Shown: positions 1 through 61,713, numbered from the stretch's first letter. The stretch: 61,713 nt of DNA from Clostridia bacterium (GCA_017531925.1 JAFXKD010000008.1:1-61713); one strand, 5' to 3'. The notes: generated by a model from the letters alone, not told the origin. Numbers and translations: made by a program.

Positions 1-38
1 ACAACTATTAGGTAGATAACTGCGCTTAACAGCATTAC

Positions 39-150
39 AAATCCCAATTTATCGAACTAAAATGGGTGCAAACCCTTGTAGGAAGATGCACCCATAGTTC
101 AAAAATTAGTACCCATTTTGAAACGGTATCAAAATTTTGGTTTACTCACA
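39..150 (+). repeat. Conserved non-coding element, copy L (inverted homologue at 61495-61587)
   Basis: AAATCCCAATTTATCGAACTAAAA-TGGGTGCAAACC matches the reverse complement of 61551-61587 at 32/37 columns. An 11-nt variable spacer and ATGCACCC follow in both copies, then GTATCAAAATTTnnGnTTACTCACA (22/25). Confidence 0.85.
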
Positions 151-151
151 G

Positions 152-183
152 TGTGAGTGTCCATAAGGGCACTCACATTTTTT
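152..183 (+). terminator. Intrinsic-terminator-like hairpin directly after element L
   Basis: TGTGAGTGTCC-ATAA-GGGCACTCACA followed by a T run. Confidence 0.55.
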
Positions 184-299
184 ATCTGTTATTAACATTC
201 CTACAATGAAGAAACCATAATATTGATACACAAAACATCGGTATTATGGCTTTTTTATTTCAAAAAAGGTTTTTAGCCATTTTTGATAGGTTTTGTAGC

Positions 300-352
300 A
301 AAAATATAGGCTTGCCGGGAGAGCTTTCGTCCTGACAAGCCTTATTTATTTT
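300..352. terminator. Probable bidirectional terminator ending the 25 kb minus-strand operon
   Basis: AGGCTTGCCGGGA / TCCTGACAAGCCT stem (308-342) with A-rich 5' and T-rich 3' flanks, ~70 nt past the PHP stop. Confidence 0.6.
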
Positions 353-410
353 TACAGTAAAAATCAAATCTTAATTATTTAATTTCCTTATCATCTTTTA
401 ATTGGATGGA

Positions 411-1430
411 TCAGCTAAGCTCATCGATATGGTATGCTCGGCTGAATGCCTTATTGCCAAACTCGTCCACCAGGGTGATCCGTATATACCGATGCTCATT
501 TACCGCTTGCTCAGCCAGTTTAAAGTACCAATCCAGATCAAAGCTGACCTCTGTCAAAAGCTCCGCCCCTTCTGCTCCTTTAGAGTACAGCTGCCTGCAA
601 TCGGTAGAAAGACCCACAAACGCCACGGGAGAGGTAACTATTGTGATTTTGCTGCCCTCAATTGAGATCTCATAAAGCTCCGGAGCGGTTGAACAATAAA
701 AATCTCCGTTCTTTAATGATTCAAATACCTTATCGTAGGTCAATTCATCGGCGTTGACCATTACAAAGCCGCCAAAGCAATCCTTCATTCTGTGAGCATC
801 GTCGGTAGCCAGCGGAAACAATCTCTCACCCTTGCGCAAAAGGTCATCAAGGGGCTTCTCAGAATCGAAGTATCCGTTTCTTGCGCAGCCTGTGTTATAA
901 AGCTCTATTCCCCACAAGCCCTTGATGTCGATATAATCCATATAATCCTGTAATGACCATACAGGATGATTATAAGAGACCAAGCACCCCTCATCATTCG
1001 CTTTTTTTATTATGTCGTTGATACATCCCACAGAATATGAGCGATCATAATTGATCATCTCTTGCTCTGCGGTAATATAATCAAATGAATGCTTAAGCCA
1101 CATATTAGTTCTGTCAAAGGTGTTGAAGCAGTTTTGCCCTTCCCTTGGAGAATATATATTCAAATGATATGTTTTAACAAATCCAAAATCACAATCGTAT
1201 CTGTTGTTAACACTTATCTCGGTTGATGTCAGGGCAAGAAAATGCTCATCCGTCAATTCAGGATGCGGCACCATTACCTCGTGATCGGTAAATGCCACTA
1301 TAGAATATCCCTTTTCAGAATACACCTTTTTTATCTCCCCAGGAGTCATCTCCCCGTCAGAAACAGTTGTGTGGACGTGAAGATTAGCTTTATAAAAATT
1401 GCTTTTGGCAGGAAAAAGATATTTTCTCAT
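411..1430 (-). CDS. PHP-domain metallohydrolase (phosphoesterase-like), cytoplasmic
   Basis: NLHVHTTVSDG, FTDHE, NHP, IELYN and ATDDAH metal-binding motifs; RBS AGGGGG. Confidence 0.85.
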   Translation of the reverse strand: MRKYLFPAKSNFYKANLHVHTTVSDGEMTPGEIKKVYSEKGYSIVAFTDHEVMVPHPELTDEHFLALTSTEISVNNRYDCDFGFVKTYHLNIYSPREGQNCFNTFDRTNMWLKHSFDYITAEQEMINYDRSYSVGCINDIIKKANDEGCLVSYNHPVWSLQDYMDYIDIKGLWGIELYNTGCARNGYFDSEKPLDDLLRKGERLFPLATDDAHRMKDCFGGFVMVNADELTYDKVFESLKNGDFYCSTAPELYEISIEGSKITIVTSPVAFVGLSTDCRQLYSKGAEGAELLTEVSFDLDWYFKLAEQAVNEHRYIRITLVDEFGNKAFSRAYHIDELS

Positions 1431-1443
1431 ATATCCCCCTTAA

Positions 1444-3087
1444 TTATTTACCTAAGATCACTATCTCATTTATACTGCCGCCATTTGGTAAATTAAATCC
1501 TATTTTTACGCTTCTTGCTTTGAATGTATTCAAAAATTCTATATTGAAGCAGCTGCAAGGGTTAATGAATTCGGTTTCGTCATCAACATAGAAATCTTCA
1601 CAAAATTGAGGATAATAAACAATATTTCCATTTCCAAAGTCTATATATTCGATCTCAACTATATACTCATCGTAATATGCGCTGTTATATACGATAATTC
1701 CGGCGATCTCATACAATGTGTCAAATTCGATCTCTATATAGGATTCACCTGCCGGCAAGATCACCTCGTTGTTCTTAGAATCAAGATTATAGCAGTCAAC
1801 AATGTAATTGTCGCTGATCTTTTCGAGGTTCTGAACGTTATTTCCCGTTACGGTAGCACCCCCAACTATATTTTTATAGCCGCTTATGCTTTGCGGTAAG
1901 TTAACCACTGAATAAGTGGGTCCGTTGCAAAACGGAACGCCGCTGTCATCAAAAAACACACGGTCAAAAGCAAAATACCTTTCAGTATAATACTTTGAAT
2001 TCCAATCTCTGTTTTTGTGTGCGTGATATCCTATCATAAGCTCATCACCGGCATAGAAAAAGCAATGATGTCCCGTGCCTGATGCAAATCCGCTCCATTG
2101 TTTATAAATATCTGCCTCCTCGTCATTTGTCCCGGGGAAGCCCATAAGTAAATTGGTCCAGATCTTACCTTCCTCATAGGGCTTCACAAAATTACCCATT
2201 GGGGAATCGGATACTGCATAGCAAACGTTATAATACTTGTTCCAACAGCCATTCACCGAATAAGTCAAATAGTATTTGCCGCCGCTTTTGATCATAAACG
2301 GGGCTTCGGCTATTTTTATTTCATTATCCCTGTAAAGCTCCCATTCAAGCAACAATTCTTCGCTTTCGGAATCCACCGTGCCCGGTATCACCAGCTCCTT
2401 ATATGTGGACCAGTCCGCCATGTAAGGGCTGATAAGCTCAAGCCCCACTATATGCTGACTGTCAGTTGACGTTACGAAATACATATACATTTTTCCGTCG
2501 TCATCTGTAAAAACAGTTGTATCCAACATTCTGTTCGGATAATCGTCGCACGCGAATAAAGGATTGTTCAAGCCGTCAACCTCATCATTAACCAAAGGTT
2601 CATAAGGCCCTAAAGGATTATCGGCGACAACAACACTGCACCTGCGCACAGCCTCCTTATCATTGGCACTGTAATACATATAATACGTACCGCCAAAGCA
2701 ATATATCTCGGGAGCAAATATCTCGGGATTATCCCCTTCCCAACCGTTATAGAAAGAAGGATCATATATATCATAGTGCACATCATACGTTACAAAATCA
2801 GTAGTAACGTAGCAATCCACAGTATTAATGCTCCTATCGCTTGTTCCAACGACATAATAAGTATCGTTTTCAACGAAAACAAAGGGATCGGGTAGCGGAA
2901 CATCCTTCAATTGGTTCATATACCATAGCGATTCGCTACAATCAAATGACTCTCCGTCATATTTTGACGATAGGTCGATATAGTCCTTATCTTCAACAAG
3001 GAATTCCTTATCATTAGGATTTGGACAAGCCACCAACACCGACATCAGTATTAACAAGCATAGTAATAATAATATTATTCTCTTCAT
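1444..3087 (-). CDS. GH43 glycoside hydrolase lipoprotein with C-terminal beta-sandwich
   Basis: Lipobox LVAC; LPDP base, FAPEI, MLD..VFTDDDG, AEAP acid and GTGHH motifs of the five-bladed propeller. Confidence 0.85.
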   Translation of the reverse strand: MKRIILLLLCLLILMSVLVACPNPNDKEFLVEDKDYIDLSSKYDGESFDCSESLWYMNQLKDVPLPDPFVFVENDTYYVVGTSDRSINTVDCYVTTDFVTYDVHYDIYDPSFYNGWEGDNPEIFAPEIYCFGGTYYMYYSANDKEAVRRCSVVVADNPLGPYEPLVNDEVDGLNNPLFACDDYPNRMLDTTVFTDDDGKMYMYFVTSTDSQHIVGLELISPYMADWSTYKELVIPGTVDSESEELLLEWELYRDNEIKIAEAPFMIKSGGKYYLTYSVNGCWNKYYNVCYAVSDSPMGNFVKPYEEGKIWTNLLMGFPGTNDEEADIYKQWSGFASGTGHHCFFYAGDELMIGYHAHKNRDWNSKYYTERYFAFDRVFFDDSGVPFCNGPTYSVVNLPQSISGYKNIVGGATVTGNNVQNLEKISDNYIVDCYNLDSKNNEVILPAGESYIEIEFDTLYEIAGIIVYNSAYYDEYIVEIEYIDFGNGNIVYYPQFCEDFYVDDETEFINPCSCFNIEFLNTFKARSVKIGFNLPNGGSINEIVILGK

Positions 3088-3109
3088 ATCATTAACCTTT
3101 ATAAATATA

Positions 3110-4843
3110 TTATCTTGACAGGATCTCTCTTATTTTTGCGGCATCCACCTTTAAATCGTGGTTTTCGTCCAATAATCCGTTGACCTCCTGCTGAACGTCG
3201 GTCAACTGAGTATAGCAAAATCCTTGAAGGTCAGCCTCATAAATTCCATCGATCAACTCTTTTAATCTGTCATAGAATTCCCTGTCATCCTTAGCTGCAG
3301 AATTGTAGCCCCAATTATCGTCTCGCTGATCCTTTGCAAACATAATGCCGCCAAATTCTGTTAACAGTACAGGCTGTCCTCTATATTCATTATCATTCGC
3401 AAGCACTCTTCTGAACGTCTGGAATGCGCAGTTATAAGTTTTCTCATTATACTTTACTTTCATCTCTGAGCCGAGAGAAGAGTAATCGTGGATAGCCAAT
3501 ATATCACCGTCAGATATGTTTTCCCATCCGTCATTTGTGGAAACCAATCTTGATGCGTCCACTGACTTTGTTAAATAGTAAAGTGATTTGGCAAAATTTT
3601 GCTGTTCTTTGCTATTCATTACTTTTCTTATACCCCACGATTCATTAAGAGGGACGTAAGTTATAATGGACGAAAACTTCTTTGCGGTATTAACTATTGC
3701 CTGCCATTCATCCGTAATATAAGACACCTCATCAGAATTGAAATTGTATGCAGAGGGCATCTCACACCAAGTTAAAAGTCCCAATTCATCCGCAAGATAG
3801 TAATAATAAGGATCTTCAAATTTCTGATGCTTTCTTGCGCCGTTAAAGCCCATTTCCTTTGTAAGCTGAATGTCTTTTTTAATATCATCAACACCGGGAG
3901 GTGTCAAACCCGAATCCTTCCAATATCCTTGGTCAAGGATCAGACGCTGATACAGAGGTTTATTATTCAGCAATATTCTGCCGTCCTGTACACTGATCTT
4001 TCTCATACCGAATCTTGTGTGTACGCTATCAAGAAGAGCACCGTTTTTATACAGATTGATATCAACGTAGAACAAATTTGGATGCTCCGGCGTCCAATAT
4101 GTTACTTCATCGACAAAATTGATCTCCATCATATTAACACTGTAACGTGTATATTTCCCGTCAGGACTGATCATTTGGCGTTTGATCATTTTATTATCAT
4201 AATATACCTTAATTTCAATAAGATCAGCCAATAAATTTCTCAGCTTGATCTCACCGCTAAATGAATTGGTATCTATATCCGGAGTGATTGAAAAATCCTC
4301 GATCGAATCCTCTCCAACAAAGTCAATCCACACACTCTGCCATATACCGCTGTTGGGAGTGTACCAGCAAGCAAAAGGATCGTTGAGCCACGATTGCTTA
4401 CCTCTGGGGATCGTAGGATCCAATGGATCGTAGCATCTGACAACGATCACATTTTCACCCTCTTCTACAAATTTTGTAATGTCGACAGTGAACGGAGAAA
4501 AACCTCCGCGATGACTTATCGCATAATGTCCGTTGATCCATACTGTAGTAATATAATCACTTGCATTGAATCCCAAAATAATACTCTTACCCGCCTTATC
4601 ATAAACAAAGCTCCTTCTGTACCACAAGGTATCGTGGAAGGTCTTGTCACCAATTCCGCTTTCTTTATATTGATATGTAAACGGAACGTTGATCTCACCG
4701 GATAACTTGATATCGCCCTTATGAAGCCCTCTCAATTCCCCATCCTTATTATCATCAAATTCAAATTCCCATTTTCCGTTCAATGATAACCAGTCATCTC
4801 TTCTGAAATGAGGTCTTGGATATTCATTTCTTAATTTAAGCAT
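3110..4843 (-). CDS. GH2 glycoside hydrolase (beta-galactosidase/glucuronidase/galactofuranosidase-like), cytoplasmic
   Basis: EYPRP..RR..W.SLNG.W, LDQGYW, GFNGARKHQK, NESWG, TEFGG, GFCYTQLTDV.QE.NGL. Confidence 0.9.
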   Translation of the reverse strand: MLKLRNEYPRPHFRRDDWLSLNGKWEFEFDDNKDGELRGLHKGDIKLSGEINVPFTYQYKESGIGDKTFHDTLWYRRSFVYDKAGKSIILGFNASDYITTVWINGHYAISHRGGFSPFTVDITKFVEEGENVIVVRCYDPLDPTIPRGKQSWLNDPFACWYTPNSGIWQSVWIDFVGEDSIEDFSITPDIDTNSFSGEIKLRNLLADLIEIKVYYDNKMIKRQMISPDGKYTRYSVNMMEINFVDEVTYWTPEHPNLFYVDINLYKNGALLDSVHTRFGMRKISVQDGRILLNNKPLYQRLILDQGYWKDSGLTPPGVDDIKKDIQLTKEMGFNGARKHQKFEDPYYYYLADELGLLTWCEMPSAYNFNSDEVSYITDEWQAIVNTAKKFSSIITYVPLNESWGIRKVMNSKEQQNFAKSLYYLTKSVDASRLVSTNDGWENISDGDILAIHDYSSLGSEMKVKYNEKTYNCAFQTFRRVLANDNEYRGQPVLLTEFGGIMFAKDQRDDNWGYNSAAKDDREFYDRLKELIDGIYEADLQGFCYTQLTDVQQEVNGLLDENHDLKVDAAKIREILSR

Positions 4844-4928
4844 ATTTATCCCCTTGTTGTAAGATTTTTTTCATAGTAAAGTGTATTTTAAAGCAAATAT
4901 ACTTTAATACAAGAAAAATCTGTCTGTT

Positions 4929-4964
4929 CCCTCTCGGAACACACAGATGTGTGTTCCGAGAGGG
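4929..4964. other. Perfect 16-bp intergenic stem-loop inside the operon, no U-tract on the sense strand
   Basis: CCCTCTCGGAACACAC-AGAT-GTGTGTTCCGAGAGGG. Confidence 0.75.
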
Positions 4965-5077
4965 TTAGTTTTGCTAATTTCTATTGATTAGCGGAATGGG
5001 CATCTGCACGATAAAGATACCGTATCTTCGGGAGCTTCATAGCAGCCGTAATGATCGATGCCTTTCATTCCTATGTT

Positions 5078-8000
5078 TTATTCTGCGTCCTCCACATGAA
5101 CGTAGCCCTGACCTATCATATTTTGAGCATCAGGTCCTTCAACCATTCCGTTGTTTTGGTTAGTGGTATAAATGATCTTACCGTGGCTTTCATTGTGCAA
5201 ATTACCGACGATACCGCCAACAATAGCCTGCTTGCCCGTAACGTGACCGTTATTTGTGCATCCCGTTACCTCGCCAAGAGCCTTACCAACAATACCTCCT
5301 ACCTCGCCTGCTGCGACGAGAGAGCCATTGTTTACACAATCAATAACTGTGCCATGCGTATCACCTGCAATACCTCCGCATCCCCAGCTGGGTGTGCTTA
5401 CATCGCCGTAGTTGATACAGCCGCTGATCACAACAACACCCGTACCGTTTTCGGAAAGGCCCAGAATACCGCCTATAGCAGTCGTTTGACCTGTAATGGT
5501 GCCGTAGTTTACACAATTGCTTATACTTGAAGAATCACCTGACTTGATATATCCAACAATACCGCCAAGAGCCCATATTCCGTCAACATCGCCGTAATTG
5601 ATACAATCAGAAACGGGTTTGTTAGACTGACCGACGATACCGCCCGTCTTACCTTTGGCATTTACCTTGCCGTAGTTGATACAGCCGGTGATAGAACCTG
5701 TTGTCTTTGTTGAGCCCGCAATACCGCCCACGCAGTCATCAGTACTTGTTACTGTTCCATAGTTCACACAGTCAATGATATCGTGTCCTGCTGAACCTAC
5801 AACTCCGCCAACGATCCAGCTCGTACCTGTAACAGTTCCGTAATTCACGCAGTTCTTAACAGTTGATGCCTGATTCTCGGCATTACCTACTACACCGCCA
5901 AGTGTATTTACACCCGTTACTGTTACATAGCTTGTAAGATTTTCAAGCTTACCGCCGTTCGCTACGTAACCAACTATACCGCCGATGGTTGAATTGCCGT
6001 TGACCTTACCGTAAACGCTCAAATTAATGAGATATCCGCCTTCAACAGTGCCAAACAAGGATCTGGAATTATCAAGTCCTCTTATCGTACAATGATTTCC
6101 GTCAAAGAATCCATAGAAGCCCTTTCTTGTTGCCCATCCTGGGAAGTCTCCGATGCAGAGATCGTGTCCGTTAAGATCTATGCTCTGTGTCAATTTGAAA
6201 TACTTACCTGCAAAGTTAGGAGCTGCTGGCGCAGCACTGTTTACAACGTTCGCAATATATTTGAGATCTGCACCACTTTGTACCAAGAAAGGATCATCTT
6301 CTGTTCCCGAACCCTGCAAGCTTGTGCTTACGGATGCACCGTCCCAAACCGCAACTGTTGAATATACAACAGTCTTATACAATTCGTCGTGAACCGTGCT
6401 AAGAATGATCTTATCGTATTCAGCTACCAATCCGTCAAGCTTAGGAGCTGTTGCTTCGCACAAACCGTTATCATTGGACTTCGCATAAACTGCATCAAGT
6501 ATGTCGCCGTCTTGGTTTTCAAGAACTATTGTAGCATACAAGCCAACCTTAGCAGTTGCAGCTACGCTATCCCCTACCCAGACCTTGAAAGCGATGTGAT
6601 GATCGATTTCTTCAACCGTTACCTTAGTAACAGCTTTATCTACAGAATCAGCTCTCACGAATTCTTTTACGCCCGCAACGGTGCTTTCATTGGTTGAAGA
6701 ATAAACACCCTCGTGAACATTCCAGCCGAGATCCAATCTAAGATCGCCGTATTTACCCAAAATAAGATCCTTTAAGCTCATTATCCCGTCAATCGTTGCA
6801 ATTGAGGACGGACTTGTTGAGTACCAGAACTTATCTCCGTTAAAGAAAGTGTCAAAGGCTGTTTCCGCTCCTACCGCAGTTTCTCTGTAATATACACCGT
6901 CATTGTAATACTTTTCAAGCAATGCCTGAAGCTCAAGAGCTACAGGATCTTCAGTAGCAGAAGCGACTCTCTTATATCCACATTTACATGTGTACACCAT
7001 AAAGCCTTCTTCATTCAAAACGCCGCCGTCAAAGCTGTGAGGCTCTTCGCCGTAAGTATATCCGCATTCACATGCCTTATAGTGATAATCACTATTATAA
7101 GAGTCATGGAAGTCGTGTGCGGGCGCATTTAAGGATTCATCAAGATCAAGCACGAACTGATTCATTTCCTTGTAGTATTTACCCGTAACGGTCGATATCC
7201 ACTCTACCTCCATCTGACTACCGTCCTCGGTAAAGTAAAGCATACAAACCATACCCATACCGCCCTTCTGAGGATCCATCCACTGAGCGTCGATAACCAT
7301 CTGGTTAACTACGTTTCCGTGTACACCCTCAGTCTGAAGAAGGATAACATCCTCAAAGGGAGTATGACCGCTCAGAACAAGGAAAATATTGGGATGCTGA
7401 GAAACGAATTTTTCCCAGATCTGCTGACCGTTATTATATCCTCTTCCATTGTTATCTCCAACGCTTGTATCAACGTCATTTGCAGATGACATACCGCCAC
7501 TTGAGGGTGTGTTATCGTAATTCAGATGTCCACCGTCAAAGCCTTGATAACCGTGAGTAGTTACGATTACTCTGTGGTTTGGATGGGCAAGAACGACGTC
7601 GTTAGCCCAGTCAAGCATTTCGTCACCTGCGCCGAAATCCAAGGTCAAGAACAAATAATCCGTTGAGCCAACAGTAAATAGCTTATAAGAGTTTCTGATA
7701 TCCCCCTCAGCTATAAAACCGTCAAACTGGCTCATATATGTATCATTGGCGAAATACTTAAGGAAATATTTTGATTCATCATGATTACCGCGAACCAATG
7801 AGTATGGAATTACGCCGTCAAGCTTGGATATATACTGATGCGCCTTTATCCACTCCTGCTCTTTATTTGCGGTATTCCAATCCTCTGTAATATCTCCAAG
7901 TCCGAAAACGTGAGCGATCTTCTTGGAATCCTTGTTTTCAATGATCCAATCGTAGATACCGTCCATTTTATCCGTAGTGTATTTGGACATCCACTGTGTA

Positions 8001-9163
8001 TCGCCTACTACTACAAATGAATACGCATAGTCGAGCGTAGGCTCGTGGCTGTCAAGCCATTCCTTGGGGATATCGTATCCGTTGCCGGAAATATCCCTGA
8101 TGTCATTGCCTGCGCTGTTTTCGTTAAGCAAATAGCTTACAAGCAAGTTATCAGCGTAAAGATTTGTACCGTACTGAGCAGATCTTGCTATCTCTTTAGC
8201 AGATCTTACGTCAGAATATGCGGAAAGCGAACGGATTTTTCCTTTAAAGTAGATACCATTATTGCTTCTGTTATCGCCGCCAACTACGAACTGATATTTT
8301 GTGATATCATCAGCGAGATCCGTCTCGCAAGGAACGATCTGTACGATCTCTCCGTTAATATAGAGTGATGCTATCTTCTGTTCAAAGTCAAACGTAAGCG
8401 CAATATGAATCCACTCGCTCTTTCTCACGTCAACCTGTGTGAATCTGAGATCCTTTTCGTTACCTGCACTATCCTTATAATAGAATCTCGGAACACCGTT
8501 TTCATAAATCTCAAACAGCCAGTCCTCTCTGATACCGTAGTAGTTACCAAAGATAGCTCCTACCCTGCCTGTTACATACTTGTCAACATATATTTCTGCC
8601 TCAAGTGTCAAAGGAGCAGCAGAAAGCTTGTCAGAGATTCTGTAGTGAGTTGATCGCAAGAAGGACAAGCCGTTTTCCTTGGTGCTTTCGATCATCTGCG
8701 TTACTTTGCAACTGCAATCTGAGCAAGTGAAGGTCATAACTCCGGTTTCGGTCTCAGTTGCGGGAATTGTAACAACACCCTCATCCCAAGTATGCTCAGC
8801 TTCGTTCTGCTTTGCGCCGCAGATACACTCTATCCAGTGTGTAAATTCATCATGTGCATTTGTATCGTAGGTATGATCGTGATCTTCGGGTAATTTCTCG
8901 ATCGTCTCTACTTTAACATAATTACATACCGTGCATGTATAGGTTTTTGAACCCTCTTTATCAACAGTCGGACGTACGGTAACAACCGCGTCGCCCCATA
9001 AATGCTCTGCTTCCAAATGCTTTGCACCGCACTCGCACTCATACCAGTGGTGAGTTTCATTTTTCGAATATTCCGAAGAAAAGTCATGCGTGTGTGTGGG
9101 TATACAAGAGCATAAAATCGAAAGAACAAGAATCAATACCAGTATTAATACTCTGTATTTCAT
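5078..9163 (-). CDS. Multidomain lipoprotein: His/Cys repeats, LamG/ConA-like, calcineurin-like metallophosphoesterase, GLUG-repeat C-terminus
   Basis: Lipobox LCSC; HxH..W..C.CG repeats; WIHIALTFD/LYING; GDTQ, LGD, RGNHD, SGH; repeated GGIVG..I..C.NYG. Start moved to MKYRVL, which follows GAAAGGA. Confidence 0.8.
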   Translation of the reverse strand: MKYRVLILVLILVLSILCSCIPTHTHDFSSEYSKNETHHWYECECGAKHLEAEHLWGDAVVTVRPTVDKEGSKTYTCTVCNYVKVETIEKLPEDHDHTYDTNAHDEFTHWIECICGAKQNEAEHTWDEGVVTIPATETETGVMTFTCSDCSCKVTQMIESTKENGLSFLRSTHYRISDKLSAAPLTLEAEIYVDKYVTGRVGAIFGNYYGIREDWLFEIYENGVPRFYYKDSAGNEKDLRFTQVDVRKSEWIHIALTFDFEQKIASLYINGEIVQIVPCETDLADDITKYQFVVGGDNRSNNGIYFKGKIRSLSAYSDVRSAKEIARSAQYGTNLYADNLLVSYLLNENSAGNDIRDISGNGYDIPKEWLDSHEPTLDYAYSFVVVGDTQWMSKYTTDKMDGIYDWIIENKDSKKIAHVFGLGDITEDWNTANKEQEWIKAHQYISKLDGVIPYSLVRGNHDESKYFLKYFANDTYMSQFDGFIAEGDIRNSYKLFTVGSTDYLFLTLDFGAGDEMLDWANDVVLAHPNHRVIVTTHGYQGFDGGHLNYDNTPSSGGMSSANDVDTSVGDNNGRGYNNGQQIWEKFVSQHPNIFLVLSGHTPFEDVILLQTEGVHGNVVNQMVIDAQWMDPQKGGMGMVCMLYFTEDGSQMEVEWISTVTGKYYKEMNQFVLDLDESLNAPAHDFHDSYNSDYHYKACECGYTYGEEPHSFDGGVLNEEGFMVYTCKCGYKRVASATEDPVALELQALLEKYYNDGVYYRETAVGAETAFDTFFNGDKFWYSTSPSSIATIDGIMSLKDLILGKYGDLRLDLGWNVHEGVYSSTNESTVAGVKEFVRADSVDKAVTKVTVEEIDHHIAFKVWVGDSVAATAKVGLYATIVLENQDGDILDAVYAKSNDNGLCEATAPKLDGLVAEYDKIILSTVHDELYKTVVYSTVAVWDGASVSTSLQGSGTEDDPFLVQSGADLKYIANVVNSAAPAAPNFAGKYFKLTQSIDLNGHDLCIGDFPGWATRKGFYGFFDGNHCTIRGLDNSRSLFGTVEGGYLINLSVYGKVNGNSTIGGIVGYVANGGKLENLTSYVTVTGVNTLGGVVGNAENQASTVKNCVNYGTVTGTSWIVGGVVGSAGHDIIDCVNYGTVTSTDDCVGGIAGSTKTTGSITGCINYGKVNAKGKTGGIVGQSNKPVSDCINYGDVDGIWALGGIVGYIKSGDSSSISNCVNYGTITGQTTAIGGILGLSENGTGVVVISGCINYGDVSTPSWGCGGIAGDTHGTVIDCVNNGSLVAAGEVGGIVGKALGEVTGCTNNGHVTGKQAIVGGIVGNLHNESHGKIIYTTNQNNGMVEGPDAQNMIGQGYVHVEDAE

Positions 9164-9181
9164 AATAATTCCTTTCATTAA

Positions 9182-11896
9182 TTATTTTTTGAACAATCCC
9201 TCAACAGTCACCTTGTGGGTAGCATTCCATGAGTTGCTCAAAAGATCGCACCAACCTGTTTCAAACCAACCGCGCGCTGTAAACTCAACCGCTTCAACAT
9301 CTGCTGCTGCACCGATCGCTTCATAAGGAATAAATATCTCGATAGTAGAGATATATCCATTTCCCGTCTTTACCGTCTTAGCATAAGATAATGAGCGTCC
9401 TTTAGCCTTTGTTCGGTTGTTTGCAAAGAACATATATTGATCGTCTTCTCCACCCTTGCCGTCAAAGTGGAATTCAATATTCATAAATGTGTACCAGTCG
9501 CCGTTTGTTATAACAGTTACGTCGGGTGACTTTACATGATTGATGGTGACGCCAAATACTATACCTTGATCAGTCAAAGTACCGATTATCTCAACACCGG
9601 CTCCGTTGCCGTTTGCTTTGATTGCATTTGACTTGACGCCTTCTGTATAGATGCTTTCGTCAAAAATTCCGTCAAGCACTATTCCGTTGCCCATATCTAT
9701 GGGCTTTGCAACAAGGATTCCCTCTTCGGTGATATAACCCGTGTTGCAAACATTGTGGTGAACAATGGGAAGCCAGCCGAAATTCGTACCGTTTGCGCAG
9801 ATCATAATCTTATTTATATCCGGTACGTTTTCAAGACAAAGCTCAACAGTCGTAACGAGCTTTCCGTCAACCTCCTCGGTCTTAGATGAACCGTAAGAAA
9901 TATTGCTTGAATACGTTGGAACACCTTCATAGAAGATTACGGTGGAGGAAGTGCCGCCATTGAGCTTGATCTCAATATTATCATTGAGCCACCAGCTGCT
10001 ATTATAAGGACTCCATTCGCCGTGAACAAGCTCAAACGCAATATAGAGATTGCCATTCTTTACCATGCCAACAACCTCAGCAGAAACGTTAGCATTGTTT
10101 GCGATTATCACATCGCCAACGTATTCTCCTTCGTTGATGACTCCGTCAAGAATTACTCCGTCCATATCGAGAGATTCAACAGTTACGCTGATCTCCTTTG
10201 ATCTGCCTGCACACTCAACGGTAATAGTTGCTTCTCCCGTCTTATGTGCCGTAAGAACACCTCTTTCGTCAACCGAAACGGTCTCGGGATCACTTGACGA
10301 ATATCTCACAAAGTAGTCAACGTCGATCGATTTGGATATCTCCAAAATATGCGGGCTGAGTGCCTCTGAGAATACCATTGTTACACTATCATCCGCAATG
10401 ATCTCAAGAGCGTGCTCCTTTTCGCGTTCATCGTACGCAACACCGCCAATAAAGTTAATGCCCTGGTTCACTATTTTCATTATAGCATCGCGGTTTTCAT
10501 CATCCGTGTAAAGCTGCTCGCTTGCAAGCCTTGCTACGCTATCAGAAACAAAGGGTGATGAATATGAATAGCTGCCGTATTCATTTTTGATGTAAGCGAT
10601 AGCTGTATATGAGGTGTTGAGGTCCTCATAGAATACATCTGTGATTTCACAGCTAAAGTAAATGTCGCTATAGACTTCATCGATCTTTTCAACCTTCACC
10701 TCAGCCGTACGTTTTTCATAACCAATATACAATTCGTCCAGCTTTTCGATAAAATTGGAATTGATATTGTTTTTCGCAAGCCCCTCTGTAGGAACGATAA
10801 TAAATCCGTATTCATTCTTGGAAGGAGATTCGTAGCTTGTAAGATTAGCCTTGAACTCAAGTCCAATTTTATCTGCGAGAAGCTTGATCTCACTCTCGAT
10901 GCTTACCTTCTGACCAAAATTGCTTTCGTCATTGCTGTCAAACTCCTCAACCGCAGCTATAAACTGTTCGCCGAGATATTGCTGACCCTCTGCATCAAAA
11001 TGCCAGTTGTCGTGTTGATTGAGAGGCTTACAATCCACGTATCCGGTATTATTGAGATCATCTGCTACCGTGATCATAGCAGTTCTCACCGTCTCCTGAT
11101 ATGCAGGAGGTGCGCTGTTAAACGTATTCCACTTAGGAAGTCCGCAAATAAAGGGAACGCTGCTGCAATCGTATCCGGATGCCTCGGAAAGCGTATTTCT
11201 CATATCGTAAATGAGTGTTTCATACAATTCCCTGTATTCATAAGACATCTGAAGTGTGGACATCTCTGCTTCACCCTGCATCCACCATACACCCTTGATG
11301 ATTGGTGTATAGCCGTCCTCAATAAGAAGAGTGAGAGCTTCATTTACCGTGCTTTCAAAACGGCGATACATATTACCTACCATTGTGTCAACGGTAAGGT
11401 CTATATTATGATTCTTGATATATGTGGGAGACGTCCATGTTCCCTGCTTCAAAGAAACATCATAATTCGTATCGGGGAAAAGATGAGTTGCGCCCCACGC
11501 GCATTTGATGATGGCATTCATCTCGCCGTTATCTGCAATTGCGCTCGCAATACCGATCTCAGCACCCGAACGGTCACTCGCTACACCCATGCCGAGTGTT
11601 ACGGGTTTAAACCCATTGTCAAGATTCTTTCCGTTCCAGCGCTCTTGATTGCCGTAATAAAGTACATTTTCAAACCCGTCAACAAATCTAGGGTCGGATT
11701 CAGCGACGATGTTTCCGGTATCCATGCCATAGCCTACCGCGTTGGATTGACCTGCGATAAGGTAAACGTTGATTACCTTTTCAGTTGAAGTCACATCCCC
11801 GGTAACAGGAGGTTTAGGTATTGGAAAGGGACAAGCCACCAATGATAGTGTCATAATTGCCATCACTAAAATAAGTAAAATTGATTTCATTTTCAT
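9182..11896 (-). CDS. SASA/CE6-like O-acetylesterase lipoprotein with Ig-like and two CBM9-like modules
   Basis: Lipobox LVAC; AGQSNAVG, WMQGE, DNWHF; YSSSDP..VSVD..G.LTA..G.ATIT (Big_2); two LDG...E..Y starts. Confidence 0.8.
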   Translation of the reverse strand: MKMKSILLILVMAIMTLSLVACPFPIPKPPVTGDVTSTEKVINVYLIAGQSNAVGYGMDTGNIVAESDPRFVDGFENVLYYGNQERWNGKNLDNGFKPVTLGMGVASDRSGAEIGIASAIADNGEMNAIIKCAWGATHLFPDTNYDVSLKQGTWTSPTYIKNHNIDLTVDTMVGNMYRRFESTVNEALTLLIEDGYTPIIKGVWWMQGEAEMSTLQMSYEYRELYETLIYDMRNTLSEASGYDCSSVPFICGLPKWNTFNSAPPAYQETVRTAMITVADDLNNTGYVDCKPLNQHDNWHFDAEGQQYLGEQFIAAVEEFDSNDESNFGQKVSIESEIKLLADKIGLEFKANLTSYESPSKNEYGFIIVPTEGLAKNNINSNFIEKLDELYIGYEKRTAEVKVEKIDEVYSDIYFSCEITDVFYEDLNTSYTAIAYIKNEYGSYSYSSPFVSDSVARLASEQLYTDDENRDAIMKIVNQGINFIGGVAYDEREKEHALEIIADDSVTMVFSEALSPHILEISKSIDVDYFVRYSSSDPETVSVDERGVLTAHKTGEATITVECAGRSKEISVTVESLDMDGVILDGVINEGEYVGDVIIANNANVSAEVVGMVKNGNLYIAFELVHGEWSPYNSSWWLNDNIEIKLNGGTSSTVIFYEGVPTYSSNISYGSSKTEEVDGKLVTTVELCLENVPDINKIMICANGTNFGWLPIVHHNVCNTGYITEEGILVAKPIDMGNGIVLDGIFDESIYTEGVKSNAIKANGNGAGVEIIGTLTDQGIVFGVTINHVKSPDVTVITNGDWYTFMNIEFHFDGKGGEDDQYMFFANNRTKAKGRSLSYAKTVKTGNGYISTIEIFIPYEAIGAAADVEAVEFTARGWFETGWCDLLSNSWNATHKVTVEGLFKK

Positions 11897-12000
11897 AAGA
11901 TTTACCTCTTTAAAGATGATTATGTCTTTTCTCCTTTCTTATTATTTATGATTAATACAATTAACCAACGAATTTATATCGGTACTGTGTTTATAACACT

Positions 12001-14277
12001 TTACCAAGGTCTGTATTTGAGAACAACGTCATCAAAATTAATGCGTCTGTCTATCTCAGAATATTTATTCAGATAGTCGATAAGTTCCTCCATCTGCTCA
12101 TAAGTGATATTGATATCCCCGTCGCAAATGGTTACCCTTAACGCCTTTGAATCTATCCAAAATAGCTTTTTCTCAAAATCATCAACGTCAATAGGCAATC
12201 CGTTATCTCTTACGTATTGTTTAAACAATTCGTTTTCGAACAATATGCCTGCGGGCGTATCAAGTGTGTATTCTGACGGAACCTCCTTTGGCTCCAGCTT
12301 CTTTGGCTCGGACTGCTTTTCAAACGCTACGCCATCAAGACATATCTTGGCAGAATCTATAACCGTTTCGGTATTCAAAGCTACATATATCTCATATTCT
12401 CCGTGCTCCAATTCAAATGAATCCGTAAGCTCGCGATAAGATTTTATGTCGTCAATATCGACAGCAACCGAAATACGCTCCGTCGTGTTTGCCTTAACAA
12501 AAGCTTTTTTAAATGCCTTTAATTCTTTTATCGGTCGATATATATCCGATTCTTTTTTGCCTACATATATCTGGATAACATCGTCTCCGTCAATATCGCT
12601 TGAGTTTGTAACGTCCAATGAAACCTTGATCTTTCCATCTTCCACGCCATAATCAAAATTTGAATATTTAAATTTTGAATAGCTTAATCCATATCCAAAC
12701 GGTAATATAAACCCGTCCCGATGCAGATCGTAGTATCTGTATCCCACATACACGTCATCGTGATAGTAGGTATGGTAAATATCTCTCCTTGCATATTCCT
12801 TGTTGATCGGATTCTGCTCGAGAGATGATATCCAAGTTTCAGGTAAACGTCCGCTTGGATTGTGATAACCAAAAAGGTTATTGAAAATCGCCTCAGACTG
12901 TCCTTCTCCAGCGAGATAAGTAACGATCATTGCTTCTGATTGTCCATATACCTCTTTTACATTCACAACGCTTCCGCTTACCAAGACTGTGGCAAAAGCA
13001 CCGAATAATTCTTTGACCATATTCAACACCTTGATCTGCTGCGGTCTAAGCTCTATGGTGCTTCTGTCGATGCCCTCCGATTCATCGTGCTGATACTGAC
13101 CCAAGAAGAGCAATACCTTATCATACTTATTCTGATACTCACGCAATTCCTCAAGGGTAGTTGTTACCTTCTCCTCATCATAGCATTCAACAAAGTCATA
13201 TTCAACATTGTTTGAATTCAAAACATCAATAAAGGTCGTATCCTTATATGCATTTACCCAACCGCTTCCCTTGCCAACGAAACGTGCGTGATTTGCAAAG
13301 TATCCAAGAATAAGAATCTTTTCCGTTTTTGAAACAGGCAAATAATTGTTATCGTTTTTTACCAAAACAACCGTTTTGTCAGCTACGCTGACTGCCTGAG
13401 CATGAAGCTTATCAAGATCAAGCTCGTCCAATTGCTTAGTATTTTTAAATTTTGAAATCGTTTGATATATCTCATTATCTGATTTTATGAGATCTGCATC
13501 ATCAAAGGTCTTTCCGTATCCTCTGTCCATAATATCATAGCTCATTTTTGCTAATGGCATCTCGATATTAAGACCCGTCCTGATAGTAGTTCCCTTATCG
13601 CTCACAGCGCACCAGTCCGACATAATGAGTCCTTTGAAATTAAACTCTTTTCTTAATTTCTTTTGCAACAGATACTCGGATTCATTAACATAAACTCCGT
13701 TTATTCTGTTATATGAGGTCATTATTGACGAAGGATCGGAATATTTAAGTGTATATTTAAATGCTCTTAAATATATCTCATTAAGTGCTCTCAGAGACAC
13801 CTCGCTGCTGTTAACGGTTCTTCCGTGCTCCTGAGAATTACATGCGTAATGCTTGACACATGCGCCGACGTTGTTATCTTCAAGTCCGTTCACATAATTT
13901 GCAGCCAAAATTCCGGTCAAGTACGGATCCTCGGAAAAGTACTCGAAATTTCTGCCGCACATAACGTATCTTTTGATATTTATTCCGGGAGCTAACAGTA
14001 TGTTGGTCCTGTGGTGAAGGCACTCCTTTGCTATCAATTCTCCCGTTTGATAGCATGCTTCTTTATCAAAAGATGCCGCCAATGCGCTTGGAGTTGGCAT
14101 ACAGACAGTCTGAATTACCTCATTCTGCTCCGTAAACCCATTTTTCAGCGGCTTTCGCAATCCGCTTGGGCCATCATTGAGAATGATGACATTTGACGGA
14201 TCGCGATAGCTGGCTATTTCCCATGCAGATAAGCCCGTCAGATATTTATATCTTTTGTATCTTTCGTTTTTATCCAT
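12001..14277 (-). CDS. GH3 beta-glucosidase-like enzyme with Fn3-like C-terminus, cytoplasmic
   Basis: DGPSGLR, ALAASFD, GRNFEYFSEDP, KHYACN, MSDW nucleophile, NPSGRLPETW, PFGYGLSY. Confidence 0.92.
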   Translation of the reverse strand: MDKNERYKRYKYLTGLSAWEIASYRDPSNVIILNDGPSGLRKPLKNGFTEQNEVIQTVCMPTPSALAASFDKEACYQTGELIAKECLHHRTNILLAPGINIKRYVMCGRNFEYFSEDPYLTGILAANYVNGLEDNNVGACVKHYACNSQEHGRTVNSSEVSLRALNEIYLRAFKYTLKYSDPSSIMTSYNRINGVYVNESEYLLQKKLRKEFNFKGLIMSDWCAVSDKGTTIRTGLNIEMPLAKMSYDIMDRGYGKTFDDADLIKSDNEIYQTISKFKNTKQLDELDLDKLHAQAVSVADKTVVLVKNDNNYLPVSKTEKILILGYFANHARFVGKGSGWVNAYKDTTFIDVLNSNNVEYDFVECYDEEKVTTTLEELREYQNKYDKVLLFLGQYQHDESEGIDRSTIELRPQQIKVLNMVKELFGAFATVLVSGSVVNVKEVYGQSEAMIVTYLAGEGQSEAIFNNLFGYHNPSGRLPETWISSLEQNPINKEYARRDIYHTYYHDDVYVGYRYYDLHRDGFILPFGYGLSYSKFKYSNFDYGVEDGKIKVSLDVTNSSDIDGDDVIQIYVGKKESDIYRPIKELKAFKKAFVKANTTERISVAVDIDDIKSYRELTDSFELEHGEYEIYVALNTETVIDSAKICLDGVAFEKQSEPKKLEPKEVPSEYTLDTPAGILFENELFKQYVRDNGLPIDVDDFEKKLFWIDSKALRVTICDGDINITYEQMEELIDYLNKYSEIDRRINFDDVVLKYRPW

Positions 14278-14279
14278 AA

Positions 14280-16064
14280 TCAGTTAATCAGATCGTTTAT
14301 TGAATAATAAGATTCAATGTTTTGCTCCGCTTTTTCATCTCTCGTATTTTTGATCAGATAATTATCTGCCGCGTTTTTAGCAGAGCCGGTGCTTGATACA
14401 TCGTTATAATTGAAGCATAATTTAATGGAATCGGGATCCTCAATACCCAAAGCCTCATAGCTGATATAAAGCTCAAGTGTAAATCCATCCGCTTTGCCGC
14501 CATTGGCAAGACCATTGGTTGTAACGTGGTATTGATAATCAGAAATGTCTTTGTTATATACCATGTTATTTCTCTCCAGTGTTACATCATCGCTATCCAA
14601 TCCCACGCCGTTGCCGTAAACTCTCAAAAGGTTCGCTGCGCTCAAGCAAACGGTAGTTCTTTCGTTTACTTCTCCGTCTGTCAGATATACTATGAAGTCA
14701 TCATTATTTCCCTTTTGACCCATATCGCCTCTGTGCCAATTTTCGCCGTAAGTCCAGATCTCACTGTCCTTGATATCTGCAGCGATATAAAGTCCGATTT
14801 CTCCTTTGATCAGGTATACCTCACCCAAACCGTTGGGCAAAGTATTCTTTTTGGCGTTAGCATATTCAGTCAGTTGACCGTCTATGTAAGACACCTTATC
14901 ACTAACGTTGATCTTAAGAGTATATTCTTTAAGTCCTTCTGCAGTTTTCGCAGTGAACTTTACGTCCTGAGGTCCCAATGTGTTACAGTCATAGGCGGAA
15001 TACTCCTCTACCTTTACGTAACCGGAATAATAATTTGTAAAGATTGCTTTTACGTACTTTGGCAGTTCAACAGTAACACCGTATGGTACGTTGATAACGT
15101 CTTCTTCAATTTTTTCGATAACTCTTGTATCGTTATAAGAGAGGATCTCCGCTGCTATCCTGTTACCCAATACCATATTGCTCTCAGCACCAAAGTGCCA
15201 GGGCTCAAAGGTATTAGTATAAAGATCACAGGTTTTGATCAGGGAAACGTTCTTTAAGGTCTTTGAAACATTTGCCTGTATCTCTCTTAATGTATTAGAA
15301 TATTTTGCACTGTTGGTCAATGCTTCGGTAACTACAACAGGCATATCGCTATTTTCAAAATAGCTTCTGAAGTCATTGATGAAATATGTTAATGCTTTTT
15401 CATAGATCATCATATTATCATCAAATTTTGCATCCTGCTCTCCGTGAACGAACGCCATACCGTCGATAACGACCTCGTATCCGCTGTCATTCAATTCAGC
15501 AATAGCCATTTCAACCAATTGATACAGGTTATTAGTCAATGGGCCGGTTTCATCGCCCTTGAGCGTTTCATTCACTTGGTCGAGATTCAGATAAGCTGAT
15601 ACTTCTTCATCCTCAATCGCGGATGTTGAATACCAATGGTCCGTAAACGTTGAACCGCTTGCGGTATATTTAACTATGACTGTTTTGTATTCAGCATCAA
15701 ATTTGGGATATGCGGAAGCTAATGTCTGACCGATTCCAAGCTCCGGACCGAATTCTGACGGAAAGTCACCGTAACCGGGCTCTAATATATCAATGTATAA
15801 GGATTCATCGATTCCCGGGATATTGCCCAACTCACCCATCGGTAAGCCGTCAGCTAAAATATCCACATCGACATTCTCTTCCTTATCATCCTCACTCAGA
15901 TCCCCAACCAACGCTTTTCCTCGCGCGCCTGACTGACCTGCCAGAACTAAAAGGTGGACCTTTTCGGCATCGGGGTTTTGAGTGGGCGGGAACAGATTAG
16001 GGCAAGCTGTAAGAGTCAACAACGAAAAGCAACAAATCATCAATATTGCTATTACTTTTTTCAT
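14280..16064 (-). CDS. Second SASA/CE6-like esterase lipoprotein (divergent motifs) with C-terminal binding modules
   Basis: Lipobox LTAC; AGQSGARG, FGPELG, HGEQD, EPWHF. Confidence 0.75.
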   Translation of the reverse strand: MKKVIAILMICCFSLLTLTACPNLFPPTQNPDAEKVHLLVLAGQSGARGKALVGDLSEDDKEENVDVDILADGLPMGELGNIPGIDESLYIDILEPGYGDFPSEFGPELGIGQTLASAYPKFDAEYKTVIVKYTASGSTFTDHWYSTSAIEDEEVSAYLNLDQVNETLKGDETGPLTNNLYQLVEMAIAELNDSGYEVVIDGMAFVHGEQDAKFDDNMMIYEKALTYFINDFRSYFENSDMPVVVTEALTNSAKYSNTLREIQANVSKTLKNVSLIKTCDLYTNTFEPWHFGAESNMVLGNRIAAEILSYNDTRVIEKIEEDVINVPYGVTVELPKYVKAIFTNYYSGYVKVEEYSAYDCNTLGPQDVKFTAKTAEGLKEYTLKINVSDKVSYIDGQLTEYANAKKNTLPNGLGEVYLIKGEIGLYIAADIKDSEIWTYGENWHRGDMGQKGNNDDFIVYLTDGEVNERTTVCLSAANLLRVYGNGVGLDSDDVTLERNNMVYNKDISDYQYHVTTNGLANGGKADGFTLELYISYEALGIEDPDSIKLCFNYNDVSSTGSAKNAADNYLIKNTRDEKAEQNIESYYSINDLIN

Positions 16065-16074
16065 TTCTTACCTC

Positions 16075-17736
16075 CTATTTTCCCAATATAACTATCTCGT
16101 TAAGTGAAACAGGTTTGTCTGTTTTTACGCAAATAATAACGTGATCCGCCTCGAATGTATTTAAAAATTCGATCGTAAATGCACTGTTGGGAAATACAAA
16201 TTCATCATTGTCATTAATATATCTGTCATGACAGAACTGAGAATACTGAACAACGTTACCGTTTCCAAAATCGATGTACTCGATCTCCGACACGATCTTT
16301 TCATAAAATGCACTATTATAGATCGCTATACCACCGATTTCATATATCTCGTCGAACCTCAACTCAATAAACGAGTATCCCTTTCCAAGAGCTACCTCTT
16401 TTGCGTCCTCACCCTTGAGATTATAGCAGTCAACGATATAATTGTCATTTATTGCCTCAGCATTGCTGACATTATGAGATTTCACCTGAGCGAAGGGCGC
16501 GATATTTTTATATCCGCTAAGCTCCTCGGGAAGAGGTTGTATTGAATAGGTGGGACCGTTGCAGAACGGAACTCCGTTTTCATCAAAATGCAGATAGTCA
16601 AAAGCAAAATATCTCCTTTCGTATCTGTCATTTGTATCACGTCTCTGATGAGCATGATATCCTATCATTACCTGATCGCCCATATTGAAGAAGCAGTGAT
16701 GTCCCGTACCTGATGCAAATCCCGTCCATTGGTTATAAACCGTGGAATTTTCTATATTGGTTCCCGGATATCCCAAAAGAAGATTTGTCCAGACCCCATT
16801 AGAATCATAAGGCTTTTCAAAGTTGCCAAGGGGTGAATCGGAAACCGCATAGCAAACGTTATAATACTTATTCCAACAACCGTTTACCGAATAAGTCATA
16901 TAATACTTACCGTTTGATTTGATCATAAACGGAGCTTCCGCAATAGGAAGACCGTCTCGAAGCATTTCCCAAGTAAACGGCTTGTAGATGGAGTTAGTGG
17001 AATTTAATGCTCCCGGCACAACTATCTTGGTGTAAGTGGACCAATCTGCCTCATAGGGGCTGTTCATTTTTACACCGACGATGTGCTGATTCTCGTTGCA
17101 TGCAACGCTGTAATACATATACATTTGACCGTCATCGTCAACGAAAACGGTTATATCCAAAACACCGAATGTTTTATTATTATCCAAAAACACCGGTGCT
17201 TCAAGACCGTTTACCTTGTCGTTTTGCAACGGAACGTAAGGACCAAGCGGATTATCAGCTACAACAACGCTGTTGCGGCGAATTCCGTCTTTGTCATTCG
17301 CGCTGTAATACATATAGTAAACGCCGTCAAAGCAATATAATTCCGGCGCATAGATTGCCGCGTCCGCAGACTCCCAGCCGTCATACAGCGAGGGCTCATA
17401 GACCGCCAAATGCTTCTTGTAGGTTACAAAATCCTTTGTGGAATAGCAATCTATAACGTTTCCGTTTCGGTCGCTCGTTCCCACGATATAATACGTATCA
17501 TCTTCAAAGTATATCTGCGGGTCGGGCAACGGTACATCCTTAAGATCGTTGACATACCACATTTTATTGTTGTATGTCAGATCAACACCGTCATATGTGA
17601 GCGTATGATCGATATAATCAGTTCCCTCTTCAATGTTTGATTCAACGGTCTTAGAATAACCTCCCGGATTTAAGCATCCTGACAAAGTTGATAATATCGT
17701 AACCATAATCAATAAAATAGATATTTTTTTGTACAT
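16075..17736 (-). CDS. GH43 glycoside hydrolase lipoprotein, close paralogue of 1444-3087
   Basis: Lipobox LSGC; identical blocks such as LKDVPLPDP, TYSVNGCWNKYYNVCYAVSDSP, GFASGTGHHCFF and EIVILGK. Confidence 0.85.
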   Translation of the reverse strand: MYKKISILLIMVTILSTLSGCLNPGGYSKTVESNIEEGTDYIDHTLTYDGVDLTYNNKMWYVNDLKDVPLPDPQIYFEDDTYYIVGTSDRNGNVIDCYSTKDFVTYKKHLAVYEPSLYDGWESADAAIYAPELYCFDGVYYMYYSANDKDGIRRNSVVVADNPLGPYVPLQNDKVNGLEAPVFLDNNKTFGVLDITVFVDDDGQMYMYYSVACNENQHIVGVKMNSPYEADWSTYTKIVVPGALNSTNSIYKPFTWEMLRDGLPIAEAPFMIKSNGKYYMTYSVNGCWNKYYNVCYAVSDSPLGNFEKPYDSNGVWTNLLLGYPGTNIENSTVYNQWTGFASGTGHHCFFNMGDQVMIGYHAHQRRDTNDRYERRYFAFDYLHFDENGVPFCNGPTYSIQPLPEELSGYKNIAPFAQVKSHNVSNAEAINDNYIVDCYNLKGEDAKEVALGKGYSFIELRFDEIYEIGGIAIYNSAFYEKIVSEIEYIDFGNGNVVQYSQFCHDRYINDNDEFVFPNSAFTIEFLNTFEADHVIICVKTDKPVSLNEIVILGK

Positions 17737-17765
17737 AAACTAAACCTCCGGATCCGTTTGTGATC

Positions 17766-19847
17766 TTAAATCCTGTCTCCGCAGCTTTCATCAAAGAGCA
17801 GGATCTTATCTTTATTAAACGCTAACTCAACATCCGTATGAGGTTTTATTAATACGTTAGTTGAGATCTTTGCAATGATGCTTGTATCCGCCCAATCGGA
17901 ATGGACCAGAAGCTCACTTCCAAGCAATTCAACGATATTTGCATTAGCAACAAACTTATCCGTCTTATTGCCCGTAAATTCAGCATCAAGAACTATGTCC
18001 TCGGGTCTTACTCCCACTCTTATAGGATGTTTGCCCGTTGTCAACGCATTTTCGCATTTAGCCAGAAGGCTTTGAGCAACCTCATAAAGATTGTTCACGA
18101 ACTCGATGTCTGTTGAATTAAGGTTAACCGTGGGCTTTTTCTTCTTTTTGTCCTTCTTGGGCTTTTGATAATACAGGGTATTATCAACCACTATCTCTTC
18201 CTTGCTGAATACCTGAGCGTTGTGCAACATTCCTATATCTGCGGAAGGTATCTTTTCAAATGTCATCAAAGGCTCTCTGATCTTGAGCAAAGCCTTTTTA
18301 TCGATCTTTACGGATTTATCCTTATTGCTCGCTCTGAGATCCGCTATCAATCCCTTGATCTCTTCTCCGCAAGCAATATCCGCTGTTATTTCGATGATCT
18401 CATCAAATACGCTATCAAGTGCAGATAAGCTTGATTTATCGTTTTGACCGTAAATAACCTTATCAAGCACTCTCAATGCGTGCATCTTTTTAAAGTCATC
18501 GGTATTTAACATTCTATTAAGCTCTTTTATCTTAGCTTCATAATACCTATTATGGCGCGAAACGAACTCATCAGAAAGTGATACCTGATATCCGTTTGAA
18601 AATACAAGCTTTCCGTTATCGTATTCCGCATCGAAAATATTCATAGCGGGAGATCCGATAAACGTTGCAACGAAGATATTGTTAGGATTATGATAGATCT
18701 CCTGAGGAGTACCGATCTGCTGTACCCAACCCTTACTCATAACCACGATCTTAGTAGCCATAGTCATCGCTTCTGTCTGATCGTGTGTTACGTAAATTGT
18801 CGTCGCGCCGATCTGCTCGTGTATCCTTACGATCTCACTGCGCATCTGAACTCTGAGCTTTGCATCAAGGTTGGACAGGGGCTCATCCATCAAGAATAAT
18901 TTCGCGTTTCTTACGATAGCTCTTCCAAGAGCAACACGCTGCATCTGTCCACCCGATAATTCCTTGGGTCTTCTGTCAAGATACGAGCCAAGATCAAGTA
19001 TCTCAGCAGCCTCAAATACTCTTGAACGGATCTCCTCCTTGCTCATTTTTACGTAATGATATTGGATCTTCCCGTCCATCGTCAAGCGATATTCTTCATC
19101 AATACCGTAACCCTTGGCAGATATCTTCTTTGTCTCTGCTTCTATATTTGACTCTGCAGTGTTTTTTATAACGTCGTATAACGGAACTCCTTTTACTGAC
19201 TTTTTAAGGTCCTCAACGCGCTCTATATTATACTTGCAGAGTATCTTAGCTGCTTCGTCGCATATTTTTAATTTGGTTGCAATATATTCCACAACCGTTC
19301 CATAGTTCAGGGCTTTATCCTTAGCCTTCTTTTGCGCATCCGTAAGCTCTTCTGCTCTCTTGTCAATAATATCAATGACCTGGTTCCAAGCTTTGACTGC
19401 AGTCGCTTCCATCGGTCTTCTGAATTTGCGGGCGCGAAGCGGAAATGCGATATTATCAAATACCGTCATCTGAGGATACAGGGCATAATTCTGGAATACC
19501 ATAGATATATCGCGATCCTTGCTGCTTGTATAATTTGACAATACCTTATCTATATACAAGTAACCGCTGGTAATCTCTTCAAGACCGGCTATCATACGTA
19601 ACGTAGTCGATTTACCGCAGCCCGAAGGTCCGACCAGAACAATAAAATCATTTTCGGATATATCAATGTTAAAATCGTACACCGCCTGTACTCCGTTAGG
19701 ATAGATCTTATTAATATCCTTTAAGGATACAAAGGCATCGACCTCATTGTTAGATATTTTATTTCCGCTGTTTTTAAGTATTTTGCCTGCTTCGCTGACG
19801 GATACACTCATGCTGCCGTCAACGGGTTTGTTTTCTGTATTAACCAT
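17766..19847 (-). CDS. Sugar ABC transporter ATPase (MsmK/MalK-like) with two large insertions
   Basis: GPSGCGKS, VFQNYALYP, LSGGQMQRVALGR, DEPLSNLD, YVTHDQ, FIGSP, GVRPED (TOBE); 693 aa. Confidence 0.9.
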   Translation of the reverse strand: MVNTENKPVDGSMSVSVSEAGKILKNSGNKISNNEVDAFVSLKDINKIYPNGVQAVYDFNIDISENDFIVLVGPSGCGKSTTLRMIAGLEEITSGYLYIDKVLSNYTSSKDRDISMVFQNYALYPQMTVFDNIAFPLRARKFRRPMEATAVKAWNQVIDIIDKRAEELTDAQKKAKDKALNYGTVVEYIATKLKICDEAAKILCKYNIERVEDLKKSVKGVPLYDVIKNTAESNIEAETKKISAKGYGIDEEYRLTMDGKIQYHYVKMSKEEIRSRVFEAAEILDLGSYLDRRPKELSGGQMQRVALGRAIVRNAKLFLMDEPLSNLDAKLRVQMRSEIVRIHEQIGATTIYVTHDQTEAMTMATKIVVMSKGWVQQIGTPQEIYHNPNNIFVATFIGSPAMNIFDAEYDNGKLVFSNGYQVSLSDEFVSRHNRYYEAKIKELNRMLNTDDFKKMHALRVLDKVIYGQNDKSSLSALDSVFDEIIEITADIACGEEIKGLIADLRASNKDKSVKIDKKALLKIREPLMTFEKIPSADIGMLHNAQVFSKEEIVVDNTLYYQKPKKDKKKKKPTVNLNSTDIEFVNNLYEVAQSLLAKCENALTTGKHPIRVGVRPEDIVLDAEFTGNKTDKFVANANIVELLGSELLVHSDWADTSIIAKISTNVLIKPHTDVELAFNKDKILLFDESCGDRI

Positions 19848-19862
19848 TTGATATACTCCCTA

Positions 19863-20813
19863 TTATCCTTTAATTCCGCTGCTGGACATACCTTCAATGA
19901 TCTTATCCTGAGCAATTATATACATTACCAATACCGGCAGCAAGCAGATAACACCGCCCGCCAACGCCGTACCGATTAAGTTACTTGTTTTGGAGTTGTT
20001 GATAATATAAGCCATACCGACCTGTAAGGTCCACAGATCCGTGTCCTTTGCTCCATACAGCATCTGAGGCCAGATAAGATCGTTCCATCCGCCCATAAAT
20101 CCGAATAGTCCCTGAACGAATAAAACATTTTTTCCCAAAGGCAATACTATCTTATAAAATATCTTAAAGTTGCTGTAGCCGTCCATCTTGGCGGATTCGA
20201 TCAGATCCTTCGGTATCGATTCAAAGAAGGTCTTTATCAGATACATTCCATATACTCCTCCAAGACCGGGAATGATCAAAGCCAATAGCGATCTGTTGAG
20301 TCCCATAGAATATACCATGGACTGATTACCAACGGATGTGGCAGCTCCCGGAATGACCATTGAGGCTATTATGGCAGCAAACAGTAAATCCCTGTATCTA
20401 AAATCTATAAACGTAAAGGCATATGCTGCCAATGACGCTACAAGCAAATACAGCAATGTGCCGCCAATAGCACTGAAGCAGCTGTTCAACAGCCAAGTTC
20501 CTATTTTATAATCCTGAACAGCATTTACCTGTCCAATTCCCTCGGGAAGCTTTCCCATCAAAAGCATCTCATAGTTTTCCAATGTATAACCGCTATGGGG
20601 GTAAAACAGCTCCTTGGGATACAGTATTGTATCGGTAAAGCCTCTGAAAGAACCGAAGAACATAATAATAAACGGTGAAATCCACATTATGCAAAACAGG
20701 AGCAAAAATACAAATGATGCTATCTTACCAATATTAACTTTTCTCTTTTCATTGAATTCTTTCTTTTTACGAAAGCCAATGTATTGTTCTAATGTTATCT
20801 GATTTCGTGCCAT
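19863..20813 (-). CDS. Carbohydrate ABC permease (MalG-like)
   Basis: Hydrophobic helices; IPKDLIESAKMDG EAA loop; WND. Confidence 0.9.
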   Translation of the reverse strand: MARNQITLEQYIGFRKKKEFNEKRKVNIGKIASFVFLLLFCIMWISPFIIMFFGSFRGFTDTILYPKELFYPHSGYTLENYEMLLMGKLPEGIGQVNAVQDYKIGTWLLNSCFSAIGGTLLYLLVASLAAYAFTFIDFRYRDLLFAAIIASMVIPGAATSVGNQSMVYSMGLNRSLLALIIPGLGGVYGMYLIKTFFESIPKDLIESAKMDGYSNFKIFYKIVLPLGKNVLFVQGLFGFMGGWNDLIWPQMLYGAKDTDLWTLQVGMAYIINNSKTSNLIGTALAGGVICLLPVLVMYIIAQDKIIEGMSSSGIKG

Positions 20814-21862
20814 TTGTTGTATGCCTCCGAGATTTTTGTGCCCGTTTTCTTTTCGCGAGTTAAATACATTTGAATACCGGATATGATACCGGCAAAGAGT
20901 GCATATACTAAGCTTGCCGCAGCACCTAAACCGTACAAGCTGGATTTAAACTGCAGGTTGTTTGCAACTATATCCTGAATGAAATACATCAAAGTAGATG
21001 TTTGTCCACCGGCAGGCATACTGGCTATAGCGGCAATTGAAGGACCGCCGCTGGACAAAACATAGTTCTGACCGTAAAGACCGAGATATCCCAGGATCGT
21101 TGTGAACAAGCATAAAACCAACTGAGGCTTTATTCCGGGAATAGTCACGTTCATTATCTTGCGGAAGGATGAACAACCGTCTATATCAGCGGCCTCATAA
21201 AGATGCCTCGGAACGTTCTGAAGTCCCGCACTGAGAATAATGAAGTTTCCGCCCCAGCCGCCCCATAAGCACATCAGGAATATGGGGATCCACGCATATG
21301 AAATATCAACGGTTTGTCCGAAAAGATCAAACGAAAACCACGTATCGATAAACCATTTGATCTCAACTCCAAAAAATTCAGCCAATAAGCCGTTCTGCGA
21401 TTTGGGCAAGAACAGCAAGGTGAATATTGTGCCCGCAGCCGTTAGCGGAACGATTGAGGGCATATAGATCAAGGCTCTGAAGAGCTTGAATCCGGGCGGT
21501 TTCTTATTGACCAATATTGCTAACGACAAAGGCAATAGGATCGCAATTGGAATCATTATTACCGAAAACATTACAGTATGTACAAAAGCAAGCCAAAAGC
21601 TATTGTAAACACCGGGCATGAATGTTTTATCAAAAAGCATTCTGAACCAAGCAAAATCATTGAAGGTCTCTACGCCCGGTTTTCCATACTGAAAGTTTGT
21701 AAGAGAAATGTAAACCCCATAAAACAGGGGTATTACAAAAAACACTATAAATGACAGCAAATATGGCAATAAAAATATGGCGGTCACTCCATATTTTCTT
21801 AATGATCCTATTCGTTTAGACCTTTGCTTAGCATATTCTTCTAAAACGATAGTTCTCTCCAT
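20795..21862 (-). CDS. Carbohydrate ABC permease (MalF-like)
   Basis: AGLQNVP..LYEAADIDG EAA loop; overlaps the next gene. Confidence 0.9.
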   Translation of the reverse strand: MERTIVLEEYAKQRSKRIGSLRKYGVTAIFLLPYLLSFIVFFVIPLFYGVYISLTNFQYGKPGVETFNDFAWFRMLFDKTFMPGVYNSFWLAFVHTVMFSVIMIPIAILLPLSLAILVNKKPPGFKLFRALIYMPSIVPLTAAGTIFTLLFLPKSQNGLLAEFFGVEIKWFIDTWFSFDLFGQTVDISYAWIPIFLMCLWGGWGGNFIILSAGLQNVPRHLYEAADIDGCSSFRKIMNVTIPGIKPQLVLCLFTTILGYLGLYGQNYVLSSGGPSIAAIASMPAGGQTSTLMYFIQDIVANNLQFKSSLYGLGAAASLVYALFAGIISGIQMYLTREKKTGTKISEAYNKWHEIR

Positions 21863-21872
21863 AGATAAGTTC

Positions 21873-23480
21873 CTACTTTATACCTAATTTCAACAAATTC
21901 AATGCTTCTTGAGTTGACTGCGCAACCGTTTGAACAAGCTCTTTTGCCATATCCACCGTGCAACCATCACCGGATAAGTACTGTGCCTGAACGCTTGTAA
22001 CAGCTGTGGTCAAACCATTGATCAGGGTTGTTGCGTAAGGAGTACTTTCGAGTGCGATAACGTCTGCGGGATCACCCATAGCTGTCAAAGTCATGCTCTT
22101 TGCTTCTGCTTCCTTATATTCAGCTGACTCGTAAACGTTTTTCCAAGCAGGAAGATGTCCTGACTCGCACCAATCAACAAGGTTGTACTCTCCATCACTG
22201 TTCTGACCCTGAGTGAGCCACTGTACGAAAATAAATGTTGCAGCTACCTTCTGCATGCTTGTTACCTTCTTAGTCAATGTGATAACGTGTCCGTTACCGT
22301 ACCACTTTGAAGCAGTGGATGCAGGTGCACTCTCAGATGCCATATAGTAAGGACGTGCAACCGCATAGGGCTTGGAGTATATGGGATCATTTGCATCCTC
22401 TTCAGTAACTCCCTTTTCACCCGCTTTGGTAAGCTCCTTGTTGTTCCACAAAACATCGTACGTATTTGCTGACTGCCAAGGACCCTCGGAAAACATTACG
22501 AATTTGCCCTGGGGGAAGTCCGCTTCTTTACTTCCGTCACCGTACAGTCCGGAATTGAAGCGCTCTACCTTATCTGTAACGTATTTTACAAATCCTTCGT
22601 TGTTGTGGAACGCTACATTACCGCTTTCATCAAGAAGAGAGCCGCCATTTACATACAATGCGGTCAAGTGGTCGCTTTCCTCGTGGTGGTGGAAGCTGGG
22701 ATGGAAGTTTTCAACTGTAACAAGCGCAGTTGACGCCAACTTAGAGTTACCCGTCTTCAACTGATACCAGGAGTGATCCTGTCCCATATTGATGTTTCTT
22801 ACCCACAATTCGCCTGAATCGGACAATTTCTTAAGCTCTTCAAGCAGGGTGTTATACTCTTCGTATGACTTGGGATAGTAACGTGTATTTCCGTCAAATC
22901 CCAATCCGTTCTTTTTGATTATATCCTGTCTGATATGTGTAATATATCCGTGAGCATCGATCGGAACACCGTAATGCTGTTCGTTATACACTGTTGTTTT
23001 AACAATATTCTCATATGCTCCGGAGAAATCGATATCAACGCCCGTCTTGGTGATAAGCTCATCAAGGGGATAAAAATAGCCCTTCATCGCATACTCAATA
23101 TTCTTTTCGTTATGCATAAGACAGATGTCGGGGAAATTTGCAAAATCATTAGCATACGTAGTATCTAATGAGTTATAGTAGTCATAGTGACCAACATTAG
23201 TTACGTTGATCTCGATCATTCCTGCATATTCCCTGTTGAATTCCTTTACGAGATCCAACAATACTTCCTGGTCAGGCATACCGATAACGCTCCACAAATT
23301 AAGCTGGACGTTTTCAAGGTATTCAACGACGAATTCGCCGGTAGCTTCATCTCTGGGCAGATCGTCAACTATAGCATCAATACCCTGGGGCTGGGGAGGT
23401 CTGTTAGGACATCCGACCAAGGTGAAAACCATAGATGCTATCATCAACACGCTCAAAATTCTAACAAATCTTGTTTTCAT
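21873..23480 (-). CDS. Extracellular sugar solute-binding lipoprotein
   Basis: Lipobox LVGC; PDI, PLDEL, YGVP, F..GK..M..EGPW; upstream of the permeases. Confidence 0.85.
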   Translation of the reverse strand: MKTRFVRILSVLMIASMVFTLVGCPNRPPQPQGIDAIVDDLPRDEATGEFVVEYLENVQLNLWSVIGMPDQEVLLDLVKEFNREYAGMIEINVTNVGHYDYYNSLDTTYANDFANFPDICLMHNEKNIEYAMKGYFYPLDELITKTGVDIDFSGAYENIVKTTVYNEQHYGVPIDAHGYITHIRQDIIKKNGLGFDGNTRYYPKSYEEYNTLLEELKKLSDSGELWVRNINMGQDHSWYQLKTGNSKLASTALVTVENFHPSFHHHEESDHLTALYVNGGSLLDESGNVAFHNNEGFVKYVTDKVERFNSGLYGDGSKEADFPQGKFVMFSEGPWQSANTYDVLWNNKELTKAGEKGVTEEDANDPIYSKPYAVARPYYMASESAPASTASKWYGNGHVITLTKKVTSMQKVAATFIFVQWLTQGQNSDGEYNLVDWCESGHLPAWKNVYESAEYKEAEAKSMTLTAMGDPADVIALESTPYATTLINGLTTAVTSVQAQYLSGDGCTVDMAKELVQTVAQSTQEALNLLKLGIK

Positions 23481-23495
23481 GATAAATCGCCTTTC

Positions 23496-24719
23496 TTAAT
23501 AATCTCTCCCATAATTTCTTTGCTCACGCTCACCCTCATCGACGAGGCTAACGTCCACAACGATCTCATTAAAGAGCAGATTCAATAAATTTTGCTTTTT
23601 TTCCGTAAATAGCCCAATAATACTAACTACGGCATCAACACCGAGTATAATCAGTATTATAAGCGCTAACGATATACCGCTATCAACGGTTATCGGTACA
23701 AACATTGCCTCGTAGCTTCCGTTAAACGGGGCAAACAAATATAAAATAAACACTATCGGAATAAATCCGACACAAGCGCAGACGGTTTTGATCAAAGGCA
23801 CATACGCATTGATCTTATCTCCCTCTGCCTTTATCACACCTAATCCAAGCAATTTATAGCCCACTGTTTTTCCGTCCTTGAACAGATATCTCGGTATCAG
23901 TAAAACTATAAAGCAAGCGATAAATATGGATATCAACAGAGTGATATTGGTATATCTTGCTTCTGCGGAATATGCTTCCATATAATCCCTGTAATGAGTC
24001 GAATAATACGGCTCACTTTTCAAGATGGACTCCTCTGCCTCCTCAAGCATATTGGAATACCCGTTATAGTATGAAGTATAATACGTAGCTCCCGTCTGAC
24101 CTATACTGTCTGTTTCATCGATGAATAAGTAATGAAACAAATAATAAGCTACCTGTGTATTCAGCACGGGCATATCGGAAATTTCTCTATTAAAAGAAAA
24201 CATAAAGGACGCATCGTCACCAAACGAGCGTCTGTATATTTCAAACAGATCGCCCTTGGGCTCTATTCCTAAGCCCGTATTCTCTTTTAAATATCGGGTA
24301 TAGAAATAGGCAATGTTATCATTTTCCAAGGAATGCGTACCGTTTACTGTAACATCATGGCCGGGAAAAAACTCAAAATCGGGCTGCTGATTATTTCCGA
24401 AAACTTCATAAGATAAGCAGATCGCTCTGTAAAGGTTCTTCAACACGATCACATCGGTCGTTACCCTTCTTCCGTCAACATACTCCACGATATGAGTTTC
24501 TTCCGTCCATTTCTCGTAATAGGAGATCTCCTCCTCAAGCTTTGCGGCAGCATCGTTATAAAACGTGCTGTTTACAGTCAGCTGAAGAAGTCCTGCAAAT
24601 ATAAGCTCCGCAACTATAGCGACCAATATCAGATCCACCACGCAAGAAACAAAGCGTTTACTCATCCTTGCGGGTAGTGATTTTTTTAATCTGTCTATAT
24701 TGGAACTAAATATCTTCAC
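23496..24719 (-). CDS. RDD-family membrane protein with a large soluble insertion
   Basis: KR....VD N-terminal helix; GKTVGYKLLGL.V; C-terminal TM helices; GTG start. Confidence 0.65.
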   Translation of the reverse strand: MKIFSSNIDRLKKSLPARMSKRFVSCVVDLILVAIVAELIFAGLLQLTVNSTFYNDAAAKLEEEISYYEKWTEETHIVEYVDGRRVTTDVIVLKNLYRAICLSYEVFGNNQQPDFEFFPGHDVTVNGTHSLENDNIAYFYTRYLKENTGLGIEPKGDLFEIYRRSFGDDASFMFSFNREISDMPVLNTQVAYYLFHYLFIDETDSIGQTGATYYTSYYNGYSNMLEEAEESILKSEPYYSTHYRDYMEAYSAEARYTNITLLISIFIACFIVLLIPRYLFKDGKTVGYKLLGLGVIKAEGDKINAYVPLIKTVCACVGFIPIVFILYLFAPFNGSYEAMFVPITVDSGISLALIILIILGVDAVVSIIGLFTEKKQNLLNLLFNEIVVDVSLVDEGEREQRNYGRDY

Positions 24720-24721
24720 TA

Positions 24722-25771
24722 TCAGTCATTCTCGTCGTCGAGGAATCCGCAATATACAGGGGTCTCGGGACATTTAGCAAGCACCTCTGCCTCGTCAGCA
24801 GTCGCCTTGTAATTTGCATATGTTGCATCACAGTTGAAGTGGAAGAAGCCTACGTGGCTTGCTACGGGTGTTTCGCCGTTGTAAAGGATGTCAAGATCCT
24901 TGCTGAGCTGGAAGGATCCTGCGTAATTACCGTTAACGTAAACGTGGAAATCCATACCGTTGCGAGCAACGCCAAGCTTAAAGGTTGTTCCGTACGTTAT
25001 CTTTGAATCACCTGTATTCCATGCATAGTCGTGATGTCTTGCCAAGTTATCGGGAATATTAGGCTCCCACGCCCAGTGGTTACCTTCGCTAACTTCACAA
25101 ACACCAAATTCATTCCACTCGCTGCCAAGTCCAACTGTAGCATTAAGGAAAAATGCAACCATAGTTTCCTTTTCTCTGGAGTTCTTACCGGATGCTACGA
25201 TACCGATCTTGGGCCACTGGTCATCATTTGTAACCTTGTGGATGGTGATGTCGGTTTCAACGTACCACTTATCAGAAAAGATATCAGCGATGTAATAGAA
25301 GTTTGTAAGACCGGAGCTTGTTCTGAAGGATCCTGTTCCCGTCTGTTCATCCCATTCGTTGCTGAAATCATCCTCAGAGGGGATCATAGTAATATCTCTG
25401 TCAATAAATACTCTTGCAACAACGATCTCGAATGAGCAGGATTTTGTTTGATCCACATTGGAAGTAACTGTAATTGTAGCAGTACCGGAAGCAAGTGCTT
25501 CTGCTCTCTTACCGTTGATAGCAACTATCTCGGGATTGCTAGACTCGTATGTACAAGCTCTCTGAGCAGCGCTCAAAGCAGCTGTACCCTTTATCTTGTA
25601 CATATTTGTCAACAAAACTGTTTCACCGATCTTCAATGTTGTTGAAGGCTCGGTTGCTGTTAAGGATTCAATGATAGTTTCGGGCTCTTCCTCGGGCAGG
25701 CAAGCTGTTACCGTCAGACAAAGAATGCAAGCCAAAAGACCTAAAGCCAATAATCTGATTGTTTTTTTCAT
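24722..25771 (-). CDS. Lipoprotein with Ig-like (Big_2) and ConA-like beta-sandwich domains; first gene of the operon
   Basis: Lipobox VTAC; YESSNPEIVAI..K..EAL..GTATITV; FHVYVNG, VGFF. Confidence 0.65.
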   Translation of the reverse strand: MKKTIRLLALGLLACILCLTVTACLPEEEPETIIESLTATEPSTTLKIGETVLLTNMYKIKGTAALSAAQRACTYESSNPEIVAINGKRAEALASGTATITVTSNVDQTKSCSFEIVVARVFIDRDITMIPSEDDFSNEWDEQTGTGSFRTSSGLTNFYYIADIFSDKWYVETDITIHKVTNDDQWPKIGIVASGKNSREKETMVAFFLNATVGLGSEWNEFGVCEVSEGNHWAWEPNIPDNLARHHDYAWNTGDSKITYGTTFKLGVARNGMDFHVYVNGNYAGSFQLSKDLDILYNGETPVASHVGFFHFNCDATYANYKATADEAEVLAKCPETPVYCGFLDDEND

Positions 25772-26005
25772 AATCTTTCATAATAACCAATTGTACTTTT
25801 GATTATTAATTCTCCTTTTCATAATATATTTTACTGCGAGTACAACACAGTGTTTTGATAAGTGTACACGTAAAGCACCGAAGCTATCCACTGTCATTTT
25901 TTATTACAGTTACATAGTCTATCCATACGTTTTTTCAAAGCTTTACAGATATACATTTATACATATATATTGTATCACAAATCATTTTTCAAAAAAACCT
26001 AATAC

Positions 26006-26026
26006 ATTACACAAATTGGGTGTAAT
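26006..26026. promoter_or_regulatory. Palindromic candidate operator in the divergent promoter region
   Basis: ATTACAC-N7-GTGTAAT. Confidence 0.35.
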
Positions 26027-26115
26027 ATATTCTACTTTTTGAGCCATTTTTTCTAATTTGTATAATATTTGCTCGCTTTTTTGTATATTTTATACAACTT
26101 TTTTCGTTTTATGGG

Positions 26116-26144
26116 TTTACAAAACAATTAAGATGTGTTAGAAT
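26116..26144 (+). promoter_or_regulatory. Sigma-A promoter of the first araC
   Basis: TTTACA-17bp-TAGAAT with extended TG. Confidence 0.6.
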
Positions 26145-26177
26145 ATATACACATTGATACCGAGAGGAGGCATATTA

Positions 26178-27029
26178 ATGTACATCAGTGCGTGGGGCGA
26201 AGAAATTGTAATAGAAAATACCCTTGGCAGCGATTATCTTGAAGTTATCATGGCGGGAATTACCCATCCAAATCCTACCTATCGAATTATGCACAACATC
26301 TCCGACGAGTTTCCTTACGATTATTACGTTTTCGAGTATGTTGTCAGCGGAACGGGATATATAGAAACACCGGCAAAAAAATATATGGTAAGGGGCGGCG
26401 ACTTTTATTTTTTAAACAGACAGCGTTATCATATCTACTATGCGGACCCTAAAGATCCTTATGAAAAGTTGTTTATAGTATTAAAGGGCAGTTTTGTGGA
26501 TTTTCTGGTGTCGCATCACCTGCAGAACGATAGCGTTTACATCAAAAAATGTAATGTTCACGGCTTGATGGTGCATATGATCAATCTCTTAAACCGAGAC
26601 GGTCCCATCAATTATGATAAGCTTGCGGTTTCTATACTTGAGCTGTTTCAACAAGCCTTCCCTTCTCCGTATCAGATCCAACCCGCTATAAATCGCGTTC
26701 CGGAAATGATAAAGAATTATATCGACACTCACATCACGGAAAAGATCACGCTGGATGATATAAGCAACGATCTGTATATAAGCAAATCGTACATCGAAAG
26801 AGTATTCAAGAACGAATACAATCAGACCCCCATGGCTTATTGCATAAATCAGAAGATCTCACAGGTCGCTTCAATGCTTGTAACCACGAACTATTCCCTC
26901 TCCCATATTGCACAGCAATTCAGCTTTTCAGATGTTAAGTATATGTCAAAGACCTTCAAGAAGATCAAAGGCAAGACCCCTATGGAATATAAAAGAGATG
27001 AGCTTGCAAAAAATCAGATAGTTGAATGA
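26178..27029 (+). CDS. AraC-family transcriptional regulator
   Basis: Cupin N-domain (FEYVVSGTG); C-terminal double HTH (ITLDDI, FSDVKYMSKTFKKIKGKTP); ATG after GAGGAGG. Confidence 0.92.
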   Translation: MYISAWGEEIVIENTLGSDYLEVIMAGITHPNPTYRIMHNISDEFPYDYYVFEYVVSGTGYIETPAKKYMVRGGDFYFLNRQRYHIYYADPKDPYEKLFIVLKGSFVDFLVSHHLQNDSVYIKKCNVHGLMVHMINLLNRDGPINYDKLAVSILELFQQAFPSPYQIQPAINRVPEMIKNYIDTHITEKITLDDISNDLYISKSYIERVFKNEYNQTPMAYCINQKISQVASMLVTTNYSLSHIAQQFSFSDVKYMSKTFKKIKGKTPMEYKRDELAKNQIVE

Positions 27030-27211
27030 CTTTTGCTCGTGATTTTCAAATTTATCCCATCTGTAAATGATCTGATAAAGCCCTCGGTTAATCTATAAGA
27101 GCAGAAAGACGGCGGCAAAACGCGCTTTCTCCTTAACCATACCATTAATAAAAAAGCGAATGAGCGCAAGCAACAGCTTTGCAGCTGATTCGCGGAAAGG
27201 TCTATAAGAAA

Positions 27212-29194
27212 ATGAAAAGGAAAACATTTATCATTCTATTGGTTCTCACAGTCTCCATTGTTCTCACGGCATGCCCGTTTATCTTGCCGGATGATCCCAC
27301 CCGTCCGATAGACCCAAGCACGGTAAAGAGCATTACCCTTTCGGGAGCAAAAACAAGCTTTGCCTTTGGTGAAAGCTTCAGCTCCGAAGGTCTGGTCGTC
27401 ACGGCAACGATGAAGGATGGCACAAGCAAAGCTTTGAGAAGCATCGACTACAAGATTACAAGCGAGGATTTCAACCCTATGAAGGTCGGCAATTATCAGG
27501 CAGTGGTCAGTATAGAAGGCTCGGATATCTCCGAGAGCTACGAAGTTACTGTTGAACCTGCGAACAGACTTAAGGTACTTATGATAGGCAACTCTTACGC
27601 GGACGATACGATCAATTACGCATACGAGATTGCAAAAAATGCCGGGATCCCTGCAGAGAATATTTTAATAGCTGACATCTCTATTCCCAGCTGTTCATTA
27701 GATACACATTGGAACAACGCTCTGAAAAATACCGCTGCATATCGCTTCGGCTTGGAAAAAGAAGGCTATTTCGACGGCACCTCCTATACTAACTGGACGA
27801 TGGAAGATGCTATTATGTACGCAGATTGGGATTTTATTACCCTTCAGCAAAACAGCGGTAATAGCGGCAATCCCGGCTCATACGGCAATTTGCAGAAGCT
27901 GATGGATTATATTTTAGACGTTGCCACGGATACGGTGGTAAATCCCAATGCTAATCCCAATGTAAAGCTCGTTTGGCACCAGACATGGGCATACGCTCAA
28001 ACCTCTGCAAATGAAGGTTTTCCCGCCTACGACTATAACCAGATGACGATGTACGATGCGATCAGGTCTTGCTTGCAGACACATATCCTGAACAAGGAAT
28101 TTGCCGCCATAATTCCCAACGGCACTGCGATCCAGAACGCAAGGACATCATTTATAGGCGACAATCTTACACGTGATAAGTGGGATCACCTCTCTGAAGA
28201 CGCAGGTAGGTATATCGCCGCTATGGGCCTTGTGGGCACACTTACAGGAAGAGATATGACTAAGATAACGTGGAAGCCTATGGATAGCGGATTCAATTTC
28301 TATCTCAGTGACGCTATGATTCAGGTATGTAAGGAAAGCTGGGCAAATGCTATGGCTTCTCCTTATGATATTACAGCATCCAAATATACAAAGGATCCCG
28401 ACTCAAACGAACCCGATCTTTCCGATATCCTCGAAGGTACAGGCACGGAAAGCGATCCCTATCTTATTCAAAGCGCGGAAGATATGCGAGCGCTCTCCGA
28501 GTTCACAAAGGGAAAGAGCTTTGGAAACAGCAATATGTATTTCAAGCTCACAGCAGATATAGACCTCGGTACAGAAAGCTGGCAGCCCATATGCTCATCC
28601 GCAAATACAGGTTGGGTAGAAACAGCAAATAGCTTTAATGCAAACTTCGACGGCAACGGAAAAACGATCACCTTTGTAGGCAATTATACAGGAGACGTGT
28701 GGGCAAAGGGATTGTTCAGCGCAGTAGGCGGATACATTCACGACCTTACGCTTAGGGGTAGCATAACCACCGAATGCGGTCGCGTAGGTTCCCTTGCAAG
28801 TATGGCTATGACCAACGCAAGAATTGAAAACATAACCTCTTACGTAAATATCACCGCGCAGAAAAATGAGGTCGGCGGTATAATCGGATATATAGCAGCA
28901 CCGAACGTTACTCTTACAAATTGCATCAATCACGGCAATATCTCAGCTCGTCAGCTTGTAGGCGGTATAGTCGGCGGAACTTGGCAGAACGTCACATATA
29001 CAGATTGCGTAAATCACGGAAATATTACTGCCAGTGAAATCAGAGTTGGCGGTATCGTGGGCGAAAAATTTGCAGTAGCTACCCTTAATAACTGTTCAAA
29101 TTACGGTACAGTATGCGCAGGCGAAACCGTTGCAACAACGGAATCCGGCACTGCTGATAAATATGCCGGCACTCTCTATGGACAGCCCAAATGA
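27212..29194 (+). CDS. Lipoprotein: Ig-like, SGNH hydrolase (DUF4886-like) and GLUG repeats
   Basis: Lipobox LTAC; GESFS.EGLVVTA; LMIGNSY, WDFITLQQ.S, WHQTWAY, RD..DH; GTGTESDPYLI and GGIVG repeats. Confidence 0.75.
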   Translation: MKRKTFIILLVLTVSIVLTACPFILPDDPTRPIDPSTVKSITLSGAKTSFAFGESFSSEGLVVTATMKDGTSKALRSIDYKITSEDFNPMKVGNYQAVVSIEGSDISESYEVTVEPANRLKVLMIGNSYADDTINYAYEIAKNAGIPAENILIADISIPSCSLDTHWNNALKNTAAYRFGLEKEGYFDGTSYTNWTMEDAIMYADWDFITLQQNSGNSGNPGSYGNLQKLMDYILDVATDTVVNPNANPNVKLVWHQTWAYAQTSANEGFPAYDYNQMTMYDAIRSCLQTHILNKEFAAIIPNGTAIQNARTSFIGDNLTRDKWDHLSEDAGRYIAAMGLVGTLTGRDMTKITWKPMDSGFNFYLSDAMIQVCKESWANAMASPYDITASKYTKDPDSNEPDLSDILEGTGTESDPYLIQSAEDMRALSEFTKGKSFGNSNMYFKLTADIDLGTESWQPICSSANTGWVETANSFNANFDGNGKTITFVGNYTGDVWAKGLFSAVGGYIHDLTLRGSITTECGRVGSLASMAMTNARIENITSYVNITAQKNEVGGIIGYIAAPNVTLTNCINHGNISARQLVGGIVGGTWQNVTYTDCVNHGNITASEIRVGGIVGEKFAVATLNNCSNYGTVCAGETVATTESGTADKYAGTLYGQPK

Positions 29195-29217
29195 TCTATA
29201 AAACAAACATATAAATT

Positions 29218-29259
29218 AAAAAGCGTCGGCGCGGTGAGATCCACCGCGCCGACATTTTA
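29218..29259. terminator. Bidirectional terminator between convergent genes
   Basis: GTCGGCGCGGTG-AGATC-CACCGCGCCGAC with A run before and T run after. Confidence 0.8.
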
Positions 29260-29292
29260 GTTTAAACTGCTAAAACAGTTTATCGGTCTATA

Positions 29293-32200
29293 TTATTTTA
29301 CGTAACCGCTGCATTCCATCTCCCAGAATGTTGTCCAACCTGTTGAACCGTGACTGGGAATTGTGAATCTTATTGCAGTTGCAGAAGCTCCATTAAGATC
29401 AAATGTCAACCAGTTCTGGTCGCCGACTACATTTACACGATCATTGAAATCTGCATCGGTTGCATTTATTACAGTAGTCCACTCTCCGTCAACAAGAACA
29501 TCGATCTGAAGTCCGGTTCCAAATTGTGTAAAACCTGATTTATTGTAATCATAAAGAAGAACTCTGAATTCGTGCAATTCGCATTCAGCCCCAAGATCGA
29601 CAGTTGCTTCAACCTTTCCGCCATTCTTCTTGCTTGAGAATCTTGAAGCAAGATCTCCGTCATTGATCTTGTTATAACCAAATGATGCGCTGTAAATATT
29701 GCCAGCTGCGTCCTCTGAAGGAGTTAATGCTTTGCCGGGAAGCAAATTATCATACCAGATAGGATCGGGAGCTGATTCTGCCTTAGCGCTGCATTCTATT
29801 TCCTCGAATGAAATGCCGTCACTTGATACTGCACCTGAAATATAGAATCTTACCTTTTCAGCAACAACGCCGTCCAAATTGAATTCCAGATAATCATTGT
29901 ATTCACCTTCCACAATCACGAGATGCTCGCATACGCTTGCATTGTCGGGACAGAAAACAACATCCTTCCACTCACCGTCTGCATAAACCTGAATAAGAAT
30001 ATCAGTACCAACGCTTGCCTTCTTTTTGTCCTCAGCTCTTCCTGCGGGCTCGTAGATATAGAACTTCAAGCTATTGAGCACGGTCGCGCCTCCAAGATCC
30101 AATGTAGAATCCATAAACGCAGAGATGCTCATTTTGGTTGAAAATCTTCCGGGAGCGTTATCAGCATTTCTGATACCGTCTGTAAGATCCTCATATCCGC
30201 CGCCCTTCCACCAGCTTGCTGCCAGAACCTCTGCCCTTGCAGCATCGGTAGGAACAAATTCCTTGCCTGCGAATATATTAGCTACGTCCGTAAAGCTCTC
30301 GGAGGAAACCTTAGTAAGTCCGCATACCTCGCACGTAACCGTTGTTTTGCCGTTTTCCGTTACACCTGCATCCCATGTGTGAGCGCCATTAGAATTAATA
30401 ACCTGCTGCTCTTTAAGAACCTCACCACATACTGTGCACTTTACACCGTCAGTTAAACCGGACTGAAGGCAGGTCGCCTCTTTACCGGGAATAATTTCTT
30501 CTGTATGAACATGCTCAACAAGCAACGCACCGCTACACTCGATCTCCTGGAATGTGATACCGGTTGTAGCTATAGCACCTGAAATATAAAATCTTATTTT
30601 TTCAGCAACTATTCCATCAAATGCGAACTCCAGATAATCGTTATCTAAGCCATCAACAACAGTAAGATGTTCACTCAAGCTTGCATTATCCTTGCAGTAA
30701 AATGCGTCATACCATTTACCGTCAGAGTAAACCTGAATAAGAATATCTCTACCTATATCTGCCTTTTTGCTTTCAAGAGTCTTGCTGTCCGATCTATCGT
30801 AGAGATAGAATCTTAACGTATCAAGCATATAGGATTCACCAAGATCTATGGTAGCATCCATAAATGCTGTCGTGTTATTCAACAGGGTGGAGAATCTTCC
30901 CTCCTGCTCCAGGTTTCTGATGCCGTCCGTAAGCTTATCGTATCCTCCGCCTGCAAACCAACCTGCTATCAATACCTGTGCCTGTGCTTCGGGAGTACCT
31001 ACAAATTGCTTATTATTAAATATATTTTCTGCGTTTTCAAGCTCGTTTGATACGACCTTGCATATACCGCAAACCTCACAGGTATGTGTTACCTTATTTA
31101 CAGAATCCACACCTGCATCCCACTTGTGACCGTTTGCGGGTACGTTCTCCTGAGGTACTGTTACCGTACCGCATACTGAGCATTTCTTACCCTCTGTAAG
31201 ACCTGTTGCCGTACAATTTGCAGATACTGCGGGAATAGCTTCTTCTGTATGAGGAAGCATTTCCGTTTCTTCCTGCGCTACGAGAGTTTCACCGCATACT
31301 GCACATTTCTTACCCTCTGTAAGACCTTTGCTTGTACATGTTGCAGATACGCCGGGAACGATTTCCTCTGTATGAGGAAGCTTTTGAACGGGTTTTGTTT
31401 CTCTGCTGATCTCCTCACCGCATTTGGAACACTTGATTACGCTATCGTAAGAGCCCTCCGCTGTGCAGGTAGGTGCCTTTTCGTTATCTCTTACAGCCTC
31501 TGCAGGAGTATGCTCTGTACATATATTTGTTTTACAAATATCGCACTTATAGTCGCCGTTGTCGTCCTTATGTCCGCTTGAAGGGATAACGTCCGTGTAT
31601 GTATCTCCGCAATTACACGTATATGTTTTAATACCCGTTTCTGTGCAGGTAGGTGCCTTTGTTTCTTCGCCTATATAAGAATGCTTGGAAGCTTCCTTCT
31701 GACATCCATAGTCGCAAAGGTGATCTTTATCTGTGTCAACATCACTGTGTACGCCCTGATATACGTCACATCCGTTGTCACAAACGTGGTCGGTGTTCTC
31801 GTCCTTATGAACAAGTGCATCGATATCCTCTGTATAGCTGCCGCCGCAATTACATGTAAATGTTCTTACACCCTTTACTTCACATTTCGGCTCGGTAGTT
31901 ACTACGCCCTCACCGTAATCGTGATCGGATGCAGGCTGATTACAGTAATCACAAAGGTGATCCTTGTCAGTTGTAACATCGCTGTGCTCGCCCTGATATA
32001 CGTCACATCCGTTGTCACAAACGTGGTCTGTGTTCTCGTCCTTATGTCCGAGAGGATCAATAGTTGTTTGCACTACAAGAACTTCGCCGCAAACAGAGCA
32101 TTTTTTGCAGTCTGTACTTCCTGATGATGTACATGTGGGCGCCTCTCCTTTTACTGTTTCTTCAGTGTGTCCCAAGGGCTCGCCTTCGGTCATGCCACAT

Positions 32201-32331
32201 TCAGAACAGGTTTTTGGTGTTGTACAGTCAGCATCTACCCATGTATGCTCATGCAACAAATCACAAGAGCTCAATGCCATGATAAATACACAAAGTACTG
32301 CGATCAACAACACGATACTTTTGGTTTTCAT
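29293..32331 (-). CDS. Non-catalytic lipoprotein: His/Cys-rich repeat stalk and three discoidin/CBM32-like modules
   Basis: Start MKTKS after AAGGAG; lipobox LSSC; HTEE..P...ATCT..GLT.GKKC.VCG repeats; three modules with (LT/IN)DG..GRF, DLG, RF, EIEC. Confidence 0.75.
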   Translation of the reverse strand: MKTKSIVLLIAVLCVFIMALSSCDLLHEHTWVDADCTTPKTCSECGMTEGEPLGHTEETVKGEAPTCTSSGSTDCKKCSVCGEVLVVQTTIDPLGHKDENTDHVCDNGCDVYQGEHSDVTTDKDHLCDYCNQPASDHDYGEGVVTTEPKCEVKGVRTFTCNCGGSYTEDIDALVHKDENTDHVCDNGCDVYQGVHSDVDTDKDHLCDYGCQKEASKHSYIGEETKAPTCTETGIKTYTCNCGDTYTDVIPSSGHKDDNGDYKCDICKTNICTEHTPAEAVRDNEKAPTCTAEGSYDSVIKCSKCGEEISRETKPVQKLPHTEEIVPGVSATCTSKGLTEGKKCAVCGETLVAQEETEMLPHTEEAIPAVSANCTATGLTEGKKCSVCGTVTVPQENVPANGHKWDAGVDSVNKVTHTCEVCGICKVVSNELENAENIFNNKQFVGTPEAQAQVLIAGWFAGGGYDKLTDGIRNLEQEGRFSTLLNNTTAFMDATIDLGESYMLDTLRFYLYDRSDSKTLESKKADIGRDILIQVYSDGKWYDAFYCKDNASLSEHLTVVDGLDNDYLEFAFDGIVAEKIRFYISGAIATTGITFQEIECSGALLVEHVHTEEIIPGKEATCLQSGLTDGVKCTVCGEVLKEQQVINSNGAHTWDAGVTENGKTTVTCEVCGLTKVSSESFTDVANIFAGKEFVPTDAARAEVLAASWWKGGGYEDLTDGIRNADNAPGRFSTKMSISAFMDSTLDLGGATVLNSLKFYIYEPAGRAEDKKKASVGTDILIQVYADGEWKDVVFCPDNASVCEHLVIVEGEYNDYLEFNLDGVVAEKVRFYISGAVSSDGISFEEIECSAKAESAPDPIWYDNLLPGKALTPSEDAAGNIYSASFGYNKINDGDLASRFSSKKNGGKVEATVDLGAECELHEFRVLLYDYNKSGFTQFGTGLQIDVLVDGEWTTVINATDADFNDRVNVVGDQNWLTFDLNGASATAIRFTIPSHGSTGWTTFWEMECSGYVK
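31752..32046 (-). repeat. Recent intragenic duplication, period 237 nt (79 aa)
   Basis: 31752-31809 matches 31989-32046 at 57/58 nt (HKDENTDHVCDNGCDVYQG). Confidence 0.85.
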
Positions 32332-32364
32332 AATTATTCTCCTTTTTTCATTTTTTATAATCCG

Positions 32365-32396
32365 CACGAAAGGATATATTGGGATATCCTTTCGTG
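32365..32396. other. Perfect 13-bp intergenic stem-loop without sense-strand U-tract
   Basis: CACGAAAGGATAT-ATTGGG-ATATCCTTTCGTG. Confidence 0.75.
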
Positions 32397-32407
32397 AATT
32401 ATCTGTT

Positions 32408-35400
32408 TTATTCTGCAGCTCCAACCGGCTTTGCGCTGCATTCTATCTCCTGGAATGAAATACCATCGCTTGATGCAGGACCCGAGATATAAAACCTAAC
32501 CTTTTCAGCAACAGCTCCATTGAGATCAAACTCCAAGTAATCGTTTGCAAGTCCTTCAACGATCACCAGATGCTCGCACAAGCTTGCATTATCAGCACAG
32601 GATATCAAATCGATCCATTCGCCGTTTGCGTATATCTGGATCAGCATATCCTTACCAACACTTGCCTTTTTGGATGCTTCGGTGCTCTTGCTTGCATCAT
32701 AAATATAAAATCTTAACGTGTCGAGCGCGTATGCCTGACCAAGATCTATAGTAGCATCCATAAATACATTAGTGTTGTTCATCCAAGTGGCGAATCTTCC
32801 CACCTGGTCCTCTGTTTTGATGCCGTCCGTAAGCTTATCGTATCCGCCGCCGGCAAACCAGCCTGCTATCAATACCTGCTCCTGTGCAGCATTAGTAGGA
32901 ACAAACTGCTTATTCTTAAATACGTTTTCGATAATGCTTGGATCCGCTATGGGACCGTCATTTGCTGAAGAATCAACCGCCGTAGAAGTTACTCCATAGC
33001 ACTCCATCTCATAGAGGGTGGTCCAACCGCTTTCCGTCTGACCGGGTATGGTAAACATAACCTTGCTTGCATAAACGTCAGCCATGTCAAATATCAACCA
33101 GTCTCCGACACCGCAGGGATTGTCAACAAGATACTGCTGCAAATCATCAATCGTCTCGCAATTCACTACGGTTGTCCAGGCTCCGTCAAAATAGACCTGA
33201 ATCTTAAGACCCGTACCGAATTTGCTCAATCCGTCCTTGTAAAGATAAATCTTAAATTCGGACAGGTTGTACACAGCTCCGAGATTCAAGGTCGCTTCTA
33301 CCTTGCCGCCGTTCAGCTTGCTTGAATATCTTCCTGAGGCTTCTTCGTAAATAATACCGTCGGTAAGCGTCTGATAACCGTAAGCAGTCTGGTACATATT
33401 ACCTGATGCGCTGCTCGAAGGAACAAAGGCCTTGCCGTCAAATACGTTAACGTATTCGATCTTTTCCTCACTTACTAAGCTGCCCGACAATGTGATCTCT
33501 CCTAAGTTAACCGTGCCGGAAGCGGTAATTCTCACCTTATTTGCCTTGTCGCCATTTACATCAAATACCAAGCATCCGCCGGAAAGGTATTTATTCGCCT
33601 CCTCCTTTGATTTGCAGGAAGCAATAACGTGCCATTCTCCGTTATAAAGTCTTTCTATCTTTAAGCTTTCGGGCACTGATACAGTACCGTCAAAATAGAT
33701 CCTGAGCTCGTCAAGTGAATAAACACCGCCGATATCGATATTTATCTTAAGAGCTGTGCCAAGATCGGTGTATTCGATCTTCTTACCGTTCAAGATATTG
33801 CTTGCATTGTTGCCGGGGGTAAGAGCCACAAGCTCACTTTCTTTACCCGTAAGCGCAGATACAAAGCTTATTGCATAAGATCTTGATGCATCATAAGTAG
33901 CAGCTATACTAAGACCTGACGCCTCTTTAACAAGACTGTATTCGCCGCCGTTTAACGATTTTGAATATAAGCGGATCTTGCCCGCAACTCCGTTATCAGC
34001 CGCCTTAACGTTCAACTTACCGTCTTCAACCGACCAGATAACAGATTCAAATTCAAAATCCAAAGAGATGGGGTTGGAATAGCAAAGAGTCCTCTTACTC
34101 TCCGCACCGTCATTATTCACAGCGGTAACGGCAAAGGTCTTTCTTACATTTTCCTTACCTTCTTCTGTCTTAAGTCTGAACGATGCTTCAGTAGTGCTGC
34201 CTACAAAAGTGTAGCAAGGATCGTTCTCGTAAGCCACATATACGTTATATCCTTTCGCACCGTCCACAGCTGTCCAGCTGAGATCAAATGTACCAAGATT
34301 TACTCTTGCAAAGCTGATATCCGCGGGCTTTTCTACAGCTGCGATCTTTCCGAAGCCGGTGATATAATATCTCTCTCCCTTTACGGTATCAAACGATATT
34401 ATGCTTCCGTTAAGCTCACAATCGACCTTGTCGCCCTTGGAATTATATACAGCAACATCGGCAAAGCCGGGATATTTAACGGATACTCTGCCTCCCTTGT
34501 TCGAAAGGAGGTTGATCTTATTTGCAACACCGTTTTCCCAAGAAACACTAACTTCATAGTTGCCTCTTGCTACCAATCCTGTATATGTACCCGTGTGCCA
34601 CTCTGCAGGAAGCGCGGGAAGTATTTCAACGAATTCCTCATCACTCTGGAGAAGCATCTCCGCGATAGCCGCGGTAGTACCGCTGCTCGCCTCGATCTGG
34701 AAGATCTTTCCGCAAACCATTAAAAGGTTCTCCAGCGTAGAGTTTCTCAGATTGCCCTCAAGCATATCAAGTGCCAGATCGCCTTCGCCGGCTCTTGCAT
34801 ACATTGCCTGCTTATGCGCCCAAGCCCAAGCAACTATACTTGCTTCATTAGTTGCGGTAGTTCCGTTGGGCCAATCCGTAAGTCCGTTATTTCTGCCTGC
34901 AAGCGAAACCAGCGCCGCATCCATCCAAGCGTCCGTTCCCGAATTGATAACGTTACCGGGATACAAGCCTACAAGCTGAGAAATATGTCTGTGGTTGGGA
35001 TTGCCGAGCGAACCGTAATAATCTTCCTCGCGGAATTCCTTTATCTGTCCCGACAAGCCAACGTTGATAGGATCGTATTTATCAATCTGCTCCATTATGG
35101 TGCTAAGTATCGAATAATCCTCGGATGAAAGCAATTCACTGTCGGTAAGATCAATACCAAGCTCCTTTGCGCATTGAAGTGCGCCGTAATTGTTTATATA
35201 AGCCAGAGTCTGCGCGTAAGCAGTACCTGTTGTATAATACCAAGCACCGTCAACATACATTTCGGGTGAATCGCAATATTCTACCAAATATTTACCGTCA
35301 TATTCCTTAACGCATTTGGTAACGAATCTTGCAGCATTAGCCAACACATCATATACGACCTGAAGCACCTTTTCGTCCTTGGTGTACTCATAATAATCGT

Positions 35401-36988
35401 AGAACAGCTGAGTCAAAAGACCAAGGTTTCCGCAGGAACGGTCGCTGCTGATAAAGAACGGATTACCGGAAACGCCCATAGTCCAACCGTTTCCGCCATC
35501 CTTGTTGTAAACACCCGGATTATGTGTAGCTATCACATTATCCGCATTCTTCTCTGCGATATTTATATACGCGTTATTATAATCAACATAGGGGATGAAG
35601 GTTTCCGCAAGGTTAGTACTGAAAACGTGCCAATAGTTCATTTGAATATTGATATTGCTCCAATATCCGCTTGTCCACGCAGGAACGTTATAGCAGTTCC
35701 AAACACCCTGTAGATTTGCAGGGAGAGATCCTTCCCTTGATGAAGCTATTATCAAATATCTGCCGTATTGGAATAACAGCGTATCGAGATAGTTACTGTG
35801 TACACCTGCATTATATCTTTCCAAAAGCTTATCCGTAGTAACAGAGTAATCTGCAGGATCGCAATTAAGATCGAGATCTACCCTTCCGAACAAGCTCTGA
35901 TAATCGCTGAGATGTCTTTCTTTCAAATAGTCATAAGCCTCTTCAAAAGCCATTTCATCTATTTCATCAGTCACGTAATAGAGCTGTCCCTTTATCTTTT
36001 TGCGTGTATCCTCAAGATTTGTGGTAGCAGTTTGCTTGATATGACTGTACTGACCGTTGGCAAAGTTCTCTTCGCAAAGCTCATAGTCAGTTCCATATGT
36101 AGCCACAATGATCGCGCTTGTAGCGTCCTCTACCCTGATAACACCATCCACATCCGTGATCACCTTGCCGTCGGAGTCGGTATAGGTGTGTTCGACTGTA
36201 TCTGCCACCATCGTTCCGCCGTTTGTATATACGCGATAGTATCCTGCGAAATCAACACCGTAATAGCCAAGAGTTCCGCTAAGCTCTATACAGCCAATAC
36301 CGTATTCAATACTTGAAACCACAGTTCCCTTCTTTGACAACCCGTCACCCGCAGTATCCATATAGCTTTGCTCAAACGGGATAGTGGGGCGAAGTGTAAA
36401 TGAAAGAGGGCCGTCCTGCGCATCAAGTCTTATAACAAGCACCTGGTCGGGATAAGAAACGAAGTATTCTCTTGAGTATGATGCACCGTCATAATCATAG
36501 GTCGTAGAAGCTATGGATGTTCTAAGATCGAGAGATCTCTGATAGTTACTTACATCCGATGATACGTGATCAAAATCAATATAGGTCTCTGAAAAATTGT
36601 TGAGACCCGCAACTTCGGGCCATGATGTAACACCGTTCACGACCTGTACCTTTTGCCACGGATTAGCCAAGGTCTTTTCGCTTATCTGTATTCTTTCGGT
36701 CTCAACACGTCCAAATACATTAGCGCCGAAATAACCGTTACCCAAGGGGATGGACCAGTTCTGCCAACCGATATCCTGTCCCGCCATCATCGTTGCCTTA
36801 GGAGAGCCTTCGTTTATAAAAGGTGCTTCTTCGTCATACCATAACTTCAACGGTATATTTTTAGCATTTACCGCATATTTATCCACTTTAACTCCTCCAT
36901 TTCCGTGATTTGGCAACGGACATGCCACCAAACACAACATTAACAACAGACATAAAGCCATTATTAACGATTGTTTCATTCTTTTCAT
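32408..36988 (-). CDS. GH95 (alpha-L-fucosidase/L-galactosidase family) lipoprotein with Fn3-like and discoidin-like modules
   Basis: Lipobox LVAC; PLGNG, YSREYFVSYPD, LFQYGRYL.IASSR.GSLPANLQGVWN, NINIQMNYW, SPE, HRHISQL.GLYPG, AEMLLQS; start MKRMKQ after AAAGGGG. Confidence 0.9.
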   Translation of the reverse strand: MKRMKQSLIMALCLLLMLCLVACPLPNHGNGGVKVDKYAVNAKNIPLKLWYDEEAPFINEGSPKATMMAGQDIGWQNWSIPLGNGYFGANVFGRVETERIQISEKTLANPWQKVQVVNGVTSWPEVAGLNNFSETYIDFDHVSSDVSNYQRSLDLRTSIASTTYDYDGASYSREYFVSYPDQVLVIRLDAQDGPLSFTLRPTIPFEQSYMDTAGDGLSKKGTVVSSIEYGIGCIELSGTLGYYGVDFAGYYRVYTNGGTMVADTVEHTYTDSDGKVITDVDGVIRVEDATSAIIVATYGTDYELCEENFANGQYSHIKQTATTNLEDTRKKIKGQLYYVTDEIDEMAFEEAYDYLKERHLSDYQSLFGRVDLDLNCDPADYSVTTDKLLERYNAGVHSNYLDTLLFQYGRYLIIASSREGSLPANLQGVWNCYNVPAWTSGYWSNINIQMNYWHVFSTNLAETFIPYVDYNNAYINIAEKNADNVIATHNPGVYNKDGGNGWTMGVSGNPFFISSDRSCGNLGLLTQLFYDYYEYTKDEKVLQVVYDVLANAARFVTKCVKEYDGKYLVEYCDSPEMYVDGAWYYTTGTAYAQTLAYINNYGALQCAKELGIDLTDSELLSSEDYSILSTIMEQIDKYDPINVGLSGQIKEFREEDYYGSLGNPNHRHISQLVGLYPGNVINSGTDAWMDAALVSLAGRNNGLTDWPNGTTATNEASIVAWAWAHKQAMYARAGEGDLALDMLEGNLRNSTLENLLMVCGKIFQIEASSGTTAAIAEMLLQSDEEFVEILPALPAEWHTGTYTGLVARGNYEVSVSWENGVANKINLLSNKGGRVSVKYPGFADVAVYNSKGDKVDCELNGSIISFDTVKGERYYITGFGKIAAVEKPADISFARVNLGTFDLSWTAVDGAKGYNVYVAYENDPCYTFVGSTTEASFRLKTEEGKENVRKTFAVTAVNNDGAESKRTLCYSNPISLDFEFESVIWSVEDGKLNVKAADNGVAGKIRLYSKSLNGGEYSLVKEASGLSIAATYDASRSYAISFVSALTGKESELVALTPGNNASNILNGKKIEYTDLGTALKINIDIGGVYSLDELRIYFDGTVSVPESLKIERLYNGEWHVIASCKSKEEANKYLSGGCLVFDVNGDKANKVRITASGTVNLGEITLSGSLVSEEKIEYVNVFDGKAFVPSSSASGNMYQTAYGYQTLTDGIIYEEASGRYSSKLNGGKVEATLNLGAVYNLSEFKIYLYKDGLSKFGTGLKIQVYFDGAWTTVVNCETIDDLQQYLVDNPCGVGDWLIFDMADVYASKVMFTIPGQTESGWTTLYEMECYGVTSTAVDSSANDGPIADPSIIENVFKNKQFVPTNAAQEQVLIAGWFAGGGYDKLTDGIKTEDQVGRFATWMNNTNVFMDATIDLGQAYALDTLRFYIYDASKSTEASKKASVGKDMLIQIYANGEWIDLISCADNASLCEHLVIVEGLANDYLEFDLNGAVAEKVRFYISGPASSDGISFQEIECSAKPVGAAE

Positions 36989-37152
36989 CGCTATTTCCCC
37001 TTTCCAAAATATATAATATTTTTCAAGAACACAAGACAACAGATCTGACAATCTGACAGTCATTTTTCCGTTTTTTATACACTAGCAGACGGGCATCTGC
37101 CTGTCCGCACAAAGACATGCCTTTATGAAAAGAAAAATTATTATAGATATAC

Positions 37153-37181
37153 TTGATTATACGACAGATTTGTGATATAAT
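37153..37181 (+). promoter_or_regulatory. Sigma-A promoter toward the second araC
   Basis: TTGATT-17bp-TATAAT with extended TG. Confidence 0.6.
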
Positions 37182-37333
37182 CAATGTATAAAGTACAAAG
37201 TTCATTGTAAAATCGTTCATTTATTATACACTTTCACAATATTACACAAAATTATACGCATCAATTTGTGCAATTTGTTATATTAACTTTTACCTTTTCA
37301 AACGATTTATACAAGCTGCAAAGGAGTATATGC

Positions 37334-38263
37334 ATGAGTGCAAACAGATTAGCAAATCATGATCATTATTATTACACCCACTCGGATTTTTTTAACAACT
37401 CATTGGATCTGGTCCATGCATTTTTGATGAGGGATTATGAAATAGGAATGCACGAGCAGGAGTTTTATGAGATCAATATCGTCACGAAGGGCAACGGCAT
37501 CCATTATATAGACAATAGCTGTGTCAACGCAAGCATGGGCGATGTCTTTATTATTCCTCCGAAAATCGGACACGGATACGTCGGCGGAAAAGATTTTGAC
37601 GTTTTTCACGTTATCCTCAGCGACAGCTTTATGAATAAATACATAGCCGATCTGCAGCAGCTCCCCTCATTTTATACTCTTTTCGGAGCAGAACCGTTGA
37701 TGAGAGGAAAAACGGTCTCTTCTTTGCATCTCACTCTCCCACGCGAGGAGCTTGAAACCACATTAAAGATCTTGAATGAAATTGAGTATTACAAAAAATA
37801 TAACGATCCCGTTGAATCCATGCTCAGAAACAGCTTTGCGATGGTCTCTATCGGTCTTTTGTGTAACGCTTACAGTACAAGCTACCCTAATGGCGATCCG
37901 CTTTTGGGCCAAGACCGTGCTTTAATGGAATCCATCTCTTTTATACACGAGCATTATTTTGAAAAGATCACCATAGAGGATCTGACACGTATAGCGCACA
38001 TGTCAAGATCTTCGTACATTAAAAAATTCAAAATGATATGTAAAATGCCGCCATCCGCTTATATCACAAAAATAAGGACGGAATCAGCCACGGTTATGCT
38101 TTTATCCACTGACATCTCCATTTCTGAGATTGCGGTACGCACTGGCTTTTATGATGCTTCTCACTTCATTAAGGCATTTGAAGGCATATATTCCAAATCT
38201 CCCGTTGCTTACAGAAACGAAAATGCCCAAGCCTCGCTCCACACAGCTCCTTCCTCAAAATAG
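37334..38263 (+). CDS. AraC-family regulator (RhaR/RhaS-like cupin)
   Basis: H.QEFYEI.IV.KG.G.H, GDVFIIPP...H; HTH GFYDASHF.K.F; ATG after AAGGAG. Confidence 0.92.
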   Translation: MSANRLANHDHYYYTHSDFFNNSLDLVHAFLMRDYEIGMHEQEFYEINIVTKGNGIHYIDNSCVNASMGDVFIIPPKIGHGYVGGKDFDVFHVILSDSFMNKYIADLQQLPSFYTLFGAEPLMRGKTVSSLHLTLPREELETTLKILNEIEYYKKYNDPVESMLRNSFAMVSIGLLCNAYSTSYPNGDPLLGQDRALMESISFIHEHYFEKITIEDLTRIAHMSRSSYIKKFKMICKMPPSAYITKIRTESATVMLLSTDISISEIAVRTGFYDASHFIKAFEGIYSKSPVAYRNENAQASLHTAPSSK

Positions 38264-38347
38264 TAGCAGACCTTATATCCGGTTTTCTGTGCTAAGACTC
38301 GGATAGTGAAGCTTGTAATAGAACCTGCTTAGAATCACATTCTCCGC

Positions 38348-38374
38348 AAAAAAAGGACACCAATCGGTGTCCTT
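38348..38374 (-). terminator. Intrinsic terminator of the GH13 gene
   Basis: AAGGACACC-AATC-GGTGTCCTT preceded by A7 on the plus strand. Confidence 0.8.
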
Positions 38375-38380
38375 CTGTTT

Positions 38381-40039
38381 TTATTGTTTTGTCCATCTAT
38401 ATACTCTTGTTTCATAGGGCTTAAGGGTTGTGCCATCGAGCTTATCGTAGTTGGAGAGCAAAAGCTCTGCGCTTGCAAGATCAAAGCCTGCGGGAACTCT
38501 CCATTTCTTTGTCTTTTCTGTAAATGAGCAAACTATAAGAAGCTTTTCCTTATCATCCTCACGGGAATAAGTATAAAGAGAAGATGAAAGCCTGCCATAT
38601 TCCTTGTAGCTTCCGTGTCTCACGCTTGAAAGCTCCTTGCGAAGCTTGATAGCACGGCGGTAGAAGTTGAGAACGGAATCCTCATCCTTTTCCTGATCGG
38701 CAACGTTGATCTGCTTGTAGTTTTCGTTAACGTAGAACCAAGGCGTGCCGGTAGTAAAGCCGGCATTCTCCTCTGCACTCCACTGAACGGGAGTACGGGC
38801 AGAATCGCGTGAGCCGTGCCATAATCTCTGCAAGCGCTTTTCGGGAGATTTCTTTGTAGCAACGTTAAAATACTGCCAGCGCGTCTGAACATCCTCGTAC
38901 ATTTCGGGATCACTCGGATACCAGTTAGTCATACCTATCTCCTGTCCCTGATAGATAAAGGGAGTTCCCTTTTGGAAAAGATAGGATACCGCAAGCATCT
39001 TTCCGCTTTCCTTTTGGAATTTTTCGCTTCCGTAGCGGGAGACCATTCTCGGATGGTCGTGGTTCTCAATGTAGAGCATATTCCAGCCCTTGCCGTCAAG
39101 CTTGTCCTGCCATTTTGTATAGGTCCTTTTTAACTTACGAAGGTTAAAGGGCATATGGTAATAGTCACTCATAAAGCTATCAGCCTCCTGAGTGGCGAAC
39201 TGAATGAACATATCAAGCACGGGTGCGTTATTCTCGTCAATGTATTCAAGAGCCTTCTTTGGCGTTACAAGGGGGGATTCCGCAAGCGTCATACAATCAT
39301 ATTTTGAAAATACGTCGCGGTGAAATTCCTCGAGATACTCGTGAAGATGAGGGCCGTGGTTAAACATAAAGATACCCTTCGATGCAGGCATATAGTTATC
39401 GTTCGGCAGACCCTCGGGCTTTGAAATAAATGTGATAACGTCCTCTCTGAAGCCGTCAACGCCCATATCGAGCCAGAAGCGGAGTATCTTTTTGACCTCC
39501 TCGCGCACAAGGGGATTATCCATATTGAGATCCGCCTGCTGGATAGCAAAAAGATGCATATAATATTCCTGACGCACCTCATCCCAAGCCCAAGCCTTTC
39601 CCTCAAAGAGAGAATCCCAGTTATTTGGAAGCTTGCCGCCGGGCTTTGCGGGACGCCAGATATAGTAATCGGTATAGGGGTCTATTCTCTGACGACTCTT
39701 CTGAAACCACTCGTGCTGATCGCTCGTGTGATTTACAACAAGGTCCATAATTACCTTCATTCCGCGCTCGTGCGCGCCGTCAAGGACCTTCTTGAATGCC
39801 TCCATACCGCCAAATTCTTCGGCGATATCGTAATAATCTGAAATATCGTATCCGCAATCCACTCCGGGAGAAGGATAGAGCGGCGAAAACCAGATGCCGT
39901 CACAACCGAGTGACTTTATATAATCGAGCTTTTCATAAACACCGTACAGGTCTCCCATTCCGTCCCCGTCTCCGTCCTTGAACGATCGGGGCCATATCTG
40001 ATAGAACACCATATCCTTATACCATCTTTGCTTTTTCAT
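38381..40039 (-). CDS. malL: GH13 oligo-1,6-/alpha-glucosidase
   Basis: YQIWPRSF.D..GDG.GDL, DLVVNHTSD, QADLN, GVDGFR.DV, ENHD, GTPFIYQGQEIGM, SRD.ARTP.QW. Confidence 0.85.
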   Translation of the reverse strand: MKKQRWYKDMVFYQIWPRSFKDGDGDGMGDLYGVYEKLDYIKSLGCDGIWFSPLYPSPGVDCGYDISDYYDIAEEFGGMEAFKKVLDGAHERGMKVIMDLVVNHTSDQHEWFQKSRQRIDPYTDYYIWRPAKPGGKLPNNWDSLFEGKAWAWDEVRQEYYMHLFAIQQADLNMDNPLVREEVKKILRFWLDMGVDGFREDVITFISKPEGLPNDNYMPASKGIFMFNHGPHLHEYLEEFHRDVFSKYDCMTLAESPLVTPKKALEYIDENNAPVLDMFIQFATQEADSFMSDYYHMPFNLRKLKRTYTKWQDKLDGKGWNMLYIENHDHPRMVSRYGSEKFQKESGKMLAVSYLFQKGTPFIYQGQEIGMTNWYPSDPEMYEDVQTRWQYFNVATKKSPEKRLQRLWHGSRDSARTPVQWSAEENAGFTTGTPWFYVNENYKQINVADQEKDEDSVLNFYRRAIKLRKELSSVRHGSYKEYGRLSSSLYTYSREDDKEKLLIVCSFTEKTKKWRVPAGFDLASAELLLSNYDKLDGTTLKPYETRVYRWTKQ

Positions 40040-40080
40040 AAATATCTCCTTAAAGTGTATTTGCAAGATCTTATAAGCCT

Positions 40081-40109
40081 ATTCTATCAAAAACAGTCCG
40101 CGTTGTCAA
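40081..40109 (-). promoter_or_regulatory. Sigma-A promoter of the GH13 gene
   Basis: TTGACA-17bp-TAGAAT with extended TG on the minus strand. Confidence 0.75.
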
Positions 40110-40138
40110 TCACTAAGTAGCATTATCCTCGCTTTTTA

Positions 40139-40167
40139 TCATATTATTTTGCAATCTCGAATATATT
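40139..40167 (+). promoter_or_regulatory. Possible sigma-E (mother-cell) promoter
   Basis: TCATATT-N13-GAATATATT upstream of a spore-coat gene; resembles the ATA-N17-ATAcanT consensus. Confidence 0.4.
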
Positions 40168-40195
40168 TTTATCAAAAAGCAAAGGAGCGAAATAT

Positions 40196-41731
40196 ATGAA
40201 CAGTAATAAAGATAACGCGGGCTATTTTTCGGGGATGCCCGTTTATGACGGCAGGCTTACCGCCGATCTTAATTCCGATTTTACCCTACCCGATTATCAG
40301 AGTGAGATACGCCGCCTTCTCGGCGTGAGAGCGCAAATAGCTCCGGAGGGTGAGTATCTGGGTAACGGGAACGCGGAGCTTTCGGGAAAGGTAATTTACA
40401 AGGCAACGTACGTGGGAGCTGACGGAGAGCTTTACTGCGTGCCGCTTTCGGAGAGCTACTCGTTCTCACTTCCCTTTGATCTCACCTCCCACGCGGTAAG
40501 CGTTGATGACGTGACCGTATTTTCTCAGATACGGAGCGAAAGCGTCAGCGCGCGCGTTTTGGGTCCGCGCAAGCTCAGTGTCAAATCAAAGCTGAGCTGC
40601 AAGGCGTTAGCTTTGACGCCAATGCTTCACACACCCGAAGCCTCGGGAGCGATCCCTCAAAGCTCTCTTGAGCATCTGATGGGTGAAGCGGATTCTCTCG
40701 TGCCCAAAAGACTCCGCTTAGAGCCTCTGACCCTGAATGATACACTTCCTCTCGATCAATCCGCGGACAATGTAAGAGCGGTAACGTGTGACAGTGTTGC
40801 AATCGTAAACGATTGCTCCGCATCCGGAGGACGCGTGCGTGTTTCGGGTGAGGTGATACTTAAGATACTCTACTGTAACGACGCAGAAAGCGATTATCCT
40901 CTGTGCGCTACGCGAAAGCTCCCCTTTTCCGCCTCCGCCTATTGTGAGGATGCCGACACGGATTGTGATGTAAGCGCGGACGTTTATATCACAGATGAGC
41001 AGATATTGGTTGATGATAATGGCATATCCTCCGAGCTTATCCTGTCAGCTTGCGTAAATGTGAGAAAAAATGAACGCGTTCCCTTTGTAGCCGATGCATA
41101 TTCCACGGATTTTGCCACCGAAAGCATCTTCAAGGACGTACAGGTTATGAGTGCATTAAAATCCGTTAACGGAAATCTGACACAAAACGAGCTTCGTTCT
41201 CTTGATGAGCTTAAGCTTCCACACGATTTTAAGATAATAGACGTGTTTGCAAGAGCAAGAGCTGATGAGCTTTTGACTAGTGAGAGTGGCAGACTCTCGC
41301 TCTGCGGTGAATGCACCTACTTCGTGCTCTGCTTCTGTGATGACGAATATCTTGTAAAGGAGCTGAGCTTCCCCTTCCGATACGAGCTTGACAGCAGATA
41401 TACCGCCGATACCGACAATGAGCTTCACTACTGTGCGGATGCGTGTGCTGTATCTGCGCGTGCAAGGCACGATGGAGAAAGACTGTTTATAGACGGCGAG
41501 CTTAATATCCGCATAAGTCTCGAAAAGAAGAAATGCTTTCAAATGCTCAGCAAAATAAGCGCGGGCGAAAGACTGGTAAAGAGCAGCGGCGCGATGACCC
41601 TCTGCTATCCCGACAGGGGAGAATCCCTCTGGAGCGTTGCAAAGCGCTACGGTGAGCCCATTAGCAAGCTCAAAAAGCAGAATTCCCTGGCCGATAACGA
41701 TATTTCGAAGAAAAAATACCTCGTTATATAA
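40196..41731 (+). CDS. SPOCS (DUF3794)/LysM spore-coat assembly protein, SipL-like
   Basis: LPD..SEI.RLL start, three repeated beta-rich modules, C-terminal LysM GESLWSVAKRY......N. Confidence 0.75.
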   Translation: MNSNKDNAGYFSGMPVYDGRLTADLNSDFTLPDYQSEIRRLLGVRAQIAPEGEYLGNGNAELSGKVIYKATYVGADGELYCVPLSESYSFSLPFDLTSHAVSVDDVTVFSQIRSESVSARVLGPRKLSVKSKLSCKALALTPMLHTPEASGAIPQSSLEHLMGEADSLVPKRLRLEPLTLNDTLPLDQSADNVRAVTCDSVAIVNDCSASGGRVRVSGEVILKILYCNDAESDYPLCATRKLPFSASAYCEDADTDCDVSADVYITDEQILVDDNGISSELILSACVNVRKNERVPFVADAYSTDFATESIFKDVQVMSALKSVNGNLTQNELRSLDELKLPHDFKIIDVFARARADELLTSESGRLSLCGECTYFVLCFCDDEYLVKELSFPFRYELDSRYTADTDNELHYCADACAVSARARHDGERLFIDGELNIRISLEKKKCFQMLSKISAGERLVKSSGAMTLCYPDRGESLWSVAKRYGEPISKLKKQNSLADNDISKKKYLVI

Positions 41732-41767
41732 AAAAGAAAAAGCCGATCAGTCGGCTTTTTCTTTTTT
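41730..41767. terminator. Bidirectional terminator overlapping the stop of the convergent gene
   Basis: AAAAAAGAAAAAGCCGA-TCAG-TCGGCTTTTTCTTTTTT. Confidence 0.8.
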
Positions 41768-42484
41768 TCTTAATCTTTGGCAATACTGCGTGCAAAGCTT
41801 GTCAGTACATTCCGAGCATTTAAGAGCCATATTTGAGTTCTCCCAGAATCTTTCGGGATGAAGGTATATCTGAAGCTCCCAAACGACGATATCGATCAAC
41901 GAAAGCACAAGGAGGGATACGGAGAAAAAGCTTCCCACCATAAGCATTGGCGTAAACATCATCATATGGTCCCAGTTGAATATTCTGCAGGTCGTACAGC
42001 ACTTGTTTCCAAGCATAAGCCTGAAGGGACACCATATAAGTACACAGATAAGGTCGCACACGTAAAACGCAATACTTATAAGGAAGAGATGCTTGTTATC
42101 AAGCACCTTGAAGTGTCTGAGCGCGCTGATGAGAGCAATGAACGAAGCCCAAAGAGCCATCACCTTGCCCGCTGCCTTATTGGTCTTTTTAATATAATCC
42201 TTAAGCTTGTCCCAATCGATAAGCTTATGTATAGCCGTTTTGAACTTTTCCTTAAACTGCTTTTGAGAACCAAGCGCAATATTCTTTACAGGAAAAAGCT
42301 GACTTACCATATCGTAAACCCAAGCTCCCCACAAAATGTGAAACACGGAAAATTTCTTAAAGAAATTCCAACCCTCCACGACCTCAAACTGTCCCGGGGC
42401 GTAAAAATATAGAATTATACTAGCAATCAGTATGGTTATCCTTATTCCGAGCTTTTTAAAATATACTTTCCTTATTTTAGACAT
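41747..42484 (-). CDS. Cys-rich integral membrane protein of unknown function
   Basis: Several TM segments; CDLIC...WCPF, KCCTTCRIFNWD, CSEC...LC..YC; own promoter TTGCGC-17-TATAAT (42526-42554). Confidence 0.65.
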   Translation of the reverse strand: MSKIRKVYFKKLGIRITILIASIILYFYAPGQFEVVEGWNFFKKFSVFHILWGAWVYDMVSQLFPVKNIALGSQKQFKEKFKTAIHKLIDWDKLKDYIKKTNKAAGKVMALWASFIALISALRHFKVLDNKHLFLISIAFYVCDLICVLIWCPFRLMLGNKCCTTCRIFNWDHMMMFTPMLMVGSFFSVSLLVLSLIDIVVWELQIYLHPERFWENSNMALKCSECTDKLCTQYCQRLRKKEKAD

Positions 42485-42580
42485 CAATGCTACCTTTCAT
42501 TAATAAATTGACATATATCTATAATATTATACACTAATTTTTCTCCTTGCGCAAGTACCTCGATCAACAAAATTGGCTAT

Positions 42581-42615
42581 AAAATAAAAAATACCGCCGC
42601 ATTTAGCGGCGGTAT
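42581..42615 (-). terminator. Terminator of the acyl-CoA/PHB operon
   Basis: ATACCGCCGC-ATTTA-GCGGCGGTAT preceded by A runs on the plus strand. Confidence 0.8.
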
Positions 42616-42626
42616 AGATCAATAAT

Positions 42627-43502
42627 TTATTTGGAGAAAAACTCTACTACATCCGAAGCAAGCTTATCGGGGCAATCCACCATTGGCGAGTGACCGCAAT
42701 TTGGATAAGGAAGAAGTGTTGCAAGCTCGCCGAGCGCATTGTAGTTATCCATTACCATATATGCGGGAACAACGATGTCCTTCTCTGCCATTGTGAGCGC
42801 AACGGGACATTTGATATTGTGTATGGATCCGTCGCCCTTGCCGTAAGGAGTAAATTCATCACTCATATTGAGATTTGCAAGAGCCCAGTCGAGATCGACA
42901 AGGTTTCTCTGCTTTAAGGTCTCTGCCATCCAGCGATCGTTATCCTCGCGGGAGGGCTTATTTACCGTGTAGATGGTAGCATCCCAAATAGCAGTCATAG
43001 TAGCCGCGTCACCCTTTTCAAAGCAGGCAAGTGCGGGAGCTACCTGAATAGGATCGGCACCCATCTCCTCCTTGCTTGAATAAGGCTCGCCCGTTGATTT
43101 GAAGTTCTCCTTCTTGAAAACGGGATATCCCTTAAGTCCCGCGCCCTCAATATCAAAGAATTTCTTAATCTTCTCGGGATATTTCGCGCAGAGCTTGAGC
43201 GAAACGCCTCCGCCGTTTGACCAACCTACAAGATAAACGCTTCCAAGACCCAATGCGTCGATAAAGAGCGCAACGTCATCCGCAAGTTCCTCAAGAGTAT
43301 CGAATCTCTCGTTATAGCTCGAATCTCCAAATCCGCGAAGATCCACCGCTACGCATCTGTATTTGTCGCAGATCCTATCAATAAGGGGCTCGTAGTGAAC
43401 TGAGCTGGACATATTTCCGTGTACCATAAGTACAACGTCGCCCTCTCCTCTGTCAAGATATGCTAAGGTTTCTTTACCAATGGATATGTATTTCTTTTCC
43501 AT
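42627..43502 (-). CDS. phaZ: Alpha/beta hydrolase homologous to Bacillus intracellular PHB depolymerase
   Basis: ETLAY, HGNMSSS, DLRGFG.S.YN, GWS.GGG, G.KGYP.FKK, DP.Q.AP, W...IYT.N.P, QRN.VD, CGHSP..DC, collinear with the B. thuringiensis PhaZ sequence as I recall it. Confidence 0.72.
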   Translation of the reverse strand: MEKKYISIGKETLAYLDRGEGDVVLMVHGNMSSSVHYEPLIDRICDKYRCVAVDLRGFGDSSYNERFDTLEELADDVALFIDALGLGSVYLVGWSNGGGVSLKLCAKYPEKIKKFFDIEGAGLKGYPVFKKENFKSTGEPYSSKEEMGADPIQVAPALACFEKGDAATMTAIWDATIYTVNKPSREDNDRWMAETLKQRNLVDLDWALANLNMSDEFTPYGKGDGSIHNIKCPVALTMAEKDIVVPAYMVMDNYNALGELATLLPYPNCGHSPMVDCPDKLASDVVEFFSK

Positions 43503-43522
43503 ATTAATTCTCCTTAATAGAA

Positions 43523-44344
43523 TTATATCTGCACGGGTTCATCGTCAAGATTTACAAAGCCGAGCGTTAGGGTGAGAAACGCCGCAGGGTCCTCGTACAT
43601 ACTCGCGTGGCCCGAGCCGTTTATTGTTACATAGGTGCTTCCCTTTATCCTCTCGTGAAGTAGGATCTGCTCAGTGGGAGGAACGAGTCCGTCCTCCGAG
43701 CAGGAGATTATTAGAGTGGGGCAGCTTATCTCGTGAACGCGATCCATATAATTGTAGTCCCTTGAGCTGTCCGTGAGCCTTATAAGAGCCTCAAGAACTG
43801 CGGGATTTGAAAAATACGGGATGAGCGTTCCCTCGCGTCTATCCATCCAAGCAGCTTCTCTTTCATAAAACTCCGTTGAATAGATAACGGGAATGGTAGT
43901 AAGATAATATGCAAGTCCGTCGCCCGTTCTTGCCACGGCATTCCAACCGTCACCGATCTTGCGGAGCCAATCGCTCGTTCTTGCGCAGGTATTGGCAAGC
44001 ACAAGTCTGCGAACGTATTCCGGATGCTCTACCGCGTACTGCACAGCTACCTCACCGCCATAGGATATACCCATAATATTATATCTTTCGTATGGCAAAA
44101 GCTTAAAAATCGCGTGAAGTAATCTCACCTGTATAGCGTGCGTATAGCTCTCGGTCATGCGGGAGCTTTGTCCCTGATCGAGAAAGTCAACGAGTATGAC
44201 GGTATTGAATTTTGTAAGGTTCTTCATAAGAGGCTTCCAGCTGTTCGTGGACATCATTATACCGTTGAGTATAACTAGCGGTTCACCGCTCTCTCCGTGC
44301 ACCTCGTAATAGACCTTTTTGCCTTCAAAATCGAAAAATGCCAT
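43523..44344 (-). CDS. Alpha/beta hydrolase (PcaD-like esterase)
   Basis: LNGIMMS, DQGQS, GISYGG nucleophile, D..VP, GSGH. Confidence 0.8.
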   Translation of the reverse strand: MAFFDFEGKKVYYEVHGESGEPLVILNGIMMSTNSWKPLMKNLTKFNTVILVDFLDQGQSSRMTESYTHAIQVRLLHAIFKLLPYERYNIMGISYGGEVAVQYAVEHPEYVRRLVLANTCARTSDWLRKIGDGWNAVARTGDGLAYYLTTIPVIYSTEFYEREAAWMDRREGTLIPYFSNPAVLEALIRLTDSSRDYNYMDRVHEISCPTLIISCSEDGLVPPTEQILLHERIKGSTYVTINGSGHASMYEDPAAFLTLTLGFVNLDDEPVQI

Positions 44345-44355
44345 AATACTTCCTC

Positions 44356-45660
44356 TTAACCCTTGATTATACCAAGAGCTACCGCATCCTTAGTGAGCTG
44401 CTCTCTGAAATCGGGATGAGCAACGGATATGATAAGTCTTGCTCTGTCAGCCATTGACGTACCGCGAAGACATACAGCGCCGTACTCGGTAACGAGCCAG
44501 TCGATATCGTTTCTGGAAAGAGAAACAGCCGCGCCAGCCTTAAGAGTGGGAACTATCTTTGAGGTCTCAACTCTCTCACCGGTAGCCTTGTTCTTTACCA
44601 TAGCTGTGGAGTAAAGAGCGATGATGGATCTGCCGTTTCTTGACTTCTGAGCGCCGATAGCCGTGTCAGCCTGTCCGCCCGTACCGGAGAACTGAACGTG
44701 ACCTATGGATTCGGAGCAGCACTGACCGAAGAGGTCGATCTCAATAGTGGAGTTGATGGACACCTGATTGTCATTCTGTGAAATGGTGTGAGGATCGTTG
44801 ACCCAAGCGCCGTCGCGTATCTCAACCGCAGGATTATCGTCGATAAAGTCGTAAAGCTCCTTAGTACCCATAGCGAAGGCAGCAACCATCTTACCTTGAT
44901 TTATCTGCTTGTTCTTACCTGTGATAACGCCCGCCTTTGCAAGCTTAACCATACCGCTCGTAAGCATCTCGGTGTGTACACCAAGATCCTTCTTATCCAT
45001 AAGGGATGCCGCAACCGCGTTGGGAATTCCACCGATACCGAGCTGGATGCAGTCACCATCGTGGATCATATCGGCAATATACTTACCGATTATCATATCC
45101 TTCTCGTTGGGCTCTGCGTCAGCGATCTCGGGCATGGGATAATCACACTCAACAACGTAGTCGATATCGTTCAAATGGAGCTGAACGTCGCCGAAGGTTC
45201 TGGGAGCATTGGGGTTGATCTCAAGAATTACGGTCTTTGCCTCTCTTATCATAGCAAGCTCGTATGTATTTGAAAGAGAAAGCGATACGTAGCCGTGCTT
45301 ATCGGGCATTGACGCGATACCAACGTAGATATCGGGCTTGCGATGGCAAAGACGCTTGAAGGATGCAAGGTGAAGGTGGTTGTAAATAAAGCTTACGTTT
45401 CCGTTAGCCTGAGCCTTTCTGAGCGCAGGGGTATAGAACCAGCTGTCTATCTGGAAGGTGTCGGCATAAGCGGGATTTACCATAAACTCGTAAGCTCCCA
45501 TGGGAAGACAGTTGCTAACAAGCACGTCCTTAACGCTTCCCGCAATTGTGTGAAGATTCGTCATGAATTCTCTGCCCTCTGCAGAGCCAAGACCTGTTAC
45601 GATGTAGTCGCCGTCGCGCACGAGAGCAAGAGCTTCATTGATAGATACGTATTTTGCCAT
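44356..45660 (-). CDS. Acetyl-CoA hydrolase/transferase family CoA transferase (4-hydroxybutyrate/butyrate CoA-transferase-like)
   Basis: EINPNAPRTFG, IQLGIGGIPNAV, DLGVHTEM (catalytic Glu), SGTGGQ, VTEYG. Confidence 0.88.
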   Translation of the reverse strand: MAKYVSINEALALVRDGDYIVTGLGSAEGREFMTNLHTIAGSVKDVLVSNCLPMGAYEFMVNPAYADTFQIDSWFYTPALRKAQANGNVSFIYNHLHLASFKRLCHRKPDIYVGIASMPDKHGYVSLSLSNTYELAMIREAKTVILEINPNAPRTFGDVQLHLNDIDYVVECDYPMPEIADAEPNEKDMIIGKYIADMIHDGDCIQLGIGGIPNAVAASLMDKKDLGVHTEMLTSGMVKLAKAGVITGKNKQINQGKMVAAFAMGTKELYDFIDDNPAVEIRDGAWVNDPHTISQNDNQVSINSTIEIDLFGQCCSESIGHVQFSGTGGQADTAIGAQKSRNGRSIIALYSTAMVKNKATGERVETSKIVPTLKAGAAVSLSRNDIDWLVTEYGAVCLRGTSMADRARLIISVAHPDFREQLTKDAVALGIIKG

Positions 45661-45791
45661 AGTTTTTTTCTCCTTTTCAGGTTTATTTGAATTTTATTTT
45701 TAAGTAAATTAAATTTATATAAATCGCTTGCGCGAATTGTTTGCAAATTCAGAAAATATATAGTTTTTATTGTTTTTTATATATAGTTTTC

Positions 45792-45819
45792 GCGATGAAG
45801 GGCAAATGCCCTTCATCGC
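45792..45819. other. Stem-loop 3' of the binding-protein gene; U-tract only on the antisense strand
   Basis: GCGATGAAGGGC-AAAT-GCCCTTCATCGC then TTTTTT on the plus strand. Confidence 0.7.
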
Positions 45820-45867
45820 TTTTTTCAGTTAGCTATTGAAATAGCTTAAAAACAGATGGAAATCTAA

Positions 45868-47241
45868 TTACTGAATGGAGCCTTCAAGTGTAGCAAGACC
45901 TGTGATTCCACGGTAAACTTCACCTACACCAAAGTTTGCCTTTGTATACTTGTTAAGAGCAAGTGCATCTATACCAAGTCTCTGGCCGTTTTCATAGCTT
46001 ACGCTTGTTCCCATAGGAACGTTCATAGGAGCCTCTTCCATAGCGTCGATGAAAGCTTCCCATGTAAGTGTCTTGCCGCTCATACGATCAAGACCCTGGC
46101 AGAATACGTTAGCAGAAACGTAACCAGCCATTGCATAAGAGTTAAGGTAGTTTGCGCTTACACCGTCAGCTGCCCAATCATAACCGCCAAGAAGACCCGC
46201 TGCTACAGCATCATCCTCAAGCTTGATGAGTGTCTCACCGTTGTGCTTAGCATAGAGAGTCATAATTCTTGCGAATTCAGCAAAATCATTCCAACCCTTG
46301 AAGGATGTGTCGGGAGCAGAACCTGTTACGAGCCATGCACCTGCATAAATGTTACGTGTGTCATTGATAGCACCGGAAAGAACAAGACCACCCATTGTAC
46401 CGTAGTTTGCACTTACGTAGGATGTGATGATGTTAACGTTCTCGTACTGAGCTGTTACGAATGTGTTAGCGATATTTACGAAGGGAGCCTGGTTAGCAGC
46501 GATGATAACAACGTCACATCCTGCATTCTTAAGAGCTGTAACTGCTGCTGAATAGTCAGTAGCATCTGCAGCAACTTCCTGAAGCTCGAATGTCTTACCA
46601 AGCTTCTGAGCCTCGATCTTGATACCGTTAAGCATACCCTTACCAGCCTCGTCAGTTGTAGCGATAACGCCTACCTTAGAGCCTGCGAGACCGCCTACTT
46701 CAACAGAAGCGAATGCTGTTGCGAGCATGGACTGACCCTCTGTATCGTAGATGGGCTGTACTGTCATAATGTTTCTCTCTGTGTTGTAAAGATCGGAAAC
46801 ACCACATACACCGTAAACCATAGGAATACCGTTTTCCTGAAGGTAGTCAACAGTTGCACCAACTGTGTTGGTACCGAAGTGACCAACAAGAGCGAAAACC
46901 TTATCCTCTTCAACGAGCTTCTTGGTATATGTCATACCAGCAGTGCCGTCAAAGCCATCGTCATAGTGATGGAATTCGATTGTGTACTTATTGCCGTCAG
47001 CATCCTTGTAGCCTTCGGTCTGAGTTGTGTAGTACCAGAAATATGCTTCCTGAGCATAGTTGAAGGGTACACCAACAGTAGCGAATGCGCCGGAGGTTGC
47101 AGCTGTGTTACCAACATGGATAACGTGGTTCTCGGAGTCGATACCCTGAGATGCAGTTGCGGGCTGAGGACAACCAACTACTGCAAGTGCCATGCATGCT
47201 ACGAGAGCAAGAGCGATGACGAGTTTGAGAGTTTTTTTCAT
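45868..47241 (-). CDS. Liv-type (type 1 periplasmic fold) ABC substrate-binding lipoprotein
   Basis: Lipobox VVGC; I.VG..AA.SG..A..G, YDD.FD, KKLVEEDKVFALVG.FGT. Confidence 0.85.
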   Translation of the reverse strand: MKKTLKLVIALALVACMALAVVGCPQPATASQGIDSENHVIHVGNTAATSGAFATVGVPFNYAQEAYFWYYTTQTEGYKDADGNKYTIEFHHYDDGFDGTAGMTYTKKLVEEDKVFALVGHFGTNTVGATVDYLQENGIPMVYGVCGVSDLYNTERNIMTVQPIYDTEGQSMLATAFASVEVGGLAGSKVGVIATTDEAGKGMLNGIKIEAQKLGKTFELQEVAADATDYSAAVTALKNAGCDVVIIAANQAPFVNIANTFVTAQYENVNIITSYVSANYGTMGGLVLSGAINDTRNIYAGAWLVTGSAPDTSFKGWNDFAEFARIMTLYAKHNGETLIKLEDDAVAAGLLGGYDWAADGVSANYLNSYAMAGYVSANVFCQGLDRMSGKTLTWEAFIDAMEEAPMNVPMGTSVSYENGQRLGIDALALNKYTKANFGVGEVYRGITGLATLEGSIQ

Positions 47242-47283
47242 AATTATTCTCCTTTTGTTTTGATTTATGTTAAAGCTTGTGCT

Positions 47284-48039
47284 TTAATCATCTTTTTTGT
47301 CGCCGCCAAGGTAGGCGTCGATAAGCTTTTTGTTTGTGATGAGCTCACTTGCAGGTCCTTCAAGACCGATCTTACCAAGCTCTAAAACGTATGCATAGTC
47401 AGCGATCTTTAAGGTCTGAAGAGCATTCTGCTCTACAATAAGTATTGTTGTTCCCTCGTCACGAATCTTTTTAAATGCCTTGAATATCTCATCAATGATG
47501 AGGGGAGCAAGTCCCAGCGAAGGCTCATCCAAGAGCAAAATTTTAGGATTGGACATAAGCGCGCGTCCGATAGCAACCATCTGCTGCTCGCCGCCGGAAA
47601 GTGTGTTAGCGGTCTGAGATTTTCTTTCCTCAAGAATTGGGAAAAGCTTATAAACTCTTTCAAAATTTTCCTTAAGCTGCTGCTTAGCGGAAATTTTTAC
47701 TCCGTTAACAACCTTTGTCTTAAGACCGTAAGCTCCGATCTTAAGATTTTCTTCAACGGTAAGCTCGGAAAACAGAAGTCTTCCCTCGGGTGACTGTGTA
47801 ACGCCCGCCTTTGCGATCTTATACGTAGGCAAGCCGCCTACCTCCTTACCCTCAAGCAATACAGATCCGCTATCCGGCTTGATTGCACCTGAAACAGTAC
47901 GAAGAGTGGTGGTTTTGCCCGCGCCGTTAGAACCGAGGAGCGCAACTATCTGTCCCTGCTCTACTTTAATATTTATTCCCTTAAGAGCTGTAATAAAGCC
48001 ATAAGAAACCTTTAAATCTTTAATTTCTAACAGTGCCAT
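47284..48039 (-). CDS. livF: Branched-chain-amino-acid-type ABC ATPase
   Basis: GSNGAGKTT, PEGR..F, LSGGEQQM.AIGRALM, LDEPSLGLAP, VEQN. Confidence 0.88.
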   Translation of the reverse strand: MALLEIKDLKVSYGFITALKGINIKVEQGQIVALLGSNGAGKTTTLRTVSGAIKPDSGSVLLEGKEVGGLPTYKIAKAGVTQSPEGRLLFSELTVEENLKIGAYGLKTKVVNGVKISAKQQLKENFERVYKLFPILEERKSQTANTLSGGEQQMVAIGRALMSNPKILLLDEPSLGLAPLIIDEIFKAFKKIRDEGTTILIVEQNALQTLKIADYAYVLELGKIGLEGPASELITNKKLIDAYLGGDKKDD

Positions 48040-49448
48040 TATTCCCCTCCCGAGCCTAAGTAGGCCTCTTGTACCTCTTTGCTTGCCTGAACCTCAGCAG
48101 GTGTACCGCACGCAAGCTTTTTACCGAAGGATATTGCGCAAATGTGATCGCAAATGCTCATAACCAAGCTCATATCGTGCTCAACAAGTAATATCGTGCA
48201 TCCCATATCGGTACGTATTTTATGGATAAGAGCGGCAAGATCGGCAGTTTCGGATTCATTAAGTCCCGCTGCGGGCTCGTCAAGGATGATGAGCTTGGGA
48301 TTACACATAAGCGCTCTTGCAATTTCTATTCGCTTAAGAACACCGTAAGGCAAGCCCCACGCAAGACGGTCGCGGTATGAATAAAGGTCCATATATTTAA
48401 GTATCTTATCCGCTTTTGCTCTCATTATCTGCTCCTCCCTTTTAAGGGCGGGAAGATGGAACATCTGCGTGAAAAGATTACTGTTATAATATCTTGTTGC
48501 CGCGATAAGAAGGTTCTCAAGAACCGTAACCTCTTTAACAACCTCGATATTCTGGAAGGTTCTTGAAATACCCTTGAGTACGATATCGTGAACCTTATAA
48601 TCAGTAAGTGTGATTACCTCGTTTTCGCTGATTGCAAAACGAATTTTTCCCGCGGTGGGCTTATAGAACTGAGTGATGCAGTTAAATACCGTGGTTTTAC
48701 CCGCACCGTTAGGGCCGATAAGACCGAATATTTCACCTTTTTTAACCTTAAATGAAAGATCATCAACCGCTTTAAGTCCGCCGAAGTACATTTTAAGTCC
48801 TTCAATATCAAGAAGAACGTCATCTTCAAGCTTGTCAGAAGATTTAAGCTGACCGTGAAGCTCGGTTATCTTTGATTGAAGCTTGGAAATCTTAGCCTCA
48901 ATAGATGCCTTTTCCTTTGCCTTTTTACCGTCAAGCTTTACTTTAAGCTCGTTTTCCTTAGCATCAAATTCAGCTTTCAGCTGCTTTGAAAGCTCATTAT
49001 AAGCCTTATCAGAGGTAGCGGAATTCTTTTGTAAAAATTCTGCCTTTTCAGCCTCTAAACGATCAATGTATTCTTTTCGCTTCGCATTGATAAGAGCTAT
49101 CTGCTCTTTATTCTTAGCAAGCGCTTCAGAAACATTACCGCCGGCAAAGATTGCCTTTGCCGCGCCGTGATTTGCTTCTCTGTGCTTCATATACGCCTTT
49201 ACGTCGTATTTCTGAAGCTTTTCCTCAATCACAGCCTGAGCATAGGCTTCTTTATCACAAGCCTCAAAAGCATATTTCTCAAGCTTTTTGTCTGCTTTTT
49301 TTATAAAAGCCGACAGAACCTTATCCATTTTTGCCTGATATTTTTCATCAAGATAATCAAGCTCTTCTTGATAAAAATCGAGCTTCTGGCGCAATGACAA
49401 GAGCTTATTCTGAACGGAGGAGAGTTTTTTATCCAAGATCTTTGCCAT
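48039..49448 (-). CDS. livG: LivG-type ABC ATPase with ~200-aa Lys/Glu-rich helical N-terminal extension
   Basis: FGGLKAVD, GLIGPNGAGKTT, RTFQN, LPYG, LDEPAAGLN, VEHDM; start MAKILD after GGAGG. Confidence 0.85.
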   Translation of the reverse strand: MAKILDKKLSSVQNKLLSLRQKLDFYQEELDYLDEKYQAKMDKVLSAFIKKADKKLEKYAFEACDKEAYAQAVIEEKLQKYDVKAYMKHREANHGAAKAIFAGGNVSEALAKNKEQIALINAKRKEYIDRLEAEKAEFLQKNSATSDKAYNELSKQLKAEFDAKENELKVKLDGKKAKEKASIEAKISKLQSKITELHGQLKSSDKLEDDVLLDIEGLKMYFGGLKAVDDLSFKVKKGEIFGLIGPNGAGKTTVFNCITQFYKPTAGKIRFAISENEVITLTDYKVHDIVLKGISRTFQNIEVVKEVTVLENLLIAATRYYNSNLFTQMFHLPALKREEQIMRAKADKILKYMDLYSYRDRLAWGLPYGVLKRIEIARALMCNPKLIILDEPAAGLNESETADLAALIHKIRTDMGCTILLVEHDMSLVMSICDHICAISFGKKLACGTPAEVQASKEVQEAYLGSGGE

Positions 49449-50541
49449 ATTTACCCTCCTTCTTCTTTCGAATGAATGCTTCAACTTTGTATTTTACTTC
49501 CATCAAAAGCTGTGCAAGACCGCCCGGATAGAACATAATTACTACTACTACCAATATTCCGCAGAACAAAGTAATAAGGGTGGGGTTTTCTCTGAAGAAC
49601 TCGATGTCCTGCAAGAACATTTTATCAATTCCGTAGATGATAAATGTACCTGCAACTGTTCCCCATATAGACTTCATTCCTCCGATAATTACCGCTCCAA
49701 GGATATTAAGCGATGTAGAAAGAGTGAAAAGTGTGCTGGAAGAGTTAGAAACATAGCGGTTGTACAGCATAAAGAGCATTCCCGCTATAGCCGCGTATAT
49801 AATTGAAATCATAAACGCAAGCAATCTGTATTTCATCAAAGAAATACCAAATGCCTGTGCCGCTGACGTGCTGTTCTTCATAGCAAGCATCGCACGGCCT
49901 GTGGGGCTATTCATAATATTATGAGTAATGATCATAAGCAAAAGCATCATTCCAACAATAATATAGAATATGCTTTCCGTTTTGAGTTTCAATGAATCTA
50001 TGCCAAACAATGTGATTTGTGAACCCTTGATCTTTATAGTATCCACAAGAGCAGCAAGCACTTCTTTAATGATCTGGGAAATACCGAGAGTTACTATAGC
50101 AAGATAGATACCCTCTATTCTCAATGAGATATATCCAACGATTGCTCCGACAATAAGCGCAATAACAATGGACATTATGAATGCCACGCCTATTGTAAGT
50201 CCCCACTCTGCAAGACAGTAATATGTGCAATATGCACCGATACCAATAAAGCCTGCAGTACCGAGGGAAGCAAGTGCGGAATATCCAAGCAAGAGACAAA
50301 AGCCAAGAGATACCACACAGAAAATCAAGGTAGATCCTATAGCATATACAAAGCTTGAGTTTACAAGTCCGGCTGATGACAAAATCTGAGTTACTGTAAG
50401 AATAAGCGCAAAAATCACATATCCCACAACGGGGTTTTTGCGAAGCTTATTCAAAAGTGCAAGAGTATTTTCTACACTTCTGCGCTCATTTTCTGCTCTG
50501 TAAAGAGGCATGTTTAAATAGTTTCTATTCAATTTATTCAT
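49429..50541 (-). CDS. livM: LivM-type ABC permease
   Basis: LLGY....SLG.AGF.GIGAY, LRI.G.YLAIVTL, S.TGRA..A. Confidence 0.85.
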   Translation of the reverse strand: MNKLNRNYLNMPLYRAENERRSVENTLALLNKLRKNPVVGYVIFALILTVTQILSSAGLVNSSFVYAIGSTLIFCVVSLGFCLLLGYSALASLGTAGFIGIGAYCTYYCLAEWGLTIGVAFIMSIVIALIVGAIVGYISLRIEGIYLAIVTLGISQIIKEVLAALVDTIKIKGSQITLFGIDSLKLKTESIFYIIVGMMLLLMIITHNIMNSPTGRAMLAMKNSTSAAQAFGISLMKYRLLAFMISIIYAAIAGMLFMLYNRYVSNSSSTLFTLSTSLNILGAVIIGGMKSIWGTVAGTFIIYGIDKMFLQDIEFFRENPTLITLFCGILVVVVIMFYPGGLAQLLMEVKYKVEAFIRKKKEGKYGKDLG

Positions 50542-50543
50542 AA

Positions 50544-51455
50544 TCACACCTTCTTAACCATTTTTTTGCCAAACAAGCCATGGGGCTTCCAAAGAACGAG
50601 CAGCATTACTATGAAATAAACGATTGCAGGCTTCCAGTTTGAAAGCACCGGAACGTGGATACAAATGCATCCTATAAGAACGTTAAGCATATAAATGATT
50701 ACCGCTCCGAAAATAGGTCCGTAGAACGTTGCAAATCCACCAAGAATTCCCGCAAGGAATGCGTTTATCTGCGTTGTCGTCATAATATAGCCGCTTGACA
50801 ATGTTACGTTACCTATATAAAGTGTTGCGGCAACTGCGCCGAAAGAACCTGCAATTCCCCAAGAAACAGCTGTAATTACCTTAGTGTTGATGCCCATCAT
50901 TCCGGCAACGATCTCGTTACTCGCGGTTGCTCTTACAGAAAGTCCCCATTTTGATTTTTGTAATAAAATGAAAACCGCAACAAGCAATACCACAGTTACT
51001 ACCAAGGATATTATAGTGTTATACTGAATAAATACGTCTCCAACGGTAATACCCTGTGTGAGATGTATAAACGGCAATACGGGTACGGACTCGAATTGCG
51101 CTACCTTGAATACAAAAGGAATAAGTCCGATAAAAATAGAGATAAGTCCCATTGTAATAATCTGTTTTCCAAGCGCATTTACATATCGTCCGTTACGGAA
51201 AATAAGCACGTCTATCGCAACACCAACAATAAATGCGACAATTACGCCCACGAAAGCAACTGCCCATAAAGGAAGTCCGTAAACCAATGTAAGCTCTACT
51301 GCTACATATGCTCCGATTGCGGAAATAACGCCCTGAGCAAAGTTTGTAGTATAGCTCGTTTTAAATATCAATGTAACCGCAAAGGTCGCAAGAATACCTG
51401 CGCACATTGACGGAATTACACCGATCAATATTTGTAAATAAGAAGCAATCGGCAT
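50544..51455 (-). CDS. livH: LivH-type ABC permease
   Basis: NFAQG, SKWG..VRA...N...A..MGIN, AGILGG. Confidence 0.85.
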   Translation of the reverse strand: MPIASYLQILIGVIPSMCAGILATFAVTLIFKTSYTTNFAQGVISAIGAYVAVELTLVYGLPLWAVAFVGVIVAFIVGVAIDVLIFRNGRYVNALGKQIITMGLISIFIGLIPFVFKVAQFESVPVLPFIHLTQGITVGDVFIQYNTIISLVVTVVLLVAVFILLQKSKWGLSVRATASNEIVAGMMGINTKVITAVSWGIAGSFGAVAATLYIGNVTLSSGYIMTTTQINAFLAGILGGFATFYGPIFGAVIIYMLNVLIGCICIHVPVLSNWKPAIVYFIVMLLVLWKPHGLFGKKMVKKV

Positions 51456-52477
51456 TACTGTTCACCCCACTGAATGATATTTGCCGCCCAGGTATAGCCT
51501 ATGCCTGCAGCGATCATACATACAGTGTCGCCGTCTTTAACTTTTCCCTCTTTAAGAGCAAGCTCAAGAGAAAGGATCTGGTCGATCTGACCGATATGAC
51601 CGTAGTCCTCAAGGTAGATTGCCTGATCCTCGCGAAGACCGAGGTCCGAAAGCATTGCCTTGTGGCCACTTCTCTTGATGTGGAGGATAGAAAGATAATC
51701 AATATCCTCACGAGTCTTACCGGATTTACGGAGAGCCTCGTCTATGCAGTGATACCAGTTGGGCATTGAAACCGTGTTAAGAAGTCCCTTCATCTTGGGG
51801 GAGTCCATAAGACGGAGCATGCCGTATTCCTTATAATTTTCGGGAGTAACGGGCTCAAGGATACCACCCACCTTTGAGCCGCAGGTGTGAACTACGCTTC
51901 CGTCGCTCATAAGATGCGTTCCGAGGAGAAGGTTCTTATTATAATTTTTCTTAAGAAGGATCGCTCCGCCGCCCGCACCGAGATTGAACATAAACGATAC
52001 GCCGCTGTCGGTGTAGTCGATGAAATCACAGTTGCGATAGCCGCCACACACGAGGATAGTATTAAGCTCGTCGTCGGCAATAAGCATATCCTTAGCTATC
52101 TTCATAGCGGAAACGCAGGTGCAGCAACGGTTCTGAACGTCGATACCCCAAGCGTTCTTAGCGCCTATTCTGTCCTGAACGTAGCACGCGCTCGTTGTGA
52201 GAGGATATTCCTTCCACTCCTCGGTGATACAAAGGATGGCGTCGATCTCAAGAGGATCAACTCCGCAATTCTCAAGGCACTTGAGAGCTGCAAGAGCGCC
52301 CATCTCCTGCGTACCGTCGCAGAGATCCTCAGAGGGCATATATTTCTGATTGATGCCGAGCTTAGCTCTTACAGCATCCTCACTCCAAACGCCACCTGTG
52401 GCATCGGAGATCTCTTTAGCAGTCATTATTTTCTTGGGTAAGTAAGTACCTACTCCAACTATTCCAACGTTTACCAT
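51455..52477 (-). CDS. FabH/KAS III-like thiolase-fold enzyme with a Cys-His-His-type active site
   Basis: VGTYLP, DVQNRCC, LH, YGHIGQ (instead of GNTS), AAGIGYTW. Confidence 0.75.
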   Translation of the reverse strand: MVNVGIVGVGTYLPKKIMTAKEISDATGGVWSEDAVRAKLGINQKYMPSEDLCDGTQEMGALAALKCLENCGVDPLEIDAILCITEEWKEYPLTTSACYVQDRIGAKNAWGIDVQNRCCTCVSAMKIAKDMLIADDELNTILVCGGYRNCDFIDYTDSGVSFMFNLGAGGGAILLKKNYNKNLLLGTHLMSDGSVVHTCGSKVGGILEPVTPENYKEYGMLRLMDSPKMKGLLNTVSMPNWYHCIDEALRKSGKTREDIDYLSILHIKRSGHKAMLSDLGLREDQAIYLEDYGHIGQIDQILSLELALKEGKVKDGDTVCMIAAGIGYTWAANIIQWGEQ

Positions 52478-52492
52478 TTAAATACCTCCAGA

Positions 52493-53212
52493 TTAAAGTC
52501 TCATGCCGCCGTTAACGGAGAGAACGTGTCCTGTTACGTAAGAGGAATCGTCACTTGCAAGGAAGAGAGCCGCCTTTGCGATCTCCTCGGGCTGACCGAG
52601 ACGTCCAAGCATTGTAAGACCTGCAAACTTCTTAAGAAGATCCTCGGGAACGGTCTTCATCATATCCGTCATAATGTATCCGGGGGCGATTGCGTTGCAG
52701 CGTACGGGAACGCCCTTGCGAGCAAATTCCTTAGCCCAGGTCTTTGTAAGACCGATAACGCCTGCCTTGGATGCAGCATAGTTTGCCTGACCGATATTAC
52801 CGTATTCGCCGACAACGGAAGAAATATTGATGATGGAGCCGCCGCCCATCTCCTCCATAAAGGGTCCTACGTATCTTGTAAGATTGAATACACCCTTAAG
52901 GTTGATATCGATAACGAGATCCCACTGATCGTCCGTCATCTTTCTCGTCATAGAGTCACGGGTGATACCTGCGTTATTAACAAGGATATCGATCCTGCCG
53001 TATTTCTCCTTTGCATACTCGAAGAGAGCCTTGCAAGCCTCACCGTCGGTAACGTTGAGCTGATAGTATTCAACGTTCTCGTTTTCATAGGTAAGGGGCA
53101 TCATATCTACTGCGATGACCTTTGCTCCCTCTCTTGCGAATGTGAGAGCCATTTCGCCGCCAAGTCCCTTAGCGCCGCCTGTAACGATTGCAACTTTATT
53201 TTCAAGTCTCAT
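52493..53212 (-). CDS. fabG: SDR 3-oxoacyl reductase / (R)-3-hydroxyacyl-CoA dehydrogenase (FabG/PhaB-like)
   Basis: TGGAKGLG, NNAGITRD, SS..G..GN.GQANYAASK, PGYI.T.M, V.GG; Asp after beta2 suggests NAD preference. Confidence 0.85.
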   Translation of the reverse strand: MRLENKVAIVTGGAKGLGGEMALTFAREGAKVIAVDMMPLTYENENVEYYQLNVTDGEACKALFEYAKEKYGRIDILVNNAGITRDSMTRKMTDDQWDLVIDINLKGVFNLTRYVGPFMEEMGGGSIINISSVVGEYGNIGQANYAASKAGVIGLTKTWAKEFARKGVPVRCNAIAPGYIMTDMMKTVPEDLLKKFAGLTMLGRLGQPEEIAKAALFLASDDSSYVTGHVLSVNGGMRL

Positions 53213-53242
53213 AATAAATACCTTCCTTTCAAATTAATATAG

Positions 53243-54448
53243 TCAAATGCTTTTAAGAACCACAGCAGTACCCATACCGCCGCCTATGCAGAGAGATGCA
53301 ACACCGTAAGTCTTGCCGCTGCGCTTAAGCTCGTGAGCAAGGGTTACTATAATTCTGTTACCGGATGCACCTACGGGATGACCGAGCGCGATAGCACCGC
53401 CGTTGACATTGCAACGTGAAACGATGTATTCGGGGTCAACACCGTGTCCCTCCGAGAGAAGTTTCACAACACCGAGAGACTGAGCCGCGAACGCTTCGTT
53501 AAGCTCGAAAAGCTCGATCTCGTCGATCTTCATACCTGCATTCTTAAGAGCGTTTGTGACCGCGGGAACGGGACCGAGTCCCATAACGTCGGGCTCAACA
53601 CCGCCCTGACCCACAGCTACTATCTCAGCCATAGGAGTAAGTCCGTATTTTTCAACCGCAGCCTCGCTTGCGATCACACAAAAGGACGCGCCGTCATTAA
53701 TACCGGATGCATTACCCGCCGTAACCGTTCCGTCGGGCTTGAATGCGGGACGGAGAGTGCCGAGTTTTTCAAGGGAGGTCGCGCGGTTGATGTACTCATC
53801 CGCGTCAAATACTACTTCTTTTCTGCCGACCTTAACGGTAAGAGGGACTATCTCGGAAACAAATTTGCCCTCATCCTGAGCAGCTATTGCCTTCTTTTGG
53901 GAATTGATAGCAAATTCATCCTGTGCCTCTCTTGTGATACCGTATCTTTCAGCTACGTTCTCTGCCGTGATACCCATATGCATATTGCCAAAGGCATCAG
54001 TAAGAGAATCTATGAGCATATGGTCAACGAGCTTCATCTCACCCATCTTGTTACCGCTTCTTACCTTACCGGGAACGAGATAAGGAGCGCCGCTCATAAC
54101 CTCAGTACCGCCTGCAGCGATGAGGTCTGCCATACCTGCTCTTATTGCGGTGTAAGCATTCATAACTGCCTTCATACCGCTTCCGCAAACCATATTAAGA
54201 GAGTAAGCGGGGATCTCAACGGGCACGCCTGCGCCAATAGCAACCTGACGTGCGGGACCCTGCTTTACTCCTGCGGGAAGAACGTTACCTACAATGACCT
54301 CATCAAGCCACTCGGGCTTAACGTTGCCTGCTTCAAGTGTGGCTCTGAGCACGTCAGCGCCGAGCTTAGTGGGGGAAACGTCTTTAAGTGTGCCGAGCAT
54401 TGCGCCGATAGCGCTTCTCTTTGCACTTACTAAATAGATCTTGTTCAT
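53243..54448 (-). CDS. thl: Acetyl-CoA C-acetyltransferase (thiolase)
   Basis: NMVCGSGM, MG.TAENVA, GNASGINDGA, NEAFAAQ, GGAIALGHP.GASG, LCIGGGMG; start MNKIY. Confidence 0.93.
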   Translation of the reverse strand: MNKIYLVSAKRSAIGAMLGTLKDVSPTKLGADVLRATLEAGNVKPEWLDEVIVGNVLPAGVKQGPARQVAIGAGVPVEIPAYSLNMVCGSGMKAVMNAYTAIRAGMADLIAAGGTEVMSGAPYLVPGKVRSGNKMGEMKLVDHMLIDSLTDAFGNMHMGITAENVAERYGITREAQDEFAINSQKKAIAAQDEGKFVSEIVPLTVKVGRKEVVFDADEYINRATSLEKLGTLRPAFKPDGTVTAGNASGINDGASFCVIASEAAVEKYGLTPMAEIVAVGQGGVEPDVMGLGPVPAVTNALKNAGMKIDEIELFELNEAFAAQSLGVVKLLSEGHGVDPEYIVSRCNVNGGAIALGHPVGASGNRIIVTLAHELKRSGKTYGVASLCIGGGMGTAVVLKSI

Positions 54449-54524
54449 TGGTCTTCTTCCTTTCATATTTTAATTGTAAGAATTGATCAAAATGTCATTT
54501 TTATGAGGGCTACCCTCTTTTTCG

Positions 54525-54559
54525 GGATGTGGGGCGTTTTTAAATAAAGCCCCACATCC
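54525..54559. other. Intergenic stem-loop after etfA without sense U-tract
   Basis: GGATGTGGGGC-N13-GCCCCACATCC. Confidence 0.65.
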
Positions 54560-54573
54560 TTAAAAATCAATTA

Positions 54574-55542
54574 TTAAAGCATCTTGTTGAGGTTCTTAAA
54601 TACTGCCTCAGCATCTGCAACGATACCGAGATTAGCAACCTTAAAGATGGGCGCGTTCTTGTCGGTATTGACAGCAACGATGAATTCGGATTCCTCCATA
54701 CCTGCAAGGTGCTGGATAGCTCCGCTGATACCGAATGCAAGATATACCTCGGGACGAACTGTCTTACCGGTCTGACCGACCTGACGCTCGTGATCCATAA
54801 GACCTGCGTCAACGAGAGTTCTGGAAGAGGAAACTGCGCTTCCCTTGATCTTCGATGCAAGCTCGTGAGCGGAATCAAGATTCTTAACACCGCGTCCGCA
54901 TGATACAAGAATCTTAGCATCCTCGATATTAGCTTCACCCTTCTCTGCCTTAACCTCTTCAAGAACGGTTACCGCAAATTTGGAAGCATCCCATTCAACG
55001 CTTTCTGCTACAACTTCGCCAACTCTCGCAGGGTCAGCCTCAAGCTTCTTCATAACGCCGGGACGTACCGTGCTCATCTGAGGACGGTGATCGGGGCAGA
55101 TGATGGTTGCAAAGAGGTTACCGCCAAATGCGGGTCTTGTCATGAAAAGATTGCCCTCTTCATCCATTTCAAGCTTTGTGCAGTCCGCAGTAAGACCTGT
55201 CTTAAGTCTTGCGGAAAGACGGGGAGCAAGATCACGTCCGATGCTCGTAGCACCGAAGAGGATCACATTGGGCTCATACTTTCTTGCGATATGAGTCATT
55301 GCCTGAGCATATGGCTCGGTTACGAATTTTTCAAGATTTTCGTGGTCAACCACGTAAACAGTGTCAGCGCCGTGAGCGATAAGCTCTGCGGCTCTTCCCT
55401 GCACGCCGTGTCCAAGGAGGACTGCATTAACCTTTTCGCCTGTTTTTTCCGCAAGCTCACGGGCAACTCCGAGAAGCTCAAGAGCTACGTTCTGAAGCAC
55501 GCCGTCACGCTGCTCGCAGAATACAAAAATATTCTTTGCCAT
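54574..55542 (-). CDS. etfA: Electron transfer flavoprotein alpha subunit
   Basis: GRDLAPR, GLTADCT, TRPAFGGN, QVGQTGKTVRP, GISGAIQH.AGM. Confidence 0.95.
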   Translation of the reverse strand: MAKNIFVFCEQRDGVLQNVALELLGVARELAEKTGEKVNAVLLGHGVQGRAAELIAHGADTVYVVDHENLEKFVTEPYAQAMTHIARKYEPNVILFGATSIGRDLAPRLSARLKTGLTADCTKLEMDEEGNLFMTRPAFGGNLFATIICPDHRPQMSTVRPGVMKKLEADPARVGEVVAESVEWDASKFAVTVLEEVKAEKGEANIEDAKILVSCGRGVKNLDSAHELASKIKGSAVSSSRTLVDAGLMDHERQVGQTGKTVRPEVYLAFGISGAIQHLAGMEESEFIVAVNTDKNAPIFKVANLGIVADAEAVFKNLNKML

Positions 55543-55557
55543 AATACAAGCACCTCC

Positions 55558-56343
55558 TTATATAAGATGACGCTCTTTGAGCGCATCCACGATAGCCTTA
55601 GCGGCGCTTTCGGGATCAAGCTCAAGCGTTTCGATAGTTTTGTTGAATTGCTTTGTAGCTGTGGATTTAACCTTTGTGGGAGAACCGCCAAGACCGATAT
55701 CAGCCTTGTCAAGATCAAGATCTGCAAAGGTAATAAAGCCTACCTCCTTCTCATCCTGAGCAACGATATCCCAAACGTTCATATATCTGGGCTTTGCAAG
55801 GGTGGAAAGGATCGTGATAAGGCACTGTCCCTCGACCTTAAGAGTCTGATATCTGTCCTCAAACTCTCTCTTTACGATAAGCGCGCCGCACTCGTTGCAA
55901 TAGTCGATAGCAGCAGCATATGTGATCTGAGGAATGCCGAGATGCTCAGCGATCTGAGGACCTACCTGAGCCGTGTCGCCGTCGATAGCCTGACGTCCGC
56001 AGAATACTACGTCCGCGCCAAGCTTTCTGATAGCTGCAGCGATGATGGTTGACGTTGCAAGTGTGTCAGAGCCGGCAAAAGCACGGTCTGTAAGGAGGAA
56101 TGCTTCGTCCGCACCCATAGCGAGAGCCTCGCGAAGCGCCTTTTCCGCCTGCATGGGACCCATCGTGATAACGGTAACTGTAGCGCCGCATTTTTCCTTG
56201 AGCTGAAGAGCCGCTTCAATTGCGGTCTTATCATCGGGATTGATGATGCTGGGAACACCGTCACGCTTAAGAGTATTCGTTACGGGATCTATTTTGATTT
56301 CGGTCGTATTGGGGACCTGCTTGATACAAACTATAATCTTCAT
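55558..56343 (-). CDS. etfB: Electron transfer flavoprotein beta subunit
   Basis: VCIKQVP, NPDD, MGP, DRAFAGSDT.AT, GRQAIDGDTAQVGP, GSPT.V. Confidence 0.95.
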   Translation of the reverse strand: MKIIVCIKQVPNTTEIKIDPVTNTLKRDGVPSIINPDDKTAIEAALQLKEKCGATVTVITMGPMQAEKALREALAMGADEAFLLTDRAFAGSDTLATSTIIAAAIRKLGADVVFCGRQAIDGDTAQVGPQIAEHLGIPQITYAAAIDYCNECGALIVKREFEDRYQTLKVEGQCLITILSTLAKPRYMNVWDIVAQDEKEVGFITFADLDLDKADIGLGGSPTKVKSTATKQFNKTIETLELDPESAAKAIVDALKERHLI

Positions 56344-56354
56344 TTATCTCAACC

Positions 56355-57491
56355 TCACTTTCTTAAAAGCGCGCCGGAGATAACCATTCTCTGTACCTCG
56401 CTCGTGCCCTCGTAGATTTCAGTGATCTTAGCGTCACGCATCATTCTCTCAACGGGATATTCACGGGTGTAACCGTAACCGCCGTGGAGCTGGACCGCCT
56501 TAGTGGTAACATCCATAGCAGTTTCAGCCGCAAAGAGCTTTGCCTGAGCCGCATTCACAGAGAGTGTGGGAAGCTTGTTCTGCTTTGCGTTAACAGCCGC
56601 ATAAACGAGTCCCTTGGCAGCCGCTACCTTGGTAGCCATATCCGCAAGCTAGAACTGTGTGTTCTGGAACTGCGAAATGCTTCTGCCGAACTGCTTTCTT
56701 GACTTAACGTAAGCGATCGCCGTATCAAGTGCGCCCTCAGCGATACCGAGAGCCTGAGCCGCGATACCGATACGTCCGCCGTCAAGAGTCTTCATAGCGA
56801 TCTTAAAGCCGTCGCCGCGCTTACCGAGGAGATTTTCCTTGGGAACCTTAACGTTCTCAAAAATAAGCTCGCAGGTAGCGGAGCCGCGGATACCCATCTT
56901 CTTTTCCTTCTTACCTACGGAGAAGCCCTCGAATGCCTTTTCAACGATGAAAGCGCTCATCTCGGGGCCCTTGGGTGTCTTACCTGTAATTGCGATGATT
57001 ATGTAAGTGGAAGCATAGCCTGCGTTAGTGATAAAGATCTTGCTTCCGTTGAGAAGGTAGTGATCCTCCATCTCAACAGCCACGGTCTGCTGATTAGCCG
57101 CATCCGTGCCTGCATTGGGCTCGGTAAGACCGAATGCACCAAGCTTTCTGCCGCTTGCAAGATCGGGGAGATACTTTCTTCTCTGCTCCTCGTTGCCGTA
57201 TTCAAGAATGGGGGCAACGCAAAGAGAGGTGTGAGCTGAAAGGATAACGCCCGTAGTAGCACAATGCTTTGAAAGCTCCTCTACTGCGGAGATATACATA
57301 TTGTAGTCGCCGCCTGCGCCCTCGTATTCCTTGGGTACGATTATACCAAGCATACCCATTTTTGCCATCTTTTCAACAGTTTCTGCGGGAAAACGCTCCT
57401 GCTCGTCAACCTCTGCAGCAAGAGGCTTAACTTCAGTTTCAGCGAAATCCTTGATCATCTGTTCAAAGAGAACCGATTTGTAATTTGCCAT
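56355..57491 (-). pseudogene. bcd: Butyryl-CoA dehydrogenase interrupted by a single in-frame TAG (56649-56651)
   Basis: Continuous frame ...RKQFGRSISQFQNTQF*LADMATKV...GGYGYTREYPVERMMRDAKITEIYEGTSEVQR; FGLTEP.AG.D and NGSK.FITN intact. Confidence 0.85.
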
Positions 57492-57573
57492 TTGATTTTC
57501 CTCCTCGACGGGTTCAAATTCAGGTGCCCGTCCATTATGTTAGAATTGTTTTAAACAGTTTTGTTGGTAAGTG

Positions 57574-57975
57574 TTAGAACTTAACAGTTGCCATACCGGA
57601 AATAACTACCTTGCCGTCCTGATTGTAGCAGGTCGTATTGAGCTTAACGATATGCTTATCCTCGCGGATCTCAGCGATCTCGCACTCAGCGGTGATAGTA
57701 TCACCAAGGAATACGGGAGCGGTAAATCTCAATTCCTGACCGAGATAGATGGTTCCGGGGCCGGGGAGCTTATTTGCAAGCACTGCGGAAATAAGACCGG
57801 ATGTGAGAATGCCATGTACTATTCTTCTTCCGAAGATGGTGGTCTTTGCATATTCCTCATCAAGATGAATGGGGTTTGTGTCAAGGCTTACCTCTGCAAA
57901 TGCTCTGAGGTCTGCATCGGTAAATGTCTTTTGAACAGAAGCCTTCTGGCCTACGTAAAGTTCGTTGAATGTCAT
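57574..57975 (-). CDS. MaoC-family (R)-specific enoyl-CoA hydratase (PhaJ-like)
   Basis: FA..S.DTNPIHLD..YA, IVHG, LPGPG.IY..Q...F..PV..GD. Confidence 0.88.
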   Translation of the reverse strand: MTFNELYVGQKASVQKTFTDADLRAFAEVSLDTNPIHLDEEYAKTTIFGRRIVHGILTSGLISAVLANKLPGPGTIYLGQELRFTAPVFLGDTITAECEIAEIREDKHIVKLNTTCYNQDGKVVISGMATVKF

Positions 57976-57997
57976 AATTTTGTCCTCCTGATTTTAA

Positions 57998-58020
57998 AAA
58001 TATGAATGTTATTCATATTT
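57998..58020. promoter_or_regulatory. Palindromic operator, probably bound by the adjacent TetR
   Basis: AAATATGAAT-GTT-ATTCATATTT just downstream of the operon -10. Confidence 0.7.
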
Positions 58021-58030
58021 GCTTTATTAT

Positions 58031-58059
58031 ATTATATATAATTTTTACCATTTTGTCAA
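58031..58059 (-). promoter_or_regulatory. Consensus sigma-A promoter of the maoC-phaZ operon
   Basis: Perfect TTGACA-17bp-TATAAT on the minus strand. Confidence 0.85.
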
Positions 58060-58131
58060 TAACATCTTTAATATTTCTATGTTCATAAAGATTTTTGGTG
58101 AAAAATATACAAAAAAATATATAAATAACTA

Positions 58132-58160
58132 TTGCAAATCACAATAAAAAATGTTATAAT
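58132..58160 (+). promoter_or_regulatory. Sigma-A promoter of tetR
   Basis: TTGCAA-17bp-TATAAT with extended TG. Confidence 0.7.
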
Positions 58161-58191
58161 CATCTCAAGAACAACAAAAAGGGAGCGAAAA

Positions 58192-58809
58192 ATGGACAAT
58201 TATACCGCAAAAGGCATCAAATTACCCAAAACAAAGCTCGGTTTGGTTAAAATGAACAAATTGCTCGATGCAGCTGAGGAATTATTTACAAGCAAAGGAT
58301 TTCACTCCACGTCGATTTCCGACATCTGTAAGAGGGCGGATACCGCGGTGGGCACGTTCTATATATATTTTGATACTAAGACCGATGTTTACCGCTATCT
58401 TATGTGGAAATATGAGCGCATGATAAAGGAGCTTCTTGCCGAAAGCATAAAGAACTGCAAAACACGCTACGAAATGGAGCGCGAGGGCATAAAGTGCTTT
58501 ATCAGATTTGCCCTTCAAACCCCAACGGTATATAACGTTATATGGGGCTCTCTTTCCATAGACCAGAACTTGTTTTTCGACTACTATAACTCCTTTTCCG
58601 AGAGCTATACCAAGGCTCTAAAAAGGAGCGAGGACGAGCTTTGTATAACGGACGCAAAAACGGTCGCGTATATGCTTATGGGAATATCAAATTTCGTAGG
58701 ATTGCGCGCAATTTTTGAGCAGATGGATGACGGGGAGATAGACAGAATAGTTGATGAGACGATTATGCCGGCGCTGTCAAACGGAATTTTTGAAAATTGT
58801 GAAAAATGA
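58192..58809 (+). CDS. TetR/AcrR-family transcriptional regulator
   Basis: LLDAAEELF..KGF..TSISDI...A..AVGTFY.YF..K HTH; ATG after GGGAG. Confidence 0.92.
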   Translation: MDNYTAKGIKLPKTKLGLVKMNKLLDAAEELFTSKGFHSTSISDICKRADTAVGTFYIYFDTKTDVYRYLMWKYERMIKELLAESIKNCKTRYEMEREGIKCFIRFALQTPTVYNVIWGSLSIDQNLFFDYYNSFSESYTKALKRSEDELCITDAKTVAYMLMGISNFVGLRAIFEQMDDGEIDRIVDETIMPALSNGIFENCEK

Positions 58810-58814
58810 ACAAA

Positions 58815-58851
58815 AATCGGAGGGAATTTTCTTTCCTCCGATTATTTTTTT
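58815..58851 (+). terminator. Terminator of tetR
   Basis: AATCGGAGG...CCTCCGATT followed by a T run. Confidence 0.8.
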
Positions 58852-58890
58852 GTTTTATGTGTAAATTTGACAAATCAAGAAAATATTTGG

Positions 58891-58919
58891 TTGACTTTTT
58901 GTGTAATTTATAGTATAAT
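58891..58919 (+). promoter_or_regulatory. Sigma-A promoter of the riboswitch/kinase transcript
   Basis: TTGACT-17bp-TATAAT; predicted +1 near 58926, the first base of P1. Confidence 0.75.
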
Positions 58920-58925
58920 AGTAAA

Positions 58926-58983
58926 GGTATAAGTTTATGATATGGATAAACGTTTCTACGACCGCCGAGAATGGTTGACTACC
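58926..58983 (+). ncRNA. Purine (guanine-type, C74) riboswitch aptamer, variant
   Basis: P1 GGTA/TACC; TAA; P2 GTTTAT/ATAAAC with loop GATATGG; J2/3 GTTTCTAC; P3 GACCG/TGGTT with loop CCGAGAA; GAC-TA. Confidence 0.8.
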
Positions 58984-59019
58984 GCGGACATTTTATATCG
59001 CGTGCAGTCGCCTTTTTTT
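58973..59019 (+). terminator. Riboswitch-linked terminator overlapping the aptamer 3' strand
   Basis: GGTTGACTACCGCGG / TCGCGTGCAGTCGCC imperfect stem followed by T7. Confidence 0.6.
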
Positions 59020-59124
59020 ATCCTTTTTGACACGATTTTGTGTTAACAAACTGTTAACAAGCATAAGATGATTTGTTAACCTGACAGCAAACCTTAAAAA
59101 TTCATCCCGAAAGGAGATCAAAAT

Positions 59125-60825
59125 ATGAAATTATACATTGACGGACACGAATTCGAAGCAAGAGCGGACCAGTCGCTCTTTGACATTATAAAGGAGCTTG
59201 GGCTCTATTCGGGCAAGCTCTCCTCCGACCCACTTGTGGCAAAGCTTGCAGGACGCGTCTTCACACTCAATTACGTTCCCCTGCGCTCAAAGGACGTATC
59301 CCCCGACCGCGAGACTATCAGAAAAGCGGTGGAAGCATCGGGAGGCAACGTCCGCCTTTTCAGATACGACCATCCCACAGGTCGAGAGGCATACGTCAGA
59401 ACTGCTCAGTTCATCATCTTTCTGGCTCTTGGAAGGCTCTATCCCGGTGCCATCGGTAAAATGAGCTGCACACTTGGTAATTCAATATATTTCAGCGTGA
59501 ATGGTGCGCCCGAGTTTTCAGCCGACGACCTCGCAAGCGAGGTACACAAAATAGTTAAGGAGGATATCCCCCTTCTGCGCCGTCGAATACCCATAGACGA
59601 GGCAATAAAACGATATTCCCTTGCAGGTCAGACGGACAAGGTGCGACTTCTCCGTTATCGCGGCAAGGATTATTTTACGATCTACGAGCACGATGGATAT
59701 GCGGACTATTTCTACGGCGAGATGCTTCCCTCCACCTCCTTCCTTCGCTCCTGGAGCATAGTTGAGGCAAAGGGCGGATTTATATTCGTTCTTCCCGACC
59801 CCAAGGATCCCGATAGAGTTTCCGTATATAAGCATATGCCCTCTTTGTTCAGCGTTTATTCGGAGGGTGAAAAATGGAGCGAGCTTATGGGCTGCGAAAC
59901 CCTCGCAGAGCTTAACGAGCTTACCGAAAGCGGCAAGATACGCGAGCTTATAAGAGTGAACGAGGCGCTTCACGAAAAGAGATTTTCGCAGATCGCGGAT
60001 ATGATCTGTGAGAGGGGTGCAAAGGCAGTAATGCTTGCAGGTCCCAGCTCGTCGGGTAAGACAACGAGCGCAAACAGACTTGCCACTCAGCTCCGCGTTC
60101 ACGGTAAATCCCCCATCCTTATGAGCCTTGACGATTACTACATCGACAGAGATAAGATAGCTCCCGGTCCCGACGGAAAGATCGACCTTGAGCATATAAA
60201 TACCATTGATACCGCGCTTTTCGGAAGGCATCTTCGCGAGCTTTTTGAGGGCAAGGAGGTAGAGATCCCCACATTCAGCTTCAAGCTTGGCAAGAGAGTG
60301 TGGACGGGACACAAAATGCAGCTCAAGGAAAATTCCGTTATCATCGTTGAGGGAATACACGGCTTAAATCCCGTATTAGTGCCCGAGGACCTTGATCCGA
60401 AACTCGTTTTCAGAGTTTACGTAAGTCCCCTTCTCCCGCTCAACTTCGACTATCATAACAGAATACCCACCTCGACCTTAAGGCTCCTCCGCCGCACAGT
60501 GCGCGATTTTGAAAGCCGCGGCGCGAGCGTTCAGAGAACGCTTGATATGTGGGATTCCGTAAGACGCGGCGAGGAGAGATGGATATTCCCCTATCAGGAA
60601 AATGCTGACGTCATCTTCAACAGCTCCACTCTCTATGAGCTGGCGGTGATCAAAAAATATATCTATCCCCTTCTCACGAAGGTCGATCCGAGCGAGGAAT
60701 GCTACGAGCAGGTGCGCGCGATGGTAGGACTTCTCAATTACGTTCGCGATGCGGACGTTGAGGACGAGATCCCCCCCACGAGCATCGTTCGTGAATTCAT
60801 CGGCGGAAACAGTTTTTACAGATAA
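59125..60825 (+). CDS. Nucleoside (uridine/PRK-family) kinase with ThrRS-like N-terminal domains
   Basis: ThrRS-like N-region (DYFYG.M.PST..L); AGPSSSGKTT, SLDDYY, EGIH.LN, RLLRR.VRD...RG, WIFPYQE.AD..FNS. Confidence 0.88.
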   Translation: MKLYIDGHEFEARADQSLFDIIKELGLYSGKLSSDPLVAKLAGRVFTLNYVPLRSKDVSPDRETIRKAVEASGGNVRLFRYDHPTGREAYVRTAQFIIFLALGRLYPGAIGKMSCTLGNSIYFSVNGAPEFSADDLASEVHKIVKEDIPLLRRRIPIDEAIKRYSLAGQTDKVRLLRYRGKDYFTIYEHDGYADYFYGEMLPSTSFLRSWSIVEAKGGFIFVLPDPKDPDRVSVYKHMPSLFSVYSEGEKWSELMGCETLAELNELTESGKIRELIRVNEALHEKRFSQIADMICERGAKAVMLAGPSSSGKTTSANRLATQLRVHGKSPILMSLDDYYIDRDKIAPGPDGKIDLEHINTIDTALFGRHLRELFEGKEVEIPTFSFKLGKRVWTGHKMQLKENSVIIVEGIHGLNPVLVPEDLDPKLVFRVYVSPLLPLNFDYHNRIPTSTLRLLRRTVRDFESRGASVQRTLDMWDSVRRGEERWIFPYQENADVIFNSSTLYELAVIKKYIYPLLTKVDPSEECYEQVRAMVGLLNYVRDADVEDEIPPTSIVREFIGGNSFYR

Positions 60826-60829
60826 ATCC

Positions 60830-60860
60830 AAAAAACTCCCACGCTCTGTGTGGGAGTTTT
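60830..60860. terminator. Bidirectional terminator
   Basis: AAAACTCCCAC-N7-GTGGGAGTTTT between convergent genes. Confidence 0.8.
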
Positions 60861-60861
60861 A

Positions 60862-61398
60862 TTATTTGTCTAATAAGTTAAGCAGCTCGCCCGCTCTCAT
60901 CAAAACGGGCAATTCCCTGTTTGCTATGAGCCGTCCGAGCGGAGTCGTCGCGCATCTTTCATATTCCGCGACCGCATCGTCAAAGCTCAACTTAAGTGTG
61001 GAAAGATGAAAGCTCTCTATCTCATCCTTGGTCATATGCTTTTCGCCAAAGGCTGATATTTTGCAAAGATAATAGTTGTTTATATTGTGCCTGTGGATAA
61101 GATTATAGTAGTCGCTGACCACTCCCACCTTGCAAAGCACCTCCGCCACCGCTCCAAGCTCCTCTTCAAGCTCTCGCAGAATAGCAACGTCAGAGTCCTC
61201 GCCTGCTTCCACTCCGCCACCCGCGGTCTCGATGCAGGTCGCCTTGCCGAAATCGTCGTCACGCTTAACTCTTACAAAATAAAAATAGCCCTCATCGTCA
61301 AAGGCTATCGCACGGGCGATCTGCCTGTCATGATCTATATATTCAAGAGGCCATTCATTGTCAGAAAGATTTAATATCAGCTGATTATTGTTTTTCAT
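60862..61398 (-). CDS. NUDIX hydrolase
   Basis: Nudix box GGGVEAGEDSDVAILRELEEELG; start MKNNNQ after AGGAG. Confidence 0.88.
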   Translation of the reverse strand: MKNNNQLILNLSDNEWPLEYIDHDRQIARAIAFDDEGYFYFVRVKRDDDFGKATCIETAGGGVEAGEDSDVAILRELEEELGAVAEVLCKVGVVSDYYNLIHRHNINNYYLCKISAFGEKHMTKDEIESFHLSTLKLSFDDAVAEYERCATTPLGRLIANRELPVLMRAGELLNLLDK

Positions 61399-61494
61399 AT
61401 TTTCTCCTATAATTAACTCGTTAGCAGAGCGTTCGAATGATGGATTAAATTCCTCATCCCGTAGCAACGAGTCGATTGACTCGGTCTTTTTTGT

Positions 61495-61587
61495 TGTGAG
61501 TAATCTGAAATTTTGATACAATTTATTTTGGGGGTGCATTTCGGTGAAACGGTTTACACCCATTTTTAGCTAGATAAATTGGAATTT
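61495..61587 (-). repeat. Conserved non-coding element, copy R (inverted homologue of 39-150)
   Basis: Minus strand AAATTCCAATTTATCTAGCTAAAAATGGGTGTAAACC-N11-ATGCACCC...GTATCAAAATTTCAGATTACTCACA, starting 2 nt after the GNAT stop. Confidence 0.85.
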
Positions 61588-61589
61588 AT

Positions 61590-61713
61590 TTAATTCTGTT
61601 TTTTCATTTCCATATACGGTAGAACATCGTATCCACACTTCTTGTAAACATTCACAGCTCTCTCATTCTCAACCTCAACCTCTAAACGAAATAACGAATT
61701 AGGATATTTATGT
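61590..61713 (-). CDS. GNAT acetyltransferase, 3' fragment (runs off the window; not in the ORF track)
   Basis: Manual translation HKYPNSLFRLEVEVENERAVNVYKKCGYDVLPYMEMKKQN*, with the LEV...N.RA...Y.K.G(F/Y) GNAT motif. Confidence 0.75.
   Translation of the reverse strand, partial: HKYPNSLFRLEVEVENERAVNVYKKCGYDVLPYMEMKKQN

Follow-up and report, generated by a model that had tools for sequence, protein, structure and literature searches.

A palindromic junction site with a module of about 95 nt at both ends of a Clostridia contig

The element at the two contig ends

The window analysed here, a stretch of 61,713 nucleotides, is a whole contig (C33) of a Clostridia MAG with a completeness of 65%. 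At each end it carries one copy of the same element, located by a repeat search and a sequence model at 39-150 on the plus strand and at 61587-61495 on the minus strand. The features of the two ends are given below.

Left end
2-19, plus strand: 3' end of a gene for a GDSL-type lipase, with its five final codons (QLLGR) and TAA; open frame to the contig end
36-53, with arm 54-60, plus strand: left junction site, TACAAA-TCCCAA-TTTATC, right-arm extension GAACTAA
61-150, plus strand: F1 module, left copy (from sequence, A1 model and RNA fold)
64-70 and 87-93, plus strand: inverted 7-mers GGGTGCA and TGCACCC
109-115, plus strand: third 7-mer copy, GTACCCA
125-150, plus strand: AT-rich right block, GGTATCAAAATTTTGGTTTACTCACA
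150-186, plus strand: terminator-like hairpin (150-179) with T-run
206-380, plus strand: inter-cassette spacer with hairpin AACCATAATATTGATAC...GTATCGGTATTATGG, then a GC-rich hairpin

Right end
61442-61494, minus strand: truncated bidirectional terminator and TTGCTACGGGATGAGGAATTTAATCC
61495-61565, minus strand: F module, right copy, short variant without the third 7-mer (from sequence and A1 model)
61520-61495, minus strand: right block, TGTATCAAAATTTCAGATTACTCACA
61561-61555 and 61538-61532, minus strand: 7-mers GGGTGTA and TGCACCC
61590-61573, with arm 61572-61566, minus strand: right junction site, AATAAA-TTCCAA-TTTATC and TAGCTAA
61593-61712, with TAA 61592-61590, minus strand: last 40 codons of a GNAT-like gene; frame runs off the right contig end

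Within the window the two copies are matched by three collinear inverted pairs: 39-62 with 61564-61587 (24 nt, 88%), 59-93 with 61532-61566 (35 nt, 77%), and 121-150 with 61495-61524 (30 nt, 83%). Six copies were used to build a sequence-only model (A1, mean column identity 81%), which gives E=2.2e-31 for the left copy and E=5.2e-21 for the right one. Of 31 related genomes, 21 contain a 15-nt core pattern and none of the 31 its reversed control, and these counts together with the A1 scores rule out chance for the two-copy element. An earlier note on this DNA had proposed the same element, inverted, at both ends, and the inverted pairs and A1 scores confirm it. Its finer statements also hold: the right copy begins 2 nt past the TAA at 61592-61590, and homology between the copies ends after ACTCACA, with the terminator-like hairpin following in the left copy.

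The module common to both ends is a palindromic junction site plus about 95 nt. The site is a palindrome of 18-32 bp, GAYAAA-TTCCAA-TTTRTC, whose full form, TTAGTTCGAYAAATT-CC-AATTTRTCGAACTAA, is a perfect 15-2-15 palindrome with a non-palindromic CC in the middle, and is also readable as 10-6-10. The full palindrome GTTCGnnAAATT-CC-AATTTnnCGAAC is present in 28 species representatives. The cassette at the left site has the spacer TTCCAA in other genomes, compared with TCCCAA in the window.

Small cargo genes lie outward from both ends, as the earlier note had supposed. On the left, where it had placed a possible gene beyond the window, most of the GDSL-type lipase ORF indeed lies past the contig end: 34 species representatives have an exact match to the 24-mer at 11-34, which always forms the end of a 238-aa ORF wherever upstream sequence was assembled, and a homologue (L104) matches Pfam Lipase_GDSL_2 at E=1.7e-19. 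On the right, the GNAT call was based on a 40-aa fragment, which gave no Pfam match; an ORF 66% identical to it (L058) is an Acetyltransf_1 protein (E=4.6e-12).

Inward of the left module, homology with related arrays reaches about 380, broken by a 56-nt insertion: the stretch at about 153-208, around the terminator-like hairpin, is missing from the related array L197. The spacer at 206-380 is homologous to the L197 spacer that precedes the next promoter module (A2 alignment, column identity 76%), and its end lies close to the stop (411) of a convergent PHP-domain gene (Pfam PHP, ORF 414-1430). On the right side, the sequence at 61442-61494 is also found 3' of tRNA-Leu(GAG) in relatives from the genus.

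Assembly at the contig ends

Metagenome evidence was taken from Logan contigs (runs X1, X2, X4, and X5). In X2 and X4, a chromosome-side contig with a depth of 16.5 and 15.1 ends at 61605 and shares a 30-nt overlap with a GNAT-side contig at 68.9 and 85.9, so that the GNAT side is 4-6 times deeper in these two metagenomes. The assembly graph branches inside the right site, with the contig overlap at 61576-61605, and further metagenome contigs align to the window only from about 61486-61490 on. Of the 25 copies in the genus, 17 have a contig end within 1.5 kb upstream, and 12 of these have it within 500 nt. An assembly break at this place, suggested by the earlier note, is borne out by the branching graph and by two other contigs that end inside the site.

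Two inverted copies, one at each end, might also be the terminal inverted repeats of a single 61-kb invertible or mobile unit. We give this scarcely any credence, in agreement with the earlier note: elsewhere, single copies of the module follow a multitude of unrelated genes across many genomes, and the two copies differ in their centre (TCCCAA and TTCCAA) and in length variant. Contigs from X1 and X5 cross the right end in the orientation of the window and continue for 221 and 349 nt, and the left-end locus is located elsewhere in genome G031.

Distribution and organization of the units

At least 120 species representatives among the genomes of gut Clostridia have an exact match to the first 22 bases of the element, in a comparison that, like all of those made here, is based on MAGs and in which loci found by the 22-mer are biased towards the right arm of the site. 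The element is therefore far from confined to these two copies, and isolates of Neglectibacter and Pseudoflavonifractor are among the carriers of the site. In the genus, exact core matches number up to 31 per genome. Matches to the F model total 25, in 12 of 23 genomes of the genus, and 18 of them begin between −6 and +34 nt from a stop codon. Across a wider set, a same-strand ORF stop lies within −40 to +12 of the site at 70 of 80 loci, compared with 215 of 1600 random positions. The genes upstream are mostly small accessory genes, with those for XRE-type HTH proteins the commonest cargo (13 loci; ORF families and Pfam). Across 63 distinct left flanks the left arm GAY is conserved (G in 32, A in 44, and Y in 61).

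Co-oriented arrays with one or few genes per interval are found at several loci (L098, L105, L127, L129, L130, L147, and L150), and L197 is a co-oriented two-unit array of F sites. Recurrence of the element after consecutive small genes, which the earlier note had envisaged, is seen in such short arrays elsewhere, with directly repeated sites between units at 8 array loci, but most loci hold a single site. Genes for tRNAs lie 0.9-1.3 kb upstream of the site at L094, L098, L101, L145, and three loci of the genus.

The order within a unit can be read from L197, L150, and L063. A promoter module ending in AAACTCACC is followed by a second palindrome, P (GATAAA-TAAGAA-TTTRNC), which lies 7-9 nt past a near-consensus −10 box and directly before the RBS. 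One or a few small genes then lead to the F palindrome, GAYAAA-TTCCAA-TTTRTC(GAACTAA), directly after the stop codon, and the unit closes with the F module of about 95 nt ending in ACTCACA, a terminator, and a spacer. Size variants of the module exist, the smallest of 52 nt, and the genus also holds gene-less 'class M' repeats of 225-500 nt with related ends A and B.

Shuffling at the palindrome

Unrelated upstream genes are joined to unrelated downstream modules in many combinations exactly at the F palindrome. Across 76 loci, 7 of the 8 upstream families with several members are found joined to two or more downstream families, and each of the 10 downstream families is joined to two or more upstream ones. 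Breakpoints fall at −1 to −5 and +22 to +36. Among the modules downstream are the F module, an element with tandem tyrosine recombinases, and elements with a MobA/MobL relaxase and a large serine recombinase. The GDSL gene provides a clear example: its 3' tag is followed by TTAC and AAATTCCAAT in 34 of 34 genomes, while past AAATTCCAATTT ten kinds of continuation, differing from their first bases, are found in 32 contigs, the F1 type being the commonest. The right arm after the tag changes with the module, and the remaining 2 of 34 contigs break off within the site. Neither excision products nor circles were seen, nor was an empty/occupied pair at any one orthologous locus, and the Logan contigs gave no joints; the NUDIX and trkA neighbourhoods are too divergent to compare.

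One alternative is that a MITE-like unit of about 115 bp, from AAATTCC to ACTCACA, was pasted into short 3' UTRs by a transposase acting in trans, with the class M repeats as its relatives. ERIC sequences, Correia elements, and MITEs resemble the element in being short, dispersed, partly palindromic repeats in transcribed intergenic DNA, some of which bear promoters. The element has discrete ends on both sides, is multi-copy and dispersed, varies in size down to the 52-nt minimal form, and has ends that form a weak inverted repeat (AAATTCCAAT and AAATTTTGAT); the gene-less elements of the genus, with their related ends, fit as well. However, the terminal inverted repeat matches at only about 7 of 10 positions, and the flanks of inspected copies hold no target-site duplication. 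The ORF families encoded up to 4 kb from the site at 167 loci include no autonomous transposase partner. Unlike these repeats, the element keeps a strict orientation right at the stop codon and its modules shuffle at one palindrome; all copies with the upstream gene assembled have a single orientation to it, which random insertion would not yield, and the GDSL gene always retains the left arm and centre whatever comes next (34 of 34). We regard a MITE-like origin as unlikely.

A regulatory role appears more improbable still. On this view, P would act as an operator or a 5'-UTR hairpin just behind the promoter and F as a protein- or RNA-binding element in the 3' UTR, both travelling with expression units, and shuffling would reflect ordinary horizontal transfer and homologous recombination within the bases held in common. 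The position of P between the −10 box and the RBS is in keeping with this, as are the shared 6-6-6 form of P and F, the frequency of XRE-type HTH cargo, and the location of F between stop codon and terminator, where it is expected to be transcribed. Pairing of GGGTGYA with TGCACCC, claimed in the earlier note, is indeed predicted (6 pairs, RNAalifold), but this single 6-bp helix has 0 compensatory pairs in the element alignment. The element has no match in Rfam 15; a gathering-threshold scan of the window returned only a purine riboswitch, and an E-value scan of both ends only a chance-level miRNA match (E=0.35). The breakpoints are also limited to the shared stretch, although its 12-26 nt are very few for homologous recombination, and integrative elements directly adjoin the site.

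Recombinases and mobile-element genes

No recombinase is consistently linked to the site. As the earlier note had stated for recombinases in general, the window encodes no tyrosine recombinase; the genome's three PF00589 matches are on C14, C19, and C46. Its idea that a recombinase heads the arrays fared less well: tyrosine recombinase ORFs occur at only 4 of 80 site loci, and among the ORF-yielding loci of 167 examined, 6 carry a member of a large serine recombinase family and 9 a member of a relaxase family. Both families sit just downstream of the site, and members at L110 match Pfam MobA_MobL and Resolvase plus Recombinase. The serine family, at 6 loci, is a 582-aa Resolvase, Recombinase, and Zn-ribbon protein 2.5 kb downstream of the site; a close homologue is present in only 1 of 23 genomes of the genus, and most site-bearing genomes are without it. 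At L110 and 10 other loci, no reciprocal half-site with up to 4 mismatches was found at the far end of the relaxase/recombinase element.

Tandem tyrosine recombinases are found at L218. Of 11 close tandem-tyrosine-recombinase loci, 6 have the site 85-94 nt past the stop codon and 5 lack it, and it accompanies 0 of 69 distant integrase homologues. The numbers of PF00589 matches and sites do not correspond: G002 has 31 sites and one match, and G008 has 0 sites and four matches. The only tyrosine recombinase detected in G002 is a type of about 340 aa found in nearly every genome of the genus. Since the P and F palindromes differ in their centres, a single enzyme for both is not evident.

A further possibility is that the site resembles an oriT, with a MobA/MobL-type relaxase nicking the palindrome, and initiation and termination at two copies moving the segments between them. 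Pre/Mob relaxases are able to recombine at their sites, and at the relaxase-family loci (9 of 167) the site precedes the relaxase gene by a few hundred bases in the same orientation, where an oriT is usually found. Most relaxases, however, nick 3' of an intact inverted repeat, whereas the junction here is at the palindrome centre and the left arm is replaced. Among 30 loci with distant relaxase homologues, 24 have nothing similar and 6 only weak look-alikes, and most site loci have no relaxase nearby. We consider this explanation highly improbable.

Comparison with known systems

Integron attC sites and the Vibrio VCR are repeats of about 60-130 bp located 3' of small cargo ORFs, whose ends are conserved and whose middle is variable and partly palindromic; the consensus boxes of attC are RYYYAAC (inverse core) and GTTRRRY (core). 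The element here resembles them in this build, in lying directly 3' of small cargo ORFs (70 of 80 loci), in its co-oriented arrays, and in cargo rich in acetyltransferases and small enzymes. The attC boxes are absent from it, and its ends read AAATTCC... and ...TTACTCACA in 6 of 6 aligned copies. No recombinase adjoins the array start, where arrays begin with a promoter module and P palindrome. Unlike integrons, there is no IntI by an attI, the cassettes have their own promoters rather than being promoterless, arrays hold 1-3 units or most often a single site, and the hosts are Gram-positive Clostridia. The integron-like reading of the earlier note does not hold in the strict sense, since attC-type boxes are missing and the cassettes carry promoter modules. 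An arm function for its repeated 8-9-mer motifs found no support either. What survives of its recombination terminus is the junction itself, the outward cargo, and the assembly break, but not a classical integron.

Xer/dif systems are expected to have two arms of about 11 bp, a 6-bp centre, and the host XerC/D; IMEX elements are a comparable system. The full sites, read as 10-6-10, are compatible with a layout of this type, and a tyrosine recombinase of about 340 aa is present in nearly all genomes of the genus; the site arms presumably match the known dif consensus weakly. In the Xer-dependent, dif-like pdif modules of Acinetobacter (PMC7399989), short palindromes with a 6-bp centre likewise flank accessory modules with no dedicated recombinase nearby. 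The sites here are co-oriented, unlike the alternating pdif sites.

The site-specific accretion of IMEs and CIMEs (cis-mobilizable elements) in Firmicutes, reviewed in PMC5704250 with serine and 'Tyr duo' integrases included, offers a further parallel. As there, tandem small units lie between repeated att-like sites, many without integration or transfer genes, tRNA genes are near, and a relaxase with a serine recombinase, or two tandem tyrosine recombinases, is found directly at the site. In contrast to those systems, the site is an 18-32 bp palindrome after each cargo stop rather than the 3' end of one target gene, and each unit brings in a standard promoter module along with a palindrome of a second type. 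The att sites of large serine recombinases, for example those of the Tn4451-type clostridial IMEs (PMC5704250), share with the full site of the 28 species representatives a palindrome around a central non-palindromic dinucleotide (CC). Unlike in such systems, the reciprocal hybrid site expected at the other end of the element was not found in L110, and the recombinase is absent from most site-bearing genomes.

Interpretation and outlook

We think it probable, if by a modest measure, that the palindrome is the site-specific junction of modular cassette/IME-CIME islands grown by accretion, through a mechanism that we infer, and that each end of the window carries the module forming the distal boundary of a small, modular island of accessory genes, a kind of island widespread among gut Clostridia. 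The combinations would arise through conservative site-specific recombination with crossover at the palindrome centre, so that each arm would move with its own flank, and the enzyme would be supplied in trans, either Xer-like from the host or encoded by an IME. This would lead to tandem accretion of decayed, cargo-only (CIME-like) units and incoming IMEs. Both sites in the window would be hybrid junctions, in which the inner arm and F module remain with this chromosome and the outer arm comes from the GDSL-lipase unit on the left and the GNAT-like unit on the right; assembly would have stopped at both ends because these units also occur in other genomes or contexts. The inverted orientation would then simply mean that two independent loci, 61 kb apart, face each other. 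The F module may provide putative accessory binding sites or be the remnant of a unit end.

A more far-reaching proposal, possible though doubtful in our view, is that these units form an undescribed gene-cassette system in gut Clostridia, each with its own promoter and bounded by P and F palindromes. A recombinase in trans, possibly of the host Xer type, would exchange and stack units by tRNA genes and share them across bacterial families. If true, Gram-positive anaerobes would have a functional counterpart of integrons, in which the F module of about 95 nt serves as accessory site. Under the preferred reading of islands grown by accretion, the module marks where small accessory-gene units and mobile elements meet the chromosome in many gut Clostridia.

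The two inverted copies and their flanks

The MAG from which the window derives is 1.14 Mb in size and 65% complete, and the window is the whole of its contig C33. A repeat search of the window aligns 39-150 with 61495-61587 in three collinear inverted pairs, with identities of 88%, 77%, and 83%. Across these two copies and four from other genomes of the genus the mean column identity is 81%, and a sequence-only model built from this six-copy alignment detects the window copies with E-values of 2.2e-31 and 5.2e-21. A 15-nt core pattern occurs in 21 of 31 related genomes, including 16 of the 18 other genomes of the genus, with up to 31 exact copies in a single genome, and its reversed control gave no match in any of the 31. 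These model scores, and the recurrence of the core against an empty control, indicate that the observation is real and far beyond chance.

As stated in the earlier note, the right copy begins 2 nt past the TAA at 61592-61590. The hairpins that it placed after the copies are borne out, as a terminator-like structure on the left and the truncated remnant of a bidirectional terminator on the right. The pairing suggested between GGTGCA and TGCACC is predicted as a 6-bp helix with no compensatory change, and a reading of the element as a structured RNA was rejected, this helix standing alone. Rfam scans by gathering score and by E-value gave no family for the element. Genes end directly outside both copies:

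The 38 bases before the left copy, + strand: end of a GDSL-type lipase gene (QLLGR, stop; Pfam on a homologue)
The 126 bases before the right copy, - strand: last 40 codons of a GNAT-like gene

The last 24 bases of the GDSL gene are found exactly in 34 species-representative genomes, and this tag closes a 238-aa ORF wherever the upstream sequence has been assembled. Pfam gave no score for the 40-codon GNAT-like fragment, and a homologue 66% identical to it belongs to Acetyltransf_1. On the inner side of the left copy, about 230 further bases, interrupted by a 56-nt insertion with a hairpin, align with the spacer between units in the gene array of locus L197; the homology stops beside the stop codon of a convergent PHP-domain gene (Pfam). 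Inside the right copy lies sequence that follows tRNA-Leu(GAG) in relatives of the genus, and then a NUDIX gene. A PF00589 search of the window for tyrosine recombinases gave no match, which for this class agrees with the earlier report that no recombinase is encoded there. The same note doubted that the inverted copies are the terminal repeats of one 61-kb unit, and we uphold this doubt, the reading being very unlikely.

Several other features of the window were recorded. A purine riboswitch aptamer (RF00167) at 58905-59001 on the + strand scores 45.2 bits against a gathering score of 37 and lies upstream of a 566-aa ORF at 59125-60825. Positions 1784-2721 and 16418-17355, 14.6 kb apart, share several blocks that are 70-93% identical within minus-strand ORFs of 547 and 553 aa, which are likely paralogous genes. 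Two very large ORFs on the minus strand at 29293-37063 (1043 and 1551 aa) hold internal direct repeats of 95-238 nt with 60-85% identity, which suggests repeat-domain surface proteins.

Distribution of the element

The model search found 25 copies in 12 of the 23 genomes of the genus, 18 of them starting between -6 and +34 nt from the stop codon of an ORF on the same strand. These ORFs are of unrelated kinds (GNAT, XRE-HTH, alpha/beta hydrolase, GDSL lipase, TrkA, hexapeptide acetyltransferase, and MazG-like), and where the sequence has been assembled a terminator, different in sequence between copies, follows directly. Outside the genus, the first 22 bases of the element (the 22-mer) occur exactly in at least 120 species representatives; among the matches listed, record titles point to Acutalibacteraceae, Christensenellaceae, and Oscillospiraceae-type MAGs as well as to two cultured isolates. 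In 70 of the 80 loci returned with the 22-mer, an open frame on the same strand has its stop between -40 and +12 of the site, compared with 215 of 1600 random positions in the same loci. These comparisons draw mostly on MAGs, and the 22-mer loci are biased towards one right arm of the site.

A phage origin was considered and rejected: phage records gave a single match, an UNVERIFIED 8.9-kb faecal scaffold that carries a GNAT gene and the element and holds no phage-specific evidence. Viral contigs gave two matches and plasmid sequences none. Mimicry of a tRNA by the right end was likewise discarded. ARAGORN called a weak tRNA-Ile antisense to one copy (L126, 2913-2988 on the + strand, anticodon at the unusual position 38), which is probably spurious because no other copy is called, and a comparison by eye with the 3' end of tRNA-Leu was unconvincing.

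A palindromic site with exchangeable flanks

The conserved unit extends to the left of the 22-mer. In the 3 bases before AAATTCC, 63 distinct left flanks have G in 32, A in 44, and C or T in 61, so the common unit is the palindrome GAYAAA-TTCCAA-TTTRTC (the F site). The complete palindrome, GTTCGnnAAATTCCAATTTnnCGAAC, is present in 28 species representatives and allows two readings, 10-6-10 or 15-2-15 with CC at the centre. Beyond it often lies the F module, of which the smallest variant, 52 nt, consists of the site and the right block; the left copy in the window is a long form and the right copy a short one. Some relatives carry other internal 7-9-mers in the module, for example TGTACGCA. 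A third copy of this type, at the very start of another contig, C36 of G000 (2-107), has the same ends with three direct TGTACGCA motifs in place of the TGCACCC set, and this variant also follows the GDSL gene in locus L293.

In a set of 76 loci, more than one downstream family is joined to 7 of the 8 upstream families that have several members, and more than one upstream family to each of the 10 such downstream families. The breaks in homology lie at -1 to -5 and at +22 to +36, the right limit being partly set by the 22-mer used to find the loci. The GDSL tag provides an unbiased test. It is followed by TTAC and AAATTCCAAT in 34 of 34 genomes; two of the contigs terminate within the site, and in the remaining 32 there are ten kinds of continuation past AAATTCCAATTT, differing from their first bases, the commonest of which is a module of the F1 type. 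The right arm (TTTATC, TTTGTC, TTTATA, TTTGAC, or TTTATT) varies with the continuation. Each arm thus goes with its own flank, and what the joins have in common is the centre. We infer from these comparisons that the pattern may be the trace of conservative site-specific recombination.

A third type of palindrome, AAATTTCAGTTTRTC, stands directly before an F site in several genomes (L129 at 4000-4050, L332, L324, and L318), which indicates that different classes of site can stand in tandem.

Gene units, arrays and tRNA genes

The anatomy of a unit was taken from the assembled arrays L197, L150, L129, L063, and L062.

Table. Parts of a unit, in order
1. Near-consensus promoter (TTGATT, 17 nt, TGTGATAAAAT)
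2. AAACTCACC after the promoter
3. P palindrome, GATAAA-TAAGAA-TTTRNC
4. RBS and one or a few small genes
5. F site, then often the F module of about 95 nt with its ACTCACA end
6. Terminator, then a spacer with GC-rich hairpins, then the next promoter module

L197 has two such units, with an alpha/beta-hydrolase-like gene and then the GDSL lipase; in L150 two units lie downstream from a tRNA gene that was identified by eye, and L129 has three sites. Most loci have a single site. About 29 have 1.1 kb or more of assembled upstream sequence, and in 7 of them a further co-oriented site lies within 2.5 kb upstream, although one so counted, in L098, is actually further off. A regulatory role for the two palindromes, one placed after a promoter and the other after a stop codon, is still a live reading, though an improbable one.

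Transfer RNA genes recur near these sites. One lies 0.9-1.3 kb upstream of the first site in L094, L098, and L145 (tRNA-Pro) and in L101 (tRNA-Gly), tRNA-Leu does so at three loci of the genus, and in L105 tRNA-Pro is about 3.5 kb upstream of the first co-oriented site. Partial duplicates of the last 20-26 bases of tRNA-Leu(GAG), in L039 (449-471) and in L084 after trkA, are found about 150 nt past the intact gene or else within the same spacer. They are the mark left at this hot spot by a separate integrase that targets tRNA genes.

The genus also has many gene-less elements of 225-500 nt with related ends (AAATTTTGATTTATCGGGGAG... and ...CTCCCCGMTAAATCCCAATTTATC) and long GC-rich hairpins.

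Table. Gene-less repeats in genome G000
C4 16097-16473
C5 6350-6575
C5 8061-8292
C26 26739-26890
C37 7807-8066
C48 23905-24181
C27 5272-5677
C19 5925-6396

Terminators precede these repeats and promoters follow them, and in related MAGs many contigs start 125-145 nt ahead of the right end of such a repeat. Two matched 'miRNA precursors' in the E-value mode of Rfam. They resemble units of spacer and promoter module without a gene. A MITE, that is, a dispersed non-autonomous repeat, would also recur in this way; this reading stays alive, though we consider it unlikely. In another contig of G000, C23 (L005, 715-921), a T-box leader-like match scores 66.2 bits, below the gathering score of 93.

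Orthologous empty sites gave no clean pair: the upstream neighbours of the NUDIX gene differ in 14 of 14 loci of the genus, and the sequence after trkA is different in each of the 6 loci compared. Neither excision nor a circle nor a clean empty and occupied pair was seen in these mostly MAG-derived sequences.

Mobile elements and recombinases near the site

ORF families were scored within 4 kb of the site in 167 loci. Three families recur downstream: MobA/MobL relaxases (in 9 loci, median start at +652), a small protein of 92 aa (6 loci), and large serine recombinases (in 6 loci, median start at +2521), the relaxase and recombinase being assigned by Pfam on their L110 members. Another common right flank consists of a bidirectional terminator and, after it, the 3' end of one of two tandem tyrosine recombinases, this one of 484 aa. 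Together these flanks indicate that integrative and mobilizable elements often abut the site.

None of the families compared has a constant link to it. The site lies 85-94 nt past the stop codon in 6 of 11 close homologues of the 484-aa integrase and is absent in 5, and it is found in 0 of 69 distant ones. ORFs of tyrosine recombinases are present in 4 of 80 site loci, and counts of PF00589 per genome do not track counts of sites. Of the 23 genomes of the genus, one encodes a close homologue of the large serine recombinase, and at L110 a search for the reciprocal half-site that should lie at the far end of the element gave nothing. Among distant homologues of the relaxase, 24 of 30 loci have nothing like the site and 6 have weak look-alikes. 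From the form of the site, the enzyme could be a tyrosine recombinase, either Xer-like from the host or encoded by an element, which the 6-bp centre fits, or a large serine recombinase, for which the 15-2-15 palindrome centred on CC would be suited; a relaxase is a more distant candidate.

Contig ends at the site

A contig end lies within 1.5 kb upstream of 17 of the 25 copies in the genus, and within 500 nt of 12 of these. Logan contigs of four animal-gut metagenome runs, some of which may be where this DNA came from, were compared over window positions 60400-61713. In both X2 and X4 the contig on the chromosome side (depths 16.5 and 15.1) ends at 61605 and shares 30 nt (61576-61605) with a 340-nt contig of the GNAT end (depth 68.9 and 85.9). 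This overlap and the jump in depth show that the graph branches after AAATTCCAATTT, and the jump places the GNAT side in several further contexts or genomes. For other contigs the match to the F module starts only at about 61486-61490, the inner boundary of the module, and continues rightwards, and one GNAT variant leads into the variant site AAATTAGAATTTGAC. In X1 and X5 single contigs span the whole stretch and extend 221 and 349 nt further, so the arrangement in the window is real. A graph that branches at the site is in line with the frequency of contig ends immediately upstream of the element in other MAGs. Within this region the Logan contigs, which cannot show rare forms, gave no joints, and the ends of C33 overlap no other contig of the bin.

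At 60580-60653 the summed depth rises 2-fold (X5) and 8- to 22-fold (X1, X2, and X4) over the flanks, and numerous short contigs align there with 90-95% identity; the segment, which lies inside the 59125-60825 ORF, is short and either multi-copy or widely shared.

Interpretation and relevance

Each copy in the window would be a hybrid junction site that closes one of two independent islands of accessory genes at its distal end; the islands would face each other across 61 kb of ordinary chromosome. PMC5704250 describes how IMEs, and CIMEs that have decayed to cargo alone, accrete site-specifically in Firmicutes, some elements having serine recombinases and others two tandem tyrosine recombinases; of the processes described, this is the closest to the two copies, and we rate att-site-bounded accretion arrays as the nearest known kind. 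The earlier note had proposed an integron-like or integrative array. The likeness to the attC/VCR repeats of integrons is one of function only, in that a repeat of comparable size directly follows each small cargo ORF; attC boxes, an IntI/attI platform, and promoterless cassettes are all absent here. A distinct integron-like cassette system of Gram-positive anaerobes is a tentative possibility and somewhat doubtful. We found no description of the element, and none of its four 19-mers, in the literature searched, which is not proof of novelty, and nothing on Clostridia in the literature on dif modules, Xer, and gene cassettes in Firmicutes.

If the palindrome does work in recombination, it would account for the movement of small accessory genes (acetyltransferases, lipases, HTH regulators, MazG-like genes, and metal-resistance operons) between distantly related gut Clostridia, and for the breaks in MAG assemblies at these places. 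It would also provide a 22-32 bp tag to locate such islands and insertion hot spots in metagenomes, and the compact site with its candidate recombinases may offer genetic tools in organisms that are hard to manipulate. Even as a mere dispersed repeat, it would still be a recurrent cause of contig ends and mis-binning.
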